NCBI RefSeq assembly: GCF_902713425.1
Contig: NC_081214.1
Span: 10,944,641 to 11,008,640 of the forward strand
Direction of reading: 5' to 3'
Origin: Acipenser ruthenus
Taxonomy: Eukaryota
DNA: 64,000 nucleotides
The number at the start of each line of letters is the position of its first letter. Positions within the stretch are counted from its first letter, which is position 1. The notes beneath the pieces are model-generated. The model worked only from the letters and a program-made list of their open reading frames with translations. It was not told where the DNA came from and made no database searches. Shown here one piece after another: positions 1-64,000 of this stretch. Made by a program: the position numbers and the translations under genes.

Positions 1-371
1 ATGACCATAGCCACGATTCAGTAACATGACCATAGCTACAATTCACTGACATGACCATAGCCACGGTTGAGTAACATGACATTAGCCACGATTGAGTAAC
101 ATGACCATAACCACGATTGAGTAACATGACCATAGCCAAGATTCAGTAACATGACCATAGCCACGATTCAGCAACATGACCATAGCTACGATTCAGTCAC
201 ATGACCATAGCCACGGTTGAGCAACATGACCATAGCCACGATTGAGTGTCATGACCATAGCCACGATTCAGTAACATGACCATAGCCACGATTCAGTCAC
301 ATGACCTTAGCCACGGTTGAGCAACATGACCATAGCCACGATTGAGTATGATGACCATAGCCATGATTCAG
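1..371. repeat. 25-bp tandem satellite, block A (consensus ATGACCATAGCCACGATTCAGTAAC)
   Basis: Direct head-to-tail 25-bp monomers readable in the sequence, with variants ...GGTTGAGTAAC and ...ATTCACTGAC. All copies have the same orientation. Confidence 0.95.
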
Positions 372-655
372 TAACATGATGTGGCAATATGCTCCGCCCC
401 TGTGTGCATTTGTGTGTTATGTGTTGTATGCCTCGTGTGTAAATGTTAGTGTATAGTCATTGGTACACAGGATATAAACAGGTCTGTGTTTCATGTGTAT
501 TTAAAAATGTAGATTTGTATTTAGGCACGAGAGGGGCACAAATCACTTCACGTGCTGCTTAAAATGTAATATGTGAGCACGGGGTTGCACGTAATTAATT
601 CACGTGCTGGGATTCAAGTGAATAATTAATTAGTAATTGAATCCCAGCACAACAG

Positions 656-664
656 TATATATAG
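656..664 (+). promoter_or_regulatory. TATA box inside LTR U3
   Basis: TATATATAG lies about 250 bp upstream of AATAAA and is conserved in all LTR copies (seen as tatatatact/tatatatag on the complementary strand in array copies). Confidence 0.55.
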
Positions 665-711
665 ATGCACGTTTGACTCACTCGTGGGTTGGGTGTTCGT
701 GAGTGGAGAAC

Positions 712-727
712 GGGAGAGAGAGAGAGG

Positions 728-774
<47 letters not shown>

Positions 775-781
775 CAGAAAA
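712..781 (+). repeat. (GA)n/(GAAA)n purine microsatellite inside solo LTR
   Basis: gagagagagagaggagaaagaaagaaag...aaagacagaaaag. Array LTR copies carry a different sequence at this position. Confidence 0.9.
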
Positions 782-911
782 GTTTGTTTTGCTTCACTCA
801 CCGTTTGTCTGTCTGTTTACTGTTTTAGTCCATTTTTGTTCGTCTATTTATTTTGGCCTCAAGTGCTGTGTCCTGTTTTCTGTTCTGTCTGTTTAACCAT
901 TTTACTTTCTT

Positions 912-917
912 AATAAA
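912..917 (+). promoter_or_regulatory. Polyadenylation signal AATAAA (LTR R region)
   Basis: AATAAA lies about 100 bp before the LTR 3' end. Array LTR copies have AATTATTAAATG (ATTAAA variant) at the same place. Confidence 0.5.
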
Positions 918-918
918 C

Positions 919-944
919 GCTGAGTGCTGCCATTTGCACTCAGC
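919..944 (+). other. Conserved stem-loop immediately after the polyA signal
   Basis: The stem is gctgagtgc/gcactcagc, 9 bp, with an 8-nt loop. Array LTR copies keep the stem gctgagc/gctcagc but have a different loop (gcgatcacgt). Confidence 0.5.
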
Positions 945-3900
945 TTCTCATCACCACCGTCTGTGTATTCCTTTCTGGTCTGACGCCACCCACTACGGCC
1001 GTCTTTGTGACACATGACCATAGCCACGATTCAGTAACATGACCATAGCCACGATTCAGCGACAAGACAATAGCCACGATTCACTGACACGAGCATAGCC
1101 ACGATTCACTGACATGACTATAGCCACGATTCATTGACATGACCATAGCCATGATTCAGTAACATGACCATAGCGACAATTCAGCAGCATGACCGTAGCC
1201 ACGATTCAGTAACATGACCATAGCCACGGTTGAGTAAGATGACCACAGTCAGGACTCAATAACATGACCATAGCCACGATTCAGTAACATGACCATAGCC
1301 ACGATTCACTGACATGACCATAGCCAAGGTTAAGTAACATTACCATAGCCATGGTTGTGTAAGAAGACCATAGCCACGATTTAGCAACATGACCATAGCC
1401 ACGATTCAGTAACATGACCATAGCCACGGTTGAGTAACATGACCATAGGCACGATACATTGAGATGACCATAGCCACGATTCATTGACCTGACCATAGCC
1501 ACGATTCACTGACATGACCATAGCCAAGGTTAAGTAACATGACCATAGCCATGGTTGTGTAAGAAGACCATAGCCACGATTTAGCAACATGACCATAGCC
1601 ACGATTCAATAACATGACCATAACCACGGTTGAGCAACATGACCATTGCCACTATGCATTGACATGACCATAGCCACGATTCATTGACATGACCATATCC
1701 ACGATTCAGCAACATGCCCATATCCACGATTCAGTAACATGACCATAGCCACGTTTGAGCAACATGACCATAGCCACGATTGAGTAACATGACAATAGCC
1801 ACGATACATTGAAATGACCATAGCCACGATTCATTGACATAACCATAGCCACAATTCAGTAACATGACTGTAGCCACAGTTGAATAACATGACCATAGGC
1901 ACGGTTGAGTAACATGAACAGAGCCACGGTTCAATAACATGACCATAGCCACTATTCAGTAATATGACCATAGCCACGAATGAGTAACATGACCATAGCC
2001 GTGATTCAGTAACATGACCAAAGCCACGGTTGAGTAACATGACCATATCCACGGTTGAGTAACATGACAATAGCCACGATTCAGCAACATGACCATAGAC
2101 ACGATTCAATAACATGACCATAGCCACGGTTGAGCAACATGACCATTGCCACGATGCATTGACATGACCATAGCCACGATTCATTGACATGACCATATCC
2201 ACGATTCAGCAACATGCCCATATCCATGATTCAGTAACATTACCATAGCCACGTTTGAGCAACATGACCATAGCCACGATTGAGTAACATGACAATAGCC
2301 ACGATACATTGAAATGACAATAGCCACGATTCATTGACATAACCATAGCCACAATTCAGTAACATGACTGTAGCCACAGTTGAATAACATGACCATAGGC
2401 ACGGTTGAGTAACATGACCATAGCCATGATTCAATAACATGACCATAGCCACGAATCAGTACCATGACCATAGCCACAATTCACTGACATGACCATAGCC
2501 ACGGTTGAGTAACATGACATTAGCTACGATTGAGTAACATGACCATAGCCACGATTGAGTAACATGACCATAGCCACGATTCAGTTACATGACCATAGCC
2601 ACGATTCAGCAACATGACCATAGCTATGATTGAGTATCATGACCATAGCCACGATTGAGTATCATGACCATAGCCACGATTCAGTAACATGACTATAGCC
2701 ACGATTCAGTCACATGACCATAGCCACGTTTGAGCAACATGACCATAGCCACAATTGAGTATCATGGCCATAGCCATGATTCAGTAACATGACCATAGCC
2801 ACGATTCAATAACATGACCATAGCCACAATTCACTGATATGACCATAGCCACAGTTGAGTAACATTACCATAGCCATGAATGAGCAACATGACCATAGCC
2901 ACGGTTGAGTAACATGACCATAGCCATGATTGAGCAACATGACCATAGCCACAGTTGAGTAACATGACCATAGCTACAATTCAGTAACATGACCATAGCC
3001 ACGGTTGAGCAACATGACCATAGCCACGATTCAGCGACACGACCATAGTCACGATTCAGTGACATGACCAAAGCCACGGCTGAGTAACATGACCATAACC
3101 ACAATTCACTGATATGACCATAGCCACAGTTGATTAACATTACCCTAGCCATGATTGAGCAACATGACCATAGCCACGGTTGAGTAACAGGACCATAGCC
3201 ACTATTGAGCAACATGACCATAGCCACGGTTGAGTAACATGACCATAACTACGATTCAGTAACATGACCATAGCCACGGTTGAGCAACATGACCATAACC
3301 ACGATTCAATAACATGACCATAGCCACAATTCACTGATATGGCCATAGCCACAGTTGAGTAACATTACCATAGCCATGAATGAGCAACATGACCATAGCC
3401 ACGGTTGAGTAACATGACCATAGCCACGATTGAGCAACATGACCATAGCCACAGTTGAGTAACATGACCATAGCTACAATTCAGTAACATGACCATAGCC
3501 ACGGTTGAGCAACATGACCATAGCCACGATTCAGCGACACGACCATAGTCACGATTCAGTGACATGACCAAAGCCACGGCTGAGTAACATGACCATAACC
3601 ACAATTCACTGATATGACCATAGCCACAGTTGATTAACATTACCCTAGCCATGATTGAGCAACATGACCATAGCCACGGTTGAGTAACATGACCATAGGC
3701 ACGATACATTGAGATGACCATAGCCACGATTCATTGACCTGACCATAGCCACGATTCATTGACCTGACCATAGCCACGATTTACTGACATGACCATAGCC
3801 AAGGTTAAGTAACATGACCATAGCCATGGTTGTGTAAGAAGACCATAGCCACGATTTAGCAACATGACCATAGCCACAATTCAATAACATGACCATAACC

Positions 3901-6843
3901 ACGGTTGAGCAACATGACCATTGCCACGATGCATTGACATGACCATAGCCACGATTCATTGACATGACCATATCCACGATTCAGCAACATGCCCATATCC
4001 ACGATTCAGTAACATGACCATAGCCACGTTTGAGCAACATGACCATAGCCACGATTGAGTAACATGACAATAGCCACGATACATTGAAATGACCATAGCC
4101 ACGATTCATTAACATGACTGTAGCCACAGTTGAATAACATGACTATAGGCACGGTTGAGTAACATGAACATAGCCACGGTTCAATAACATGACCATAGCC
4201 ACTATTCAGTAATATGACCATAGCCACGAATGAGTAACATGACCATAGCCGTGATTCAGTAACATGACCAAAGCCACGGTTGAGTAACATGACCATATCC
4301 ACGGTTGAGTAACATGACAATAGCCACGATTCAGCAACATGACCATAGACACGATTCAATAACATGACCATAGCCACGGTTGAGCAACATGACCATTGCC
4401 ACAATGCATTGACATGACCATAGCCACGATTCATTGACATGACCATATCCACGATTCAGCAACATGCCCATTTCCATGATTCAGTAACATTACCATAGCC
4501 ACGTTTGAGCAACATGACCATAGCCACGATTGAGTAACATGACAATAGCCACGATACATTGAAATGACCATAGCCACGATTCATTGACATAACCATAGCC
4601 ACAATTCAGTAACATGACTGTAGCCACAGTTGAATAACATGACCATAGGCACGGTTGAGTAACATGACCATAGCCACGATTCAATAACATGACCATAGCC
4701 ACGATTCAGTACCATGACCATAGCCACAATTCACTGACATGACCATAGCCATGGTTGAGTAACATGACATTAGCTACGATTGAGTAACATGACCATAGCC
4801 ACGATTGAGTAACATGACCATAGCCACGATTCAGTTACATGACCATAGCCACGATTCAGCAACATGACCATAGCTATGATTGAGTATCATGACCATAGCC
4901 ACGATTGAGTATCATGACCATAGCCACGATTCAGTAACATGACTATAGCCACGATTCAGTCACATGACCATAGCCACGGTTGAGCAACATGACCATAGCC
5001 ACAATTGAGTATCATGGCCATAGCCATGATTCAGTAACATGACCATAGCCACGATTCAATAACATGACCATAGCCACAATTCACTGATATGACCATAGCC
5101 ACAGTTGAGTAACATTACCATAGCCATGAATGAGCAACATGACCATAGCCACGGTTGAGTAACATGACCATAGCCACGATTGAGCAACATGACCATAGCC
5201 ACAGTTGAGTAACATGACCATAGCTACAATTCAGTAACATGACCATAGCCACGGTTGAGCAACATGACCATAGCCACGATTCAGCGACACGACCATAGTC
5301 ACGATTCAGTGACATGACCAAAGCCACGGCTGAGTAACATGACCATAACCACAATTCACTGATATGACCATAGCCACAGTTGATTAACATTACCCTAGCC
5401 ATGATTGAGCAACATGACCATAGCCACGGTTGAGTAACAGGACCATAGCCACTATTGAGCAACATGACCATAGCCACGGTTGAGTAACATGACCATAACT
5501 ACGATTCAGTAACATGACCATAGCCACGGTTGAGCAACATGACCATAACCACGATTCAATAACATGACCATAGCCACAATTCACTGATATGACCATAGCC
5601 ACAGTTGAGTAACATTACCATAGCCATGAATGAGCAACATGACCATAGCCATGGTTGAGTAACAGGACCATAGCCACTATTGAGCAACATGACCATAGCC
5701 ACGGTTGAGTAACATGACCATAACTATGATTCAGTAACATGACCATAGCCACGGTTGAGCAACATGACCATAGCCACGATTCAGCGACACGACCATAGCC
5801 ACGATTCACTGACATGACCAAAGCCATGGTTGAGTAACATGACCACAGTCACGATTCAATAACATGACCATAGCCACGATTCAGCAACATGACCATATCT
5901 ATGATTGAGTATCATGACCATAGCCATGATTGAGTATCATGACCATAGCCACGATTCAGTAACATGACTATAGCCACGATTCAGTCACATGACCATAGCC
6001 ACGGTTGAGCAACATGACCATAGCCACGATTGAGTATCATGACCATAGCCACGATTCAGTCACATGACCATAGCCATGGTTGAGTAACATGACCACAGTC
6101 ACGATTGAGTATCATGACCATAGCCACGATTCAGTAACATGTCCATAGCCACGATTCAGCGACATGACCATAGCCACGATTCACTGACATGACCATAGCC
6201 ACGATTCACTGACATGACCATAGCCACGATTCACTGACATGACCATAGCCACGATTCACTGACATGACCATAGCCACGATTCATTGACATGACCGTAGCC
6301 ATGATTCAGTAACATGACCATAGCGACAATTCAGCAGCATGACCATAGCCACGATTCAGTAACATGACCATTACCACGGTTGAGTAACTTGACCACAGTC
6401 AGGACTCAATAACATGACCATAGCCATGATTCAGTAACATGACCATAGCGACAATTCAGCAGCATGACCATAGCCACGATTCAGTAACATGACCATTGCC
6501 ACGGTTGAGTAACATGACCATAGCCACGATTCAGTAACATGACCATAGCCACGATTCAGCGACATGACCATAGCCACGATTCAGTAACATGACCATAGCT
6601 ACAATTCACTGACATGACCATAGCCACGGTTGAGTAACATGACATTAGCCACGATTGAGTAACATGACCATAACCACGATTGAGTAACATGACCATAGCC
6701 AAGATTCAGTAACATGACCATAGCCACGATTCAGCAACATGACCATAGCCACGATTCAGTCACATGACCATAGCCACGGTTGAGCAACATGACCATAGCC
6801 ACGATTGAGTATGATGACCATAGCCATGATTCAGTAACATGAT

Positions 6844-6889
6844 GTGGCAATATGCTCCGCCCCTGTGTGCATTCGTGTGTTATGTGTTA
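6844..6889 (+). mobile_element. 46-bp stub of the LTR 5' end (TGTGGCAATATGCTCCGCCCCTGTGTGCATTCGTGTGTTATGTGTTA)
   Basis: It matches the first about 46 bp of the solo LTR. The 300 bp upstream of it is near-identical to positions 20-371. Confidence 0.8.
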
Positions 6890-8262
6890 CTAGCCACAGT
6901 TGAGTAACATTACCATAGCCATGAATGAGCAACATGACCATAGCCACGATTGAGCAACATGACCATAGCCACGGTTGAGCAACATGACCATAGCCACGAT
7001 TCAGCGACACTACCATAGTCACGATTCAGTGACATGACCAAAGCCACGGCTGAGTAACATGACCATAACCACATTTCACTGATATGACCATAGCCACAGT
7101 TGATTAACATTACCCTAGCCATGATTGAGCAACATGACCATAGCCACGGTTGAGTAACAGGACCATAGCCACTATTGAGCAACATGACCATAGCCACGGT
7201 TGAGTAACATGACCATAACTACGATTCACTGACATGACCAAAGCCATGGTTGAGTAACATGACCACAGTCACGATTCAATAACATGACCATAGCCACGAT
7301 TCAGCAACATGACCATAGCTATGATTGAGTATCATGACCATAGCCACGATTGAGTATCATGACCATAGCCATGATTCAGTAACATGACTATAGCCACGAT
7401 TCAGTCACATGACCATAGCCACGGTTGAGCAACATGACCATAGCCACGATTGAGTATCATGACCATCGCCACGATTCAGTCACATGACCATAGCCACGGT
7501 TGAGTAACATGACCACAGTCACGATTCAATAACATGACCATAGCCACGATTCAGTAACATGTCCATAGCCACGATTCAGCGACATGACGATAGCCACGAT
7601 TCACTGACATGACCATAGCCACGATTCACTGACATGACCATAGCCACGATTCACTGACATGACCATAGCCACGATTCACTGACATGACCATAGCCACGAT
7701 TCACTGACATGACCATAGCCATGATTCATTGACATGATCGTAGCCATGATTCAGTAACATGACCATAGCGACAATTCAGCAGCATGACCATAGCCATGAT
7801 TCAGTAACATGACCATTGCCACGGTTGAGTAACATGACCACAGTCAGGACTCAATAACATGACCATAGCCACGATTCAGTAACATGACCATAGCCACGAT
7901 TCAGCGACATGACCATAGCCACGATTCAGTAACATGACCATAGCTACAATTTACTGACATGACCAAAGCCACGGTTGAGTAACATGACATTAGCCACGAT
8001 TGAGTAACATGACCATAACCACGATTGAGTAACATGACCATAGCCAAGATTCAGTAACATGACCATAGCCACGATTCAGCAACATGACCATAGCTACGAT
8101 TCAGTCACATGACCATAGCCACGGTTGAGCAACATGACCATAGCCACGATTGAGTGTCATGACCATAGCCACGATTCAGTAACATGACCATAGCCACGGT
8201 TGAGCAACATGACCATAGCCACGATTGAGTATGATGACCATAGCCATGATTCAGTAACATGT

Positions 8263-8301
8263 TGTGGCAATGTGCGCCGCCCCTGTGTGCATTTGTGTGT
8301 A
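8263..8301 (+). mobile_element. 39-bp stub of the LTR 5' end (TGTGGCAATGTGCGCCGCCCCTGTGTGCATTTGTGTGT)
   Basis: It matches the LTR start and has the same upstream satellite context as 372 and 6844. Confidence 0.8.
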
Positions 8302-11300
8302 TATCCACGGTTGAGTAACATGACAATAGCCACGATTCAGCAACATGACCATAGACACGATTCAGTAACATGACCATAGCCACGGTTGAGCAACATGACC
8401 ATTGCCACGATGCATTGACATGACCATAGCCACGATTCATTGACTTGACCATATCCACGATTCAGCAATATGACTATAGCCACGATTCAGTAACATGACC
8501 ATAGCCACGTTTGAGCAACATGACCATAGCCACGATTGAGTAACATGACCATAGCCACGATACATTGAAATGACCATAGCCACGATTCATTGACATAACC
8601 ATAGCCACGATTCAGTAACATGACTGTAGCCACAGTTGAATAATATGACCATAGGCACGGTTGAGTAACATGACCATAGCCACGATTCAATAACATGACC
8701 ATAGCCACGATTCAGTAACATGACCATAGCCACAATTCACTGACATGACCATAGCCACGGTTGAGTAACATGACATTAGCTACGATTGAGTAACATGACC
8801 ATAGCCGCGATTGAGTAACATGACCATAGCCACGATTCAGTTACATGACCATAGCCACGATTCAGCAACATGACCATAGCTATGATTGAGTATCATGACC
8901 ATAGCCACGATTGAGTATCATGACCATAGCCACGATTCAGTAACATGACTATAGCCACGATTCAGTCACATGACCATAGCCACGATTCAGCAACATGACC
9001 ATAGCTATGATTGAGTGTCATGACCATAGCCACGATTGAGCAACATGACCATAGCCACGATTAAGTATCATGACCATAGCCACGATTCAGTAACATGACC
9101 ATAGCCACGATTCAGTAACATGACCATAGCCACGATTCAGCAACATGACCATAGCCACGATTCAGCAACATGACCATAGCTATGATTGAGTGTCATGACC
9201 ATAGCCACGATTGAGTATCATGACCATAGCCACGATTCAGTCACATGACCATAGCCACGATTCAGTCACATGACCATAGCCACGTTTGAGCAACATGACC
9301 ATAGCCACGATACATTGAAATGACCATAGCCACGATTCATTGACATAACCATAGCCACGATTCAGTAACATGACTGTAGCCACAGTTGAATAACATGAAC
9401 ATAGGCATGGTTGAGTAACATGAACATAGCCACGATTCAATAACATTACCATAGCCACGATTCAGTAACATGACCATAGCCACAATTCACTGACATGGCC
9501 ATAGCCAAGGTTGAGTAACATGACATTAGCTACGATTGAGTAACATGACCATAGCCACGATTCAGTTACATGACCATCGCCACGATTCAGCATCATGACC
9601 ATAGCTATGATTGAGTATCATGACCATAGCCACGATTGAGTATCATGACCATAGCCACGATTCAGTAACATGACCATAGCCACGATTCAGCAACATGACC
9701 ATAGCTATGATTGAGTGTCATGACCATAGCCACAATTGAGCAACATGACCATAGCCACGATTCAATAACATGACCATAGCCACAATTCACTGATATGACC
9801 ATAGCCACAGTTGAGTAACATTGCCCTAGCCATGAATGAGCAACATGACCATAGCCACGATTGAGCAACATGACCATAGCCACGATTGAGTATCATGGCC
9901 ATAGTCACGATTGAGTATCATGGCCATAGCCACGATTCAGTAACATGACCATAGCCACGATTCAGTAACATGACTATAGCCACGATTCAGTCACATGACC
10001 ATAGCCACGGTTGAGCAACATGACCATAGCCACGATTGAGTATCATGGCCATAGCCACGATTCAGTAACATGACCATAGCCACGATTCAGTACCATGACC
10101 ATAGCCACGATTCAGTAACTTGACCATAACCACGATTCAATAACATGACCATAGCCACAATTCACTGATATGACCATAGCCACAGTTGAGTAACATTGCC
10201 CTAGCCATGAATGAGCAACATGACCATAGCCACAGTTGAGTAACATGACCATAGCCACGATTGAGCAACATGACCATAGCCACAGTTGAGTAACATGACC
10301 ATAGCTACAATTCAGTAACATGACCATATCCACGGTTGAGCAACATGACCATAGCCACGATTCAGCGACACGACCATAGTCACGATTCAGTGACATGACC
10401 AAAGCCACGGCGGAGTAACATGAACATAACCACAATTCACTGATATGACCATAGCCACAGTTGAGTAACATTACCCTAGCCATGATTGAGTAACATGACC
10501 ATAGCCACGGTTGAGTAACATGACCATAGCCACGATTCAATAACATGACCATAGCCACGGTTGAGTAACATGACCATAACTACGATTCAGTAACATGACC
10601 ATAGCCACGGTTGAGCAACATGACCATAGCCACGATTGAGTAACATGACCATAGGCACGATACATTGAGATGACCATAGCCACGATTCATTGACCTGACC
10701 ATAGCCACGATTCATTAACATTACTGTTGCCACAGTTGAATAACATGACTATAGGCACTGTTGAGTAACATGAACATAGCCACGATTCAATAACATGACC
10801 ATAGCCACGATTCAGTAACATGACCATAGCCACGATTCAGCAACATGACCATAGCCACGATTCAGCAACATGACCATAGCTATGATTGAGTGTCATGACC
10901 ATAGCCACGATTGAGTATCATGACCATAGCCATGATTCAGTAACATGACTATAGCCACGATTCAGTAACATGACCATAGCCACGTTTGAGCAACATGACC
11001 ATAGCCACGATACATTGAAATGACCATAGCCACGATTCATTGACATAACCATAGCCACGATTCAGTAACATGACTGTAGCCACAGTTGAATAACATGACC
11101 ATAGGCACGGTTGAGTAACATGACCATAGCCACGATTCAATAACATGACCATAGCCACGGTTGAGCAACATGACCATTGCCACGATGCATTGACATGACC
11201 ATAGCCACAATTCATTGACATGACCATATCCACGATTCAGCAACATGCCCATATCCACGATTCAGTAACATGACCATAGCCACGTTTGAGCAACATGACC

Positions 11301-11977
11301 ATAGCCACGAAACATTGAAATGACCATAGCCACGATTCATTGACATAACCATAGCCACGATTCAGTAACATGACTGTAGCGACAGTTGAATAACATGACC
11401 ATAGGCACGGTTGAGTAACATGACCATTGCCACGATTCAATAACATGACCATAGTCACGATTCAGTAACATGACCATAGCCACAATTCACTGACATGACC
11501 ATAGCCACGGTTGAGTAACATGACATTAGCTACGATTGAGTAACATGACCATAGCCACGATGGAGTAACATGACCGTATCCACGGTTGAGTAACATGACA
11601 ATAGCCACAATTCAGCAACATGACCATAGACACGATTCAGTAACATGACCATAGCCACGGTTGAGCAACATGACCATTGCCACGATGCATTGACATGACC
11701 ATAGCCACGATTCATTGACATGACCATATCCACGATTCAGCAACATGCCCATATCCACGATTCAGTAACATGACCATAGCCACGTTTGAGCAACATTACC
11801 ATAGCCACGAAACATTGAAATGACCATAGCCACGATTCATTGACATAACCATAGCCACGATTCAGTAACATGACTGTAGCCACAGTTGAATAACATGACC
11901 ATAGCCACGATTCAGTTACATGACCATAGCCACGATTCAGCAACATGACCATAGCTATGATTGAGTATCATGACCAG

Positions 11978-14900
11978 CGGCTCTCCAATTGGTCCCTGGA
12001 ACCTCCCCAGCGCACGCACAATCCCCAGTGATCCCGCGTGGGGTCCCAGCTGCACGCCAAACGGTCCCTGGCACCTCACCAGCACGGGCACTGGGCCCAG
12101 CTAACCCGTGCAGGGTTCCAGCGGCTCGCGAAATGGTCCCTGGCCCCTCACCAGCGCGCGGACGTGCACCAGCGACCCCACGTGGAGTCCCAACGGCTCG
12201 CCAAACCGTCCCTGGCACTTCACCGACACGCGCACGGGCCCCAGCAACCCCGCGCAAGGCCCCAGCGGCACGCCAAACGGTCCCTGGCACCTCCCCAGCA
12301 CGCGCACGGGGCCAGCAAACCCCGTGCGGGTTCCCAGCGAATCGCCAAACGGTCACTGGCATCTCCCCAGCATGCTCACGGGCTCCAGCGACCCCGTGCA
12401 GGGTCCTTGCGGCTCGTCAAATGGTCCCTGGTACCTTCCCAGCGTGCGCACTTTGTCCAACGACCGCACATGAGGTCCCAGCGGCTCGCCAAATGGTCCC
12501 TGGCACCTCCCCAGCGTGCACACGTGGCCCACCGACCCCGTGCAGGTTCCCAGTGACTTGCCAAATGGTAACTTGCACCTCTCCAGCAAACGCATGGGCC
12601 CCAGAGACACAGCGTGTGGTCCCAGCAGCTCGCCAAATGGTCGCTGGCATCTACCCAGTACACGGACAGGGCCCAGCAACCACGCGTGGGGACCCAGCGG
12701 CTCGCAAATGGTCCCTGGCACATCCCCAGCTCGCGCACGGACCCCAGCGACTTTGCGCGGGATCCAAGCAGCTCGCCAAATGCTCCCTGCCACCTCCCCA
12801 GCGCACGCACGGGTCCCAGAGACCCAGTGCGGGATCCAAGCAGCTCGCCAAATGGTCCCTGGCCCCTCCGCAAAAGAGCACAGGGCCCAGCGACCCCGAG
12901 CTTGGTCCTAGTGACTCGACAAATGAACCCTGACACCTCCCCAGTGCGTGCACAAGCCCCAGCGACCCCGCGTGGGGTCCCAGCGGCTCACCAAAATTTC
13001 CCTGGCACCTCCCCGGCGTGTGCACTGGGCCCAGCGATCTCACGCGACGTCCCAGCTGCACGCCAAATGGTCCCTGGCAGTTCCCCAGCGCACGCACGGT
13101 ACCCAGCGAACCCAGGCGAGGTCCCAGCGGCTCGCCAAATGCTCAATGGCACATCCCCAGTACGGGCACGGGCATCAGCGACCACGCGCGGGGTTACAGC
13201 GGCTCGCCAAACAGTCCCTGATACCTCCCCAGCGCGCGCACGGGCCGCAGCGACCCCGCACTTGGACTCAGCGGCTCGGAAAACAGTCCTTGGCACCTTC
13301 GCAGCACGAGCACTGGGCCCAGTGACCCCGCATGGGGCACCAGCGGCATGCCAAACGGTCCCTGGCACCTCCCCAGCACACGCACGGGACCCAGCGACCC
13401 CGTGCATGGTCCCTGAGGCTCGCCAAACGTTCCCTGGCACCTCATCAGCACACGCATGGGCCCCAGCAAACCCACGCGGGGACCCAGCGGCTCGCCAAAT
13501 ACTCCCTGGCACCTCCCCAGCGCGCGCATGTGCACCAGCGACCCCACACGAGGTCCCAACGGCTGGCCAAATGGTAACTGTCACCTCCCCAGCAAACGCA
13601 TGGGCCCCAGAGACACAGCGTGTGGTCCCAGCAGCTCGCCAAATGGTCACTGGCATCTACCCAGTGCACGGACAGGGCCCAGCAACCACGCGTGGGGACC
13701 CAGCGGCTCGCAAATGGTCCCTGGCACATCCCCAGCTCGCGCACGGACCCCAGCGACTTTGCGCGGGATCCAAGCAGCTCGCCAAATGCTCCCTGCCACC
13801 TCCCCAGCGCACGCACGGGTCCCAGAGACCCAGTGCGGGATCCAAGCAGCTCGCCAAATGGTCCCTGGCCCCTCAGCAAAAGAGCACAGGGCCCAGCGAC
13901 CCCGAGCTTGGTCCTAGTGACTCGACAAATGAACCCTGACACCTCCCCAGTGGGTGCACAAGCCCCAGCGACCCCGCGTGGGGTCCCAGCGGCTCACCAA
14001 AATTTCCCTGGCACCTCCCCGGCGTGTGCACTGGGCCCAGCGAACCCAGACGAGGTCCCAGCGGCTGGCCAAACCGACCCTGGCGCCTCCCCAGCTCGCG
14101 CTCGTGCCCCAGCGAACCCACACAGGGTCCCAGCTGCTCGCCAAATGGTCCGTTGCACCTCCCCAGCACGCGCACTGGGCCCAGCGACCCCACGCGGGGT
14201 CTCAGCGGCACGCCAAACGGTCCCTGGCACATTCCCAGCACGCACATTGGCTCCCACGACCACGCGTGGGGTCCCAGTGGCTCGCCAAATTGTCCCTGGC
14301 CCCTCCCCAGCACGCGCACTGGGCCTAGCGACCCCAGGCGGGGTCCTAGCGGCTCGCCAAACTATCCCTGTCACCTCCCCAGCGACTCCGCGTGGGGTCC
14401 CAGCGGCTCGCCAAAATGTCCCTGGCAGCTCCCCAGCACGCGCACTGGGCCCAGCGACCATGTGCGGGGTCCCCGCGGCTCGCAAATGATCCCTGGCACA
14501 TCCGCAACGCGCGCCCGGGCCCCAGCAACTTCGCACGGGGTCCCAGCGGCTCGCCATATGGTCCATGGCACCTTCCCAGCGAGCGCACGGGGCCCAGCGA
14601 CCCCAGGCGGGGTCCCAGCGGCTCGCCTAATGGTCCCTGGCACGTCCTCAGCGCGAGCACGGGCCCCAGAGACCCCGCGCGGGGTCCGAGCAGCTAGCCG
14701 AATGGTCCCTGGCACCTCCCCAGCAGGGGCACTGGGCCCTGCTAACCAGCGCGGGGTCCCAGCGGCACGTCAAACGGTCCCTGGCACCTCCCCAGCAAGC
14801 GCAAGGGCCCCAGCGACTTCGCGCGAGGTCCCAGCGTCTTGCCAAATGGTCCCTGGCACCTCCCCAGCGCGCACTGGGCCCAGCGACCACACGCGGGGTA

Positions 14901-17900
14901 TGAGCGGTTCGCCAAATATTCCCTGGCACCTCCCCAGCACGCGCACTGGGCCCAGCGACCATGCGCGGTGTCCCAGCGGCTCGCAAATGGTCCCTGGCAC
15001 ATCCGCAGCGCGCGCACTGGCCCCAGCAACTTCGCACGGGGTCCCAGCAGCTCACCATATGGTCCATGGCCACTCCCCAGCGAGCGCACGGGGCCCAGCG
15101 ACCCCAGACGGGGTCCCAGCGGCTCGTCTAATGGTCCCTGGCACATCCCCAGCTCGCGCACGGACCCCAGCGACTTTGCGCGGGATCCAAGCAGCTCGCC
15201 AAATGCTCCCTGCCACCTCCCCAGCGCACGCACGGGTCCCAGAGACCCAGTGCAGGATCCAAGCAGCTCGCCAAATGGTCCCTGGCCCCTCCGCAAAAGA
15301 GCACAGGGCCGAGCGACCCCGAGCTTGGTCCTAGTGACTCGACAAATGAACCCTGACACCTCCCCAGTGCGTGCACAAGCCCCAGCGACCCCGCGTGGGG
15401 TCCCAGCGGCTCACCAAAATTTCCCTGGCACCTCCCCGGCGTGTGCACTGGGCCCAGCGATCTCACGCGACGTCCCAGCTGCACGCCAAATGGTCCCTGG
15501 CATTTCCCCAGCGCACGCACGGTACCCAGCGAACCCAGGCGAGGTCCCAGCGGCTCGCCAAATGCTCAATGGCACATCCCCAGTACGGGCACGGGCATCA
15601 GCGACCACGCGCGGGGTTACAGCGGCTCGCCAAACAGTCCCTGATACCTCCCCAGCGCGCGCACGGGCCGCAGCGACTCCGCACTTGGACTCAGCGGCTC
15701 GGAAAACAGTCCTTGGCACCTTCGCAGCACGAGCACTGGGCCCAGCGACCCCGCACGGGGCACCAGCGGCACGCCAAACGTTCCCTGGCACCTCATCAGC
15801 ACACGCATGGGCCCCAGCAAACCCGCGCGGGGACCCAGCGGCTCGCCAAATACTCCCTTGCACCTCCCCAGCGCGTGCATGTGCACCAGCGACCCCACAC
15901 GAGGTCCCAACGGCTGGCCAAACCGACCCTGGCGCCTCCCCAGCTCGCGCACGTGCCCCAGCGAACCCACACAGGGTCCCAGCTGCTCGCCAAATGGTCC
16001 GTTGCACCTCCCCAGCACGCGCACTGGGCCCAGCGACCCCACGCGGGGTCTCAGCGGCACGCCAAACGGTCCCTGGCACATTCCCAGGTCGCACACGGGC
16101 CCCAGCGAACCTGTGCAGGGTCCCAGCGGCTCGCCAAATGGTCCCTTGCACCTCCCCAGCATGCACACAAGGCCCAGCGAACCCACGCGGGGTCCCAGCA
16201 GCATGCCAAACGGTCCCTGGCATTTCCCCAACATGCGCACAACGCGCAAGCTTCCAGCGGCACTCCAAACGGTGTCTGGCACCTCCCCAGCACGCGCATG
16301 GTGCCCAGCGACCCCGCGCGGAGTCCCAGCGGTGCCAAACTCTCCCTGACACCTCCCCAGAGCACGCACAGACACTAGCGACGCCACACGGGGACACAGC
16401 AGATCGCCAAATGGTCCCTGGCACCTCCCCAGCACGTGCACAAGGGCCAGCGACCACGAACTGGATCCTAGCGGCTCGCCAAAAAGTTCCTGGCACCTCC
16501 CCAGGACGCGTACTGGGCCCAACGACCCTGCGCAGGGTACCAGCGGCTCACCAAATGGTCCCTCACACCTCCCCAGCATGCGCACGGGCCCCAGCGACCC
16601 TGTGCGGGGTCCCTGCGGCTCGCCAAATAGTCCCTGGTACCTCCCCAGCGCGCACACGTGCACCAGCGACCCCACGTGGAGTCCCAATGGCTCGCCAAAC
16701 CGTCCCTGGCGCCTCCCCAGCACGCGCACGGACACTAGCGACCCTACGCGGGGACACAGCGGATCACCAAACCATCCCTGGTGCCTCCAAAGCACGCAGA
16801 TGGGCCCCAGCGACCCCGCACGAGGTCCCACCAACTCGTCACACGGTCCCTGGCACCTCCCAGCGAGCGCACAGGGCCCAGCAAACCCGTGTGGGGTCCT
16901 AGCGACTCGCCAAAAGGTCTTTGGCACCTACCCATTGCACGCACAGGGCCCAGCAACCACGCGTGGGGACCCAGCGGCTCGCAAATGGTCCCTGGCACAT
17001 CCCCAGCGTGCGCACGGACCCCAGCGACTTTGCGCGGGGTCCAAGCAGCTCGCCACATGCTCCCTGCCACCTCCCCAGCGCACGCACGGGTCCCAGAGAC
17101 CCAGTGCGGGATCCAAGCAGCTCGCCAAATGGTCCCTGGCCCCTCCGCAAAAGAGCACAGGGCCCAGCGACCCCACGCGTGGTCCCAGCGGCTCGCCAAA
17201 ATGTCCCTGGCACATCCCCAGTGCACGCACTGGGCCCAGCGACCGCACGCGGTCCCAACATCTTGCAAAATGGTCCCTGGCACCTCCCCTAGCGTGCACA
17301 GGGCCCCAGCAACCCCGCGCAGGATCCCAGCGGCTCGCCAAACAGTCCCTGGCACCTCCCCAACACGCGCACGGAACCCAGCGACCCCGCGCGGGGTCCA
17401 AGCGGTTCGCCAAATGATTCCTGGCACCTCCCCAGCACACGCACGGGGCCCAGCGAACCCACACGGGGTCCCAGCAGCATGCCAAACGGTCCCTGGCATT
17501 TCCCCAACATGCGCACAGGGCCCAGCGACAATGCGCGAGGTTCCAGCGGCACTCCAAACGGTGTCTGGCACCTCCCCAGCACGCGCATGGTGCCCAGCGA
17601 CCCCGCGCGGAGTCCCAGCGGCGCGCCAAACTGTCCCTGACACCTCCCCAGAGCATGCACAGACACTATCGACCCCACACGGGGACACAAAAGATCGCCA
17701 AATCGTCCCTGGCACCTCCCCAACACGCGCACAAGGCCCAGCGACCACGAACTGGGTCCTAGAGGCTCGCCAAATGGTCCCTGGAACCTCCCCAGCGCAC
17801 GCACAATCCCCAGCGATCCCGCATGGGGTCCCAGCTGCACGCCAAACGGTCCCTGGCACCTCACCAGCACGGGCACTGGGCCCAGCTAACCCGTGCAGGG

Positions 17901-20900
17901 TCCCAGCGGCAAGCAAAACAGTCCCTGGCACCTGCCCAGCGCGAGCACAGGCCCCAGAGACCCCGCACGAGGTCCCAACGGCTCGCCAAAATGCTCCCTG
18001 GCACCTTCCCAGCGCGTGCACAAGCCCCAGCGACCCCTCGTGGGGTCCCAGCTGCTCGCCAAAGTGTCCCTGGCACCTCCCAAGCGCGCGCATGGGTCCC
18101 AGCGACTTCACCAAGGGTCCCAGTGGCTCGCCAAAGTGTCCCTGGCCCCTCCCCAGCGCGTGCAGGGAGCCCAGCAACCCCGCGAGGGGTCCCAGCGGCT
18201 CGCCAACATGTCCCTGGCACCTCCCCAGCACGCGCACTGTGCCCAGCAACCTCGTGCCGGGTCCCAGCGGCCCGCCAAACGGTCTCTGGCAGCTCCCCAG
18301 CTCGTGCACGGTGCCTAGCGACCCCATGCGGAGTTCCAGCGGCTCGCCAAATCGTCCCTGGCGCCTCCCCAGCGAGCGCATGGGCCCCAACAATCCCGCG
18401 AGGGGTCCCAGCTGCTTGACAAATGGTCCCTGGCACCACCCCAGCACACGCACGGGGTTCCAGGGCATGCTGCATGCTGGGGAGGTGCGTGTCCCAGCGG
18501 CTCGCCAAATGTTCCCTAGCACCTCTCCAGCACGCGCACGGACATTGGCGACCCCACGCGGGGTCTCAGCGGCTCACCAAATGGTCCCTGGCACCTCCCA
18601 GTAGTGCGCCTGGTCCCCAGAAACTTCGCCTGTGATCCAAGCGGCTTGCCAAACTGTCCCTGGCACATCCCAGCGCGAGCACTGGAACCAGCGACCTTGC
18701 GCGGGGTCCCACAGGCTCGCCAAAATGTCCCTGGCACCTCCCTAGCACGCACGGGCACCGGCGACCGCGTACGTGGTCTGAGATGCTCGCCAAATGCTCC
18801 CTGACAACTCCCCAGCACGTGCACTGGGTCCAGCGACGCTGCGCGGGGTCCCAGCGGCTCGCAAAATGGTCCCTGACACCTCACTAGCGCGCACGTGCAC
18901 CAGCGACCACGTCCGGGGTCCAAACGGCTCTCCAAATGGTCCCTGGCTCCTCCCCAGCATGCGCAATGGGCCCAGCGACCCCGCGCGGGGCTCCCAGCGG
19001 CACGCCACACGGTCCATGGCACCTCCCAAGCATGCACACGGTCCCCAGCGAACCCGCGCGGGGTACCAGTAGCTAGCCAAATGGTACATGGCACATCCCG
19101 AGCATGCGCACTGGGCCCAGCGACCCTGTGCGGTGTCCCTGCGGCTCGCCAAATAGTCCCTGGCACCTCCCCAGCACGCCCACGGGGCCCAACAATCCGG
19201 CGTGGGATCCCAGCGGCTCGCCAAACGGTGCCTCGCACCTCCCCAGTACGGGCACGGGCCCCAGCGAACCCGTACGGGGTCACAGCGACTCGCCAAATGG
19301 TCCCTGGCACCTCACCAGCACGCGCACAAGGCCAGCGAACCCACGCGGGGTCCCAACAGCACACCAAACGGTCCCTGGAATCTCCCCAGCACACGCACTG
19401 GGCCCAGCGACCACGCGCAGGGTCCTAGCGGCTCGCCAAACAGTCCCTGGCACCTCCCCAGCATGCACACGGGCCCCAGCCACCCTGTGCGGGGTTCCTG
19501 CGGCTCGACAAATAGTCCCTGGTACCTCCCCATCGCGCGCACATCCACCAACGAACCCCACGCGGAGTCCCAACGGCTCGCCAAACCGTTCCTGGCTCCT
19601 CACCAGCGAGCGCACGGGCCCCAGCGACCCTGCACGGGATCCCTGCTGCTAGCCAAATGGTCCCTGGCACCTCACCAGCACGCACACCGGGCCCAGCGAC
19701 CCCGCACGGGGTCCCAGCGGCTCACCAAACAGTCCCTGGCACCTCCCCAGCACGGGCACGGGACCCAGCGACCCCGCACGGGGTCCCAGCGGCTCACCAA
19801 ATGCTCCCTGGCACCTCCCCAGCTCGCGCACGTGCGCCACCGACCCCACACGAGTTCCCAACGGCTAGCAAAACCGTCCCTGGCGCCTCACCAGCGAGCG
19901 CATGGGCCCCAGCAATTCCGCACGGGGTCCCAGCTGCTTGGCAAATGGTCCCTGGCACCACCCCAGCACGTGCACGGGCCCCAGCGACCCCGTGCGGGGT
20001 CCCAGAGGCTCGCCAAATGGCCCCTAGCACCTCCCCAGCACGCGCACGGACACTAGCGACCCCACGAGGGGTCTCAGTGGCTCGGCAAATGGTCCCTGGC
20101 ACCTCCCCAGAGTGCGCACGGGCCCCAGAAACTTCGCCCGTGGTCCAAGCGGCTTGCCAAACTGTACCTGGCACATCCCCAGCGCGCGCACTGGAACCAG
20201 CGACCCCGCGCAGGATCCCAGCGGCACGCCAAATGATCCCTGGCACCTCCCCAGAGTGCGCACGGGCCCCAGAAACTTCACCCGTGGTCCAAGCGGCTTG
20301 CCAAACTGTCCCTGGCACCTCCCCAGCACGCTCACAGGGTCCAGCAACCATGCGTGGGGGTCCCAACGTCTCGCAAATGGTCCCTGGCCCCTCCCCAGCG
20401 TGCGAAGGGGGCCAAGCGACCCCGCGCGGGGTCCCAGCGGCTCGCCAAATGATATATGGCACCTCCCCAACACGCGCACTGGGCCCAGCGATCCGGCGTG
20501 GGGTCCCAGCGGCTCGCCAGACTGTGCCTCGCACCTCCCCAGGTCGAGCACGGGCCCCAGCGAACCTGTGCAGGGTCCCAGCGGCTCGCCAAATGGTCCC
20601 TTGCACCTCCCCAGCACGCACACAAGGCCCAGCGAACCCACGCGGGGTCCCAGCAGCATGCCAAACGGTCCCTGGCATTTCCCTAGCACAGGCACAGGAC
20701 CCAGCGACCCCGCAGGGGTCCCAGCGGCTCACCAAATGCTCCCTGGCACCTCCCCAGCTCGCGCACGTGCGCCACCGACCCCACACGAGTTCCCAACGGC
20801 TCGCAAAACATGTGCACAGGGCCCAGCGAAAACGCGCGAGGTTCCAGCGGCACTCCAAACGGTGTCTGGCACCTCCCCAGCACGTGCATGGTGCCCAGCG

Positions 20901-23900
20901 ACCCCGCGCGGAATTCCAGCGGCGCGCCAAACTGTCCCTGACACCTCCCCAGAGCACGCACAGACACTAGCGATCCCACACGGGGACACAGCAGATCGCC
21001 AAATGGTCCCTGGCACCTCCCCAGCACGTGCACTGGGCCCAGCGACCACGAACTGGGTACTAGCGGCTCGCCAAAAAGTCCCTGGCACCTCCCCAGCACG
21101 CGCACTGGGCCCAGCGACCCCGCGCAGGGTACCAGCGGCTCGCCAAACGGTCCCTCGTACCTCCCCAGCATGCACACGGGCCCCAGCCACCCTGTGTGGG
21201 GTCCCTGCGGCTCGCCAAATAGTCCCTGGTACCTCCCCATCGCGCGCACGTCCACCAGCGAACCCCACGCGGAGTCCCAGCGGCTCGCCAAACCGTTCCT
21301 GGCGCCTCACCAGCGAGCGCACGGGCCCCAGCGACCCTGCACGGGATCCCTGCTGCTAGCCAAATGGTCCCTGGCACCTCACCAGCACACACACCAGGCC
21401 CAGCGACCCATCGCGGTGTCCCAGCGGCTCACCAAACAGTCCCTGGCACCTCCCCAGCAGGCGTACTGTGCCCAGCAACCTCGTGCCGGGTCCCAGCGGC
21501 CCGCCAAACGGTCTCTGGCAGCTCCCAAGCATGCATACGGTCCCCAGCGAACCCGCGCGGGGTACCAGTAGCTAGCCAAATGGTACATGGCACATCCCGA
21601 GCATGCGCACTGGGCCCAGCGACCCTGTGCGGTGTCCCTGCGGCTCGCCAAATAGTCCCTGGCACCTCCCCAGCACGCCCACGGGGCCCAACAATCCGGC
21701 GTGGGATCCCAGCGGCTCGCCAAACGGTGCCTCGCACCTCCCCAGTACGGGCACGGGCCCCAGCGAACCCGTACGGGGTCACAGCGACTCGCCAAATGGT
21801 CCCTGGCACCTCACCAGCACGCGCACAAGGTCAGCGAACCCACGCGGGGTCCCAACAGCACACCAAACGGTCCCTGGAATCTCCCCAGCACACGCACTGG
21901 GCCCAGCGACCACGCGCAGGGTCCTAGCGGCTCGCCAAACAGTCCCTGGCACCTCCCCAGCATGCACACGGGCCCCAGCCACCCTGTGCGGGGTCCCTGC
22001 GGCTCGACAAATAGTCCCTGGTACCTCCCCATCGCGCGCACATCCACCAACGAACCCCACGCGGAGTCCCAACGGCTCGCCAAACCGTTCCTGGCTCCTC
22101 ACCAGCGAGCGCACGGGCCCCAGCGACCCTGCACGGGATCCCTGCTGCTAGCCAAATGGTCCCTGGCACCTCACCAGCACGCACACCGGGCCCAGCGACC
22201 CCGCACGGGGTCCCAGCGGCTCACCAAACAGTCCCTGGCACCTCCCCAGCACGGGCACGGGACCCAGCGACCCCGCACGGGGTCCCAGCGGCTCACCAAA
22301 TGCTCCCTGGCACCTCCCCAGCTCGCGCACGTGCGCCACCGACCCCACACGAGTTCCCAACGGCTCGCAAAACCGTCCCTGGCGCCTCACCAGCGAGCGC
22401 ATGGGTCCCAGCAATCCCACACGGGGTCCCAGCTGCTTTGCAAATGGTCCCTGGCACCACCCCAGCACGCGCACGGGCCCAGCGACCACGCTCAGGGGTC
22501 CCAGCGGCACGACAAACGGTCGCTGGCACCTCACCAGCACGCGCACAAGGCCCAGCGAACCCACGCGGGGTCCCAACAGCACACCAAACGGTCCCTGGAA
22601 TCTCCCCAGCACGCGCACTGGGCCCAGCGACCACGCGCAGGGTCCTAGCGGCTCGCCAAACAGTCCCTGGCACCTCCCCAGCACGGGCACGGGACCCAGC
22701 GACACTGCGTGGGGTCCCTGAGGCTCTCCAAATACTCCCTGGCACCTCCCCAGCGTGCGCACGTACGCCACCGACCCCACACGAGTTCACAACGGCTCGC
22801 CAAAGCGACCCTGGCGCCTACCCAGCGCGCGCATGTGCCCCAGCGACCTCGCGCAGGGTCCCAGCGGTTCACCAAATCGTCCCTGGTACATCCCCATCGC
22901 AGGCACGGGCCCCAGCAACCCTACGCAGGGTCCCAGCGGCTCGCCAAACGGTCCCTGGCACCTCCCAGTAGTGCGCCTGGTCCCCAGAAACTTCGCCCGT
23001 GGTCCAAGCGGCTTGCCAAACTGTCCCTGGCACATCCCCAGCACAGGGTTCAGCAACCATGCGCAGGGGGTCCCAGCATCTCGCAAATGGTCCCTGGCCC
23101 CTCCCCAGTGTGCGAAGGGGGCCAGGCGACACCGCGCGGGGTCCCTGCGGCTCGCCAAATGGTCCCTGGCACCTATACAGCAAGCACACAGAGCCCAGCA
23201 ACCACACTTGTGTTCCCAGCGGCTCGCAAATGGTCCCTGGCACATCCCCAGCTCGCGAACGGGCCCTAGCGACTTTATGCAGGGTCCCAGCGGCTCGCCA
23301 AATGGTCCCTAGTCCCGCCACAGCACGCACATGTGCCCCAGCGACCTCGCACAGGGTCCCAGCGGCTTGCAATTGGTCCCTGGCACCTCCCCAGCGCGCT
23401 CACAGGGTCCAGCAACCATGCGCGGGGGTCCCAACGTCTCGCAAATAGTCCCTGGCCCCTCCCCAGCGTGCGAAGGGGGCCATGCGACCCCGCGTGGGGT
23501 CCCAGCGGCTCGCCAAGTGATATATGGCACCTCCCCAGCACGCGCACTGGGCCCAGCGATCCGGCGTGGGGTCCCAGCGGCTCGCCAGACTGTGCCTCGC
23601 ACCTCCCCAGGTCGAGCACGGGCCCCAGCGAACCTGTGCAGGGTCCCAGCGGCTCGCCAAATGGTCCCTTGCACCTCCCCAGCACGCACACAAGGCCCAG
23701 CGAACCCACGCGGGGTCCCAGCAGCATGCCAAACGGTCCCTGGCATTTCCCCAGCACGGGCACAGGACCCAGCGACCCCGCACGGGGTCCCAGCGGCTCA
23801 CCAAATGCTCCCTGGCACCTCCCCAGCTCGCGCACGTGCGCCACCGACCCCACACGAGTTCCCAACGGCTCGCAAAACCGACCCTGGCACCTCCCCAGCG

Positions 23901-26598
23901 AGCGCATGGGCCCCAGCAATCCCACGCGGGGTTCCAGCTGCTTTGCAAATGGTCCCTGGCACCACCCCAGCACGCGCACGGACATTGGCGACCCCACGCG
24001 GGGTCTCAGCGGCTTGCCAAACGGTCCCTGGAACCTCCCAGTAGTGCACCTGGTCTCCAGAATCTTCGCCCGTGGTCCCAGCGGCATGCCAAACGGTCTC
24101 TGGCACCTCCCCAGCACGCACACGGTGCCCAGCGACCCCACGCGGAGTCCCAGCGGCTCGCCAAACTGTCGCTGGCGCCTCCCAAGCATGTACTGGGCCC
24201 AGCGACCACGCGCAGGGTCCTAGCGGCTCGCCAAACTGTGCCTCGCACCTCCCCAGGTCGCGCACGGGCCCCAGCGAACCTGTGCAGGGTCCCAGCGGCT
24301 CGCCAAATGGTCCCTTGCACCTCCCCAGCACGCACACAAGGCCCAGCGAACTCACGCGGGGTCCCAGCATCATGCCAAATGGTCCCTGGCATTTCCCCAA
24401 CATGCGCACAACGCGCGAGGTTCCAGCGGCACTCCAAACGGTGTCTGGCACCTCCCCAGCACGCGCATGGTGCCCAGCGACCCCGCGCGGAGTCCCAGCG
24501 GTGCCAAACTGTCCCTGACACCTCCCCAGAGCACGCACAGACACTAGCGACGCCACACGGGGACACAGCAGATCGCCAAATGGTCCCTGGCACCTCCCCA
24601 GGATGCGTACTGGGCCCAGCGACCCCGCACAGGGTACCAGCTGCTCGCCAAATGGTCCCTCACACCTCCCCAGCATGCGCACGGGCCCCAGCGACCCTGT
24701 GCGGGGTCCCTGCGCGGGGTCCCTGCGGCTCGCCAAATAGTCCCTGGTACCTCCCCAGCGCGCGCACGTGCACCAGCGACCCCACGTGGAGTCCCAATGG
24801 CTCGCCAAACCGTCCCTGGCACCTCCCCAGCGCGCGCACGGGCCCCAGCGACCCCACGCGGGGTCCCAGTGGCACGCCAAACTGTCCCTGACACCTCCTC
24901 AGAGCGCGCACGGACACTAGCGACCCTACGCGGGGACACAGCGGATCGCCAAACCGTCCCTGGTGCCTCCAAAGCACGCAGATGGGCCCCAGCGACCCCG
25001 CACGAGGTCCCACCTACTCGCCACACGGTCCCTGGCACCTCCCAGCAGCTCGCCAAATGGTACATGGCACCTCCCTAGTACGCCCACGGGGCCCAGCGAT
25101 CCGGCGTTGGGACCCAGCAGCTCACCAAACGGTGCCTCGCACCTCCCTAGTACGCGCACGGGCCCCAGCAAATCTGCGCGGGGTCCCAGCGGCTCGCCAA
25201 ATGGTCCCTGGCACCTCCCCAGCACGCACACGGGCCCCAGCCACCCTGTGCGGGGTCCCTGCGGCTCGCCAAATAGTCCCTGGTACCTCCCCAGCACGCA
25301 CACGGGCCCTGTCCACTTCGCGCATACTCCAAGCAGCTCGCCAAACTGTCCCACCTCCCCAGTGCGCAAACGGGGCGCAGCGACCTCGCATTGGGTCCCA
25401 GTCTCGCCAAATGGTCCCTGGCACCTACCCAGCAAGCGCACAGGGCCCAGCACCCACGTGTGGGGTCCCAGCGGCTCGCAAATGGTCCCTGGCACATCCC
25501 CAGCGCGCGCTGGCCCCAGCGGCTTGCCAAACCATCCCTGGCGCCTCCCCAGCACACACACGGGCACAAGAGACCCCGTGCGGGGTCCCAGCGGCTCACC
25601 AAATGGTCTCTGGCACCTAACCAGCGCAAGGACAGCGCCCAGCAACCCCCCGCATGGTCCAAGCGGCTCAGGAAATGGTCCCTGGCACCTCCCCAGAGCG
25701 AGCACAGACACTAACAACCCCACGCGGGGAAACAGCAGCTCGCCAAACCGTCCCTGGTGCCTCCAAAGCACGCGGATGGGCCCCAGCGACCCCGCACGAG
25801 GTCCCACCTACTCGCCACACGGTCCCTGGCACCTCCCAGCAGCTCGCCAAATGGTACATGGCACCTCTCCATCACGCCCACGGGGCCCAGCGATCCGGCG
25901 TTGGGTCCCAGCAGCTCACCAAACGGTGCCTCGCACCTCCCTAGTACGCGCACGGGCCCCCGCGAATCTGCGCGGGGTCCCAGCGGCTCGCCAAATGGTC
26001 CCTGGCACCTCCCCAGCACGCACACGGGCCCTATCTACTTCGCGCATACTCCAAGCAGCTCGCCAAACTGTCCCTGGCACCTCCCCAGTGCACGCACGGG
26101 GCGCAGCGACCTCGCATAGGGTCCCAGAGGCTCGTCAAATGGTCCCTGGCACCTACCCAGCGAGCGCACTGGGCCCAGCGAACCTGCACAGGGTACCAGC
26201 GGCTCACCAAACGGTCCCTCGCATCTCCCCAGCACGCACACGGGCCCCAGCCACCCTGTGCGGGGTCCCTGCGGCTCGCCAAACTGTCCCTGGCACCTCC
26301 CCAGTGCGCAAACGGGGCGCAAACGGGGCGCAGCAACCTCGCATTGGGTCCCAGTCTCGCCAAATGGTCCCTGGCACCTACCCAGCGCGCGCTGGCCCCA
26401 GCGACTCGCCAAATGGTCCCTGGCACCTCCCCATCGCGCTCATTGGCACCAGCGACCCCACGCGGGGTCCCAGCAGCTTGCCAAACCATCCCTGGCGCCT
26501 CCCCAGTACACACACGGGCACAAGAGACCCCGTGCGGGGTCCCAGCGGCTCGCCAAATGGTCTCTGGCACCTAACCAGCGCAAGGACAGCGCCCAGGA
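11978..26598. repeat. About 72-bp GC- and CpG-rich tandem satellite (about 200 copies) with higher-order repeats
   Basis: The monomer is approximately CGCCAAATGGTCCCTGGCACCTCCCCAGCACGCGCACGGGCCCCAGCGACCCCGCGCGGGGTCCCAGCGGCT. Identical ORF-track translations recur at +1006 (12614 and 13620), +2423 (13097 and 15520) and +2499 (19104 and 21603). Both junctions are abrupt: into the 25-bp satellite at about 11977 and into the 3-kb array at about 26598. Confidence 0.9.
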
Positions 26599-27001
26599 AG
26601 CCCTCGCATTCACCCTCTGCTGGTGGACATGGCGGAGGCAGAGGCAGCTCCTGCTGCTCTGCTCCTGCCGGTGGAGGTGGCAGAGGCAGAGGCAGCTCCT
26701 GCTGCTCTGCTCTTGCCGGTGGAGGTGGCGGAGGCAGAGTCAGCTCCTGCTGCTCTGCTCCTGCCGGTGGAGGAGGCAGAGGCAGCTCCTGCTGCTCTGC
26801 TCCTGCCGGTGAAGGTGGCGGAAGCAGAGGCAGCTCCTGCTCCTCTGCTCCTGGCAGTGGTGGAGGCAGAGGCAGCTCCTGCTGCTCTGCTCCTAGTGGA
26901 GGAAGCGGTGGAGGTGGGAGCAGCGTGTAGTCTCCTGGCGATGGAGGTGGGAACAGCGTGTAGTCTCCTGACGATGGAGGTGGGAGCAGCGTGTAGTCTC
27001 C

Positions 27002-27544
27002 CTACGTTGCAGGGGTCTGGTGTGGCTCTGCCTCTGTTGCAGGGGACTGGTGCGGCTCTGCCTCTCTTGCAGGGACTGCTGTGGACCGACTCCTCCCTTT
27101 TGGGCTGTGGACGCACTGACTCCTCCCTTTTGGGCTGTGGACGCACCGACTCCCCCCTCTTGGGCTTAGGACGTTCGGGCTCCCCCCACTCAGACGTAGG
27201 ACGTTCGGGCTCCTCCCAGTCAGGCATAGGACGTTCGGGCTCCACCCTCTCAGGCGTAGGACGTTCGGGCTCCTCCCACTCAGGCGTAGGACGTTCGGGC
27301 TCCTCCCGCTTGGGCTGTGGACGCTCAGGCTCCTCCCGCTTGGGCTGTGGATGCTCAGTCTCCTCTTGGGCTGTGGATGCTCAGGTTCCTCCTCATAACT
27401 GCGGAAGGGACAGTTGGCGAACAGATGATCCTGATCGCAGAGGAGGCACCCCGGTGTTGGCTTGTTAAATCGCCGAGGATGTCTGGCCGTTAGGCGGCAC
27501 TCCTCCTCCCTGTCCTTCACCTCTTTATCCTCCTTCCATCCCAT
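27002..27544 (-). CDS. Gag-like N-terminal ORF with a zinc-knuckle-like CX2CX3HX4C motif (MGWKEDKEVKDREEECRL..RFNKPTPGCLLCDQDHLFANCPF...)
   Basis: The ATG lies about 110 nt downstream of the LTR 3' end in a Kozak-like context (aaaATGGg). The sequence CLLCDQDHLFANC follows. This start is conserved in every unit. Confidence 0.4.
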   Translation of the reverse strand: MGWKEDKEVKDREEECRLTARHPRRFNKPTPGCLLCDQDHLFANCPFRSYEEEPEHPQPKRRLSIHSPSGRSLSVHSPSGRSPNVLRLSGRSPNVLRLRGWSPNVLCLTGRSPNVLRLSGGSPNVLSPRGGSRCVHSPKGRSQCVHSPKGRSRSTAVPAREAEPHQSPATEAEPHQTPAT

Positions 27545-27635
27545 TTTATTTATTTATATATATATTTTTTTGTAATCAATTTTTTTTTCCCCAAAAAAAT
27601 GCGGTTCCTGCTCTGGCCTGAGTCCAGGAGGAGCT

Positions 27636-27656
27636 GTCGTCCCGATTCTAACACCA
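27636..27656 (-). promoter_or_regulatory. Putative primer-binding site (TGGTGTTAGAATCGGGACGAC) adjacent to the LTR 3' end, unit 1 only
   Basis: It starts with TGG immediately after ...GTGACACA. The same position in units 2-5 reads TAGTGTCAGAACCGGGACGAC, with TGG changed to TAG. I could not assign a tRNA from memory. Confidence 0.35.
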
Positions 27657-28220
27657 TGTGTCACAAAGACGGCCGGAGTGGGTGGCGTCAGACCAGATCC
27701 AGGAAATAAACAACAGAGACTTGGAGTTTTGGTGAAGCTGAGCACGTGATCGCGCTCAGCATTTAATAATTAACAGACCAGAAAATAAAAAGGGTTGAAC
27801 ACAAAACAGGACACGCCAAAATAAAGAGACAAACAAAGCAGACTACACAGACAAACACGGTGAGCTTCTATTCTTCACAATTACCTCCGTCTCCAATCCC
27901 GATCTCCACTCACCGAACACACAACCCCGAGTGAATGAAAATGTGTCTATATATACTGTTGTGCTGGGATTCAATTACCAATTAATTATTCACTTGAATC
28001 CCAGCACGTGAATTCATTACATGCAAAACCGTGCTCACATATTACACTTAACCAGCACGTGAAGTGATTTGTGCCCTCCTCATGCCTAAATACAAATCTA
28101 CATTTTTAAATACACGTGAAACACAGACCCGTTTATATCCCGTGTACCAATCTCTATACACCAACATTAACACACGCAACATACAACACTTAACACACAG
28201 GGGCGGGGCGCATTGCCACA
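27657..28220 (-). mobile_element. LTR copy 1 of array
   Basis: Reverse complement of the solo-LTR family, TGTGGCAATGCGCC...CTTTGTGACACA. A poly-G tract (PPT) sits directly on its 5' side and a TGG-initiated PBS-like sequence on its 3' side. Confidence 0.8.
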
Positions 28221-28350
28221 TATACCCCCCCCCCTTGTGCGCAGCACACATGGCCTCAACGGCCACCTCCCCCCTTAAAAACCCAGCAGTCCAGGACAAA
28301 GTCTCGGGCTGGGAAGGGAGGCTTCAGTGGGCCCATGGCTGGCAATGCTG

Positions 28351-29880
28351 TCAGCATCCCTGCCGGTAGTGACACGGCTGACAGCATGCTGGTCCACTCC
28401 TGCAGTGAAATTGCTGCGGGGGATGCTGGTCTCCTGACCTTTTCTTCGTAGCCGATAGCTCCCCTTTGTGGGGCTCCGACCACAGTACTTCCGGCAGCGA
28501 AGAAGCTGCAGTGGGAGCAGGTCTCCAGACCTCCCCCACGATCTCCGGCAGCGAAACTACTGCAGTGGGAGCAGGTCTCCTGACCTCCCCCACCTTCTTC
28601 GTGGCCGGCAGCTCCCCTTGGTGGGGTTCCGGCCACAGTACTTCCTGCTGCGATGCGGAGCAACTGGCAGCCGCAGGCGATGGGGAGCGTCTGGCAACCC
28701 CAGGCGATGCGGAGCGGCTGGCAGCCCCAGGCGATGCGGAGCGACAGGCAGCCCCAGGCGATGTCAGACAGGCATCCTTGGGCGAAGCGTGGCAGGCATC
28801 CTTGGGCGAAGCGTGGCAGGCATCCTTGTGCGAAGCGAGGCAGGCATCCTTGGGCGAAGCAAGGCAGGGAGTCAGGACAAGCTGGGGTGCGGGTGTTGGC
28901 CCTATTCTCGACCTCTGCGGCCGGGCGGTTCTTCCCCGTGCTTCCCTCAGCAGCCTATGCAAGGGCCGCTGAGGACCGCCAGCATCTAGGCCTGGGCCGT
29001 CTGGTGAAGGGAGAGGCAGCTCCTGCTCCTCTCCCCCTGATGGTGATGGAGGCAGAGGCAGCTCCCGCTCCTCTCCTCGTGATGATGGGGAAAGTGAAAC
29101 CAGCAGGCATTCATCCTCTGCTGGTGGGGGAAGTGATACCAGCAGGTATTCAGCCTCTGCTGGTGGGGGAAGTGATACCAGCAGGTATTCATCCTGTGCT
29201 GGTGGACAGGGACCCAGCAGGCATTTACCCTCTGCTGGTGGACAGGGACCCAGCAGGCATTCACCCTCTGCTGGTGGACAGGGACCCAGCAGGCATTCAC
29301 CCTCTGCTGGTGGACAGGGACCCAGCAGGCATTCACCCTCTGCTGGTGGACAGGGACCCAGCAGGCATTCACCCTCTGCTGGTGGACATGGCGGAGGCAG
29401 AGGCAGCTCCTGCTGCTCTGCTCCTGCCGGTGGAGGTGGTGGAGGCAGAGGCAGCTCCTGCTGCTCTGCTCCTGTCGGTGGAGGTGGCGGAGGTAGAGGC
29501 AGCTCCTGCTGCTCTGCTCCTGCCGGTGAAGGTGGTGGAAGCAGAGGCAGCTCCTGCTCCTCTGCTCCTGGCGGTGGTGGAGGCAGAGGCAGCTCCTGCT
29601 GCTCTGCTCCTAGTGGAGGAAGCGGTGGAGGTGGCGGAGGCAGAGGCAGCTCCTGCTGCTCTGCTCCTAGTGGCGGAAGCGGTGGAGGTGGGAGCAGCGT
29701 GTACTCCTGACGATGGAGGTGGGAGCAGCGTGTAGTCTCCCGACGTTGCAGGGGACTGGTTTGGCTGTCTCTCTTGCAGGGGACTGGTGCGGCTCTGCCT
29801 CTTGCAGGGACTGGTGCTGCTCTGCCTCTCTTGCAGGGGACTGTAGTGGAGGCAGTGGCGATGGGGCGGATGCTGGCCAC
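28351..29880 (-). CDS. Proline/glutamate-rich repetitive ORF (509 aa in unit 1), continuing the gag-like ORF after a frameshift
   Basis: It is built from in-frame minisatellites whose periods are all multiples of 3. The opposite strand is also open, so coding status is uncertain. Confidence 0.25.
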   Translation of the reverse strand: MASIRPIATASTTVPCKRGRAAPVPARGRAAPVPCKRDSQTSPLQRRETTRCSHLHRQEYTLLPPPPLPPLGAEQQELPLPPPPPPLPPLGAEQQELPLPPPPPGAEEQELPLLPPPSPAGAEQQELPLPPPPPPTGAEQQELPLPPPPPPAGAEQQELPLPPPCPPAEGECLLGPCPPAEGECLLGPCPPAEGECLLGPCPPAEGECLLGPCPPAEGKCLLGPCPPAQDEYLLVSLPPPAEAEYLLVSLPPPAEDECLLVSLSPSSRGEERELPLPPSPSGGEEQELPLPSPDGPGLDAGGPQRPLHRLLREARGRTARPQRSRIGPTPAPQLVLTPCLASPKDACLASHKDACHASPKDACHASPKDACLTSPGAACRSASPGAASRSASPGVARRSPSPAAASCSASQQEVLWPEPHQGELPATKKVGEVRRPAPTAVVSLPEIVGEVWRPAPTAASSLPEVLWSEPHKGELSATKKRSGDQHPPQQFHCRSGPACCQPCHYRQGC

Positions 29881-30220
29881 TCAGAGGGAGGCTGTGGCGG
29901 TGCTGGCTCCCTCTGCTGTGGCGGCTGGGCTGGTGTGTGCCTTGCTCCCTTCAGCAGCATAAATAGAGGCTGCTGGGGGACACCAGCATCCTGCCCTTCT
30001 CCCCCCCAGAAAAATTCAGGGGGTTGAGCCTGTAACTCCTCCCCTTCTGGCTCTTGGGACGGCAGCAGCAGGTGAACCAACAGGCATGCTTCCTCTGCTG
30101 GTGGACACTGGGACAGCAGGCCTTGTTCCTCTGCTGGTGTAGATGGGGACAGCAGGCATTGTTCTTCTGCTGGTGGAGGTGGAACCAGCAGGCATTCTCC
30201 CTCTGCTGGCAGCTTGGCTC

Positions 30221-30697
30221 CTAGGGCTGTGGAAGCCCCGACTTCCCTCTCTTCGGGCTGCGGACGCACCGACTCCTCCCTTTTGGGCTGTGGACGCACC
30301 GACTCCTCCCTTTTGGGATGTGGACGCACCGACTCCCCCCTCTTGGGCTTAGGACTTTCGGGCTCCCCCCACTCAGACGTAGGACGTTCGGGCTCCTCCC
30401 AGTCAGGCGTAGGACGTTCGGGCTCCCACTCAGGCGTAGGACGTTCGGGCTCCTCCCACTCAGGCTAGGACGTTCGGGCTCCTCCCGCTTGGGCTGTGGA
30501 TGCTCAGTTTCCTCCCACTTAGGTTGTGAACGCTCAGGCTCCTCCTCATAACTGCGGAAGGGACAGTTGGCGAACAGATGATCCTGGTCGCAGAGGAGGC
30601 ACCCCGGCGTTGGCTTGTTAAATCGCCGAGGATGTCTGGCCCTTAGGCGGCACTCCTCCTCCCTGTCCTTCACCTCTTTATCCTCCTTCCATCCCAT
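30221..30697 (-). CDS. Gag-like N-terminal ORF, unit 2
   Basis: Same start sequence as 27002-27544. Confidence 0.4.
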   Translation of the reverse strand: MGWKEDKEVKDREEECRLRARHPRRFNKPTPGCLLCDQDHLFANCPFRSYEEEPERSQPKWEETEHPQPKREEPERPSLSGRSPNVLRLSGSPNVLRLTGRSPNVLRLSGGSPKVLSPRGGSRCVHIPKGRSRCVHSPKGRSRCVRSPKRGKSGLPQP

Positions 30698-30810
30698 TTT
30701 ATTTATTTATATATAGATTTTTTTTGTAATCAATTTTTTTTTCCCCAAAAAAATGCGGTTCCTGCTCTGGCCTGAGTCCTGGAGGCGCTGTCGTCCCGGT
30801 TCTGACACTA

Positions 30811-31384
30811 TGTGTCACAAAGACGGCCGGAGTGGGTGGCGTCAGACCAGATCCAGGATATAAACAACAGAGACTTGGAGTTTTGGTGAAGCTGAGCACG
30901 TGATCGCGCTCAGCATTTAATAATTAACAGACCAGAAAATAAAAAGGGTTGAACACAAAACAGGACACCGCACTTCACGCCAAAATAAAGAGACAAACAA
31001 AGCAGACTACACAGAAAAACACGGTGAGCTTCTATTCTTCACAATTACCTCCGTCTCCAATCCCGATCTCCACTCACCGAACACACAACCCCGATTGAAT
31101 GAAAATGTGTCTATATATACTGTTGTGCTGGCATTCAATTACCAATTAATTATTCACTTGAATCCCAGCACGTGAATTCATTACATGCAACCCCGTGCTA
31201 ACATATTACACTTAACCAGCACGTGAAGTGATTTGTGCCCTCCTCATGCCTAAATACAAATCTACATTTTTAAATACACGTGAAACACAGACCCGTTTAT
31301 ATCCCGTGGACCAATCTCTATACACCAACATTAACACACGCAACATACAACACTTAACACACAGGGGCGGGGCGCATTGCCACA
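30811..31384 (-). mobile_element. LTR copy 2 of array
   Basis: Same boundaries: plus-strand tgtgtcaca...attgccaca. Confidence 0.8.
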
Positions 31385-33250
31385 TATACCCCCCCCCTTG
31401 TGCGCAGCACACATGGCCTCAACGGCCACCTCCCCCCTTAAATACCCAGCAGTCCAGGACAAAGTCTCGGGCTGGGAAGGGAGGCTTCAGTGGGCCCATG
31501 GCTGGCAATGCTGTCAGCACCCCTGCCGGTAGTGGCACGGCTGACAGCATGCTGGTCCACTCCTGCAGTGAAATTGCTGCGGGGGATGCTGGTCTCCTGA
31601 CCTTTTCTTCGTAGCCGATAGCTCCCCTTTCTGGGGCTCTGACCACAGTACTTCCGGCAGCGAAGAAGCTTGCAGTGGGAGCAGGTCGCCAGACCTCCCC
31701 ACGATCTCCGGCAGCGAAACTACTGCAGTGGGAGCAGGTCTACTGACCTCCCCGACCTTCTTCATGGCCGGCAGCTCCCCTTGGTGGGGTTCCGGCCACA
31801 GTACTTCCTGCTGCGATGCGGAGCAACTGGCAGCCGCAGGCGATGCGGAGTGGCTGGCAACCCCAGGCGATGCGGAGCGGCTGGCAGCCCCAGGCGATGC
31901 GGAGCGACAGGCAGCCCCAGGTGATGCGGAGCGACAGGCAGCCCCAGGGGATGCCAGACAGGCATCCTTGGGCGAAGCGTGGCAGGCATCCTTGGGCGAA
32001 GTGTGGCAAGCATCCTTGTGCGAAGCGAGGCAGGCATCCTTGGGCGAAGCGAGGCAGGGAGTCAGGACAAGCTGGGGTGCGGGTGTTGGCCCTCTTCTCG
32101 ACCTCTGCGGCCGGGCGGTTCTTCCCCATGCTTCCCTCAGCAGCCTATGCAAGGGCCGCTGAGGACCGCCAGCATCTAGGCCTGGGCCGTCTGGTGAAGG
32201 GAGAGGCAGCTCCTGCTCCTCTCCCCCTGATGGTGATGGAGGCAGAGGCAGCTCCCGCTCCTCTCCTCGTGATGGTGGGGGAAGTGATACCAGCAGGTAT
32301 TCATCCTCTGCTGGTGGACAGGGACCCAGCAGGCATTTACCCTCTGCTGGTGGACAGGGACCCAGCAGGCATTCACCCTCTGCTGGTGGACAGGGACCCA
32401 GCAGGCATTCACCCTCTGCTGGTGGACAGGGACCCAGCAGGCATTCACCCTCTGCTGGTGGACATGGCGGAGGCAGAGGCAGCTCCTGCTGCTCTGCTCC
32501 TGCCGGTGGAGGTGGCGGAGGCAGAGGCAGCTCCTGCTGCTCTGCTCCTGCCGGTAAAGGTGGTGGAAGCAGAGGCAGCTCCTGCTCCTCTGCTCCTGGC
32601 GGTGGTGGAGGCAGAGGCAGCTCCTGCTGCTCTGCTCCTAGTGGAGGAAGCGGTGGAGGTGGCGGAGGCAGAGGCAGCTCCTGCTGCTCTGCTCCTAGTG
32701 GCGGAAGCGGTGGAGGTGGGAGCAGCGTGTACTCCTGACGATGGAGGTGGGAGCAGCGTGTAGTCTCCCGACGTTGCAAGGGACTGGTTTGGCTCTGCCT
32801 CTCTTGCAGGGGACTGGTGCGGCTCTGCCTCTTGCAGGGACTGGTGCAGCTCTGCCTCTCTTGCAGGGGACTGTAGTGGAGGCAGTGGCGACGGGGCGGA
32901 TGCTGGCCACTCAGAGGGAGGCTGTGGCGGTGCTGGCACCCTCTGCTGTGGCGGCTGGGCTGGTGTGTGCCGTGCTCCCTTCAGCAGCATAAATAGAGGC
33001 TGCTGGGGGACACCAGCATCCTTTCCTTCTCCCCCCCAGAAAAATTCAGGGGGTTGAGCCTGTAACTCCTCCCCTTCTGGCTCTTGGGACGGCAGCAGCA
33101 GGTGAACCAACAGGCATGCTTCCTCTGCTGGTGGACACTGGGACAGCAGGCCTTGTTCCTCTGCTAGTGTAGATGGGGACAGCAGGCACTGTTCTTCTTC
33201 TGGTGGAGGTGGAACCAGCAGGCATTCTCCCTCTGCTGGCAGCTTGGGTC

Positions 33251-33757
33251 CTAGGGCTGTGGAAGCCCCGACTTCCCTCTCTTCGGGCTGTGGACGCACC
33301 GACTCCTCCCTTTTGGGCTGTGGACGCACCGACTCCTCCCTTTTGGGCTGTGGACGCACCGACTCCTCCCTTTTGGGCTGTGGACGCACCGACTCCCCCC
33401 TCTTGGGCTTAGGACTTTCGGGCTCCCCCCACTCAGACGTAGGACGTTCGGGCTCCTCCCAGTCAGGCGTAGGACGTTCGGGCTCCCACTCAGGCGTAGG
33501 ACGTTCGGGCTCCTCCCACTCAGGCTAGGACGTTCGGGCTCCTCCCGCTTGGGCTGTGGATGCTCAGTTTCCTCCCACTTAGGTTGTGAACGCTCAGGCT
33601 CCTCCTCATAACTGCGGAAGGGACAGTTGGCGAACAGATGATCCTGGTCGCAGAGGAGGCACCCCGGCGTTGGCTTGTTAAATCGCCGAGGATGTCTGGC
33701 CCTTAGGCGGCACTCCTCCTCCCTGTCCTTCACCTCTTTATCCTCCTTCCATCCCAT
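33251..33757 (-). CDS. Gag-like N-terminal ORF, unit 3
   Basis: Identical to the unit 4 copy (36315-36821). The downstream repetitive ORFs 32445-33389 and 31514-32779 overlap it in other frames. Confidence 0.4.
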   Translation of the reverse strand: MGWKEDKEVKDREEECRLRARHPRRFNKPTPGCLLCDQDHLFANCPFRSYEEEPERSQPKWEETEHPQPKREEPERPSLSGRSPNVLRLSGSPNVLRLTGRSPNVLRLSGGSPKVLSPRGGSRCVHSPKGRSRCVHSPKGRSRCVHSPKGRSRCVHSPKRGKSGLPQP

Positions 33758-33870
33758 TTTATTTATTTATATATAGATTTTTTTTGTAATCAATTTTTTT
33801 TTCCCCCAAAAAATGCAGTTCCTGCTCTGGCCTGAGTCCTGGAGGCGCTGTCGTCCCGGTTCTGACACTA

Positions 33871-34444
33871 TGTGTCACAAAGACGGCCGGAGTGGGTGGC
33901 GTCAGACCAGATCCAGGATATAAACAACAGAGACTTGGAGTTTTGGTGAAGCTGAGCACGTGATCGCGCTCAGCATTTAATAATTAACAGACCAGAAAAT
34001 AAAAAGGGTTGAACACAAAAAAGGACACGGCACTTCACGCCAAAATAAAGAGACAAACAAAGCAGACTACACAGAAAAACACGGTGAGCTTCTATTCTTC
34101 ACAATTACCTCCGTCTCCAATCCCGATCTCCACTCACCGAACACACAACCCCGATTGAATGAAAATGTGTCTATATATACTGTTGTGCTGGCATTCAATT
34201 ACCAATTAATTATTCACTTGAATCCCAGCACGTGAATTCATTACATGCAACCCCGTGCTAACATATTACACTTAACCAGCACGTGAAGTGATTTGTGCCC
34301 TCCTCATGCCTAAATACAAATCTACATTTTTAAATACACGTGAAACACAGACCCGTTTATATCCCGTGGACCAATCTCTATACACCAACATTAACACACG
34401 CAACATACAACACTTAACACACAGGGGCGGGGCGCATTGCCACA
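33871..34444 (-). mobile_element. LTR copy 3 of array
   Basis: Same boundaries; near-identical to copies 2 and 4. Confidence 0.8.
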
Positions 34445-34460
34445 TATACCCCCCCCCCCC
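34445..34460 (-). promoter_or_regulatory. Polypurine tract (AAGGGGGGGGGGGGG) immediately 5' of the LTR
   Basis: Seen as a poly-C run on the plus strand. G-run length varies between units: 10, 9, 13, 8 and 13. Confidence 0.5.
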
Positions 34461-36314
34461 CTTGTGCGCAGCACACATGGCCTCAACGGCCACCTCCCCC
34501 CTTAAATACCCAGCAGTCCAGGACAAAGTCTCGGGCTGGGAAGGGAGGCTTCAGTGGGCCCATGGCTGGCAATGCTGTCAGCACCCCTGCCGGTAGTGGC
34601 ACGGCTGACAGCATGCTGGTCCACTCCTGCAGTGAAATTGCTGCGGGGGATGCTGGTCTCCTGACCTTTTCTTCGTAGCCGATAGCTCCCCTTTCTGGGG
34701 CTCTGACCACAGTACTTCCGGCAGCGAAGAAGCTTGCAGTGGGAGCAGGTCGCCAGACCTCCCCACGATCTCCGGCAGCGAAACTACTGCAGTGGGAGCA
34801 GGTCTACTGACCTCCCCGACCTTCTTCATGGCCGGCAGCTCCCCTTGGTGGGGTTCCGGCCACAGTACTTCCTGCTGCGATGCGGAGCAACTGGCAGCCG
34901 CAGGCGATGCGGAGTGGCTGGCAACCCCAGGCGATGCGGAGCGGCTGGCAGCCCCAGGCGATGCGGAGCGACAGGCAGCCCCAGGTGATGCGGAGCGACA
35001 GGCAGCCCCAGGGGATGCCAGACAGGCATCCTTGGGCGAAGCGTGGCAGGCATCCTTGGGCGAAGTGTGGCAAGCATCCTTGTGCGAAGCGAGGCAGGCA
35101 TCCTTGGGCGAAGCGAGGCAGGGAGTCAGGACAAGCTGGGGTGCGGGTGTTGGCCCTCTTCTCGACCTCTGCGGCCGGGCGGTTCTTCCCCATGCTTCCC
35201 TCAGCAGCCTATGCAAGGGCCGCTGAGGACCGCCAGCATCTAGGCCTGGGCCGTCTGGTGAAGGGAGAGGCAGCTCCTGCTCCTCTCCCCCTGATGGTGA
35301 TGGAGGCAGAGGCAGCTCCCGCTCCTCTCCTCGTGATGGTGGGGGAAGTGATACCAGCAGGTATTCATCCTCTGCTGGTGGACAGGGACCCAGCAGGCAT
35401 TTACCCTCTGCTGGTGGACAGGGACCCAGCAGGCATTCACCCTCTGCTGGTGGACAGGGACCCAGCAGGCATTCACCCTCTGCTGGTGGACAGGGACCCA
35501 GCAGGCATTCACCCTCTGCTGGTGGACATGGCGGAGGCAGAGGCAGCTCCTGCTGCTCTGCTCCTGCCGGTGGAGGTGGCGGAGGCAGAGGCAGCTCCTG
35601 CTGCTCTGCTCCTGCCGGTAAAGGTGGTGGAAGCAGAGGCAGCTCCTGCTCCTCTGCTCCTGGCGGTGGTGGAGGCAGAGGCAGCTCCTGCTGCTCTGCT
35701 CCTAGTGGAGGAAGCGGTGGAGGTGGCGGAGGCAGAGGCAGCTCCTGCTGCTCTGCTCCTAGTGGCGGAAGCGGTGGAGGTGGGAGCAGCGTGTACTCCT
35801 GACGATGGAGGTGGGAGCAGCGTGTAGTCTCCCGACGTTGCAAGGGACTGGTTTGGCTCTGCCTCTCTTGCAGGGGACTGGTGCGGCTCTGCCTCTTGCA
35901 GGGACTGGTGCGGCTCTGCCTCTCTTGCAGGGGACTGTAGTGGAGGCAGTGGCGACGGGGCGGATGCTGGCCACTCAGAGGGAGGCTGTGGCGGTGCTGG
36001 CACCCTCTGCTGTGGCGGCTGGGCTGGTGTGTGCCGTGCTCCCTTCAGCAGCATAAATAGAGGCTGCTGGGGGACACCAGCATCCTTTCCTTCTCCCCCC
36101 CAGAAAAATTCAGGGGGTTGAGCCTGTAACTCCTCCCCTTCTGGCTCTTGGGACGGCAGCAGCAGGTGAACCAACAGGCATGCTTCCTCTGCTGGTGGAC
36201 ACTGGGACAGCAGGCCTTGTTCCTCTGCTAGTGTAGATGGGGACAGCAGGCATTGTTCTTCTTCTGGTGGAGGTGGAACCAGCAGGCATTCTCCCTCTGC
36301 TGGCAGCTTGGGTC

Positions 36315-36821
36315 CTAGGGCTGTGGAAGCCCCGACTTCCCTCTCTTCGGGCTGTGGACGCACCGACTCCTCCCTTTTGGGCTGTGGACGCACCGACTCC
36401 TCCCTTTTGGGCTGTGGACGCACCGACTCCTCCCTTTTGGGCTGTGGACGCACCGACTCCCCCCTCTTGGGCTTAGGACTTTCGGGCTCCCCCCACTCAG
36501 ACGTAGGACGTTCGGGCTCCTCCCAGTCAGGCGTAGGACGTTCGGGCTCCCACTCAGGCGTAGGACGTTCGGGCTCCTCCCACTCAGGCTAGGACGTTCG
36601 GGCTCCTCCCGCTTGGGCTGTGGATGCTCAGTTTCCTCCCACTTAGGTTGTGAACGCTCAGGCTCCTCCTCATAACTGCGGAAGGGACAGTTGGCGAACA
36701 GATGATCCTGGTCGCAGAGGAGGCACCCCGGCGTTGGCTTGTTAAATCGCCGAGGATGTCTGGCCCTTAGGCGGCACTCCTCCTCCCTGTCCTTCACCTC
36801 TTTATCCTCCTTCCATCCCAT
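36315..36821 (-). CDS. Gag-like N-terminal ORF, unit 4
   Basis: Identical to the unit 3 copy. Confidence 0.4.
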   Translation of the reverse strand: MGWKEDKEVKDREEECRLRARHPRRFNKPTPGCLLCDQDHLFANCPFRSYEEEPERSQPKWEETEHPQPKREEPERPSLSGRSPNVLRLSGSPNVLRLTGRSPNVLRLSGGSPKVLSPRGGSRCVHSPKGRSRCVHSPKGRSRCVHSPKGRSRCVHSPKRGKSGLPQP

Positions 36822-36933
36822 TTTATTTATTTATATATAGATTTTTTTTGTAATCAATTTTTTTTCCCCAAAAAAATGCGGTTCCTGCTCTGGCCTGAGT
36901 CCTGGAGGCGCTGTCGTCCCGGTTCTGACACTA

Positions 36934-37507
36934 TGTGTCACAAAGACGGCCGGAGTGGGTGGCGTCAGACCAGATCCAGGATATAAACAACAGAGACTTG
37001 GAGTTTTGGTGAAGCTGAGCACGTGATCGCGCTCAGCATTTAATAATTAACAGACCAGAAAATAAAAAGGGTTGAACACAAAACAGGACACGGCACTTCA
37101 CGCCAAAATAAAGAGACAAACAAAGCAGACTACACAGAAAAACACGGTGAGCTTCTATTCTTCACAATTACCTCCGTCTCCAATCCCGATCTCCACTCAC
37201 CGAACACACAACCCCGATTGAATGAAAATGTGTCTATATATACTGTTGTGCTGGCATTCAATTACCAATTAATTATTCACTTGAATCCCAGCACGTGAAT
37301 TCATTACATGCAACCCCGTGCTAACATATTACACTTAACCAGCACGTGAAGTGATTTGTGCCCTCCTCATGCCTAAATACAAATCTACATTTTTAAATAC
37401 ACGTGAAACACAGACCCGTTTATATCCCGTGGACCAATCTCTATACACCAACATTAACACACGCAACATACAACACTTAACACACAGGGGCGGGGCGCAT
37501 TGCCACA
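36934..37507 (-). mobile_element. LTR copy 4 of array
   Basis: Same boundaries. Confidence 0.8.
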
Positions 37508-39372
37508 TATACCCCCCCCTTGTGCGCAGCACACATGGCCTCAACGGCCACCTCCCCCCTTAAATACCCAGCAGTCCAGGACAAAGTCTCGGGCTGGGAA
37601 GGGAGGCTTCAGTGGGCCCATGGCTGGCAATGCTGTCAGCACCCCTGCCGGTAGTGGCACGGCTGACAGCATGCTGGTCCACTCCTGCAGTGAAATTGCT
37701 GCGGGGGATGCTGGTCTCCTGACCTTTTCTTCGTAGCCGATAGCTCCCCTTTCTGGGGCTCTGACCACAGTACTTCCGGCAGCGAAGAAGCTTGCAGTGG
37801 GAGCAGGTCGCCAGACCTCCCCACGATCTCCGGCAGCGAAACTACTGCAGTGGGAGCAGGTCTACTGACCTCCCCGACCTTCTTCATGGCCGGCAGCTCC
37901 CCTTGGTGGGGTTCCGGCCACAGTACTTCCTGCTGCGATGCGGAGCAACTGGCAGCTGCAGGCGATGCGGAGTGGCTGGCAACCCCAGGCGATGCGGAGC
38001 GGCTGGCAGCCCCAGGCGATGCGGAGCGACAGGCAGCCCCAGGTGATGCGGAGCGACAGGCAGCCCCAGGGGATGCCAGACAGGCATCCTTGGGCGAAGC
38101 GTGGCAGGCATCCTTGGGCGAAGTGTGGCAAGCATCCTTGTGCGAAGCGAGGCAGGCATCCTTGGGCGAAGCGAGGCAGGGAGTCAGGACAAGCTGGGGT
38201 GCGGGTGTTGGCCCTCTTCTCGACCTCTGCGGCCGGGCGGTTCTTCCCCATGCTTCCCTCAGCAGCCTATGCAAGGGCCGCTGAGGACCGCCAGCATCTA
38301 GGCCTGGGCCGTCTGGTGAAGGGAGAGGCAGCTCCTGCTCCTCTCCCCCTGATGGTGATGGAGGCAGAGGCAGCTCCCGCTCCTCTCCTCGTGATGGTGG
38401 GGGAAGTGATACCAGCAGGTATTCATCCTCTGCTGGTGGACAGGGACCCAGCAGGCATTTACCCTCTGCTGGTGGACAGGGACCCAGCAGGCATTCACCC
38501 TCTGCTGGTGGACAGGGACCCAGCAGGCATTCACCCTCTGCTGGTGGACAGGGACCCAGCAGGCATTCACCCTCTGCTGGTGGACATGGCGGAGGCAGAG
38601 GCAGCTCCTGCTGCTCTGCTCCTGCCGGTGGAGGTGGCGGAGGCAGAGGCAGCTCCTGCTGCTCTGCTCCTGCCGGTAAAGGTGGTGGAAGCAGAAGCAG
38701 CTCCTGCTCCTCTGCTCCTGGCGGTGGTGGAGGCAGAGGCAGCTCCTGCTGCTCTGCTCCTAGTGGAGGAAGCGGTGGAGGTGGCGGAGGCAGAGGCAGC
38801 TCCTGCTGCTCTGCTCCTAGTGGCGGAAGCGGTGGAGGTGGGAGCAGCGTGTACTCCTGACGATGGAGGTGGGAGCAGCGTGTAGTCTCCCGACGTTGCA
38901 AGGGACTGGTTTGGCTCTGCCTCTCTTGCAGGGGACTGGTGCGGCTCTGCCTCTTGCAGGGACTGGTGCGGCTCTGCCTCTCTTGCAGGGGACTGTAGTG
39001 GAGGCAGTGGCGACGGGGCGGATGCTGGCCACTCAGAGGGAGGCTGTGGCGGTGCTGGCACCCTCTGCTGTGGCGGCTGGGCTGGTGTGTGCCGTGCTCC
39101 CTTCAGCAGCATAAATAGAGGCTGCTGGGGGACACCAGCATCCTTTCCTTCTCCCCCCCAGAAAAATTCAGGGGGTTGAGCCTGTAACTCCTCCCCTTCT
39201 GGCTCTTGGGACGGCAGCAGCAGGTGAACCAACAGGCATGCTTCCTCTGCTGGTGGACACTGGGACAGCAGGCCTTGTTCCTCTGCTAGTGTAGATGGGG
39301 ACAGCAGGCATTGTTCTTCTTCTGGTGGAGGTGGAACCAGCAGGCATTCTCCCTCTGCTGGCAGCTTGGGTC

Positions 39373-39879
39373 CTAGGGCTGTGGAAGCCCCGACTTCCCT
39401 CTCTTCGGGCTGTGGACGCACCGACTCCTCCCTTTTGGGCTGTGGACGCACCGACTCCTCCCTTTTGGGCTGTGGACGCACCGACTCCTCCCTTTTGGGC
39501 TGTGGACGCACCGACTCCCCCCTCTTGGGCTTAGGACTTTCGGGCTCCCCCCACTCAGACGTAGGACGTTCGGGCTCCTCCCAGTCAGGCGTAGGACGTT
39601 CGGGCTCCCACTCAGGCGTAGGACGTTCGGGCTCCTCCCACTCAGGCTAGGACGTTCGGGCTCCTCCCGCTTGGGCTGTGGATGCTCAGTTTCCTCCCAC
39701 TTAGGTTGTGAACGCTCAGGCTCCTCCTCATAACTGCGGAAGGGACAGTTGGCGAACAGATGATCCTGGTCGCAGAGGATGCACCCCGGCGTTGGCTTGT
39801 TAAATCGCCGAGGATGTCTGGCCCTTAGGCGGCACTCCTCCTCCCTGTCCTTCACCTCTTTATCCTCCTTCCATCCCAT
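39373..39879 (-). CDS. Gag-like N-terminal ORF, unit 5
   Basis: Same as units 3 and 4 except one substitution (CILCDQ). Confidence 0.4.
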   Translation of the reverse strand: MGWKEDKEVKDREEECRLRARHPRRFNKPTPGCILCDQDHLFANCPFRSYEEEPERSQPKWEETEHPQPKREEPERPSLSGRSPNVLRLSGSPNVLRLTGRSPNVLRLSGGSPKVLSPRGGSRCVHSPKGRSRCVHSPKGRSRCVHSPKGRSRCVHSPKRGKSGLPQP

Positions 39880-39991
39880 TTTATTTATTTATATATAGAT
39901 TTTTTTTGTAATCAATTTTTTTTTCCCCAAAAAAATGCGGTTCCTGCTCTGGCCTGAGTCCTGGAGGCGCTGTCGTCCCGGTTCTGACACT

Positions 39992-40566
39992 ATGTGTCAC
40001 AAAGACGGCCGGAGTGGGTGGCGTCAGACCAGATCCAGGATATAAACAACAGAGACTTGGAGTTTTGGTGAAGCTGAGCACGTGATCGCGCTCAGCATTT
40101 AATAATTAACAGACCAGAAAATAAAAAGGGTTGAACACAAAACAGGACACGGCACTTCACGCCAAAATAAAGAGACAAACAAAGCAGACTACACAGAAAA
40201 ACACGATGAGCTTCTATTCTTCACAATTACCTCCGTCTCCAATCCCGATCTCCACTCACCGAACACACAACCCCGATTGAATGAAAATGTGTCTATATAT
40301 ACTGTTGTGCTGGCATTCAATTACCAATTAATTATTCACTTGAATCCCAGCACGTGAATTCATTACATGCAACCCCGTGCTAACATATTACACTTAACCA
40401 GCACGTGAAGTGATTTGTGCCCTCCTCATGCCTAAATACAAATCTACATTTTTAAATACACGTGAAACACAGACCCGTTTATATCCCGTGGACCAATCTC
40501 TATACACCAACATTAACACACGCAACATACAACACTTAACACACAGGGGCGGGGCGCATTGCCACA
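39992..40566 (-). mobile_element. LTR copy 5 of array
   Basis: Same boundaries. The internal region on its 5' side (40567-42694) has no further LTR. Confidence 0.8.
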
Positions 40567-42694
40567 TATACCCCCCCCCCCCCTTGTGCGCAGCACACAT
40601 GGCCTCAACGGCCACCTCCCCCCTTAAATACCCAGCAGTCCAGGACAAAGTCTCGGGCTGGGAAGGGAGGCTTCAGTGGGCCCATGGCTGGCAATGCTGT
40701 CAGCACCCCTGCCGGTAGTGGCACGGCTGACAGCATGCTGGTCCACTCCTGCAGTGAAATTGCTGCGGGGGATGCTGGTCTCCTGACCTTTTCTTCGTAG
40801 CCGATAGCTCCCCTTTCTGGGGCTCTGACCACAGTACTTCCGGCAGCGAAGAAGCTTGCAGTGGGAGCAGGTCGCCAGACCTCCCCACGATCTCCGGCAG
40901 CGAAACTACTGCAGTGGGAGCAGGTCTACTGACCTCCCCCACCTTCTTCATGGCCGGCAGCTCCCCTTGGTGGGGTTCCGGCCACAGTACTTCCTGCTGC
41001 GATGCGGAGCAACTGGCAGCCGCAGGCGATGCGGAGCGGCTGGCAACCCCAGGCGATGCGGAGCGGCTGGCAGCCCCAGGCGATGCAGAGCGACAGGCAG
41101 CCCCAGGTGATGCGGAGCGACAGGCAGCCCCAGGGGATGCCAGACAGGCATCCTTGGGCGAAGCGTGGCAGGCATCCTTGGGCGAAGTGTAGCAAGCATC
41201 CTTGTGCGAAGCGAGGCAGGCATCCTTGGGCGAAGCGAGGCAGGGAGTCAGGACAAGCTGGGGTGCGGGTGTTGGCCCTCTTCTCGACCTCTGCGGCCGG
41301 GCGGTTCTTCCCCATGCTTCCCTCAGCAGCCTATGCAAGGGCCGCTGAGGACCGCCAGCATCTAGGCCTGGGCCGTCTGGTGAAGGGAGAGGCAGCTCCT
41401 GCTCCTCTCCCCCTGATGGTGATGGAGGCAGAGGCAGCTCCCGCTCCTCTCCTCGTGATGGTGGGGGAAGTGATACCAGCAGGTATTCATCCTCTGCTGG
41501 TGGACAGGGACCCAGCAGGCATTTACCCTCTGCTGGTGGACAGGGACCCAGCAGGCATTCACCCTCTGCTGGTGGACAGGGACCCAGCAGGCATTCACCC
41601 TCTGCTGGTGGACAGGGACCCAGCAGGCATTCACCCTCTGCTGGTGGACAGGGTCCCAGCAGGCATTCACCCTCTGCTGGTGGACATGGCGGAGGCAGAG
41701 GCAGCTCCTGCTGCTCTGCTCCTGTCGGTGGAGGTGGCGGAAGCAGAGGCAGCTCCTGCTGCTCTGCTCCTGTCGGTGGAGGTGGCGGAGGCAGAGGCAG
41801 CTCCTGCTGCTCTGCTCCTGCCGGTGAAGGTGGTGGAAGCAGAGGCAGCTCCTGCTCCTGGCGGTGGTGGAGGCAGAGGCAGCTCCTGCTGCTCTGCTCC
41901 TAGTGGAGGAAGCGGTGGAGGTGGCGGAGGCAGAGGCAGCTCCTGCTGCCCTGCTCCTAGTGGTGGAAGCGGTGGAGGTGGGAGCAGCGTGTAGTCTCCT
42001 GACAATGGAGGTGGGAGCAGCGTGTAGTCTCCCGACGTTGCAGGGGACTGGTGTGGCTCTGCCTCTCTTGCAGGGGACTGGTGTGGCTCTGCCTCTCTTG
42101 CAGGGGACTGTGGTGGAGGCAGTGGCGATGGGGCGGATGCTGGCCACTCAGAGGGAGGCTGTGGCGGTGCTGGCTCCCTCTGCTGTGGCGGCTGGGCTGG
42201 TGTGTGCCGTGCTCCCTTCAGCAGCACAAATAGAGGCTGCTGGGGGACACCAGCATCCTTTCCTTCTCCCCCCCAGAAAAATTCAGGGGGTTGAGCCTGT
42301 AACTCCTCCCCTTCTGGCTCTTGGGACGGCAGCAGCAGGTGAACCAACAGGCATGCTTCCTCTGCTGGTGGACACTGGGACAGCAGGCCTTGTTCCTCTG
42401 CTAGTGTAGATGGGGACAGCAGGCACTGTTCTTCTTCTGGTGGAGGTGGAACCAGCAGGCATTCTCCCTCTGCTGGCAGCTTGGGTCCTAGGGCTGTGGA
42501 AGCCCCGACTTCCCTCTCTTCGGGCTGTGGACGCACCGACTCCTCCCTTTTGGGCTGTGGACGCACCGACTCCTCCCTTTTGGGCTGTGGACGCACCGAC
42601 TCCTCCCTTTTGGGCTGTGGACGCACAGGCTCCTCCTCATAACTGCGGAAGGGACAGTTGGCGAACAGATGATCCTGGTTGCAGAGGAGGCACC

Positions 42695-45600
42695 CCGGCG
42701 TGCACACACATGACCAAATCCACAATTCAGCGACATGGCCATGGCAACGATTCACCGACATGACCATAGCCACGATTCACTGACATAACCATAGCCGCAA
42801 TTCAGTAACATGACTATAGCCACGACTGAGTAAGATGACCATAGCCACTTTTGAGTAGCATGACCATAGCTACGATTGAGCAACATGACTATAGCCATGA
42901 TTGAGCAACATGACCATAGCCACGGTTGAGTAACATGACCATAGCCAGGTTTCAGTAACATGACCATAGCCGCGATTCAGTAACATAACCATAGCCACGG
43001 TTGAGTAACATGACCATAGCCACGATAGACGGCCATGACCATAGCTACGATTCAGTAACGTGACCATAGCCACGATTCAGTAACATGATAATAGCCACGA
43101 TTGAGTAACATGACCAAAGCCACGATTGAGCAACATCACCATAGCCACGATTCAGTAACATGACCATAGCTGCAATTCAGTAACATGAACATAGCTACGA
43201 TTTAGTAACATGACCATATCCACGGTTGAGCAACATCCACCATAGCCACCATTGAGTAACATGACCATTGCCACGATCGAGCAACATGATCATATCCACG
43301 ATTCAGTAACATGACCATAGCCACGATTCAGCGACATGACCATTGCCACGATTCAATAACATGACTATAGCCACGGTTGAGCAAAATGACCATAGCCACT
43401 TTTGAGTAGCATGACCATAGCTACGATTGAGTAATATTACCATAGCCACGGGTGAGTAACATGACCATAACCAGGTTTAAGTAACATGACCATAGCATCG
43501 ATTCAGTAACATGAACGTTGCCACGGTTGAGTAACATGACCATAGCCAGGTTTCAGTAAAATGACCATAGCCTCGATTGAGTAACATGACCATAGTCACT
43601 ATTGAGTAACATGACCATAGCAATGATTCACCAACATGACCATAGCCACGATTCACTGACATAACCATAGCCGCAATTCAGTAACATGACCATAGCCACG
43701 AATGAGTAAGATGACCAACGCCACGATTGAGCAACATGACCATAGCTACGATTGAGGACCATGACCATAGCAGCGATATAGTAATATTACCATAGCCACG
43801 GGTGAGTAACATGACCATAACCAGGTTTAAGTAACATGACCATAGCATCGATTCAGTAACATGAACGTTGCTACGGTTGAGTAACATGACCATAGCCAGG
43901 TTTCAGTAAAATGACCATAACCTCGATTCAGTAACATGACCGTAGTCACTATTAAGTAACATGACCATAGCAACGATTCACCAACATGACCATAGCCACG
44001 ATTCACTGACATAACCTGACATAAGTTCAGCAGTGTGGACTAGTGGTTAGGGCTCTGGACTCTTGACCGGAGGGTCATGGGTTCAATCCCCGGTGGGGAC
44101 ACTGCTGCTGTACCCTTGAGCAAGGTACTTTACCTAGATTGCTCCAGTTAAAAACCCAACTGTATAAATGGGTAATTGTATGTAAAAATAATGTGATATC
44201 TTGTAAGTCGCCCTGGATAAGGGCGTCTGCTAAGAAATAAAATAAATAAATAAATAACCATAGCCGCAATTCAGTAACATGACCATAGTCACTATTGAGT
44301 AACATGACCATATCCACGGTTGAGCAACATCGACCATAGCCATCATTGAGTAAGATGACCATAGCCACTTTTCAATAATATGACCATAGCCACGACTTAA
44401 TAACATGCCATAGCTATGATTCAGTAAAATGACCATAACCAGTATTCACTGACATGATCATAGCCATGATTCAATAACATGCCATAGCTATGATTCAGTA
44501 AAATGAACATATCCACGATTCACTGACATGACCATAGCCACGTTTGAGTAACATGACCATAGCCATGATTAAATAACATGACCATAGCCACAATTCACTG
44601 ACATGACCATAGCCACGATTGAGAAACATCACCATAGCCTCGATTGAGTAACATGACCATAGCCACGGTTGAGTAACATGACCATAGCCACGATTGAGTA
44701 ACGACCATAGCAACGATTGAGCAACATGACCATAGCCAGGGTTGAGCAACATGACCATAGCCACGACTGAGCAATATGACCATAGCCACGATGGAGTAAC
44801 ATGACCATAGCCACGATTGAACAACATGACCATATCCACGATTCTGTAACATGACCATAGCCACTTTTGACTAGCATGATCATAGCTACGATTGAGCAAT
44901 ATGACCATAGCCACGATTGAGCAACATGACCATAGCCACAGTTGAGTAACATGACAACAGCGATTGAGTAACATGACCATAGCCACGATTCAGTAACATG
45001 ACCATAGACACGGTTGAGTAACATTACCATAGCCACGATTGAGTAACATGACCATAAGCCACGATTCAGTAAAATGACCATAGCCACGGTTGAGTAACAT
45101 GATCATAGCCACGACTGAGCAACATGACCTTAGCCACGATTCAGTAACATGACCATATCCACGATTGAGTAAGATGACCATAGCCACGATTCAATAACAT
45201 GACCATAGCCACGATTCAGTAACATGGCCATAGCCACGATTCACTGACATGACCATAGCCACGATTGAGTAAACTGAAAATAGCCACGATTGAGCAACAT
45301 GACCATAGCCATGATTGAGCAACATGACCATAGCAATGATTCAGTAACGTGACCATAGCCACGATTCAGTAACATGAACTTAGCCACGGTTGAGTAACAT
45401 GACCATAGCCAGGTTTCAGTAAAATGACCATAGCCACAATTCACTGACATGACCATAGCTGTGATTCAGTAATATGACCATAGCCAGGTTTCAGTAAAAT
45501 GACCATAGCCACAATTCACTGACATGACCATAGCTGTGATTCAGTAATATGATCATAGAAACGACTGAGTAAGATGACAATCGCCACTTTTGAGTAGCAT

Positions 45601-48600
45601 GACCATAGCTACGATTGAGCAACATGACCATAGCCACGATTGAGCAACATGACCATAGCCACAATTGAGTAACAGGACCATAAGCCACGAATCAGTAACA
45701 TGACCGTAGCCACGATTCAATAGCAAACCATAGCCACAATTCAGTAACATGACCATAGCCACGATTCACTGACATGACCATAGCCAACATTGACTACCAT
45801 GACCATAGTTACGATTCAGTAACATGACCATAGCCACGTCTCAGTAACATGACCATAGCCACTATTGAGTAACATGACCATAGCCATGGTTGAGTAACAT
45901 CACCATAGCACTATTGACGACCATGACTATAGCTACGATTCAGTAACGTGACCATAGCCACGATTCAGTAACCTGACAATAGCCACGATTGAGCAACATG
46001 ACCATAGCCACGATTCACTGACATGAGTATAGCCGTGAGTCAGTAAAATAACCATAGCCGCGATTCAGTAACATGAGCATATCAATGATTGAGCAACATG
46101 ACCATAGCCACGGTTCAGCAACATGACCATTGCCACGAATGAGCAACATGACCATAGCCTCGATTCAGTTAAATGACCATAGCCACGATTAAGTAAAAAG
46201 ACCATAGCCATGGTTGAGCAACATGACCATAGCCATGGTTGAGCAACATGACCATAGCCACGATTGAGTAACATTACCAAAGCCACGATTGAGCAACATG
46301 ACCATAGCTACGATTGAGGACCATGACCATAGCAGCGATTGAGTAATATTACCATAGTCACGGTTGAGTAACATGACCATAACCAGGTTTAAGTAACATG
46401 ACCATAGCATCGATTCAGTAACATGACCGTAGCAATGTTTGGGCAACATGACCATATCCACGATTCACTGACATGACCAAATCCGCAATTCAGTATCATG
46501 AACATAGCTGCGATTCAGTAACATGACCATAGCCAAGATTGAGTAACATGACCATAGACACGGTTCAGCAACATGACCACAGCCACGATTCAATAACATG
46601 ACCATAGCCGCGATTCAGTAACATGACCATAGCTACGATTTAGTAACATGACCATATCCACGGTTGAGCAACATCGACCATATCCACGATTGAGTAAGAT
46701 GACCATAGCCACGTTTGAGAAATATGACCATAGCCACGATTTAATAACATGCCATAGCTATGATTCAGTAAAATGACCATAGCCACGGTTGAGTAACATG
46801 ACCATAGCCATGATTAAATAACGTGACCATAGCCACGATTCAGTAACATGACCATATTCACGATTGAGGTACATGACCATAGCCACGATTCAGTTAAATG
46901 TCCATAGCCACGATTAAGTAACATGACCATAGCTATGGTTGAGCAACATGACCATAGCCACGGTTGAGCAACATGACCATAGCCACGATTGAGTAACATG
47001 ACCAAAGCCACGATTGAGCAACATGACCATAGCTACGATTGAGGACCATGACCATAGCACGACTCAGCGACATGACCTTAGGCACGATTCAATAACTTGA
47101 CCATAGCCATGGTTGAGCAAAATGACCTTAGCCACGATTGAGTAACATGACCATAGAAACGATTCAGTAAGATGACCATAGCCACGTCTGAGTAACATGA
47201 TCATAGCCACGATTCAATAACATACCATAGCTACGATTTAGTAAAATGACCATAGCCACGATTCACTGACATGACCATAGCCACTTTTGACTAGCATGAC
47301 CATAGCTACGATTGAGCAATATGACCATAGCCACGATTGAGCAACATGACCATAGCCACAGTTGAGTAACATGACCATAGCCACGATTCAGTAACATGAC
47401 CATAGCCATGGTTGAGTAACATGACCATAGCCACGATTGAGTAACGACCATAACAACGATTGAGCAACATGACCATAGCCAGGGTTGAGCAACATGACCA
47501 TAGCCACAAATGAGTAACATGGCCATAGCCACGATTGAGCAACATGACCATAGCCACGGTTGAGCAACATGACCATAGCCGCAATGGATTAACATGACCA
47601 TAGCCACGATTGAACAACATGACCATATTCACGATTCTGTAACATGACCATAGCCACGACTCAGCGACATGACCTTAGGGACGATTCAATAACTTGACAT
47701 GGTTGAGCAAAATGACCTTAGCCACGATTGAGTAACATGATCATAGCCACGATTTAATAACATACCATAGCTACGATTTAGTAAAATGACCATAGCCACG
47801 ATTCACTGACATGACCATAGCCACGGTTGAGTAACATGACCATAGCCATGATTAAATAACATGACCATAGTAACGATTCAGTAACATGACCATAGCCACT
47901 TTTGACTAGCATGACCATAGCTACGATTGAGCAATATGACCATAGCCACGATTGAGCAACATGACCATAGCCAAGGTTGAGTAACATGACAACAGCGATT
48001 GAGTAACATGACCATAGCCACGATTCAGTAACATGACCATTGACACGGTTGAGCAACATTACCATAGCCACGGTTGAGTAACATGACCATAGCAACGATT
48101 GAGTAAAATGAAAATAGCCACGACTGATCAACATGACCTTAGCCACGGTTCAGTAACATGACCATATCCACGATTGAGTAAGATGACCATAGCCACGATT
48201 CAATAACATGACCATAGCCACGATTCAGTAACATGACCATAGCCACGATTCACTGACATGACCATAGCCGTGATTCAGTAACATGACCATAGCCAAGATT
48301 GAGTATCATGACCATAGAAACGGTTCAGCAACATGACCATAGCCACGACTCAATAACATGACCATAGCCGCGATTCAGTAACATGGCCATAGCTACGATT
48401 TAGTAACATGACCATATCCAAGGTTGAGCAACATCCACCATAGCCTCCATTGAGTAACATGACCATAGCCACGATTGAGTAAGATGACCATAGCCACGTT
48501 TGAGAAATATGACCATAACCACGATTTAATAACATGCCATAGCTATGATTCAGTAAAATGACCATAACAACGATTCACTGATATGACCATAGCCACGGTT

Positions 48601-51600
48601 GAGTAACATGACCATAGCCATGATTAAATAACATGACCATAGCCATGATTCAGTAACATGACCATATTCACGATTGAGGTACATGACCTTAGCTACGATT
48701 CAGTAAAATGACCATAGCCACGTTTGAGTAACATGACCATAGCCACGATTCAATAACATGCCATAGCTACGATTCAGTAAAATGACCATATCCACGATTC
48801 ACTGAAATAACCATAGCCACGTTTGAGTAACATGACCATAGCCATGATTAAATAACATGACCATAGCCACGATTCACTGACATGACCATAGCCACGATTG
48901 AGCAACATGACCATAGCCTCGATTCAGTAATATGACCATAGCCACGATTAAGTAACATGACCATAGCCATGGTTGAGCAACATGACCATAGCCACAAATG
49001 AGTAAAATGGCCATAGCCACGACTGAGCAACATGACCATAGCCACGATGGAGTAACATGACCATAGCCACAATTGAGTAACGACCATAGCAACGATTGAG
49101 CAACATGACCATAGCCAGGGTTGAGCAACATGACCATAGCCACAAATGAGTAAAATGGCCATAGCCACAACTGAGCAACATTACCATAGCCACGGTTGAG
49201 CAACATGACCATAGCCACGATGGAGTAACATGACCATAGCCACGATTGAGTAACATGACCATAGAAACGATTCAGTAAGATGACCATAGCCACGTCTGAG
49301 TAACATGATCATAGCCACGATTCAATAACATACCATAGCTACGATTTAGTAAAATGACCATAGCCACGATTCACTGACATGACCATAGCCACTTTTGACT
49401 AGCATGACCATAGCTACGATTGAGCAATATGACCATAGCCACGATTGAGCAACATGACCATAGCCACAGTTGAGTAACATGACCATAGCCACGATTCAGT
49501 AACATGACCATAGCCATGGTTGAGTAACATGACCATAGCCACGATTGAGTAACGACCATAACAACGATTGAGCAACATGACCATAGCCAGGGTTGAGCAA
49601 CATGACCATAGCCACAAATGAGTAACATGGCCATAGCCACGATTGAGCAACATGACCATAGCCACGGTTGAGCAACATGACCATAGCCGCAATGGATTAA
49701 CATGACCATAGCCACGATTGAACAACATGACCATATTCACGATTCTGTAACATGACCATAGCCACGACTCAGCGACATGACCTTAGGGACGATTCAATAA
49801 CTTGACATGGTTGAGCAAAATGACCTTAGCCACGATTGAGTAACATGATCATAGCCACGATTTAATAACATACCATAGCTACGATTTAGTAAAATGACCA
49901 TAGCCACGATTCACTGATATGACCATAGCCACGGTTGAGTAACATGACCATAGCCATGATTAAATAACATGACCATAGTAACGATTCAGTAACATGACCA
50001 TAGCCACTTTTGACTAGCATGACCATAGCTACGATTGAGCAATATGACCATAGCCACGATTGAGCAACATGACCATAGCCAAGGTTGAGTAACATGACAA
50101 CAGCGATTGAGTAACATGACCATAGCCACGATTCAGTAACATGACCATTGACACGGTTGAGCAACATTACCATAGCCACGGTTGAGTAACATGACCATAG
50201 CAACGATTGAGTAAAATGAAAATAGCCACGACTGATCAACATGACCTTAGCCACGGTTCAGTAACATGACCATATCCACGATTGAGTAAGATGACCATAG
50301 CCACGATTCAATAACATGACCATAGCCACGATTCAGTAACATGACCATAGCCACGATTCACTGACATGACCATAGCCGTGATTCAGTAACATGACCATAG
50401 CCAAGATTGAGTATCATGACCATAGACACGGTTCAGCAACATGACCATAGCCACGATTCAATAACATGACCATAGCCGCGATTCAGTAACATGGCCATAG
50501 CTACGATTTAGTAACATGACCATATCCAAGGTTGAGCAACATCCACCATAGCCTCCATTGAGTAACATGACCATAGCCACGATTGAGTAAGATGACCATA
50601 GCCACGTTTGAGAAATATGACCATAACCACGATTTAATAACATGCCATAGCTATGATTCAGTAAAATGACCATAACAACGATTCACTGATATGACCATAG
50701 CCACGGTTGAGTAACATGACCATAGCCATGATTAAATAACATGACCATAGCCACGATTCAGTAACATGACCATATTCACGATTGAGGTACATGACCTTAG
50801 CTACGATTCAGTAAAATGACCATAGCCACGTTTGAGTAACATGACCATAGCCACGATTCAATAACATGCCATAGCTACGATTCAGTAAAATGACCATATC
50901 CACGATTCACTGAAATGACCATAGCCACGTTTGAGTAACATGACCATAGCCACAATTGAGTAACGACCATAGCAACGATTGAGCAACATGACCATAGCCA
51001 GGGTTGAGCAACATGACCATAGCCACAAATGAGTAAAATGGCCATAGCCACAACTGAGCAACATGACCATAGCCACGGTTGAGCAACATGACCATAGCCA
51101 CGATGGAGTAACATGACCATAGCCACGATTGAGTAACATGACCATAGAAACGATTCAGTAAGATGACCATAGCCACGTCTGAGTAACATGATCATAGCCA
51201 CGATTCAATAACATACCATAGCTACGATTTAGTAAAATGACCATAGCCACGATTCACTGACATGACCATAGCCACTTTTGACTAGCATGACCATAGCTAC
51301 GATTGAGCAATATGACCATAGCCACGATTGAGCAACATGACCATAGCCACAGTTGAGTAACATGACCATAGCCACGATTCAGTAACATGACCATAGCCAT
51401 GGTTGAGTAACATGACCATAGCCACGATTGAGTAACGACCATAACAACGATTGAGCAACATGACCATAGCCAGGGTTGAGCAACATGACCATAGCCACAA
51501 ATGAGTAACATGGCCATAGCCACGGTTGAGCAACATGACCATAGCCGCGATGGATTAACATGACCATAGCCACGATTGAACAACATGACCATATTCACGA

Positions 51601-54600
51601 TTCTGTAACATGACCATAGCCACGACTCAGCGACATGACCTTAGGGACGATTCAATAACTTGACATGGTTGAGCAAAATGACCTTAGCCACGATTGAGTA
51701 ACATGATCATAGCCACGATTTAATAACATACCATAGCTACGATTTAGTAAAATGACCATAGCCACGATTCACTGACATGACCATAGCCACGGTTGAGTAA
51801 CATGACCATAGCCATGATTAAATAACATGACCATAGTAACGATTCAGTAACATGACCATAGCCACTTTTGACTAGCATGACCATAGCTACGATTGAGCAA
51901 TATGACCATAGCCACGATTGAGCAACATGACCATAGCCAAGGTTGAGTAACATGACAACAGCGATTGAGTAAAATGAAAATAGCCACGACTGATCAACAT
52001 GACCTTAGCCACGGTTCAGTAACATGACCATATCCACGATTGAGTAAGATGACCATAGCCACGATTCAGTAACATGACCATAGCCACGATTCACTGACAT
52101 GACCATAGCCGTGATTCAGTAACATGACCATAGCCAAGATTGAGTATCATGACCATAGACACGGTTCAGCAACATGACCATAGCCACGATTCAATAACAT
52201 GACCATAGCCGCGATTCAGTAACATGGCCATAGCTACGATTTAGTAACATGACCATATCCAAGGTTGAGCAACATCCACCATAGCCTCCATTGAGTAACA
52301 TGACCATAGCCACGACTGAGTAAGATGACCATAGCCACGTTTGAGAAATATGACCATAACCACGATTTAATAACATGCCATAGCTATGATTCAGTAAAAT
52401 GACCATAACAACGATTCACTGATATGACCATAGCCACGGTTGAGTAACATGACCATAGCCATGATTAAATAACATGACCATAGCCACGATTCAGTAACAT
52501 GACCATATTCACGATTGAGGTACATGACCTTAGCTACGATTCAGTAAAATGACCATAGCCACGTTTGAGTAACATGACCATAGCCACGATTCAATAACAT
52601 GCCATAGCTACGATTCAGTAAAATGACCATATCCACGATTCACTGAAATGACCATAGCCACGTTTGAGTAACATGACCATAGCCATGATTAAATGACATG
52701 ACCATAGCCACGATTCACTGACATGACCATAGCCACGATTGAGCAACATGACCATAGCCACGATTCAATAACATGCCATAGCTACGATTCAGTAAAATGA
52801 CCATATCCACGATTCACTGAAATGACCATAGCCACGTTTGAGTAACATGACCATAGCCATGATTAAATAACATGACCATAGCCACGATTCACTGACATGA
52901 CCATAGCCACGATTGAGCAACATGACCATAGCCTCGATTCAGTAATATGACCATAGCCACGATTAAGTAACATGACCATAGCCATGGTTGAGCAACATGA
53001 CCATAGCCACAAATGAGTAAAATGGCCATAGCCACGACTGAGCAACATGACCATAGCCACGATGGAGTAACATGACCATAGCCACAATTGAGTAACGACC
53101 ATAGCAACGATTGAGCAACATGACCATAGCCAGGGTTGAGCAACATGACCATAGCCACAAATGAGTAAAATGGCCATAGCCACAACTGAGCAACATGACC
53201 ATAGCCACGGTTGAGCAACATGACCATAGCCACGATGGAGTAACATGACCATAGCCACGATTGAACAACATGACCATATCCACGATTCTGTAACATGACC
53301 ATGGCCACGACTAAGCGACATGACCTTACGCACGATTCAATAACTTGACCATAGCCACGGTTGAGCAAAATGACCATAGCCACGATTCACTGACATGACC
53401 ATAGCCACGGTTGAGTACCATGACCATATCCATGATTAAATAACATGACCATAGTCACGATTCAGTAACATGACCATAGTCACGATTGAGGTACATGACC
53501 ATAGCCACGATTCAGTAACATGACGATAGCCTCAATTCAGCGACATGGCCATAGCAACGATTCACCGACATGACCATAGCTCAATTCAGCGAGATGGCCA
53601 CAGCAACGATTCAGTAACATGACCATAGCCACGACTGAGTAACATGACCGTAGCCACTTTTGACTAGCATGACCATAGCTACGATTGAGCAATATGACCA
53701 TAGCCACGACTCAATAACATGACCATAGCCACGATTCAGTAACATGACCATAGCCACAATTCAGTAACATGACCATAGCCACGATTCACTGATATGACCA
53801 TAGCCACGATTGAGTAAAATGAAAATAGCCACGATTGAGCAACATGACCATAGCCACAATTGAGCAACATGACCATAGGAATGATTCAGTAACGTGACCA
53901 TAGCCACGATTCAGTAACATGAACTTAGCCACGGTTGAGTAACATGACCATAGCCAGGTTTCAGTAAAATGACCATAGCCACGATTCAGTAACATGAAAA
54001 TAGCCACGATTGAGCAACATGACCATAGCCACAATTCAATGACATGACCATAGCCGTGATTCAGTAACATGACCATAGCCGCGATTCAGTAACATGACCA
54101 TAGCTACGATTTAGTAACATGACCATATACAAGGTTGAGCAACATCCACCATAGCCTCCATTGAGTAACATGACCATAGCCACGATTGAGTAAGATGACC
54201 ATAGCCACGTTTGAGAAATATGACCATAACCACGATTTAATAACATGCCATAGCTATGATTCAGTAAAATGACCATAACAACGATTCACTGATATGACCA
54301 TAGCCACGGTTGAGTAACATGACCATAGCCATGATTAAATAACATGACCATAGCCACGATTCAGTAACATGACCATATTCACGATTGAGGTACATGACCT
54401 TAGCTACGATTCAGTAAAATGACCATAGCCACATTTGAGTAACATGACCATAGCCACGATTCAATAACATGCCATAGCTACGATTCAGTAAAATGACCAT
54501 ATCCACGATTCACTGAAATGACCATAGCCACGTTTGAGTAACATGACCATAGCCATGATTAAATAACATGACCATAGCCACGATTCACTGACATGACCAT

Positions 54601-56385
54601 AGCCACGATTGAGCAACATGACCATAGCCTCGATTCAGTAATATGACCATAGCCACGATTAAGTAACATGACCATAGCCATGGTTGAGCAACATGACCAT
54701 AGCCACAAATGAGTAAAATGGCCATAGCCACGACTGAGCAACATGACCATAGCCACGATGGAGTAACATGACCATAGCCACAATTGAGTAACGACCATAG
54801 CAACGATTGAGCAACATGACCATAGCCAGGGTTGAGCAACATGACCATAGCCACAAATGAGTAAAATGGCCATAGCCACAACTGAGCAACATGACCATAG
54901 CCACGGTTGAGCAACATGACCATAGCCACGATGGAGTAACATGACCATAGCCACGATTGAACAACATGACCATATCCACGATTCTGTAACATGACCATGG
55001 CCACGACTCAGCGACATGACCTTAGGCACGATTCAATAACTTGACCATAGCCACGGTTGAGCAAAATGACCATAGCCACGATTCACTGACATGACCATAG
55101 CCACGGTTGAGTACCATGACCATAGCCATGATTAAATAACATGAATAATCACGATTCAGTAACATGACCATAGCCAAGATTCAGTAACATGACCATAGCC
55201 TCAATTCAGCGACATGGCCATAGCAACGATTCACCGACATGACCATAGCTCAATTCAGCGAGATGGCCACAGCAACAATTCAGTAACATGACCATAGCCA
55301 CGACTGAGTAACATGACCGTAGCCACTTTTGACTAGCATGACCATAGCTACGATTGAGCAATATGACCATAGCCACGACTCAATAACATGACCATAGCCA
55401 CGATTCAGTAACATGACCATAGCCACGATTCACTGATATGACCATAGCCACGATTGAGTAAAATGAAAATAGCCACGATTGAGCAACATGACCATAGCCA
55501 CAATTGAGCAACATGACCATAGGAATGATTCAGTAACGTGACCATAGCCACGATTCAGTAACATGAACTTAGCCACGGTTGAGTAACATGACCATAGCCA
55601 GGTTTCAGTAAAATGACCATAGCCACGATTCAGTAACATGAAAATAGCCACGATTGAGCAACATGACCATAGCCACAATTCAATGACATGACCATAGCCG
55701 TGATTCAGTAACATGATCATAGCCGCGATTCAGTAACATGACCGTAGCCATGAATGAGTAACATGACCATAGCCACGGTTTAGAAACATGACTATAGCCA
55801 CGATGGAGCAACATGACCATAGCCTCGATTCAGTAACATGACCATAGCCACGATTAAGTAACATGACCATAGCCATGGTTGAGCAACATGACCATAGCCA
55901 CGATTAAGTAACATGACCATAGCCACGATTGAGCAACATGACCATAGCAACGATTGAGCAACATGACCATAGCAAAGATTGAGCAACATGACCATAGCCA
56001 CGGTTGAGCAATATGACCATAGCCACGATTGAGGACCATGACCATAGCTGCGATTGAGTAATATGACCATAGCCACGGTTGAATAACATGACTATAACCA
56101 GGTTTAAGTAACATGACCTTAGAATCGATTCAGTAACATGAACATTGCCACGGTTGAGTAACATGACCATAACCAGGTTTAAGTAACATGACCATAGCTA
56201 CGGTTCAGCAACATGACAATAGCCACGATTGAGCAACATGACCATAGCCACGATTGAGTAACATGACCATAGCCACGATTGAGTAACATGACCATAGCCA
56301 TGATTCAGTAACATGACCATAGTCATGATTGAGGACCATGACCATAGCTGCGATTGAGTAATATGACCATAGCCACAGCTGAATA
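42695..56385. repeat. 25-bp tandem satellite, block C, with variable higher-order repeats of about 1.7-2.1 kb
   Basis: Same monomer and orientation. Identical ORF-track translations recur at +2108 (47263 and 49371; 48350 and 50458), +1733, +1870 and +1696. Confidence 0.95.
44017..44253 (+). mobile_element. tRNA-derived CORE/MIR-like SINE inserted in the satellite
   Basis: The tRNA-like head is gtggactagtggttagggc...gggttcaatcccc (A and B boxes). The central CORE-like segment is cccttgagcaaggtactttacct...ctgtataaatgggtaatt. The LINE-type tail is ttgtaagtcgccctggataagggcgtctgctaa followed by (AAAT)n. It is flanked by an ATAACC target-site duplication at 44011-44016 and 44254-44259. Confidence 0.8.
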
Positions 56386-56420
56386 ACATAAGAACATAAG
56401 AACATAAGAACATAAGAAAG
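56386..56420 (-). repeat. Octamer microsatellite tail (TTCTTATG)n at the LINE 3' end
   Basis: The plus strand reads ataagaacataagaacataagaacataagaaag. This style of 3' end is characteristic of CR1-type LINEs. Confidence 0.8.
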
Positions 56421-56467
56421 TTTACAACCGAGAGGAGGCCATTCAGCCCATCTTGCTCGTTTGGTTG

Positions 56468-58021
56468 TTAGTAGCTTATTGATCCCAGAATCTCATCAAG
56501 CAGCTTCTTGAAGGATCCAAGGGTGTCAGATTCAACAAGATTACTGGGGAGTTGATTCCAGACCCTCACAATTCTCTGTGTAAAACAGTGCCTCCTATTT
56601 TCTGTTCTGAATGCCCCTTTATCTAATCTCCATTTATGACCCCTGGTCCTTTTTTCTTTTTTCAAGTCAAAGAAGTCCCCCGGGTTGACATTGTCTATAC
56701 CTTTTACGATTTTGAATGTTTGAATCAGATCGCCGCGTAGTCTTCTTTGTTCAAGACTGAATAGATTCAATTCTTTTAGCCTGTCTGCATACGACATGCC
56801 TTTTAAACCTGGGATAATTCTGGTTGCTCTTCTTTGCACTCTTTCTAGAGCAGCAATATCCTTTTTGTAATGAGGTGACCAGAACTGAACACAATATTCT
56901 AGGTGAGGTCTTACTAATGCATTGTAGAGTTTTAACATTACTTCCCTTGATTTAAAGTCAACACTTCTCACAATATATCCAAGCATCTTGTTGGCCTTTT
57001 TTATAGCTTCCCCACATTGTCTAGATGAAGACATTTCTGAGTCAACATAAACTCCTAGGTCTTTTTCATAGTTCCCTTCTTCAATTTCACTATCTCCGAT
57101 ATGATATTTATAATGCACATTTTTATTGTCCGCATGCAATACTTTACACTTTTCTCTATTAAATTTCATTTGCCATGTGTCTGCCCAATTTTGAATGCTG
57201 TCTAGATCATTTTGAATGACCTTTGCTGCTTCAACAGTGTCTGCCACTCCTCCTATTTTTGTGTCGTCTGCAAATTTAACGAGTTTGCTTACTATATCAG
57301 AGTCTAAATCATTAATGTAGATTAGGAATAGCAGAGGACCTAATACTGATCCCTGTGGTACACCACTGGTTACCTCACTCCATTTCGAGGTTTCTCCTCT
57401 AATCAGTACTTTCTGTTTTCTACCTGTTAACCACTCCCTAATCCATGTGCATGCATTTCCTTGAATCCCTACTGCGTTCAGTTTGAGAATTAATCTTTTA
57501 TGCGGGACTTTGTCAAAAGCTTTCTGGAAATCTAAATAAACCATGTCGTATGCTTTGCAGTTATCCATTTTCAATGTTGCATCCTCAAAAAAGTCAAGTA
57601 GGTTAGTTAGACATGATCTCCCTTTCCTAAAACCATGCTGGCTGTCTCCCAGGATATTGTTACCATATAAGTAATTTTCCATTTTGGATCTTATTATAGT
57701 TTCCATAAGTTTACATATAATAGAAGTCAGGCTTATTGGTCTGTAGTTACCTGGTTCGGTTTTGTCTCCCTTTTTGTGGATTGGTATTACATTTGCTATT
57801 TTCCAGTCTGTTGGTACAACCCCTGTGTCAAGAGACTGTTGCATGATCTTGGTTAGCGGTTTGTAAATAACTTCTTTCATTTCTTTGAGTACTATTGGGA
57901 GGATCTCATCCGGCCCAGGGGATTTGTTTATTTTAAGAGCTCCTAGTCCCTTTAACACTTCTGCCTCTGTTATGCTAAAGTTATTTAAAACTGGATAGGA
58001 ACAGGTCGACATGTCAGGCAT
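56468..58021 (-). CDS. LINE ORF2 reverse-transcriptase domain (517 aa)
   Basis: RT motifs are present: NYRPISLTS, QHGFRKGRSC, PQGSVLGPLLFLIYINDL, and FADDTKI (the F/YXDD box). Confidence 0.85.
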   Translation of the reverse strand: MPDMSTCSYPVLNNFSITEAEVLKGLGALKINKSPGPDEILPIVLKEMKEVIYKPLTKIMQQSLDTGVVPTDWKIANVIPIHKKGDKTEPGNYRPISLTSIICKLMETIIRSKMENYLYGNNILGDSQHGFRKGRSCLTNLLDFFEDATLKMDNCKAYDMVYLDFQKAFDKVPHKRLILKLNAVGIQGNACTWIREWLTGRKQKVLIRGETSKWSEVTSGVPQGSVLGPLLFLIYINDLDSDIVSKLVKFADDTKIGGVADTVEAAKVIQNDLDSIQNWADTWQMKFNREKCKVLHADNKNVHYKYHIGDSEIEEGNYEKDLGVYVDSEMSSSRQCGEAIKKANKMLGYIVRSVDFKSREVMLKLYNALVRPHLEYCVQFWSPHYKKDIAALERVQRRATRIIPGLKGMSYADRLKELNLFSLEQRRLRGDLIQTFKIVKGIDNVNPGDFFDLKKEKRTRGHKWRLDKGAFRTENRRHCFTQRIVRVWNQLPSNLVESDTLGSFKKLLDEILGSISY

Positions 58022-58214
58022 GTTGTCCGTGTCCTCCTTTGTAAAAACCTGTGAAAAGTAATCATTTAATATATTTGCTATTTTTTTTTCTTCATCTATG
58101 ATTTTGCCATTTGTGTCTCTTAGACATTTAACCTCCTCTTTGAATGTTCTCTTGCTGTTATAATATTGGAAAATATTTTCGAATTGGTTTTAGCCCCCTT
58201 AGCAATATTGATTT

Positions 58215-58628
58215 CTATCTCTCTCTCTTGGCCTTTCTAACTTCCTTTTTTACTTGTGTTTGCAGTTCCAAGTACTCTTTCTGTGTGCTTTGTTTTTGGT
58301 CCCTTTTAAACGCTCTGTAAAGTGCCTTTTTTCGCTGAATATTTTTTTTAATTGATCTATTAAACCATTTTGGCCATTTTGTTTTAGATTTAGATTTGTC
58401 TACTTTTGGGATGTAATTGTTTTGTGCCTCTAGTACTACATTTTTAAAAAACAGCCACCCTTTTTCTGTGGATGTTTTCTCTATTTTACTCCAATCTACT
58501 TCTGTTAGTCTCTGTTTCATACCTTCGTAGTTTGCTTTTCTAAAATTGTAAACCTTAGCTTTAGTCATTACTTTTGGGGTTTTAAAAAATATTTCAAATG
58601 AGACCATGTTGTGGTCTGAGTTTGCCAA
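58215..58628 (-). pseudogene. LINE ORF2 EN-RT linker segment in a shifted frame
   Basis: It overlaps the EN ORF in a different frame; SDHNMV marks the C-terminus of the endonuclease. The frameshift suggests a pseudogene. Confidence 0.6.
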
Positions 58629-59290
58629 TGGCTCCTGACCTCTGTTTTAGTTATTCTGTCTTCATTATTTGAAAAGACTAAGTCAAGGCATGCCTCCCCT
58701 CTAGTCGGTGCCTTGACAAATTCCGTTAGGAAGCAGTCATTTGTCATTTCCACCATTTCAATTTCGTCCGTCGTGCCCCCCATCGGGTTTTCCCATTTTA
58801 TACAGGGGAAGTTGAAATCCCCCATTAGTATGGCTTCTCCTTTTCTACACGCATTTCGAATGTCATTGTATAACAGATTATTTTGCTCAGCGTCTGAATT
58901 TGGCGGTCTATAGCATGCTCCTATTATTATGCCCTTTGAATTTGTGTCCATTATTCTGACCCATATTGATTCTGCATTGTTTTCTTTGTCCTGATTTAAC
59001 ACCTGGGCTTCAAGGCTATTTCTTATGTATAGCGCTACCCCTCCACCTCTTCTGTCCTGCCTGTCTTTCCTATACAGTGTGTACCCACTAATATTATATT
59101 CGTCTCCATCACTCTCAGACAACCAAGTTTCTGTAACACCTATCACATCGTAGTTGCTTGTTAGTGCAGTAGCTTCAAGTTCTAACATTTTGTTTCTGAG
59201 ACTTCTAGCATTAAGATTAATACATTTAATAGTGGTCTTACCTGAGTTGTTGCCCTTGTTTTTATGTGGTCTCCCTTCTGTTTTTTTGTT
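58568..59290 (-). CDS. LINE ORF2 AP-endonuclease (EEP) domain
   Basis: ...TIKCINLNARSLRNKMLELEA...VIGVTETWL...GDFNFP... The frame stays open up to the 5' truncation point at about 59290. Confidence 0.75.
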   Translation of the reverse strand, partial: NKKTEGRPHKNKGNNSGKTTIKCINLNARSLRNKMLELEATALTSNYDVIGVTETWLSESDGDEYNISGYTLYRKDRQDRRGGGVALYIRNSLEAQVLNQDKENNAESIWVRIMDTNSKGIIIGACYRPPNSDAEQNNLLYNDIRNACRKGEAILMGDFNFPCIKWENPMGGTTDEIEMVEMTNDCFLTEFVKAPTRGEACLDLVFSNNEDRITKTEVRSHWQTQTTTWSHLKYFLKPQK

Positions 59291-61295
59291 TTCTCATGAC
59301 CATAACCAGGTTTAAGTAACATGACCATAGAATCGATTCAGTAACATGAACATTGCCACGGTTGAGTAACATGACCATAACCAGGTTTAAGTAACATGAC
59401 CATAGCTACGGTTCAGCAACATGACAATAGCCACGATTGAGCAACATGACCACAGCCACGATTGAGTAACATGACCATAGCCACGATTGAGCAACATGTC
59501 CATAGCTACGATTGAGGACCATGACCATAGCAGCAATTCAGTAACATACCATAGTCACGACTGAGTAACATGACCATAGCCACGATTCAGTAACATGACC
59601 ATAGCCACGATTCACTGATATGACCATAGCCACGATTGAGTAAAATGAAAATAGCCACGATTGAGCAACATGACCATAGCCACGATTGAGCAACATGACC
59701 ATAGCAATGATTCAGTAACGTGACCATAGCCACGATTCAGTAACATGAACTTAGCCACGGTTGAGTAACATGACCATAACAAGGTTTCAGTAAAATGACC
59801 ATAGCCACGATTCAGTAACATGAAAATAGCCACGATTGAGCAACATGACCATAGCCACAATTCAATGACATGACCATAGCCTTGATTCAGTAACATGATC
59901 ATAGCCGCGATTCAGTAACATGACCATAGCCATGAATGATTAACATGACCATAGCCACGGTTCAGAAACATGACTATAGCCTCGATTCAGTAACATGACC
60001 ATAGCCACGATTAAGTAACATGACCATAGCCATGGTTGAGCAACATAACCATAGCCATGATTGAGTAATGACCATAGCAACGATTGAGCAACTTGACTAT
60101 AGCCAGGGTTGAGCAACATGACCATAGCCACGATTGAGTAACATGACCAAAGCCACGATTGAGCAACATGACCATAGCTACGATTGAGGACCATGACCAT
60201 AGCTGCGATTGAGTAATATGACCATAGCCACGGTTGAATAACATGACCATAACCAGGTTTAAGTAACATGACCATAGAATCGATTCAGTAACATGAACAT
60301 TGCCACGGTTGAGTAACATGACCATAACCAGGTTTAAGTAACATGACCATAGCCACGGTTCAGCAACATGACAATAGCCACGATTGAGCAACATGACCAT
60401 AGCCACGATTGAGTAACATGACCATAGCCACGATTGAGCAACATGTCCATAGCTACGATTGAGGACCATGACCATAGCAGCGATTCAGTAACATGACCAT
60501 AGTCACGACTGAGTAACATGACCATAGCCACGATTCAGTAACATGACCATAGCCATGATTGAGTAACATGACCATAGCCACGGTTCAGCAACATGACCAT
60601 AGCCACGATTGAGCAACATGACCATAGCCATGGTTGAGCAACATGACCATAGCTACAATTGAGTAACATGACCTTAGCCACCATTCAGTAACATGACCAT
60701 AGCCACGGTTGAGCAACATGACCATAGCCACGATTGAGTAACATGACCATAGCCACGGTTGAGTAACATGACCATAGCCACGATTCAATAACTTATCATA
60801 GCTACAATTCAGTAACATGACCATAGCTACGATTCACTGACATGACCATAGCCATGGTTGAGTAACATGACCATAGCTGCGATTCAATAACATGACCATA
60901 GCCACGATTCAGTAACATAACCATAGCCACATTTCACTGACATGAGCATAGCCACGATTCAGTAACATTACCTTAGCCACGGTTGAGTAACATGACCATA
61001 GCCACGTTTCATTGACATGACCATAGCCACGATTCAGTAACATGACCATAGCCACGGTTGAGTAACATGACCATAGCCACGTTTCATTGACATGACCATA
61101 GCCACGATTCAGTAACATTACCTTAGCCACGATTCAGTAACATGACCATAGCCACAATTCATTGATATGACCATTGCCACGATTCAGTAACATGACCATA
61201 GCCACGATTCATTGACATGACCAATAGCCGCGATTAAGTAACATGACCATATTCACGATTCATTGACATGACCATAGCCACGATTCAGTAACATC
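59291..61295. repeat. 25-bp tandem satellite, block D
   Basis: Same monomer and orientation. Confidence 0.95.
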
Positions 61296-61343
61296 CATTG
61301 GGAAACACATGCTCCTGGACATTATAACCTTTGAGGCTGGCTT

Positions 61344-62608
61344 AAGAACATAAGAACATAAGAAAATTTACAAACGAGAGGAGGCCATTCAGCCCATCTT
61401 GCTCGTATGGTTGTTAGTCGCTTATTGATCCCAGAATCTCATCAAGCAGCTTCTTGAAGGATCCTATGGTGTCAGCTTCAACAACATTACTGGGGAGTTG
61501 GTTCCAGACCCTCACAATTCTCTGTCTAAAAAGGTGCCTCCTATTTTCTGTTCTGAATGCCCCTTTATGTAATCTCCATTTGTGACCCCTGGTCCTTGTT
61601 TCTTTTTTCAGGTCAAAGTCCCCTGGGTTGACATTGTCTATACCTTTTACGATTTTGAATGTTTGAATCAGATCGCCGCGTAGTCTTCTTTGTTCAAGAC
61701 TGAATAGATTCAATTATTTTAGCTTGTCTGCATATGACATGCCTTTTAAACCCGGGATAATTCTGGATGCTGTTCTTTGCACTCTTTCTAGAGCAGCAAT
61801 ATCCTTTTTGTAACAAGGTGACCAGAACTGAACACAATATTCTAGCTGAGGTCTTACTAATGCATTGTAGAGTTTTAACATTACTTCCCTTGATTTAAAT
61901 TCAACACTTCTCACAATATATCCAAGCATCTTGTTAGCCTTTTTTATAGCTTCCCCACATTGTCTAGATGAAGACATTTCTGAGTCAACATAAACTCCTA
62001 GGTCTTTTTCATATTTCCCTTCTTCAATTTCACTATCTCCCATATGATATTTATAATGCACATTTTTAATGCCTGCATGCAATACTTTACACTTTTCTCT
62101 ATTAAATTTCATTTGCCATGTGTCTGCCCAATTCTGAATGCTGTCTAGATCATTTTGAATGACCTTTGCTGCTTCAACAGTGTTTGCCAGTCCTCCTATT
62201 TTTGTGTCGTCTGCAAATTTAACGAGTTTACTTACTATTCCAGAATCTAAATCATTAATGTAGATTAGGAATAGCAGAGGACCTAAAACTGATCCCTGTG
62301 GTACTCCACTGGTTACCTCACTCCATTTTGAGGTTTCTCTTCTAATCAGTACTTTCTGTTTTCTACCTGTTAACCACTCCCTAATCCATGTGCATTCATT
62401 TCCTTGAATCCCTACTGCGTTCAGTTTGAGAATTAATCTTTTATGCGGGACTTTGTCAAAAGCTTTCTGGAAATCTAAATAGACCATGTCGTATGCTTTG
62501 CAGTTATCCATTTTCAATGTTGCATCCTCAAAAAAGTGAAGCAGGTTAGTTAGACACAATCTCCCTTTCCTAAAACCATGCTGACTGTCTCCCAGGATAT
62601 TGTTAAGA
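61344..62608 (-). mobile_element. Second, more truncated copy of the same CR1-like LINE (RT C-terminal half plus 3' UTR)
   Basis: About 90% amino-acid identity to copy 1 over ...FADDTKIGG...LNLFSLEQRRLRGDLIQTFKI... It has the same (CATAAGAA)n tail. Homology to copy 1 ends at about 62608. Confidence 0.85.
61414..62608 (-). pseudogene. Truncated LINE RT ORF fragments (99 aa plus the C-terminal 300 aa of the 384-aa track ORF)
   Basis: The two frames meet at 61713/61714. The N-terminal 85 aa of the 384-aa ORF (62609-62868) are non-LINE readthrough. Confidence 0.7.
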
Positions 62609-63519
62609 TATAGTATGTGGCAAAATGGTAAGTGGTAACAGGTGTATAGCAGATGCAGTGCGGATACAGTAATTCCAAGAACACACAGACAACAAAGTAC
62701 GGGTGAAAATGATTGTTTTAATGGTTTATAATCCAATGGTCTGATGACCCACCAGTAAATAATAAAGAGCTGGCAATACACAACAATGTGTATTGCACAG
62801 TAATAAAACGAAGGGTTGCAGTCCCGCAAATAATAGACACGGTACAACTCGCACACAATTAGACACACACGATCACTGTTCCAAAGTGAGTGCTCTCAGT
62901 CCTTGTGGTGAAGTAAAATATAATACGTGCTATTAGTGAAACAAGTGCTGATAACAATGTTTATTCGTGACAGTAGTGCAGTGGTGATCCGGTTTTGTGC
63001 TGGCCCTTGGCGACAGCTCCGGATCTGTGTTTAGCCGTCTAGTGATAACAAACACAGACAATTACTAAACAGACAAACAAACAAACAAAACACTCACAAA
63101 CTCCTTTCGTTATTTATTTTGGGCAATCTCCCGGTCCTTCCAGTTTCCTTGTAACAAAAACCCAAGCGAAGGAAAAGATTTACAATTCTCCTGCCCCTTT
63201 TATGTGATCATCCATGACCCCTTGGTAAACGATTACAGCTGACTCTATTGCCTGCAGCTGCTACCTCGTTTACCTTCCAGGTCAATACATTCTCGCACTG
63301 GAGTCTCGTCTTTTTCCAGGCTGATTGACTTCCCGACCCAGGGAATGAACTGTCAGGACAACCTTTCCAAAGCCTTTCCCTTTCACTACTTCGTATCCTC
63401 ACAGGCTGAGAGGGAGATTTACAACCAGAACTCATTATATTTCCGTCACATATCCCACCGCTCAGAGTGGAGCCGAAGAAACACTCGGCTGAATCTATCT
63501 TTCCCATTACTCCCCCCTC

Positions 63520-63686
63520 CCGGGAAAAATAATCTGCATTTAGATGGTCTTTCCCTGCACGGTGTACCATATGGTACATGAAGGGCTGCAAGGCCAGATA
63601 CCACCGAGTTATCCGGGCATTGCTGTCCTTCATTGTACTTAACCACTTGAGTGGGGTGTGGTCTGTGACAAGATCAAATGAGTGTC
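63520..63686 (-). pseudogene. Relic of LTR-retrotransposon pol: C-terminal part of a Ty3/gypsy-like RNase H
   Basis: The translation is HSFDLVTDHTPLKWLSTMKDSNARITRWYLALQPFMYHMVHRAGKDHLNADYFSR. This matches the gypsy RNase H signature TDHxxLxxL...RW...L..F.....H..GK.N..ADxLSR. No recognisable integrase follows. Confidence 0.6.
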
Positions 63687-64000
63687 TGTGGCAATGTGCC
63701 CCGTCCCTGTGTGCATTTGTGTTGTATGTTGCGTGCGTGTGTGTGTTAATGTTGGTGTATAGTCATTGGTACACGGGATATAAACGGGTCTGTGTTTCAC
63801 GTGTATTTAAAGTGTAGATTTGTATTTAGGCACGAGGAGGGCACAAATCACTTCACGTGCGGGTTAAATGTAATATGTGAGCACGGGGTTGCACAGAATT
63901 AATTCACGTGCTGGGATTCAAGTGAATAATTAATTAGTAATTGAATCCCAGCACAATAGTATATATAGACGCACATTTCTTGCACTCAGGGTTGGGTGTT
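63687..64000 (+). mobile_element. LTR copy (5' part, runs off the window end), same family as 372-1014
   Basis: It starts TGTGGCAATGTGCCCCGTCCCTGTGTGCATTTG... and is colinear with the solo LTR through the inverted-repeat and TATA region. Confidence 0.8.

Follow-up and report, generated by a model that had tools for sequence, protein, structure and literature searches.

Is the 25-bp tandem repeat that runs through this 64-kb stretch of sturgeon DNA (the window) the satellite of a functional centromere, or ordinary satellite DNA? Our analysis indicates that the repeat is ordinary satellite DNA, recently reshuffled through local duplications, and that the locus most probably lies in the pericentromeric or terminal heterochromatin of a small chromosome.

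Organization of the 25-bp satellite

The 25-bp repeat has the monomer consensus CATGACCATAGCCACGATTCAGTAA and is present in ~1,066 copies, arranged head-to-tail in four blocks of the window (A to D; 15 + 435 + 536 + 80 = 1,066 monomers by fuzzy segmentation; Table 1). TRF reports it at 1-379, 1012-11976, 42708-56376 and 59295-61294, with scores from 548 to 14,411, and 10-mer matches to the consensus are all located on the plus strand, with zero on the minus strand, across the whole window. TRF and the strand-specific 10-mer matches thus bear out the initial annotation in its description of one family in a single orientation across four blocks, and its placing of the satellite end near 61,295 agrees with the end that we read at about 61,297. 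The extent of the family, given there as ~44 kb, is in fact 26.8 kb, or 41.8% of the 64-kb window, while the remainder of positions 1-61,295 consists of 14.6 kb of a 72-bp satellite, 16.1 kb of a tandem LTR element and ~3.8 kb of other transposons. The description of the monomer as AT-rich is likewise weak: the consensus has 44% GC and the blocks have 43-44%, no more AT-rich than the transposon flank at 61,295-64,000 (41% GC).

Table 1. Coordinates and properties of the features of the window
Feature	Position	Strand	Properties	Evidence
Block A, 25-bp satellite	1..379	+	15 monomers; continues past left window edge	TRF, segmentation
Solo LTR	380..1012	+	633 bp; TG...CA ends; TSD CATGA at 375-379 and 1013-1017	sequence reading
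Block B, 25-bp satellite	1012..11976	+	435 monomers	TRF, 10-mer matches, segmentation
Duplicated domain, block B	1465..5651	+	2250/2275-bp (90-91 monomers) and 500-bp (20 monomers) copies, 99.2-99.7% identical	diagonal segments, 40-mer spacing
LTR scar 1	6843..6888	+	first 46 bp of solo LTR; left junction as at 380	
LTR scar 2	8263..8304	+	~41 bp; left junction as at 380	
72-bp satellite	11974..26600	+	68% GC; ~203 copies in one orientation; unrelated to 25-bp satellite	TRF
Tandem array of non-autonomous LTR retroelement	26600..42707	-	~5.3 units (3163, 3064, 3058, 3064 bp); both ends truncated	
Block C, 25-bp satellite	42708..56386	+	536 monomers	TRF, 10-mer matches, segmentation, junction reading
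SINE-like insertion	44017..44253	+	(AAATA)n tail; TSD ATAACC at 44011-44016 and 44254-44259	sequence reading
HOR domain, block C	47129..55743	+	4-5 tandem copies (2108, 1883/1858, 1733, 1696 bp), 99.1-100% identical	40-mer spacing, diagonals
CR1-like LINE 1	56385..59294	-	endonuclease and reverse transcriptase; (AACATAAG)n 3' tail; lies between monomers	Pfam RVT_1, Exo_endo_phos
Block D, 25-bp satellite	59295..61297	+	80 monomers	TRF, junction reading, diagonal segments
LINE 2, CR1-like, truncated	61343..62868	-	95.5% identical to LINE 1; right satellite edge in window	

Single arrays of the repeat reach 13.7 kb, the long head-to-tail arrangement by which satellite DNA is defined. The block consensus sequences are alike except at position 20, where C and G are split near-evenly. 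In addition, the sole CpG of the monomer, at positions 15-16, shows C-to-T change at 12% and G-to-A change at 14%, compared with ~1-5% at most other positions, and this raised TG/CA decay would fit methylation in the germline. In block B, 434 of the 435 monomers are exactly 25 bp long across 11 kb, despite ~11% substitution divergence. Such a strict register could hint at a length constraint, a feature that a satellite of no function does not explain.

The repeat is also non-coding, as satellite DNA is expected to be, judging by its period, its short stop-free stretches, and the absence of a protein homologue and of an Rfam family. Specifically, 25 bp is not a multiple of 3, and stop-free stretches of at least 90 codons occur in the array only on the minus strand, the longest having 165 codons. 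A 155-codon stretch (10,115-10,579, minus strand), considered as a coding candidate, was rejected, with no word-sharing candidate in 5.8 billion proteins, and no Rfam match was obtained in the window, where rRNA, snRNA and linkage to a NOR were looked for. A transposon origin of the monomer was sought by searching for 25-mers with at most 5 mismatches to any rotation of it, and neither the window beyond the arrays nor 110 kb of Acipenser sinensis loci contained one. The satellite has 0 occurrences in metagenome contigs and in five A. sinensis loci, collections that are ill-suited to eukaryotic satellites, so that absence from them means little; the same holds for the full text of roughly 8 million papers, in which monomer substrings were not found and which is ill-suited to satellite sequences.

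Mobile elements within the satellite

Blocks A and B are demonstrably one array, and blocks C and D are demonstrably one array, each split by insertions. The monomer phase between A and B is restored after removal of the solo LTR and one copy of CATGA. On the other side, the satellite continues in phase from block C to block D across LINE 1, and segments common to the end of block C and to block D are 96-98% identical. LINE 1 shares 93% protein identity in the reverse transcriptase and 96.5% DNA identity with A. sinensis copies. The SINE-like insertion appears tRNA-derived; ARAGORN finds no tRNA anywhere in the window, this insertion included, and copies with 89-95% identity are present in A. 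sinensis loci. To the right of the satellite, an ORF at 63,208-63,633, which has no Pfam match, may be a gypsy-type pol fragment, and the family of the solo LTR recurs (89% identity) at 63,687-64,000 as well as in every 3-kb unit of the LTR-element array.

Two scars in block B record the later history of the solo LTR. Both keep the left junction at which block A meets the LTR, and this shows that the insertion site was copied inside the array and that the LTR was afterwards mostly deleted. Positions 1-250 of block A match block B at offsets of 6563 (247 bp, 99.6%) and 7908 (250 bp, 99.2%).

Long-range copies and array turnover

The 40-mer spacing spectrum has peaks at 2250 and 500 bp in block B and at 2108, 1696, 1733 and 1883 bp in block C, exactly the long-range periods that had been proposed for the two blocks. 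The copies at these distances are 99.1-100% identical in diagonal segments, whereas neighbouring monomers are ~78-85% identical. The identity of 99-100% on a monomer background of about 80% supports the proposal that the arrays were recently homogenised. Block C contains true higher-order repeats (HORs), i.e., tandem multi-monomer units with an identity far above that of the monomers. The periods of block B are real, but they essentially represent two-copy segmental duplications rather than the regular multi-copy HOR that had been described. Whole-monomer indels, proposed as the source of the different unit lengths, account for the change from 2108 to 1733 bp between HOR copies 2 and 3, where length is altered solely by four deletions (225, 25, 100 and 25 bp) in otherwise 99.7% identical sequence, but not for the change from 1733 to 1696/1870 bp, where the differences are not multiples of 25.

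Repeats of this type are error-prone in assemblies, and the near-identical long-range copies might accordingly reflect mis-joined or duplicated reads instead of biological HORs. However, the copies carry scattered substitutions (99.1-99.9% identity) and clean whole-monomer deletions, and the adjacent LTR macro-repeat is patterned likewise, with the middle most homogeneous and the edges more divergent. Furthermore, LTR scars with differing right-hand breakpoints are hard to obtain by mis-assembly. We therefore regard an assembly artefact as very improbable.

Judging from the pattern of the copies, local unequal exchange or tandem segmental duplication would turn the arrays over in steps of 0.3-2.3 kb, yielding young multi-monomer copies of 99-100% identity upon the older ~80% background, and the copies would afterwards contract via whole-monomer deletions. 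Mobile elements, namely the LTR element, the SINE and the CR1 LINEs, have entered the array and persist where it is less homogenised, and array turnover has itself duplicated, then eroded, one insertion site. Taken as a whole, the locus is, with high probability, a non-coding heterochromatic satellite of an acipenserid genome, shaped by local turnover and transposon insertions, and we ascribe to it no sequence-specific function.

The block between B and C

Blocks B and C are separated by 30.7 kb, comprising the 72-bp satellite and the LTR-element array. All BLAST matches of the 72-bp satellite in the window (219/219) are on the plus strand and inside its 14.6-kb array. Since the period of this satellite corresponds to 24 codons, the array was considered as coding and rejected: this 68% GC DNA has long ORFs, but they occupy several frames on both strands, and the 72-bp satellite is therefore non-coding.

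The LTR-element array contains an LTR match in each unit, with one LTR in common between adjoining units, and the unit has a polypurine tract 4 nt ahead of the LTR start. The units are 99.0-99.8% identical to each other, and the ORFs of the 3-kb unit have no Pfam match and include no pol gene. All of the 20 homologues of the element ORF come from A. sinensis, apparently from many different contigs, and A. sinensis has an LTR-internal-LTR copy of the same non-autonomous element. Together with the protein and DNA identities of LINE 1, these homologues place the window in an acipenserid genome. Tandem LTR-retrotransposon arrays with shared LTRs are the expected product of unequal recombination between LTRs. 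The array resembles them in its LTR-internal-LTR-internal order with a single LTR between units, but differs in that its internal region is only ~2.4 kb, packed with minisatellites, and lacks pol or any Pfam match.

The initial annotation interpreted the four blocks as one array invaded by insertions. This interpretation stands for the solo LTR (target-site duplication and phase), the SINE (target-site duplication) and LINE 1 (phase), but not for the 30.7-kb block, both ends of which are truncation junctions without transposon termini. In particular, the LTR array is cut within its own ORF at 42,707, the 72-bp satellite adjoins a monomer at 11,974, and this satellite is no mobile unit in its own right. 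A+B and C+D have, moreover, been homogenised as two domains: the median best match is 97% within domains and 88% between them, and the two share no recent copies. These observations count towards the alternative that A+B and C+D were never contiguous, and that the locus is a mosaic of satellite arrays (25-bp, 72-bp and LTR macro-repeat) assembled via rearrangement or segmental duplication, with the common orientation inherited from the segments that were duplicated. Against a mosaic, the 25-bp orientation is equal on either side and the block consensus sequences are equal, bar the one near-even position. The B-C junctions also keep the register given a 7-bp CATGACC duplication, which might be taken as evidence of insertion; however, some register-compatible fit of this kind arises by chance in ~40% of cases and the spacer does not constitute a mobile unit, and we therefore discount the duplication. 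On balance, a mosaic origin has a chance somewhat short of even.

Centromere or other heterochromatin

Several features are those expected if the repeat were a functional centromere satellite with a CENP-A-bound core, its transposons and other satellites marking decaying flanks. The homogenised HOR core at 47.1-55.7 kb lies between more divergent, transposon-bearing monomers, the monomer orientation is uniform, transposons are located within the satellite, and no sturgeon centromere repeat was found defined in the literature searched. However, local HORs and transposon insertions are found in any satellite array, and the arrays here are just 11-16 kb long, alternating with the 14.6-kb satellite and the 16-kb transposon array inside 64 kb. 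In addition, the window has 0 matches to the CENP-B core motif, and dyad symmetry is absent from the repeat, four monomers folding with a minimum free energy of -0.3 kcal/mol, a stability that each of 200 shuffles equals or exceeds. The CENP-B box and dyad symmetry are supportive, not strictly defining, traits of centromeric satellites. Furthermore, the known pericentromeric satellites of sturgeons are HindIII/ArutF167A and Arut19A, while the remaining short-unit satellites occupy terminal positions for the most part (PMC7699875). We consider a functional centromere satellite unlikely.

The mosaic of short arrays is a better match for generic heterochromatin on small sturgeon chromosomes than for a centromere. 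Placing the locus by judgement, we give terminal or interstitial heterochromatin about an even chance; pericentromeric heterochromatin is plausible though well short of that, and a CENP-A core is improbable. No TTAGGG telomere repeat, with 2 mismatches allowed, occurs in the 64 kb, which leaves room for a location farther inward on the chromosome.

It is similarly doubtful that the repeat is the CENP-A-binding DNA of small sturgeon chromosomes, with the register set by nucleosome or kinetochore-protein phasing. If so, few vertebrate centromeric satellites would have a unit as short, and it would function with neither a CENP-B box nor dyad symmetry. Sturgeons are polyploid, with many small chromosomes, and are prone to chromosome fissions and fusions. 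A centromeric locus would provide the first sequence-defined centromere for sturgeons, none having been found in the literature searched, and its monomer would also be a simple oligo probe with which to sort look-alike small sturgeon chromosomes. As heterochromatin, the locus brings no new principle, and serves as a small-scale example of satellite turnover in which a dated transposon insertion has been copied and eroded and HOR copies contract by whole monomers.

Comparison with known satellites

The 25-bp satellite resembles primate alpha satellite in its uniform orientation, its homogenised multi-monomer repeat, its divergent transposon-bearing flanks and its unequal exchange. Alpha satellite, however, has a unit of 171 bp, forms arrays on the Mb scale, carries a CENP-B box and is proven to bind CENP-A, whereas the 25-bp satellite has kb-scale domains, only 2-5 HOR copies and no CENP-B box.

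Among sturgeon satellites, HindIII/ArutF167A (about 170 bp) maps to pericentromeric heterochromatin (PMC7699875). HindIII (ArutF167A) and PstI satellites are specific to Acipenseridae, and their unit lengths differ from 25 bp. The small chromosomes of sturgeons are rich in heterochromatin, and short-unit satellites map by FISH to terminal as well as pericentromeric positions (PMC7699875). The short-unit satellites include Arut19A, ArutF26A, Arut30A, Arut40A and Arut57A (Biltueva et al. 2017; FISH in PMC7699875). Of these, ArutF26A is nearest to the 25-bp satellite in unit length, a likeness of length, and differs in being located on NOR-bearing chromosomes, while the window is without rDNA. 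The 25-bp repeat is possibly a new family, the named sturgeon satellites having been compared with it by unit length. All five short-unit satellites resemble it in having sturgeon hosts, tandem units of 19-57 bp, and a location in heterochromatin mainly on small chromosomes.

The 25-bp satellite forms four blocks in one orientation

TRF and base composition partition the window into four blocks (A–D) of one 25-bp satellite, a 72-bp satellite, a tandem macro-repeat and transposon-derived DNA. Fuzzy segmentation of the window resolves 1,066 monomers, whose consensus is CATGACCATAGCCACGATTCAGTAA. The satellite is real and occupies 26.8 kb, or 41.8% of the window, rather than the ~44 kb of the initial annotation. 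Consensus 10-mers of the family lie on the + strand in every case, with 0 reverse matches in the window, verifying the proposed single orientation. The monomer had also been described as AT-rich, but its GC content is 44%, that of the blocks 43–44% and that of flanking transposon DNA 41%, which makes it no richer in AT than its surroundings.

Features of the window, the satellites and macro-repeat being delimited by TRF and base composition
Feature	Coordinates	Strand	Remarks
25-bp satellite, block A	1-379	+	
Solo LTR	380-1012		633-bp insert
25-bp satellite, block B	1012-11,976	+	
Segment in block B	1860-3401		partner 4110-5651, offset 2250, identity 99.3%
Segment in block B	2799-3189		partner 3299-3689, offset 500, identity 99.5%
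LTR scar in block B	6843-6888		first 46 bp of solo LTR
LTR scar in block B	8263-8304		first ~41 bp of solo LTR
72-bp satellite	11,974-26,600	+	68% GC
Macro-repeat	26,600-42,707	−	~3,064 bp, 5.3 units
25-bp satellite, block C	42,708-56,386	+	
SINE	44,017-44,253		(AAATA)n tail, target-site duplication ATAACC
Segment in block C	47,129-48,844		partner 49,237-50,952, offset 2108, identity 99.7%
LINE 1	56,385-59,294		CR1-like
25-bp satellite, block D	59,295-61,297	+	
Transposon debris	61,297-64,000		
LTR copy	63,687-64,000	+	89% identity, cut by window end

The 5′ half of the monomer, CATGACCATAGCC, is mostly 91–100% conserved, except at position 1 (78%, block C) and position 13 (82–86%, blocks A, C and D), while the 3′ half is variable, with C and G at ~50:50 at position 20. 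The only CpG, at positions 15-16, reads TG in 12% and CA in 14% of cases across all 25-bp blocks, compared with ~1–5% change at most other positions; this fits methylation-driven decay and suggests that the array is methylated in the germline. Of the 435 monomers in block B, 434 measure exactly 25 bp, a register kept across 11 kb despite ~11% substitution divergence. Block C, unlike block B, contains many monomers of 22–26 bp.

Homogenisation is recent, and only block C carries a tandem higher-order repeat

In the 40-mer spacing spectrum, block B has its peaks at 2250 and 500 bp; those of block C fall at 2108, 1696, 1733 and 1883 bp. All of them exactly reproduce the periods read initially. 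Diagonal chaining recovered the underlying segments, including further ones at offsets of 1883, 1858, 1733 and 1696 with 99.6–99.8% identity. Because long-range copies are 99.3–99.8% identical and adjacent monomers share just ~78–85% identity, homogenisation is recent, as had been claimed.

The initial annotation assigned higher-order repeats (HORs) to both blocks. A true tandem HOR, with 4–5 copies, is present in block C only, whereas the 'periods' of block B are two-copy segmental duplications plus a partial third copy. The proposed shrinkage by whole-monomer indels holds between HOR copies 2 and 3, which are 99.7% identical and whose sole length changes are deletions of 225, 25, 100 and 25 bp, each a whole number of monomers, but not for later copies, whose length differences are not multiples of 25.

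Insertions split the blocks pairwise

The insert between blocks A and B starts with TG, ends with CA and has CATGA on either side; excising it with one CATGA copy regains a perfect monomer. These features identify the insert as a solo LTR whose target-site duplication is 5 bp long. Further copies of this LTR family, at 89% identity, occur once per macro-repeat unit (− strand) and again at the right end of the window. Both LTR scars in block B share their left junction with position 380 and differ in their right junctions, and the satellite immediately to their left is 99.2–99.6% identical to block A. Array turnover thus copied the insertion site twice, after which most of the LTR was deleted. 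The scars directly demonstrate duplication postdating insertion.

LINE 1 encodes Exo_endo_phos and RVT_1 domains and ends in a (AACATAAG)n tail, beyond which the satellite continues in phase. LINE 2 begins at 61,343 and is 95.5% identical to LINE 1. The closeness of the LINE to Acipenser sinensis (93% identity of its reverse transcriptase to a protein of that species, 96.5% identity of its DNA to a copy there), together with the SINE copies below, places the window in a sturgeon-family genome. At each of the two boundaries with a LINE (56376-56420 and 61290-61345), the satellite breaks off in the same phase of the monomer (...GTAACAT), and the tail unit AACATAAG has AACAT in common with the monomer, which might reflect microhomology-primed CR1 insertion into the satellite. 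At 61290-61345, 46 bp without explanation separate satellite from LINE tail. The SINE, located in an older, less homogenised portion of block C, reads as putatively tRNA-derived, and ARAGORN called no tRNA in it; related copies (89–95% identity) are found at A. sinensis loci. A 141-codon ORF (− strand, 63,208-63,633) adjoins the terminal LTR copy; a Pfam search of it gave no match, and it has a motif reminiscent of gypsy-type RNase H/integrase linkers.

Given the target-site duplications and the monomer or phase restored at the inserts, blocks A and B are one array split by insertions, and likewise C and D.

The 30.7 kb between blocks B and C

Between blocks B and C lie 30.7 kb of other repeats. 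The 72-bp satellite (~203 copies, all +) is non-coding and, within the window, confined to this block. It has internal sub-repeats of ~21–29 bp and shares its strand skews with the 25-bp satellite, C exceeding G and A exceeding T. The macro-repeat consists of tandem copies of a non-autonomous LTR element, each unit comprising one LTR, which adjacent units have in common, and a ~2.4-kb internal part rich in minisatellites, with a polypurine tract 4 nt ahead of the LTR. Unit identity is 99.0–99.8% at the centre and 96.6–98.7% at the edges. Its ORF has a CX2CX3HX4C zinc-knuckle-like motif, no match in a Pfam search and 20 homologues, every one of them from A. sinensis, apparently spread over many different contigs. 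A. sinensis also holds an LTR-internal-LTR copy with 1.5 kb of additional internal sequence (compare 7728-12234 of L001, a locus compared with the macro-repeat).

The initial annotation envisaged a single ancestral array with later insertions, which applies within A/B and within C/D. Both outer junctions of the 30.7-kb block are truncations, however: the LTR array breaks off within its ORF (42,707), and the 72-bp array directly adjoins a monomer (11,974). CATGACC, common to both junctions, would preserve register, but some fit of this sort is expected ~40% of the time by chance. Furthermore, A+B and C+D each form a homogenisation domain of their own: the best non-self match has a median of 97% within a domain and 88% across domains. 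Blocks B and C may therefore once have been contiguous or may always have been separate.

Centromere function and known sturgeon satellites

Centromere function of the 25-bp satellite, as initially proposed, is a candidate reading that is unsupported. Any satellite can show local HORs, a single orientation and inserted transposons, which are hence neutral. Against it, the 25-bp arrays are of short length, alternate with a second satellite and a transposon array, and have neither CENP-B box nor dyad symmetry: no match to the CENP-B core motif was found, and four monomers fold at −0.3 kcal/mol, with 200 of 200 shuffles folding at least as well. No telomere repeat, rDNA or tRNA gene occurs in the window, so no other compartment is indicated. 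We consider it unlikely that the locus would be a CENP-A core; by our estimate, the remaining probability lies with pericentromeric, or terminal or interstitial, heterochromatin of a small chromosome.

The literature searched contained no sturgeon centromere defined by CENP-A, and a full-text search of ~8 million papers gave no match to monomer substrings. Sturgeon cytogenetics has described HindIII and PstI satellites and, in the sterlet, Arut19A, ArutF26A, Arut30A, Arut40A, Arut57A, ArutF167A, Arut219A, Arut434A and Arut802A. By FISH, Arut19A is pericentromeric, Arut30A, Arut40A and Arut57A are for the most part terminal, and ArutF26A marks NOR-bearing chromosomes together with a few other small ones; short-unit repeats lie chiefly on the numerous small, heterochromatin-rich chromosomes (PMC7699875). 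Compared with the Arut repeats by description only, the family may still be unnamed in the open literature, and the 25-bp satellite is an unremarkable example of a familiar sequence type.

Follow-up and report, generated by a model that had tools for sequence, protein, structure and literature searches.

Copying of LTR sequences inside satellite arrays after their integration has already been documented, and the locus described here is a clean but ordinary case of it. In the CEN180 centromere arrays of Arabidopsis, ATHILA elements and solo LTRs are duplicated together with their satellite context on the same chromosome, and this was explained either by gene conversion or by the process from which higher-order repeats also arise (Naish et al. 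2021, bioRxiv 10.1101/2021.05.30.446350). Composite and macrosatellite repeats that consist of transposable elements plus satellites have been described in T2T-CHM13 (Hoyt et al., bioRxiv 10.1101/2021.07.12.451456), and tandem arrays derived from transposable elements are treated by McGurk and Barbash (bioRxiv 10.1101/158386).

The DNA that we analysed is a stretch of 64,000 nucleotides from Acipenser ruthenus (the window), which contains about 1,100 monomers of a 25-bp satellite. A literature search for the satellite sequence gave no match. For self-comparison of the array, a diagonal scan was combined with monomer-level alignments, and monomers were defined by fixed-register segmentation. 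Array 1 is interrupted only by one complete LTR and two short LTR stubs. Elsewhere it runs in exact 25-bp register, with segments of 15 + 233 + 55 + 147 monomers and zero slips. The complete LTR and its target-site duplication (TSD) are located as follows:

380-1012, plus strand: 633-bp solo LTR, termini TG...CA, satellite on both flanks
375-379, plus strand: left copy of the TSD, CATGA, by direct reading of the sequence
1013-1017, plus strand: right copy of the TSD, CATGA, 5 bp beyond the 25-bp register, which resumes at 1018

The LTR begins with TGTGGCAAT and ends with GTCTTTGTGACA. Its terminal bases (380 TGTGGC... and ...GTGACA 1012) form the short inverted termini TGT...ACA, and the other copies of this LTR family in the window have the same termini. 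A single 25-bp monomer is split by the LTR. The original prediction had placed the solo LTR correctly within one monomer, but with a length of 643 bp instead of 633 bp. The left flank closes with ...GTAACATGA at 379, and the right flank opens at 1013 with CATGA followed by CCATAGCC. A duplication of 4-5 bp had been noted here, and indeed no bases of array 1 other than the 5 bp of CATGA are out of register. Because all other monomers of array 1 are in exact register, the five extra bases at the LTR edge are a real signal. A mere phase artefact as the source of the TSD was rejected, since five surplus bases are found at this point and no other register slip occurs in the array. The 3′ boundary of the LTR is ambiguous by 2 nt (ACA/CA), and with an end at ...ACACA instead the TSD would be 3 bp long. 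At the level of motifs, TATATATAG at ~657-665 (TATA) and AATAAA at 913-918 follow each other in the order expected for an LTR. An (AGAA)13 tract at 728-780 is private to this copy, while its U5-like 3′ end is conserved. Satellite lies directly against both ends of the LTR, with no internal region attached.

The same LTR family is represented in the window by seven further copies, which share the 5′ terminus and lie in unrelated flanks, among them:

27659-28220, minus strand: family member in a 3.06-kb macro-repeat, which defines the LTR ends
30813-31384, 33873-34444, 36936-37507 and 39995-40566: four more LTR copies of the macro-repeat
63687-64000, plus strand: family copy, ~89% identical, with the same 5′ terminus and a third unrelated flank, ending at the window edge

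The LTR-containing macro-repeat occupies 26617-42636 with five units of 3.06 kb. On the minus strand of each unit, AAGGGGGGGGGG(TATA) lies before the LTR and CA-TGGTGTTAGAATCGGGAC after it, and from its sequence we regard TGGTGTTAGAATCGGGAC as a putative PBS-like element. In total, five of the seven further copies have a purine tract on one side and a TGG-initiated PBS-like sequence on the other. The TATATATAG and AATAAA motifs are kept in the family copies, with ATTAAA in those of the macro-repeat. The family copies independently support the assignment of 380-1012 as a real LTR. The internal open reading frames of the macro-repeat gave no Pfam hit; a knuckle-like CX2CX3HX4C motif was noticed in them by eye. 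Neither an LTR-type reverse transcriptase nor an integrase was found in the window, and the element may be non-autonomous. The window also carries a CR1-like LINE and a SINE, and ARAGORN did not recognise the tRNA-like head that the SINE at 44013 has.

Two fragments of the LTR 5′ end are found further downstream in array 1:

6843-6888, plus strand: stub 1, LTR nt 1-46, 45/46 identical, BLAST E 7e-17
8263-8300, plus strand: stub 2, LTR nt 1-38, 36/38 identical, BLAST E 2e-11

Stubs of 46 and 39 bp had been proposed at 6844 and 8263. Both are present, with an error of 1 nt in the start of the first (6843) and in the length of the second (38). At all three sites (379/380, 6842/6843 and 8262/8263), satellite and LTR meet at the same nucleotide of the same monomer and in the same orientation, as ...CAGTAACATG(A/T) followed by TGTGGCAAT. 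The sole substitution in stub 1 is T to C at LTR nt 32. Stub 2 carries two substitutions, at LTR nt 10 and nt 14, and the preceding satellite base 8262 is also altered (A to T). These three substitutions are private to the stub 2 copy and fall within 39 bp before the join (Poisson P 0.0016-0.04, depending on the background rate). At LTR nt 10/14, the full copy and stub 1 have A/T and stub 2 has G/G, with G/C as the family consensus. Stub 1 cannot derive from stub 2, because it retains LTR nt 39-46, which are absent from stub 2.

On the right side of both stubs the satellite resumes in the middle of a monomer, as had been noted. For stub 1 it resumes at monomer position 4, with two odd bases ‘AC’ in between, and for stub 2 at monomer position 3. 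No microhomology of at least 3 nt was found at either join. With only 0-1 nt shared, microhomology-mediated joining is unsupported, and blunt end-joining matches the stub joins better than MMEJ or template switching. Neither truncation is an internal LTR deletion; both extend from the LTR into satellite. The two breakpoints lie 8 nt apart, which has a probability of ~0.005-0.03 under uniform breakpoints. A stable DNA hairpin at the LTR 5′ end was not predicted (DNA fold z = -0.49), and a stall site caused by a hairpin or other secondary structure is likewise unsupported by this value.

The satellite upstream of the three junctions was compared monomer by monomer:

5-379, plus strand: block B, 15 in-register monomers just upstream of the full LTR; the window begins inside this block
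6568-6842, plus strand: block B as repeated ahead of stub 1, matching 5-179 plus 280-379 at 274/275 positions
7913-8262, plus strand: block B as repeated ahead of stub 2, matching the block B that precedes the full LTR at 346/350 positions

The best matches of block B (5-379) in the window are the two blocks upstream of the stubs, in agreement with the near-identity claimed in the original prediction. Apart from the substitutions, the full copy differs from the stub 1 block by one 4-monomer indel and from the stub 2 block by one 1-monomer indel. Between stub 1 and stub 2, 883/900 upstream positions are identical. Far from being no closer to each other than random stretches of the array, the upstream blocks of the three junctions are 98.9-99.6% identical, compared to 82% for random in-phase blocks and ~95% for LTR-free paralogues. 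In the null distribution of random in-phase 275-bp pairs from this array the mean is 82.4% and the 99th percentile 90.9%, and only 0.06% of the pairs reach 99%. Furthermore, the three junction blocks share three monomer variants that no other of the ~1,100 monomers of the window shows. No further copy of the satellite-LTR junction was found among these monomers, and no match to it turned up in scanned metagenome contigs. The three junctions have a single origin, one insertion that was then copied, because the upstream identity lies far above that of random and LTR-free blocks, the monomer variants are exclusive and the junction nucleotide is identical.

The blocks around the junctions are arranged as follows:

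1018-1292, plus strand: block A′, right flank of the full LTR, a ~94% paralogue of block A
6118-6442 and 7538-7862: block A, upstream of B in the stub copies
2443-2842, plus strand: LTR-free ‘empty-site’ paralogue, B′ (2443-2792, ~95% to B) and two monomers, followed by block X
4693-5092: second copy of this LTR-free paralogue
5093-6888, plus strand: unit 1, blocks X...Z-A-B and then stub 1
6889-8262, plus strand: satellite part of unit 2, ‘AC’, block X from monomer position 4, Z-A-B
8301-8973, plus strand: right flank of stub 2, block Y and then B′, joined at monomer position 3

The units at 5093-6888 and 6888-8300 are arranged head-to-tail and are collinear over all 51 alignable monomers (98.1% identity), and their length differences consist of whole-monomer indels only. 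Homology between unit 1 and unit 2 begins exactly at the join of stub 1 and satellite. To the left of 5093, where B′ and two monomers are located, no relation to the stub is seen. Over ~675 bp, the right flank of stub 2 (Y-B′) is collinear at ~97.5% with two stretches alike: 2045-2717, at a distance of 1,032 bp downstream from the full LTR, and 4295-4967. Its divergence of 2.5% compares with 1.1% for the B blocks. The junction copies lie 1.4 and 6.5 kb apart. In the array scan, a partner at ≥98.5% exists for 34% of 275-bp blocks, and the array is therefore full of recent segmental duplications. For the ancestral right flank, empty-site reconstruction gave LTR-free paralogues of both orders, B followed directly by A′ and B followed by two monomers and X.

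We consider it probable that a single LTR integration was followed by copying of the junction through array duplication and by two non-homologous joins that made the stubs. According to this history, an LTR retroelement would have integrated once into a 25-bp satellite monomer with a 5-bp CATGA TSD, and would now be present as the solo LTR at 380-1012. Several kilobases of the array, the junction included, would then have been duplicated by out-of-register exchange between higher-order-repeat paralogues, resulting in a second LTR-bearing copy ~6-8 kb away. Two non-homologous joins would have occurred in this distal copy, both starting within the TG-rich first 46 nt of the LTR. Join 1 would have connected LTR nt 46 to a satellite monomer ~1.4-1.8 kb upstream (block X), and the resulting head-to-tail duplication, X...A-B-LTR1-46 followed by X...A-B-LTR..., would have created stub 1. 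Join 2 would have affected the remaining copy and connected LTR nt 38 to block Y, giving stub 2. Compared to the full copy, join 2 would have removed ~1.6 kb, namely the LTR remainder and ~1 kb of satellite (A′+C). We infer the order of these events, the nature of join 1 as a duplication breakpoint rather than a later deletion, and the state of the element, already a solo LTR or not, at the time of copying. Because the stub 1 join coincides exactly with the unit boundary, a tandem-duplication breakpoint is at least as likely as a later deletion. The original prediction of insertion, amplification and subsequent internal deletion of the LTR thus holds for the insertion, the copying of the junction and the truncated daughters, but not for the deletions, as the truncations run into satellite and the stub 1 join is a unit boundary. 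Its view of the junction as a marker of array growth is borne out by the kilobase-scale blocks that were duplicated after the insertion.

Several observations speak against parts of this history. LTR nt 10/14 hint that stub 1 is more closely related to the full copy than to stub 2 in the adjoining unit, the reverse of what the proposed order predicts; this concerns one or two sites only, and alternatively the changes at these positions in stub 2 could be repair errors. In the LTR-free paralogues, block X lies two monomers past the position equivalent to the insertion site, a coincidence of 7-9% that argues against a duplication breakpoint. If two monomers and X, and not A′, originally flanked the insertion on the right, a small local deletion would readily account for this placement. 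The deletion that formed stub 2 cannot be mapped uniquely, because Y-B′ is equally similar to 4293-4967 and 2043-2717, and is somewhat more diverged than the B blocks. Finally, two breakpoints 8 nt apart require a hotspot, and no stable hairpin is predicted there.

A possible, though clearly less probable, explanation follows the order of events of the original prediction: homologous unequal exchange would have raised a block with the complete LTR to three copies, and two daughters would each have been deleted independently, from LTR nt 47 into X and from nt 39 into Y. Homologous out-of-register exchange is clearly frequent in this array. Moreover, B′, two monomers and X is the LTR-free order, so that a deletion of ~640 bp would give B, stub 1 and X if the context was B followed by two monomers and X. 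The right flank of the full copy is A′, however, so that an additional, unseen rearrangement exactly at the right edge of the LTR would be needed. Three events are required instead of the two of the duplication-breakpoint model, and the homology of the units starts precisely at the stub 1 join. In a nested variant, the 46-nt stub would have formed once, exchange between X copies would have doubled it, and trimming of the second stub to 38 nt would have followed; this removes the need for a breakpoint hotspot.

It seems unlikely that the stubs result from abortive copying during break repair by synthesis-dependent strand annealing or gene conversion, the latter having been proposed for the duplicated ATHILA in Arabidopsis centromeres (Naish et al. 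2021, bioRxiv 10.1101/2021.05.30.446350). Here, a break in an LTR-free paralogue would have been repaired with B-LTR as template, synthesis would have stopped 38-46 nt into the LTR and the end would have been joined. Such a process would account for the short and similar lengths of the stubs, for the blunt joins, filler bases and clustered substitutions close by, and for the position of block X only 53 bp from the equivalent site in the LTR-free paralogues. On its own, it leaves the head-to-tail collinearity of unit 1 and unit 2 over 1.4 kb unaccounted for. In addition, the sequence before block Y in LTR-free copies is not B-like, so that stub 2 would have no obvious recipient site.

Satellite arrays are prone to misassembly, and the stubs might be chimeric joins or mis-collapsed satellite reads. 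This is very improbable, since the two stub copies differ in their substitutions, monomer indels and right flanks, and with 1.9% of sites differing between the 1.4-kb units, real diverged paralogues are a better fit than duplicated reads. Three independent or partial insertions of one LTR family at the same satellite position, conceivable insofar as every monomer offers a CATGA target and a site-specific integrase could strike equivalent positions repeatedly, are effectively refuted by stubs that have neither an LTR 3′ end nor a TSD and are joined mid-monomer, by upstream satellite that is ~99% identical with private variants, and by ~1,100 other monomers in the window that lack such a junction.

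With a single insertion, copying of the junction and two non-homologous joins as the preferred history, the LTR junction serves as a unique tag in an otherwise anonymous 25-bp array and gives a direct view of kilobase-scale block duplication after the insertion. The array has been reshaped by non-homologous joins as well, and not by in-register unequal exchange alone. A relative timescale can also be read, from the ~5% divergence between B and LTR-free B′, through the insertion, to the 0.4-1.9% between junction copies. Nothing suggests a function of the LTR junction, which appears as a passive marker of array turnover. We regard it as a rather remote prospect that the TG-rich first ~46 nt of the LTR are a recurrent breakpoint that seeds higher-order-repeat boundaries, that X...A-B-stub, with two copies so far, marks the beginning of a composite satellite and that the clustered substitutions near the joins reflect error-prone break repair driving the restructuring of the array. 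The locus can serve as a worked example and, in work on this satellite, as a marker, and represents no new kind of element or mechanism.

Solo LTRs of LTR retrotransposons and ERVs arise by LTR-LTR recombination within the element. The copy at 380-1012 shows no difference from these, being a complete LTR with an intact TSD and no internal sequence, whereas the stubs differ in being 5′ fragments left by illegitimate recombination. The locus resembles composite repeats and TE-derived arrays in that a fragment of a transposable element lies inside a repeating unit spread by unequal exchange, with X...A-B-stub (~1.4-1.8 kb) present twice in tandem. It differs in having only two units, with a 38-46-nt remnant as the transposable element part, and is at most a nascent composite. 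The five 3.06-kb LTR-containing units at 26617-42636 are the clearer composite case in the same window. The ATHILA copies in CEN180 are alike in that a satellite-embedded LTR was copied after integration along with its satellite context. In contrast to these, the present locus involves a 25-bp repeat in an animal genome with copies only 1.4 and 6.5 kb apart, and its daughters retain 38-46 nt after truncation by non-homologous joins, of which one is itself a duplication boundary.

Within the first 25-bp satellite array (1-11976), one insert at 380-1012 starts with TGTGGCAAT and ends with GTCTTTGTGACA. The insert of the original prediction is present, but it is 633 bp long instead of 643 bp. The satellite halts at ...GTAACATGA (379) and picks up at 1013 as CATGA-CCATAGCC. 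CATGA is therefore found on either side of the insert, where a 4-5 bp duplication had been predicted, and the right edge has 5 surplus bases. Under a fixed 25-bp segmentation the array resolves into runs of 15, 233, 55 and 147 monomers with zero register slips, and a scan of its 12 kb for non-monomer-like stretches detected only three interruptions, namely the insert and two short stubs of it. Because the array is otherwise free of slips, and of interruptions apart from the stubs, the extra bases are a genuine 5-bp target-site duplication, and an origin as a by-product of periodicity is ruled out. The 3′ boundary of the LTR is ambiguous, since the family ends in ...GTGACACA and the edge could lie 2 nt further right. 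The copy carries the motifs TATATATAG at ~657 and AATAAA at 913, arranged in U3-to-R order. Nothing of an internal region adjoins it and its target-site duplication is intact, which makes it a solo LTR by definition.

Stub 1 (6843-6888) corresponds to LTR nt 1-46 (45/46 identical, E 7e-17) and stub 2 (8263-8300) to nt 1-38 (36/38 identical, E 2e-11). The full copy and both stubs start behind the same satellite nucleotide, and both stubs run into satellite mid-monomer at their right edges, as had been proposed. The satellite upstream of each (block B) was compared by monomer-by-monomer alignment.

Identity of the satellite upstream of the three LTR junctions
Full copy versus stub 1: 274/275 identical, one 4-monomer indel
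Full copy versus stub 2: 346/350 identical, one 1-monomer indel
Stub 1 versus stub 2: 883/900 identical, whole-monomer indels only (1, 4 and 3 monomers)

All in-phase, non-overlapping 275-bp pairs of the first array served as the null distribution. These have a mean identity of 82.4% and a 99th percentile of 90.9%, and only 0.06% reach at least 99%, so that the upstream contexts are far more alike than random stretches of the array, contrary to the outcome that would have refuted the original interpretation. After these, block B is best matched by LTR-free paralogues, at 4693-5042 (95.1%), 2443-2792 (94.9%) and 8699-8973 (95.6%). Among ~1,100 monomers in the window, the variants CATTAGCCACGATTGAGTAACATGA, CCATAACCACGATTGAGTAACATGA and CCATAGCCACGATTGAGTATGATGA are confined to the three LTR-bearing blocks. 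Given these exclusive variants and an upstream identity far above the null, the junction arose once and was then copied. Independent insertions are excluded; the stubs have neither a 3′ end nor a target-site duplication.

Recent segmental duplications have made the first array a mosaic (e.g. 1832-3476 versus 4082-5726 at 98.8%), and 34% of its 275-bp blocks match another block at 98.5% identity or higher. We consider it probable that there was one insertion, that array turnover copied its junction and that the truncations come from non-homologous joins that lead out of the LTR. The observation of a solo LTR with two copied stubs is confirmed, and the original interpretation finds support in its essentials, a single insertion and a copied junction; the truncations, on the other hand, run out of the LTR into satellite and are not LTR-internal deletions.

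The segments 5093-6888 and 6888-8300, with stub 1 and stub 2 at their respective ends, are head-to-tail collinear (51/51 alignable monomers, 98.1%, whole-monomer indels only), and the homology between them begins exactly at the join of stub 1 and satellite. The simplest reading of both features is a tandem duplication with a novel joint between LTR nt 46 and block X, the satellite that opens each unit. The right flank of stub 2 (8301-8973; block Y followed by an LTR-free paralogue of block B) is collinear at ~97.5% with 2045-2717, a block found 1,032 bp beyond the full LTR on its downstream side. Compared with the full copy, stub 2 therefore has the look of a ~1.63-kb deletion comprising LTR nt 39-633 and 1013-2044. 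Descent of stub 1 from stub 2 is impossible, because stub 1 retains nt 39-46, which are absent from stub 2. Because both stubs are situated to the right of the full copy, a larger duplication must have come earlier; it would have separated the two LTR-bearing loci, presumably by a homologous, out-of-register event with no visible scar. LTR nt 46 would then have been joined to block X in a tandem duplication leaving stub 1, and nt 38 to block Y, deleting the rest of the LTR and ~1 kb of satellite and leaving stub 2. We give this specific path, duplication breakpoint and then deletion, slightly less than even chances. Three observations speak against this order: block X has a telling position in the LTR-free paralogues, as described below, LTR nt 10 and 14 place stub 1 with the full copy and not with stub 2, and the flank following stub 2 is equally close to two paralogues.

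The order originally proposed, amplification of an LTR-bearing block followed by two separate deletions, seems rather unlikely. In the LTR-free paralogues only two monomers separate the equivalent of the insertion site from block X downstream of it. This favours a ~640-bp local deletion as the origin of stub 1, provided that two monomers and then X originally stood to the right of the insertion; the actual right flank of the full copy, however, is block A', a 94% paralogue of the block preceding block B in the stub units. Abortive gene conversion is an improbable source of the stubs.

Microhomology is absent at both joins, and the stub 1 join carries two odd bases (AC). The two LTR breakpoints are 8 nt apart within a TG-rich tract that is indel-prone across the LTR family (P ~0.005-0.03 under uniform breakage). 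This may reflect a hotspot, abortive repair synthesis or a nested origin of the stubs; no DNA hairpin was predicted in the breakpoint region. In the stub 2 copy the last 39 bp ahead of the join hold 3 private substitutions, versus 2 in the preceding 349 bp (Poisson P 0.0016-0.04). The three changes (8262 A to T, 8272 A to G, 8276 T to G) span 15 bp and lie 25-39 bp from the deletion join. This cluster, small in number, may fit error-prone break repair, or may represent conversion from another LTR copy with G at LTR nt 10.

The window as a whole is a eukaryotic repeat landscape.

Repeat features of the window
1-11976, 42708-56376 and 59295-61294: 25-bp satellite, three arrays, consensus CCATAGCCACGATTCAGTAACATGA
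11974-26579: 72-bp satellite, GC-rich
26617-42636: macro-repeat of ~3.06 kb, five in tandem
27659-28220, 30813-31384, 33873-34444, 36936-37507 and 39995-40566, minus strand: five LTR copies, one per macro-repeat unit, 86-91% identity
44013-44258: ~245-bp insertion in the second 25-bp array, with tRNA-like head GGTTCAATCCCCGG, body with CCCTGGATAAGGGCGTCTGCTAAG and terminal (AAAT)n tail
56385-59294, minus strand: LINE (non-LTR retrotransposon) bordering the 25-bp array; Exo_endo_phos E 2.5e-16, RVT_1 E 2.9e-39
61316-62618, minus strand: second, shorter LINE copy, after a 2-kb satellite block
63687-64000, plus strand: LTR copy running off the window end, ~89% identical, left flank unique sequence and not satellite

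The LTR family has seven further occurrences within the window. A multiple alignment shows an invariant 5′ terminus, TGTGGCAAT, behind unrelated upstream flanks (satellite, purine tract, unique sequence). A similar-looking start, TGTGGCAAAATGG, occurs at the point of interruption of the second LINE copy (62618). The (AGAA)13 microsatellite at 728-780, inside the solo LTR, is missing from the macro-repeat LTRs, the sole other copies covering that part, and is a private expansion within R/U5. AAGGGGGGGGGG-TATA stands before the macro-repeat LTR and CA-TGGTGTTAGAATCGGGAC after it; judged by sequence, AAGGGGGGGGGG is polypurine-tract-like and TGGTGTTAGAATCGGGAC is TGG-initiated and PBS-like, both in canonical places. 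Besides its one LTR, each unit has ~2.5 kb of sequence that is rich in minisatellites and contains long ORFs. These ORFs gave no Pfam match, one carries a CX2CX3HX4C knuckle-like motif, and no LTR-type reverse transcriptase or integrase was detected in the window. The macro-repeat appears to be a non-autonomous LTR element that was amplified into a macrosatellite of LTR-internal-LTR-internal form.

The 72-bp satellite adjoins the first 25-bp array without a spacer at ~11974-11976, has higher-order periods of 144 and 216 bp, and decays toward 26579, the start of the macro-repeat. The second 25-bp array shows many 1-3-bp indels, repeating every ~2.1 kb (e.g. 47683, 49791, 51649), whereas the first is perfectly phased. 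Since no 200-bp stretch is common to the two at 97% identity or higher and the second has these recurrent indels, it is a distinct lineage of higher-order repeats of the same satellite, and apparently an older one. The insertion at 44013-44258 looks like a tRNA-derived SINE of a type known from ray-finned fishes; ARAGORN found no tRNA in it. The LINE at 56385-59294 encodes apurinic-type endonuclease and reverse transcriptase domains and ends in an 8-bp (AACATAAG)n tail (plus strand), which we take to mark it as CR1-like. Beyond the next 2-kb satellite block comes a second, shorter LINE copy, so that LINE and satellite may have been duplicated together.

A literature search found no publication of the 25-bp satellite, and a scan of metagenome contigs found no further copies of the satellite-LTR junction. 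In human, the T2T assembly yielded a catalogue of composite units of transposable elements and satellites spread by unequal crossing over (Hoyt et al., bioRxiv 10.1101/2021.07.12.451456). In Arabidopsis centromeres, LTR elements and solo LTRs were copied after integration in satellite arrays, with five duplicated ATHILA/solo-LTR gaps lying 8.9-538 kb apart, which the authors put down to a higher-order-repeat mechanism or gene conversion (Naish et al. 2021, bioRxiv 10.1101/2021.05.30.446350). The array described here is another instance of this documented process, likewise with an LTR junction copied post-integration inside satellite, but in a 25-bp satellite of an animal genome. What it modestly adds is a duplication boundary resolved to the single nucleotide inside the LTR.

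Follow-up and report, generated by a model that had tools for sequence, protein, structure and literature searches.

Positions 26606 to 42701 of the window (the whole 64,000-nucleotide stretch of Acipenser ruthenus DNA that was analysed) form a head-to-tail array on the minus strand, with around 5.5 units of about 3 kb. Its probable origin is tandem amplification, at the DNA level, of a non-autonomous and defective LTR retrotransposon from a dispersed sturgeon family.

Structure of the array

The array comprises five LTRs alternating with six internal regions, each about 2.49 kb long apart from the two truncated outermost ones (Table 1). The LTR-to-LTR period is 3059–3164 bp, with start-to-start spacings of 3059, 3063, 3060 and 3164 bp, and a repeat-family search of the window gave spacings of 3030–3190 bp among the array repeats. 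Unit 33757–36821 was used as a blastn query against the whole window. Full-length matches were found at 27544–30697 (89.8% identity, a figure pulled down mainly by minisatellite indels), 30697–33757 (99.7%), 36821–39879 (99.6%) and 39879–42636 (95%); a partial, internally deleted unit lies at 26606–27544. Matches of 3 kb between units at 95–99.9% identity rule out chance. Exactly one LTR sits between each pair of neighbouring internal regions, in the same orientation and the same register. At these boundaries the polypurine tract directly precedes the LTR and the primer binding site (PBS)-like sequence directly follows it; neither flanking DNA nor a target-site duplication separates the units. 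Complete internal regions begin with a PBS-like 18-mer 2 nt past the LTR, followed by a leader and an ATG. They end in AA, a run of 8–13 G and TATA right before the next LTR, and this ending is seen ahead of every LTR in the array. The region is a tandem shared-LTR retrotransposon array. The initial annotation had described just such a 16-kb minus-strand chain, with one LTR per unit and with each internal region running from a PBS-like start, leader and ATG to a poly-G polypurine end; its period of 3058–3154 bp was essentially right. Its view that the chain stems from unequal recombination or tandem amplification and not from independent insertions is supported.

At both ends the array breaks off within an internal region and is fused directly to a satellite, as also first annotated. 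The left junction, with the 72-bp satellite, is at about 26605/26606 and the right junction, with the 25-bp satellite, at about 42701/42708. Neither junction has an LTR or a target-site duplication; the array lacks a target-site duplication because both of its ends are truncated. Further blocks of the 25-bp satellite occupy 1–379, 1012–11976 and 59295–61294.

Table 1. Coordinates of the array, its parts, related LTR copies and flanking satellites in the window, and of canonical copies in A. sinensis loci (locus numbering)
Feature	Position	Strand	Description	Basis or comparison
Whole array	26606–42701	−	INT_a-LTR_A-INT_b-LTR_B-INT_c-LTR_C-INT_d-LTR_D-INT_e-LTR_E-INT_f	blastn, repeat families, LTR coordinates
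INT_a	40567–42701	−	5′ end truncated; starts in ORF just upstream of zinc-knuckle-like motif (42692–42654); adjoins 25-bp satellite	
LTR_A	39995–40566	−	572 bp	1–2 differences from LTR_B, C and D
INT_b	37508–39994	−	2487 bp; PBS-like site mutated to TAG; leader; ATG at 39879; repeat-rich ORF with frameshifts; polypurine tract	
LTR_B	36936–37507	−	572 bp	
INT_c	34445–36935	−	2491 bp; reference internal region	sequence, three-frame translation
INT_c PBS-like site	36933–36916	−	TAGTGTCAGAACCGGGAC	
INT_c ATG	36821	−		
INT_c zinc-knuckle-like motif	36725–36687	−	CX2CX3HX4C	
INT_c polypurine tract	34463–34449	−	AA+G13, then TATA	
LTR_C	33873–34444	−	572 bp; termini TGTGGC...GTGACA; TATATATAG at LTR position 266; ATTAAA at position 464, then 24-nt hairpin	
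INT_d	31385–33872	−	2488 bp; ATG at 33757	0.2–0.3% from INT_b and INT_c
LTR_D	30813–31384	−	572 bp	
INT_e	28221–30812	−	2592 bp; ATG at 30697; minisatellite copy numbers differ	
LTR_E	27659–28220	−	562 bp; 10-bp deletion, 8–9 substitutions	
INT_f	26606–27658	−	3′ end truncated, internally deleted; ATG at 27544; adjoins 72-bp satellite	
INT_f PBS-like site	27656–27639	−	TGG-initiated, TGGTGTTAGAATCGGGAC	
Solo LTR	380–1012	+	633 bp; array family; inside 25-bp satellite	blastn, flanks
LTR 5′-end fragment	6843–6888	+	46 bp; preceded by same 50-nt satellite flank as solo LTR	
LTR 5′-end fragment	8263–8300	+	38 bp; same satellite flank as solo LTR	
Third LTR copy	63687–64000	+	5′ 314 bp visible, runs off window; beside unclassified minus-strand ORF	
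72-bp satellite	11974–26605		left flank; 68% G+C; 144- and 216-bp higher-order periods	
25-bp satellite	42708–56376		right flank	
L001	9258–12789		duplication AGCAG	
L002	9375–11879		duplication AGGGT	
L003	about 9310–12406		duplication GTTAC	

The element and its dispersed family

The solo LTR has TG...CA termini and is flanked by a perfect 5-bp duplication, CATGA, at 375–379 and 1013–1017. Its excision in silico restores the consensus of the 25-bp satellite. A TATA box and an ATTAAA signal are also present in the array-family LTR. The LTR-like segment is a genuine LTR. That it might nowhere else be a repeated terminal structure, an outcome named beforehand as contrary to the annotation, does not hold, given the solo LTR with CATGA and two-LTR copies in A. 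sinensis. Local duplication at the DNA level also acts here independently of the array, and has re-duplicated the junction between satellite and solo LTR at 6843 and 8263.

A protein search with the internal ORF returned 136 matches, one of them from A. ruthenus and the rest predicted proteins of Acipenser sinensis. Each of the 120 matches listed is recorded on a single contig, nearly all of the contigs being different. Canonical LTR-internal-LTR copies with perfect 5-bp duplications were observed at three fetched A. sinensis loci (L001 to L003). The canonical element measures about 2.5–3.5 kb and has LTRs of about 570–640 bp with TG...CA ends, a 2-nt spacer to a TGG-initiated PBS-like site, a G-rich polypurine tract and 5-bp target-site duplications. 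It has no pol; its only ORF is repeat-rich and includes a zinc-knuckle-like motif. The TGG-initiated 18-mer (TGGTGTC...GGGAT) is found 2 nt after the LTR in INT_f, L001, L002, L003, L005 and L007; the AA+G tract and TATA before the LTR recur in L001, L002, L005 and L007. The 18-mer presumably resembles the 3′ end of tRNA-Leu-CAA; a tRNA gene was sought in the window and in the A. sinensis loci and none was found. The family is a dispersed LTR retrotransposon of sturgeons (Acipenser).

Tandem forms occur in A. sinensis as well. L005 reads LTR-INT-LTR-INT-LTR and L007 reads INT-LTR-INT-LTR, both from a gap-rich assembly in which a gap cuts the 5′ LTR of L005. In L007 the last ~50 nt of U5 and the PBS are duplicated right after the shared LTR (17778–17847). 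We note that two tandem loci among the seven inspected, together with this one U5-PBS duplication suggesting aberrant strand transfer, are the basis for regarding the family as prone to form multimers, a reading taken up below; two of seven is not a frequency, because the loci were picked partly for multi-member protein clusters.

Three-frame translation of INT_c yields a continuous ORF of about 790 aa only with two frameshifts. The ORF contains a zinc-knuckle-like CX2CX3HX4C motif and then peptide repeats, and its relatives have one to five CX2CX4HX4C motifs each. Pfam gave only sub-threshold zf-CCHC_4 and zf-CCHC_6 matches on the relatives and found no domain, zf-CCHC included, on the five array ORFs. 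No pol-bearing relative was found among the 126 representatives matched in 1.84 billion representative proteins. Reverse transcriptase (RT), integrase (IN) and gag domains were absent from the ten longest additional matches scanned, and from the precomputed Pfam annotations of the first-search matches; the sole recognisable domains in relatives derive from chimeric fusions to host genes. Neither the array ORFs nor the homologs found have the protease, reverse transcriptase, RNase H and integrase ORF of an autonomous element. These searches support the view that the element is non-autonomous, and with Pfam empty and no pol-bearing relative the initial report of no RT, RNase H or integrase motifs held. 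Since its ORF includes a zinc-knuckle-like motif, the element would be closer to a gag remnant than to a purely non-coding type.

Origin of the array

The PBS-like site starts with TGG only in the leftmost internal region, INT_f; in INT_b to INT_e, all four of the others that keep their 5′ end, it reads TAG. During retroviral replication the PBS is copied anew from the tRNA primer when the plus strand is made, and DNA duplication is therefore the best explanation for one PBS mutation shared by four adjacent units. INT_b and INT_d carry the two frameshifts of INT_c, because they are near-identical to it with almost no indels. At least four derived substitutions are common to LTR_A to LTR_D; at these sites LTR_E matches the outgroup LTR copies, which gives the ancestral states. 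The common TAG PBS, frameshifts and LTR substitutions support amplification at the DNA level from a copy that was probably already defective, as the initial annotation had argued from its observation, also borne out here, that one unit only keeps a TGG.

Divergence is uneven along the array. INT_b, INT_c and INT_d differ from each other by 0.1–0.3%, the central units being 99.7–99.9% identical; units b, c and d are distinguished by 3–7 substitutions and have G-runs of 8, 13 and 9 G. Both the number of units and the close match among the central ones are taken from one assembly. INT_a shows 1.3–1.5% substitution divergence from the central units, and INT_e and LTR_E about 1.5%. INT_e has no substitutions against INT_c in the first 500 alignment columns, with the remainder 1–3% diverged. 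INT_f is diverged by about 5% in its unique leader and by 9% overall; the near-identical centre therefore makes the array look younger than it is. The array shows a head-to-tail layout and a centre-versus-edge gradient of homogeneity; the earlier term satellite-like array is generous for about 5.5 units in the window, satellites typically having tens or more.

The array probably arose when LTRs exchanged unequally, and then expanded by unequal crossing-over. We infer that one or two copies integrated in a satellite-rich domain. A 5′ LTR and a 3′ LTR would then undergo unequal homologous exchange, giving LTR-INT-LTR-INT-LTR with a shared LTR, and a solo LTR as the reciprocal product. For tandems that share an LTR, such exchange is the textbook route (PMC5932611 Fig. 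1A and text; PMC7215508 Discussion). Further rounds of unequal crossing-over or gene conversion, in the 3.06-kb register, would have expanded the array and homogenised its centre, edge units escaping homogenisation and diverging. The outer ends may later have been lost, by deletion or satellite turnover, to leave internal sequence next to the 72-bp satellite on one side and the 25-bp satellite on the other. Because both outer ends are truncated, the original outer LTRs and target-site duplication are out of view, and the founding event cannot be reconstructed. The divergence of INT_f (5–9%) against that of the adjoining LTR_E (1.5%) requires either two founders or a boundary of gene conversion close to where LTR_E meets INT_f.

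The single LTR per unit would also follow if LTR-LTR recombination had excised a one-LTR circle (LTR+INT), and rolling-circle copying had produced a linear concatemer that entered the satellite by end joining. This is a recognised route to tandem transposable elements (PMC5932611 Fig. 1B), and it accounts for arbitrary end points in the internal region without an outer LTR or target-site duplication. We consider it unlikely. A concatemer made in one step is born homogeneous and even divergence is expected, yet the centre is at 0.1% and the edges at 1.5% and 5–9%; later unequal exchange or conversion would thus be needed even with rolling-circle copying, and direct evidence of circles is absent. 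It is highly improbable that template switching, or recombination of cDNA or read-through transcripts, generated a multi-LTR cDNA that integrated as the array; the same gradient is unexpected from a single integration. A multimeric cDNA-type origin has been proposed for Cassandra, BARE and Ty1 multimers and for tandem non-autonomous elements (PMC7215508); the U5-PBS duplication in L007 looks like aberrant strand transfer, and tandem forms recur within the family. However, four internal regions have a mutated TAG PBS, although the PBS tends to be reset from tRNA, three have the same frameshifts, and neither outer LTRs nor a target-site duplication are found on the array.

It is barely credible that the array is an assembly artefact or a tandemly duplicated, non-mobile host gene. 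Near-identical 3-kb units within satellite DNA are hard to assemble, but the substitutions and G-run lengths that separate units b, c and d mark them as distinct copies. The internal minisatellite periods are all multiples of 3 and the ORFs are long, as might fit a gene; the ORF is nonetheless frameshifted, Pfam is empty for the array ORFs, and an LTR with target-site duplications in a dispersed family identifies a transposable element. A host gene with orthologs, the other contrary outcome named at the outset, was rejected on these grounds and on more than 130 dispersed A. sinensis matches, with no homolog of the ORF outside Acipenser among the named matches.

Comparison with known systems

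Tandem arrays in which neighbours share an LTR have been described before in yeast, Drosophila, plants and human HERV-K. Read as DNA-level amplification of a defective element, the sturgeon array would be a clear vertebrate example of a known route, at the onset of the passage from mobile element to satellite repeat. It shares with the known tandem dimers the (LTR-internal)n arrangement, with one LTR between neighbours and no target-site duplication between units, and for those too it has been proposed that expansion by unequal exchange can lead from a transposable element to a satellite. It differs in being vertebrate and non-autonomous, in its common disabling mutations and about 5.5 units, and in its position between two unrelated satellites with both outer ends truncated.

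LARD, TRIM and TR-GAG elements have LTRs, a PBS and a polypurine tract without pol, and TR-GAG keeps only a gag-like ORF. These non-autonomous classes are named for plants (PMC7215508; PMC13570524). The size and LTR length of the sturgeon element fit neither LARD nor TRIM, and its host is an animal. The only ORF of the sturgeon element carries the zinc-knuckle-like motif; its possible likeness to gag consists of that motif and the sub-threshold zf-CCHC matches, the latter in relatives only.

In human HERV-K(HML-2) at 7p22.1 (K108L/K108R) a vertebrate tandem provirus likewise has a common central LTR, but there an endogenous retrovirus of autonomous type forms a dimer whose outer LTRs are intact (PMC12057132), whereas the sturgeon case is a multi-unit, pol-less array in satellite DNA. 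Cassandra TRIM arrays in plants have near-identical alternating LTRs and internal domains, in up to 12 units (Kalendar et al. 2020, PMC7215508). Cassandra is also a non-autonomous LTR element, some of its arrays have incomplete terminal units, and the same two mechanisms have been discussed for it (PMC7215508). It is, however, tiny, with 5S RNA sequences in its LTRs and a non-coding internal domain (PMC7215508); the sturgeon unit is 3.06 kb, has a 2.5-kb ORF-bearing internal region, and matched no family in an Rfam search. A rather doubtful further suggestion is that this pol-less, sturgeon-specific family may be intrinsically prone to shared-LTR multimers and an active source of new 3-kb macrosatellites in satellite-rich heterochromatin. 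If so, it would be the vertebrate counterpart of Cassandra-type tandem arrays.

Array and satellite surroundings

TRF, a repeat search and a blastn comparison of one unit with the window agree on a macro-repeat with a period of ~3.06 kb spanning 26606-42701, where the initial annotation had placed a tandem array of an LTR element; its overall reading is supported. The sense strand is minus. Five LTRs (LTR_A to LTR_E) alternate with six internal regions (INT_a to INT_f), and the LTR start-to-start distances are 3059, 3063, 3060 and 3164 bp. INT_a starts within the ORF and INT_f stops within a minisatellite; both therefore adjoin satellite DNA with neither an LTR nor a target-site duplication at either array end, in line with the direct fusion to satellites described initially.

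The two flanking satellites also join each other directly, at 11974-11976. Their 72-bp and 25-bp consensus sequences were compared with the unit on both strands (Smith-Waterman, dinucleotide-shuffle controls). Scores did not exceed those of the shuffles, and an origin of the satellites from the element's minisatellites was rejected. Two CR1-like non-LTR retrotransposon copies border on the 25-bp satellite.

Features of the array, its surroundings and related Acipenser sinensis loci (window positions unless a locus is named)
Feature	Position	Strand	Details
Partial unit	26606-27544		blastn; internal deletion
Full-length unit match	27544-30697		blastn, 89.8%
Full-length unit match	30697-33757		blastn, 99.7%
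Query unit	33757-36821		blastn reference
Full-length unit match	36821-39879		blastn, 99.6%
Full-length unit match	39879-42636		blastn, 95%
LTR_A	40566-39995	minus	
LTR_B	37507-36936	minus	
LTR_C	34444-33873	minus	
LTR_D	31384-30813	minus	
LTR_E	28220-27659	minus	
INT_a	42701-40567	minus	first internal region; 5' start within ORF
INT_f	27658-26606	minus	last internal region; end within a minisatellite
Solo LTR	380-1012	plus	633 bp, within 25-bp satellite; CATGA at 375-379 and 1013-1017
LTR 5'-end fragments	6843-6888; 8263-8300		~40-46 bp, inside 25-bp satellite
Third LTR copy	from 63687, past window edge	plus	
ORF	63208-63633	minus	
72-bp satellite	11974 to ~26605		one side of array; 14.6 kb, 68% G+C; 144- and 216-bp higher-order periods
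25-bp satellite	42708-56376; also 1-379, 1012-11976, 59295-61294		first interval: other side of array
CR1-like copy	56468-59188	minus	apurinic-type endonuclease and RVT_1 (E = 2.9e-39)
Second CR1-like copy	61414-62868	minus	RVT_1 (E = 1.3e-28); C-terminal tail as in first copy
L001	9258-12789		LTR-INT-LTR; duplication AGCAG
L003	about 9310-12406		LTR-INT-LTR; duplication GTTAC
L002	9375-11879		3' LTR with internal deletion; duplication AGGGT
L005			LTR(...6930)-INT-LTR(9287-9910)-INT-LTR(11581 to about 12215)
L007 (VSKV01005146.1)			INT(16406-17162)-LTR(17163-17778)-INT-LTR(19698-20276)

The element and its coding content

Alignment of the five array LTRs with two further window copies gave the LTR boundaries as TGTGGCAAT...TTGTGACA. 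Within the LTR, TATATATAG lies at position 266 and ATTAAA at position 464, the latter followed by a 24-nt hairpin. A polypurine tract, AA+G(8-13)+TATA, precedes each array LTR, and downstream of each come 2 nt, an 18-nt site resembling a primer-binding site (PBS), a leader and an ATG. The PBS starts with TAG in INT_b to INT_e and with TGG in INT_f only. In the A. sinensis copies it reads TGGTGTC...GGGAT, also 2 nt past the LTR, and presumably resembles the 3' end of tRNA-Leu(CAA); tRNA genes, sought for 3'-end complementarity to the PBS (TGGTGTCAGAACCGGGAT), were not found in the window or six loci.

The solo LTR lies between two copies of CATGA, and the satellite consensus is regained once the LTR and one CATGA are taken out. 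A solo LTR, left when LTR-LTR recombination follows an integrase-mediated insertion, has this signature. The LTR-like segment is a genuine LTR, found elsewhere in the solo copy and in A. sinensis copies with duplications of their own. The third copy sits ~50 bp beyond a minus-strand ORF reading ...RITRWYLALQPFMYHMVHRAGKDHLNADYFSR..., which we take to resemble the C-terminal end of the RNase H region of an LTR-retrotransposon pol; Pfam gave no match for this ORF. The U3 half of the LTR is well conserved and the R-U5 half occurs in two clearly different variants (LTRa versus LTRb/LTRc in L005; array versus solo LTR), both present together in the one tandem at L005.

In INT_c, the reference copy, a continuous ORF of ~790 aa is obtained only via two frameshifts; INT_b and INT_d are near-identical to it with hardly any indels, and so have the same two. 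The ORF N-terminus, MGWKEDKEV...PGCLLCDQDHLFANCPF, includes a CX2CX3HX4C motif. In A. sinensis relatives the canonical form, CX2CX4HX4C, occurs one to five times and is followed by EEPERPxPEW-type repeats as in the window ORF; Pfam gave only sub-threshold zinc-knuckle matches for them, and no gag or pol domains. Gag is a candidate ancestor of the internal ORF. Pfam found no match in the five long array ORFs, and the long HMMER matches contain no RT, IN or gag domain; the family is thus non-autonomous as far as visible, as the missing RT and integrase motifs had first indicated.

Minisatellites in the internal region have periods of 24, 27, 30, 33, 36, 42, 48, 54, 57 and 90 bp, all multiples of three except for two indel-rich calls, of 26 and 28 bp, that are variants of the 30-bp repeat. 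At the protein level they are peptide repeats. Copy numbers vary among units (7.9, 4.9 and 5.9 for the 36-bp repeat, for example), and the periods and copy numbers suggest in-frame growth of the peptide repeats during the family's active period.

A dispersed family in sturgeons

The internal ORF, translated with its frames stitched together (339 aa), matched 136 proteins at E <= 0.01, all but one of them 'hypothetical protein FKN15_...' entries of A. sinensis and the other from A. ruthenus. Among the 120 matches listed, each was recorded on a single contig and nearly all contigs were different; about one match per contig across A. sinensis identifies the internal region as a dispersed repeat, and the matches place the window itself in a sturgeon or a close relative of one. 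When the window LTR and internal region were mapped onto fetched A. sinensis loci, L001, L003 and L002 proved to be canonical insertions with target-site duplications, dispersed copies of the kind that the initial annotation had proposed seeking.

HMMER, run exhaustively against 1.84 billion representative proteins, returned 126 matches only. No pol-bearing autonomous relative with the same ORF was among them, the longer matches being chimeric host-gene models (ADAM, Ig/SPRY, Rap1, JIP). Many annotated A. sinensis 'genes' are the repeat itself or chimeras with host genes (P0125, P0127, P0132, P0139 and P0123 among them). The family therefore inflates and corrupts the A. sinensis gene set, where over 130 'hypothetical proteins' contain it, as do several models chimeric with host genes. 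A literature search on sturgeon satellites and retrotransposons returned no title or abstract that describes the family or the array. These non-autonomous LTR elements form a sturgeon family that is so far uncharacterised.

Two of the seven inspected A. sinensis loci, chosen partly for multi-member protein clusters, have one LTR shared by two internal regions (L005 and L007). The assembly is gap-rich, and a gap cuts the 5' LTR of L005. This locus is a mosaic: its two internal regions have 100% identity over their last 700 nt, yet its LTRs are 6% diverged. At L007, the last ~50 nt of U5 and the PBS are repeated once right after the shared LTR and PBS (17778-17847), which looks like aberrant strand transfer during reverse transcription.

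Origin of the array and known systems

LTR_A to LTR_D have 1-2 differences per 572 positions; LTR_E has 8-9 differing positions and a 10-bp deletion. At four or more positions, at least, LTR_E agrees with the solo and 63687 copies where LTR_A to LTR_D have a common derived base. Substitution divergence is 0.1-0.3% among INT_b, INT_c and INT_d, 1.3-1.5% for INT_a and about 1.5% overall for INT_e, with zero substitutions against INT_c in its first 500 alignment columns. For INT_f it is ~5% in the unique leader and 9% overall. During retroviral replication, the tRNA primer is the template from which the PBS is made anew in plus-strand strong-stop synthesis. The common PBS mutation, frameshifts and LTR substitutions point to DNA duplication, rather than repeated retrotransposition, as the probable source of the array units. 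Independent insertions, adjacent or nested, are excluded: neighbouring units would then be separated by two LTRs and a target-site duplication, which are absent. A tandem cluster of host genes was also rejected. Amplification of a dead copy, with virtually identical central units, one LTR between neighbours and a TGG PBS in a single unit, had been read from the sequence at the outset, and these readings hold.

The best-supported model starts with unequal homologous exchange between LTRs, which would give a shared-LTR dimer. Unequal crossing-over or conversion in unit register would then have enlarged the array and homogenised its centre, and the outer ends may have been lost later. INT_f is far more diverged than the adjoining LTR_E, which implies either two different founder copies or a conversion tract ending near the junction. 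If a circle with one LTR had been amplified by rolling-circle replication, the arbitrary array ends would be accounted for, but not the divergence gradient unless unequal exchange came later. That gradient also speaks against multimeric cDNA, which is disfavoured by the mutated PBS and missing outer LTRs as well.

DNA-level duplication separate from the array operates in the same neighbourhood. The LTR 5'-end fragments at 6843 and 8263 have a 50-nt satellite flank identical to that of the solo LTR at 380, which indicates that the satellite/LTR junction was re-duplicated in the satellite after insertion.

The proposed mechanism is a known one, and the array reveals none that is new. In Drosophila and earlier systems, ectopic LTR recombination yields shared-LTR tandems that are expanded by unequal exchange (PMC5932611). 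Cassandra, a non-autonomous LTR element of plants, forms long arrays that include incomplete units at their ends, with the same pair of mechanisms as candidates (PMC7215508); an Rfam search here, for example for 5S sequences as in Cassandra, matched no family. Among vertebrates, a shared-LTR dimer is described at human 7p22.1 (PMC12057132). The sturgeon array adds a case from an early-branching ray-finned fish lineage and is a clean, fully resolved vertebrate intermediate between dispersed retrotransposon and satellite, in which the parent family is identifiable, the unit demonstrably dead and the centre-to-edge homogenisation gradient visible.

Follow-up and report, generated by a model that had tools for sequence, protein, structure and literature searches.

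The window, a 64,000-nucleotide stretch of Acipenser ruthenus DNA, carries on its minus strand a tandem array (26,600-42,701) that very probably arose by DNA-level tandem amplification of a single, already dead copy of a non-autonomous LTR retrotransposon, a member of a family restricted to sturgeons and paddlefish. Read in this way, the array is ordinary repeat DNA of a known kind, a tandemised gag-only non-autonomous LTR element. The element family itself seems to be undescribed.

K-mer spacing and unit alignment showed that the array has a ~3.06-kb unit and contains five LTRs; of its six internal regions, four are full and two truncated. Each unit (period ~3,059-3,164 bp) consists of an LTR, a leader, an ORF-like internal region and a polypurine tract (PPT). 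On the minus strand the order is U5p (42701..40571), which is 5'-truncated immediately upstream of the zinc knuckle described below, the full units U4 (40570..37512), U3 (37511..34449), U2 (34448..31389) and U1 (31388..28225), and finally U0p (28224..~26600), which is ~12% divergent and has an internal deletion. U5p adjoins a 25-bp satellite and U0p a 72-bp satellite, and inspection of the junctions showed that both ends of the array are truncated by these flanking satellites. The period of the 72-bp satellite is also a multiple of three. Unit alignment showed that U2-U4 are 99.7-99.9% identical in LTR and interior alike and are separated by 4-9 substitutions, with ~40 for U1. The first-pass annotation had noted that copy number in unit 1 is unlike that in the rest, and indels of 30, 84, 78 and 27 bp were indeed found to alter the repeat copy number; the inter-unit indels are whole repeat units and are thus multiples of three by construction. 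A single LTR is present per unit, bordered immediately 5' by the PPT and immediately 3' by the PBS. At the unit junctions there is a single common LTR, and no TSDs were found between units.

The LTR of U2 (572 bp, TGTGGCAATG...TTGTGACA) lies at 33873..34444 on the minus strand; its bounds were set against L002 and L006, two paralogs flanked by TSDs, and it is homologous to the LTRs of both. The other array LTRs were placed on the same strand by anchor sequences, with ends at 39995 (U4), 36936 (U3) and 30813 (U1) and one in U0p (~27660-28220). A PBS remnant, TAGTGTCAGAACCGGGAC (33853..33870, minus strand), is located 2 nt past the LTR of U2; in intact paralogs it reads TGGTGTCAGAACCGGGAT. The PBS carries a TGG to TAG mutation in U1-U4, and TGG is retained in U0p. 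The corresponding tRNA is putatively Leu-CAA-like, and no tRNA gene was found in the loci examined. The PPT, AAGGGGGGGGG (31389..31399, minus strand), is followed by TATA and then by the next LTR.

The earlier identification of the flanking ~572-bp block as an LTR was confirmed by L002 and L006, the two TSD-verified copies examined, which have LTR pairs with TG...CA ends, 5-bp TSDs, PBS and PPT, the features by which an LTR retrotransposon is recognised. The LTRs of L002 (9255-9873 and 11875-12468) are 96% identical, the TSD is AACAG/AACAG, the PBS TGGTGTCAGAACCGGGAT begins 2 nt past the LTR, the PPT AAGGGGGGG precedes the 3' LTR, and the ORF is the only content of the 2-kb internal region. 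L006 has an LTR pair that is 89.5% identical, the TSD GTAGG/GTAGG and a PBS, and in L003 and L005 LTR-like sequence lies on either side of the ORF. Judged from these sequences, the intact element measures ~3.1-3.3 kb, with LTRs of ~570-630 bp (TG...CA), 5-bp TSDs, a PBS that starts 2 nt past the 5' LTR and a PPT rich in G. Its sole ORF is predicted to encode one or more NC-type zinc knuckles, then a long Pro/Glu-rich tail of in-frame peptide repeats that is probably disordered. No pol sequence (PR, RT, RNase H or IN) was found in the ~2-2.5 kb internal region or, except in the chimeric model P0065, among the ~230 family proteins, and the element is therefore non-autonomous. These ~230 related proteins represent a dispersed family, and Acipenser sinensis, A. 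ruthenus and Polyodon are their only sources; since the paralogs are gene-model predictions, open frames are favoured among them. When 1.84 billion representatives were scanned in full with HMMER, 88 matches were obtained, and the ten that were checked comprised nine from A. sinensis and one low-complexity characiform match.

The minus strand proved to be the coding sense, as had been supposed, and the ATG in the context aaaATGGg, expected ~110 nt past the LTR, was found on this strand at 39879, 36821, 33757, 30697 and 27544, the distance in U2 being 115 nt (LTR end 33873). However, the array does not contain the one ORF originally described. According to the open reading frame list and translation, the ATG frame in U1-U4 stops after 168 aa (33251..33757 in U2, minus strand). 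The same ORF is listed at 39373..39879, 36315..36821 and 30221..30697 in other units, with a 180-aa version at 27002..27544. The ancestral sense frame covers only the first ~77 aa of the U2 ORF (33757..33527), and half of the 168-aa product is out-of-frame repeat.

The sense reading in U1-U4 runs from frame 0 to 2, back to 0 and again to 2, and three repairs are needed (1-, 2- and 4-bp deletions). Frameshift 1 is a 1-bp deletion within the 30-bp PEWEEPERPT repeat (CCTA[C]GCCT; 33526..33527, minus strand) and is common to U1-U4. Frameshift 2, a 2-bp deletion in the GDYTLLPPP repeat (GGAG[AC]TACACG; 32731..32732, minus strand), is likewise common to U1-U4 but is lacking in both U0p and U5p. Frameshift 3, a deletion of 4 bp with respect to the paralog L003 (ACGAAGAA[GGGG]GAGGTC; 31604..31605, minus strand), is common to U1-U5p; past it, the ancestral frame ends ...EWTSMLSAVPLPAGVLTALPAMGPLKPPFPARDFVLDCWVFKGGGGR at the stop. 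U0p and U5p bear differing extra lesions, including an 8-bp deletion and, in U0p, an in-frame TAG. The small indels in the array are all non-3n (1, 1, 1, 2, 2, 4 and 8 bp) and every unit is frameshifted, so that the window locus has neither the uninterrupted ORF nor the exclusively 3n indels of a functional gene.

Reconstruction of U2 gave an ancestral coding region of ~770 codons after three repairs (31419..33757, minus strand; stop TGA at 31421..31419). Its first part comprises the knuckle head, PEWEEPERPT and PQPKREESVR repeats, ECLL repeats and a non-repetitive middle (QEPEGEELQAQPPEFFWGGEG...LFMLLKGARH). These are followed, in order, by AREAEPHQSP, GDYTLLPPP, GAEQQELPLPPPPP, CPPAEGECLLGP, SPKDACLA and SPGAACRSA repeats, WPEPHxGELPATKK repeats and a conserved tail.

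TRF analysis of one unit returned periods of 24, 27, 30, 30, 30, 36, 36, 42, 48, 57 and 90, in agreement with the claim that all minisatellite periods are multiples of three; if the arrays are counted as roughly eight independent ones, the probability of such agreement is ~(1/3)^8. The proline-rich tracts, on the other hand, are not made entirely of repeats as had been stated, tandem repeats accounting for ~59% of the ORF region. The peptides offered as examples need partial correction. PQPKREESVR does belong to the minus strand, though not to the frame of the ATG; PAGIHPLLVDRD and AEAEAAPAALLLPVEV come from translation of the plus strand and correspond on the sense strand to CPPAEGECLLGP and GAEQQELPLPPP. 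The two plus-strand peptides stem from the antisense 315-aa ORF (31816..32763, plus strand, recurring at 34880, 37938 and 41002), which had been reported correctly and is regarded as a side effect of a sense sequence that is rich in repeats and poor in stops. Intact paralogs have the same peptide repeats in differing in-frame copy numbers, for example PEWEEPERPT x10 in P0001.

The window was compared with paralogs in four DNA-guided ungapped blocks, which are short (30-96 codons), and dN/dS in the sense frame was 0.20 (p=0.003), 0.30, 0.39 and 0.31. The other frames had values of ~1, except that antisense frames were in part lowered as well; one antisense frame of the shortest block (92 nt) equalled the sense frame (0.31) and likewise had no stops. 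In three of the four blocks, and overall, the sense frame alone showed an excess of synonymous change without stops. Purifying selection thus acted on the sense frame between subfamilies. Within the array, pN/pS (NG86) was 0.5-0.7 and not 1, a point against a dead array that may be explained by transition/CpG bias in NG86. Because dN/dS is 0.2-0.4 in the sense frame and ~1 in the others, and the ATG and knuckle are kept in paralogs, the 3n periods reflect past selection and not coincidence. The first-pass annotation had read the periods as fitting selection for an open frame, with coincidence as the alternative because the opposite strand is open too, and had proposed dN/dS and indel lengths as the check. 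The dN/dS values bear this out for the past, at the family level, but the frameshifted units and their non-3n indels do not bear it out for the array. The 3n periods were therefore probably inherited from a once-selected coding sequence, without upkeep in the array.

The zinc-knuckle-like motif CLLCDQDHLFANC (33623..33661, minus strand; aa 33-45 of the ATG ORF) has the spacing originally given, CX2CX3HX4C, one residue short of canonical. C, C, H and C are retained in 6/6 array copies (U4 has CILC and U5p CLLCNQDH), the ligands are invariant across three paralog subfamilies, and both Met and the knuckle persist in the P0058/P0061 subfamily, where identity is 55%. The family head profile matched the eIF3g zinc knuckle in PDB (2mjc, 6zu9; E=3.3e-5) over ~37 residues with identical spacing, a likeness that probably reflects convergence or a match at pattern level. 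For the head, the AF2 model was of low confidence (pLDDT 64). An HMM search suggested earlier gave no Pfam match to zf-CCHC or Retrotrans_gag for the window protein: its knuckle failed zf-CCHC (PF00098, CX2CX4HX4C), the gathering threshold of which the paralog P0025 passed (22.6 > 20.8). Paralogs bear up to five knuckles, four of them canonically spaced by eye. No Retrotrans_gag or capsid-like domain was detected by Pfam in the window ORF or the paralogs; the 3-helix N-terminal domain of longer paralogs had no PDB fold match and, by hhalign, no similarity to Gmr1-like (SCAN-type) Gag. The label Gag-like is thus apt in the sense of an NC-type knuckle but not in that of a capsid-like domain, and the ORF would be named gag solely for its place in the element and its NC-like knuckle.

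The units might alternatively be functional, tandemly duplicated host genes (domesticated gag/NC-like), with a low-complexity protein possibly produced via programmed frameshifting at the three frame changes. This would agree with the Kozak-like ATG conserved in 5/5 units, the knuckle Cys/His present in every copy, the within-array pN/pS below 1, and open stretches of 488 and 359 codons, which exceed the 95th percentile (293) of a Markov simulation of composition. However, comparison with neighbouring repeat copies, U0p/U5p and paralogs shows the frame changes to be simple deletions, no slippery-site context was seen at any of them, and U0p and U5p have different added lesions. The short, half out-of-frame product of the ATG frame, the position between two satellites and the transposon LTR/PBS/PPT architecture of the units also speak against host genes, which are very unlikely. 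It is scarcely credible that the region is GC-rich minisatellite DNA with no coding history, its 3n periods and long ORFs on two strands being coincidence. Plus-strand frames stay open for 315-360 aa, simulated open stretches average ~200 codons, Pfam was negative and the adjoining 72-bp satellite is also 3n; yet ~8/8 independent arrays have 3n periods, and after two single-site repairs 748 codons are stop-free, compared with a maximum of 549 in 2000 simulations. Moreover, the protein family conserves start, knuckle, middle and tail, and the synonymous excess without stops is confined to the sense frame in all but the shortest block.

Nested or repeated retrotransposition, in which units were inserted one by one and not duplicated at the DNA level, is a third reading. 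LTR elements often land in their own kind, and U0p and U5p could be of older or separate origin. However, the one common LTR per junction, the lack of inter-unit TSDs, the three identical frameshifts and PBS mutation of U1-U4 and the near-identity of U2-U4 over LTR and interior all oppose this, and transposition would be inefficient for a copy whose PBS is broken; independent insertion is highly improbable.

Under the preferred reading, tandem amplification of a dead copy, the element would have depended for mobilisation in trans on an autonomous partner, for which a Gmr1-like Ty3/gypsy element with a near-identical PBS is a candidate, and the knuckle protein may have bound the element's own RNA. 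As long as the gene was functional in active master copies, its repeat expansions would have been obliged to preserve the frame. Unequal LTR-LTR exchange could then have generated an LTR-int-LTR-int-LTR structure that later unequal crossing-over expanded, all after the death of the ORF. Later copy-number change would be whole-unit slippage, and periods would thus remain 3n without selection.

Among known systems, the knuckle resembles those of retroviral NC (zf-CCHC) and eIF3g in its C-C-H-C ligands, flanking basic residues and CP after the last Cys. It is one residue shorter than the zf-CCHC model (CX2CX3HX4C vs CX2CX4HX4C) and shares the short spacing of eIF3g, whose structure has been solved as Zn-binding, whereas the window motif is predicted from sequence. 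ERV-L elements have a 5-bp TSD, as the sturgeon element does, and a Leu-type PBS, as it may. The MaLR/ERV-L-related elements (THE1, MST, MT, ORR1) are, like the sturgeon element, non-autonomous, ~2-3 kb long and left with only traces of gag coding; they are mammal-specific, however, and the likeness is one of description, without shown homology. The candidate partner here is Gmr1-like Ty3/gypsy and not a class III ERV. MaLR elements have been associated with the birth of hypervariable minisatellites (PMC6466679), whereas the minisatellites here lie inside the ORF, in frame. The TR-GAG elements of plants (cited in PMC13570524) are terminal-repeat retrotransposons that carry a GAG domain. The sturgeon element shares their <4 kb LTR-PBS-ORF-PPT-LTR structure, a single ORF in the gag position, the absence of pol and presumed trans mobilisation; it differs in its vertebrate host and in an ORF without recognisable capsid/Retrotrans_gag, having only NC-type knuckles and a Pro-rich repeat tail. 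The likeness is one of structure and size, which agree with the TR-GAG type, with the putative gag identity of the ORF given by its position and NC-like knuckle only; sequence homology to plant elements is not expected. Finally, tandem LTR-internal-LTR arrays and TE-derived satellites have, as in the window, head-to-tail units with shared single LTRs beside classical satellites, a layout that would fit unequal recombination between LTRs and later growth of the array. The window array differs from these in having only ~5 units and internal coding-derived minisatellites, which give it a three-level repeat hierarchy.

The window is a landscape of eukaryotic satellite DNA. Positions 1-11,976, 42,708-56,376 and 59,295-61,294 belong to a 25-bp satellite and 11,974-26,579 to a GC-rich one of 72 bp; between the satellites lies a block of about 60% GC with a period of approximately 3.06 kb. 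This array consists of units on the minus strand: U5p (42,701..40,571), cut at its 5' end just upstream of a zinc-knuckle-like motif; U4, U3 and U2, of 3,059-3,063 bp each; U1, of 3,164 bp; and U0p (28,224..~26,600), which is divergent and has an internal deletion. U2-U4 differ from one another by 4-9 substitutions (99.7-99.9% identity), and U1 differs from them by about 40 substitutions plus indels. A full unit is made up of an LTR-like block of 572 bp, then a leader of 115 nt whose last bases are aaaATGGg, then a stop-poor region of about 2.3 kb, and finally a G-run. At every unit junction there is a single LTR with a polypurine tract (PPT) immediately 5' and a primer-binding site (PBS) immediately 3'. 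An Rfam scan of the array gave no matches, and neither satellite consensus (72 bp or 25 bp) showed homology to the element by blastn. The 72-bp satellite adjoins the array and, like the minisatellites inside the units, has a period that is a multiple of three. It was also found, at about 87% identity, in an A. sinensis contig (L006 414-2860), a few kilobases from another copy of the LTR element. The 25-bp satellite contains a CR1-like LINE (window 56468-59188, minus strand) with APE endonuclease and RVT_1 domains, both by Pfam, and a second, truncated CR1-like copy lies 2 kb further on (61414-62868, minus strand).

The first-pass annotation had described a single minus-strand ORF in the array, with a zinc-knuckle-like head and a tail made entirely of in-frame minisatellites. 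The ATG in the context aaaATGGg after the LTR was borne out, as was the CX2CX3HX4C motif, CLLCDQDHLFANC, which is located at residues 33-45 of the ATG frame and retains its four ligand residues in all six copies. Zinc binding by a CLLCDQDHLFANCPF peptide, and RNA binding by the head, are putative. Within one unit, TRF found periods of 24, 27, 30 (three arrays), 36 (two arrays), 42, 48/57 and 90 bp, all multiples of three as claimed, and the arrays cover 59% of the ORF region rather than its entire tail. Nor does one ORF run on from the ATG. In U1-U4 the ATG frame terminates after 168 aa, and a meaningful sense reading has to change frame three times, at small deletions of 1 bp (~33,526), 2 bp (~32,732) and 4 bp (~31,605). 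The PQPKREESVR repeats, which had been assigned to the ATG-started ORF, are out of frame with the ATG, and the other quoted peptides, PAGIHPLLVDRD and AEAEAAPAALLLPVEV, proved to be plus-strand translations; the sense-strand reading of the repeats is CPPAEGECLLGP and GAEQQELPLPPP. When the first two deletions were repaired, a stop-free frame of 748 codons (21% Pro, 13% Glu) was obtained; Markov simulation at matched composition (2,000 runs) never gave an open stretch above 549 codons. The sense reading is on the minus strand, and the ORFs of 315 aa on the opposite strand are by-products.

Sense-strand repeat peptides, for example at window 32290-32464 and 32740-32800 (both minus strand), include EGECLL, which is acidic-dileucine-like ([DE]xxxL[LI]), and DYTLL, which is YxxL-like, the resemblance being one of pattern only. 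The final ~170 nt of the ORF (MLSAVPLPAGVLTALPAMGPLKPPFPARDFVLDCWVFKGGGG*; window 31419-31590, minus strand) are at least ~95% identical in DNA to segments of two paralog loci (L001 7390-7560 and L003 11850-12020), and the proteins of the copies sharing this end are otherwise only 50-70% identical. The conserved end, beside the PPT, may be a cis-acting segment.

Selection was assessed by calculating dN/dS between the window and its paralogs in short, DNA-guided ungapped blocks, in all six frames. The sense-frame values were 0.20 (head, p=0.003), 0.30, 0.39 and 0.31, consistent across blocks and without stops. The other five frames had values of about 1, save for the expected partial antisense echo; one of the antisense frames, itself free of stops, matched the sense value in the shortest block. 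Furthermore, the peptide repeats of the window recur in intact paralogs at other in-frame copy numbers. The sense-frame dN/dS, together with these in-frame repeats, indicates that the ORF was a real, constrained gene in the source lineages.

The array itself told a different story, and the suggestion that the 3n periods reflect selection for an open frame holds for the past (dN/dS of 0.20-0.39 against paralogs) but not for the present, in which the units are frameshifted. All three frameshifts are common to U1-U4, U5p shares the third and has an 8-bp deletion of its own, and U0p carries two other frameshifts and an in-frame TAG. The small indels among units and against paralogs were all non-3n (1, 1, 1, 2, 2, 4 and 8 bp). 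Differences of 27, 30, 78 and 84 bp between units represent whole repeat units gained or lost, and are multiples of three because the repeat-unit lengths are. The PBS of U1-U4 has TAG where TGG is expected. Within the array, pN/pS was 0.5-0.7 on few substitutions, a ratio that carries residual uncertainty and was not taken as constraint because simple counting has a transition/CpG bias. Programmed frameshifting was considered and rejected, since each shift, set against sister repeats and paralogs, is a simple deletion. The ORF is not under selection in the window array, and its 3n periods are a relic of coding constraint, not a sign of protein from this locus. The features noted in the first pass were real and an LTR-linked, once-coding sequence was rightly suspected, but what the window contains is a pseudogenised tandem array.

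Such an array could have been built by repeated retrotransposition, each unit being a separate insertion. This is unlikely, and duplication at the DNA level is the best reading, because there is one LTR per junction, the lesions are held in common and U2-U4 are 99.7-99.9% identical. Unequal exchange between LTRs would have generated an LTR-int-LTR-int-LTR arrangement, and more unequal crossing-over would then have amplified a copy that was already dead.

The structure of the parent element was evident in the paralog loci. In L002, LTRs that are 96% identical (TGTGGCAATG...CCTGTCACA) lie on either side of the ORF, with a perfect 5-bp duplication, AACAG, flanking the whole; the PBS, TGGTGTCAGAACCGGGAT, begins 2 nt past the 5' LTR, AAGGGGGGG precedes the 3' LTR, and the 2-kb interior has space for the ORF alone. 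L006 has LTRs 89.5% identical, the TSD GTAGG and a PBS, and in L003 and L005 the ORF has LTR-like sequence on both sides. These contexts establish the family as a non-autonomous LTR retrotransposon whose sole ORF is in the gag position. In a live element, the LTR would drive transcription, the knuckle protein would be made and bind the element RNA, and an autonomous element would supply the enzymes for reverse transcription and integration.

A candidate for this partner is a Gmr1-like Ty3/gypsy element that has its domains in the order PR-IN-RT-RH and also a SCAN-type Gag and a zf-CCHC. It is intact at L004 13919-19235 and represented in the window by a pol fragment, the C-terminal end of pol (...ARITRWYLALQPF..HRAGKDHLNADYFSREGG; 63,208-63,633, minus strand). 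The L004 element and the knuckle family agree at 16 of 18 PBS positions, and in both the 2-nt spacer is CG and the leader is A-rich. It is possible that the Gmr1-like element is the autonomous partner. Comparison of the family N-terminal profile with the Gmr1-like Gag by hhalign gave no similarity (probability 0.2%). Word-indexed protein searches and an exhaustive HMMER scan returned no pol-linked relative; the family protein P0065, in which RVT_1 is present, appears to be a chimeric model. ARAGORN found no tRNA in the six loci from which to name the partner of the PBS.

The 748-codon conceptual protein retrieved 109 relatives, and searches seeded with paralog N-termini about 120 more. All significant relatives of the encoded sequence were from A. 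sinensis, A. ruthenus or Polyodon spathula, with DNA identity between the window and A. sinensis loci reaching 93%, which puts the window in a sturgeon (acipenseriform) genome. In many of the relatives the gene model is a chimera with an unrelated host domain (e.g. TSP1, EF-hand, LRR, kinase), the signature of an unmasked repeat. A HMMER scan of the N-terminal/knuckle profile against 1.84 billion representatives gave 88 matches; of the ten whose source was checked, one was a spurious low-complexity match and the other nine came from A. sinensis. P0058 and P0061 begin at the same Met (MRWKKDQEVRDREEEE...) as the window ORF and contain CPLCNQQHQFAAC, CLLCDQDHLFA[NH]C is present in P0001, P0004, P0028, P0040 and P0044, and in P0019 and its fellow members of a multi-knuckle subfamily, CPICGGEH[FY]VA[HR]C is accompanied by four knuckles of the canonical form CX2CX4HX4C. 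Because the knuckle one residue short recurs in intact-looking paralogs, it is a conserved variant and not decay. The P0019 cluster has nine near-identical members. Many family members (P0001, P0004 and P0164-P0199, alignment A4) have an additional, highly conserved N-terminal three-helix domain of ~77 aa (MTTAEDARKLRDWILENAGLEA...), which the window subfamily lacks, and in some copies no knuckle module separates LPPQPK from PQPK; this pattern suggests modular gain and loss. L001 contains minisatellites with periods of 36, 44 and 45 bp (925-5400, 8532-9920 and 13029-15000), including a ~25-copy expansion of the 36-bp CPPAEGECLLGP repeat, and parts of the element appear prone to runaway expansion.

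The head profile matched the solved zinc knuckle of eIF3g, with identical spacing (E=3.3e-5; human 2mjc, 0.003), and more weakly that of HIV-2 NC (E=0.17). Pfam, including zf-CCHC and Retrotrans_gag, gave nothing above threshold for the reconstructed ORF and its 77-aa head or for two plus-strand ORFs; the sole match, sub-threshold, was eIF3g. Pfam recognized zf-CCHC in one paralog, P0025; the window protein gave no such match, and no member of the family had a Gag or capsid domain by Pfam. For the 76-aa head, modeled in AlphaFold2 together with 17 paralogs, pLDDT was 64 and confidence in the modeled knuckle was low. A longer paralog was modeled as a three-helix N-terminal bundle (pLDDT 60-83) with the remainder disordered, and Foldseek against the PDB found no match to it at E<1. 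As the element does not qualify as Pfam Gag or zf-CCHC, it is better called NC-knuckle-bearing than Gag.

The window locus is of little import: its array consists of decayed repeats, and none of the long ORFs, whichever their strand, should be annotated as a gene. The family has added roughly 230 contaminating gene models to the A. sinensis gene set, and a curated consensus would clean sturgeon annotation. It also exemplifies how, in a non-autonomous LTR element of a vertebrate, purifying selection can maintain a gag-position ORF cut to zinc knuckles and an intrinsically repetitive tail, how 3n periodicity outlives the gene, and how LTR elements can turn into higher-order tandem repeats beside classical satellites. 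Searches of the published literature turned up no description of the sturgeon family. A bolder proposal, judged less likely than not, is that the family is an undescribed 'NC-only' semi-autonomous LTR class restricted to Acipenseriformes, a vertebrate TR-GAG counterpart whose protein of knuckle and disordered tail is still selected in young subfamilies (e.g. the P0019 cluster) and which, through its in-frame coding minisatellites and LTR-internal tandemisation, actively seeds macro- and minisatellites at satellite-rich chromosome regions. If so, it would offer a rare observable intermediate between transposon and satellite DNA. The architecture of the sturgeon element matches that of the plant TR-GAG elements (PMC13570524). 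The mammalian MaLRs, which are non-autonomous, retain traces of gag only and are linked to minisatellite birth, are a looser match (PMC6466679).
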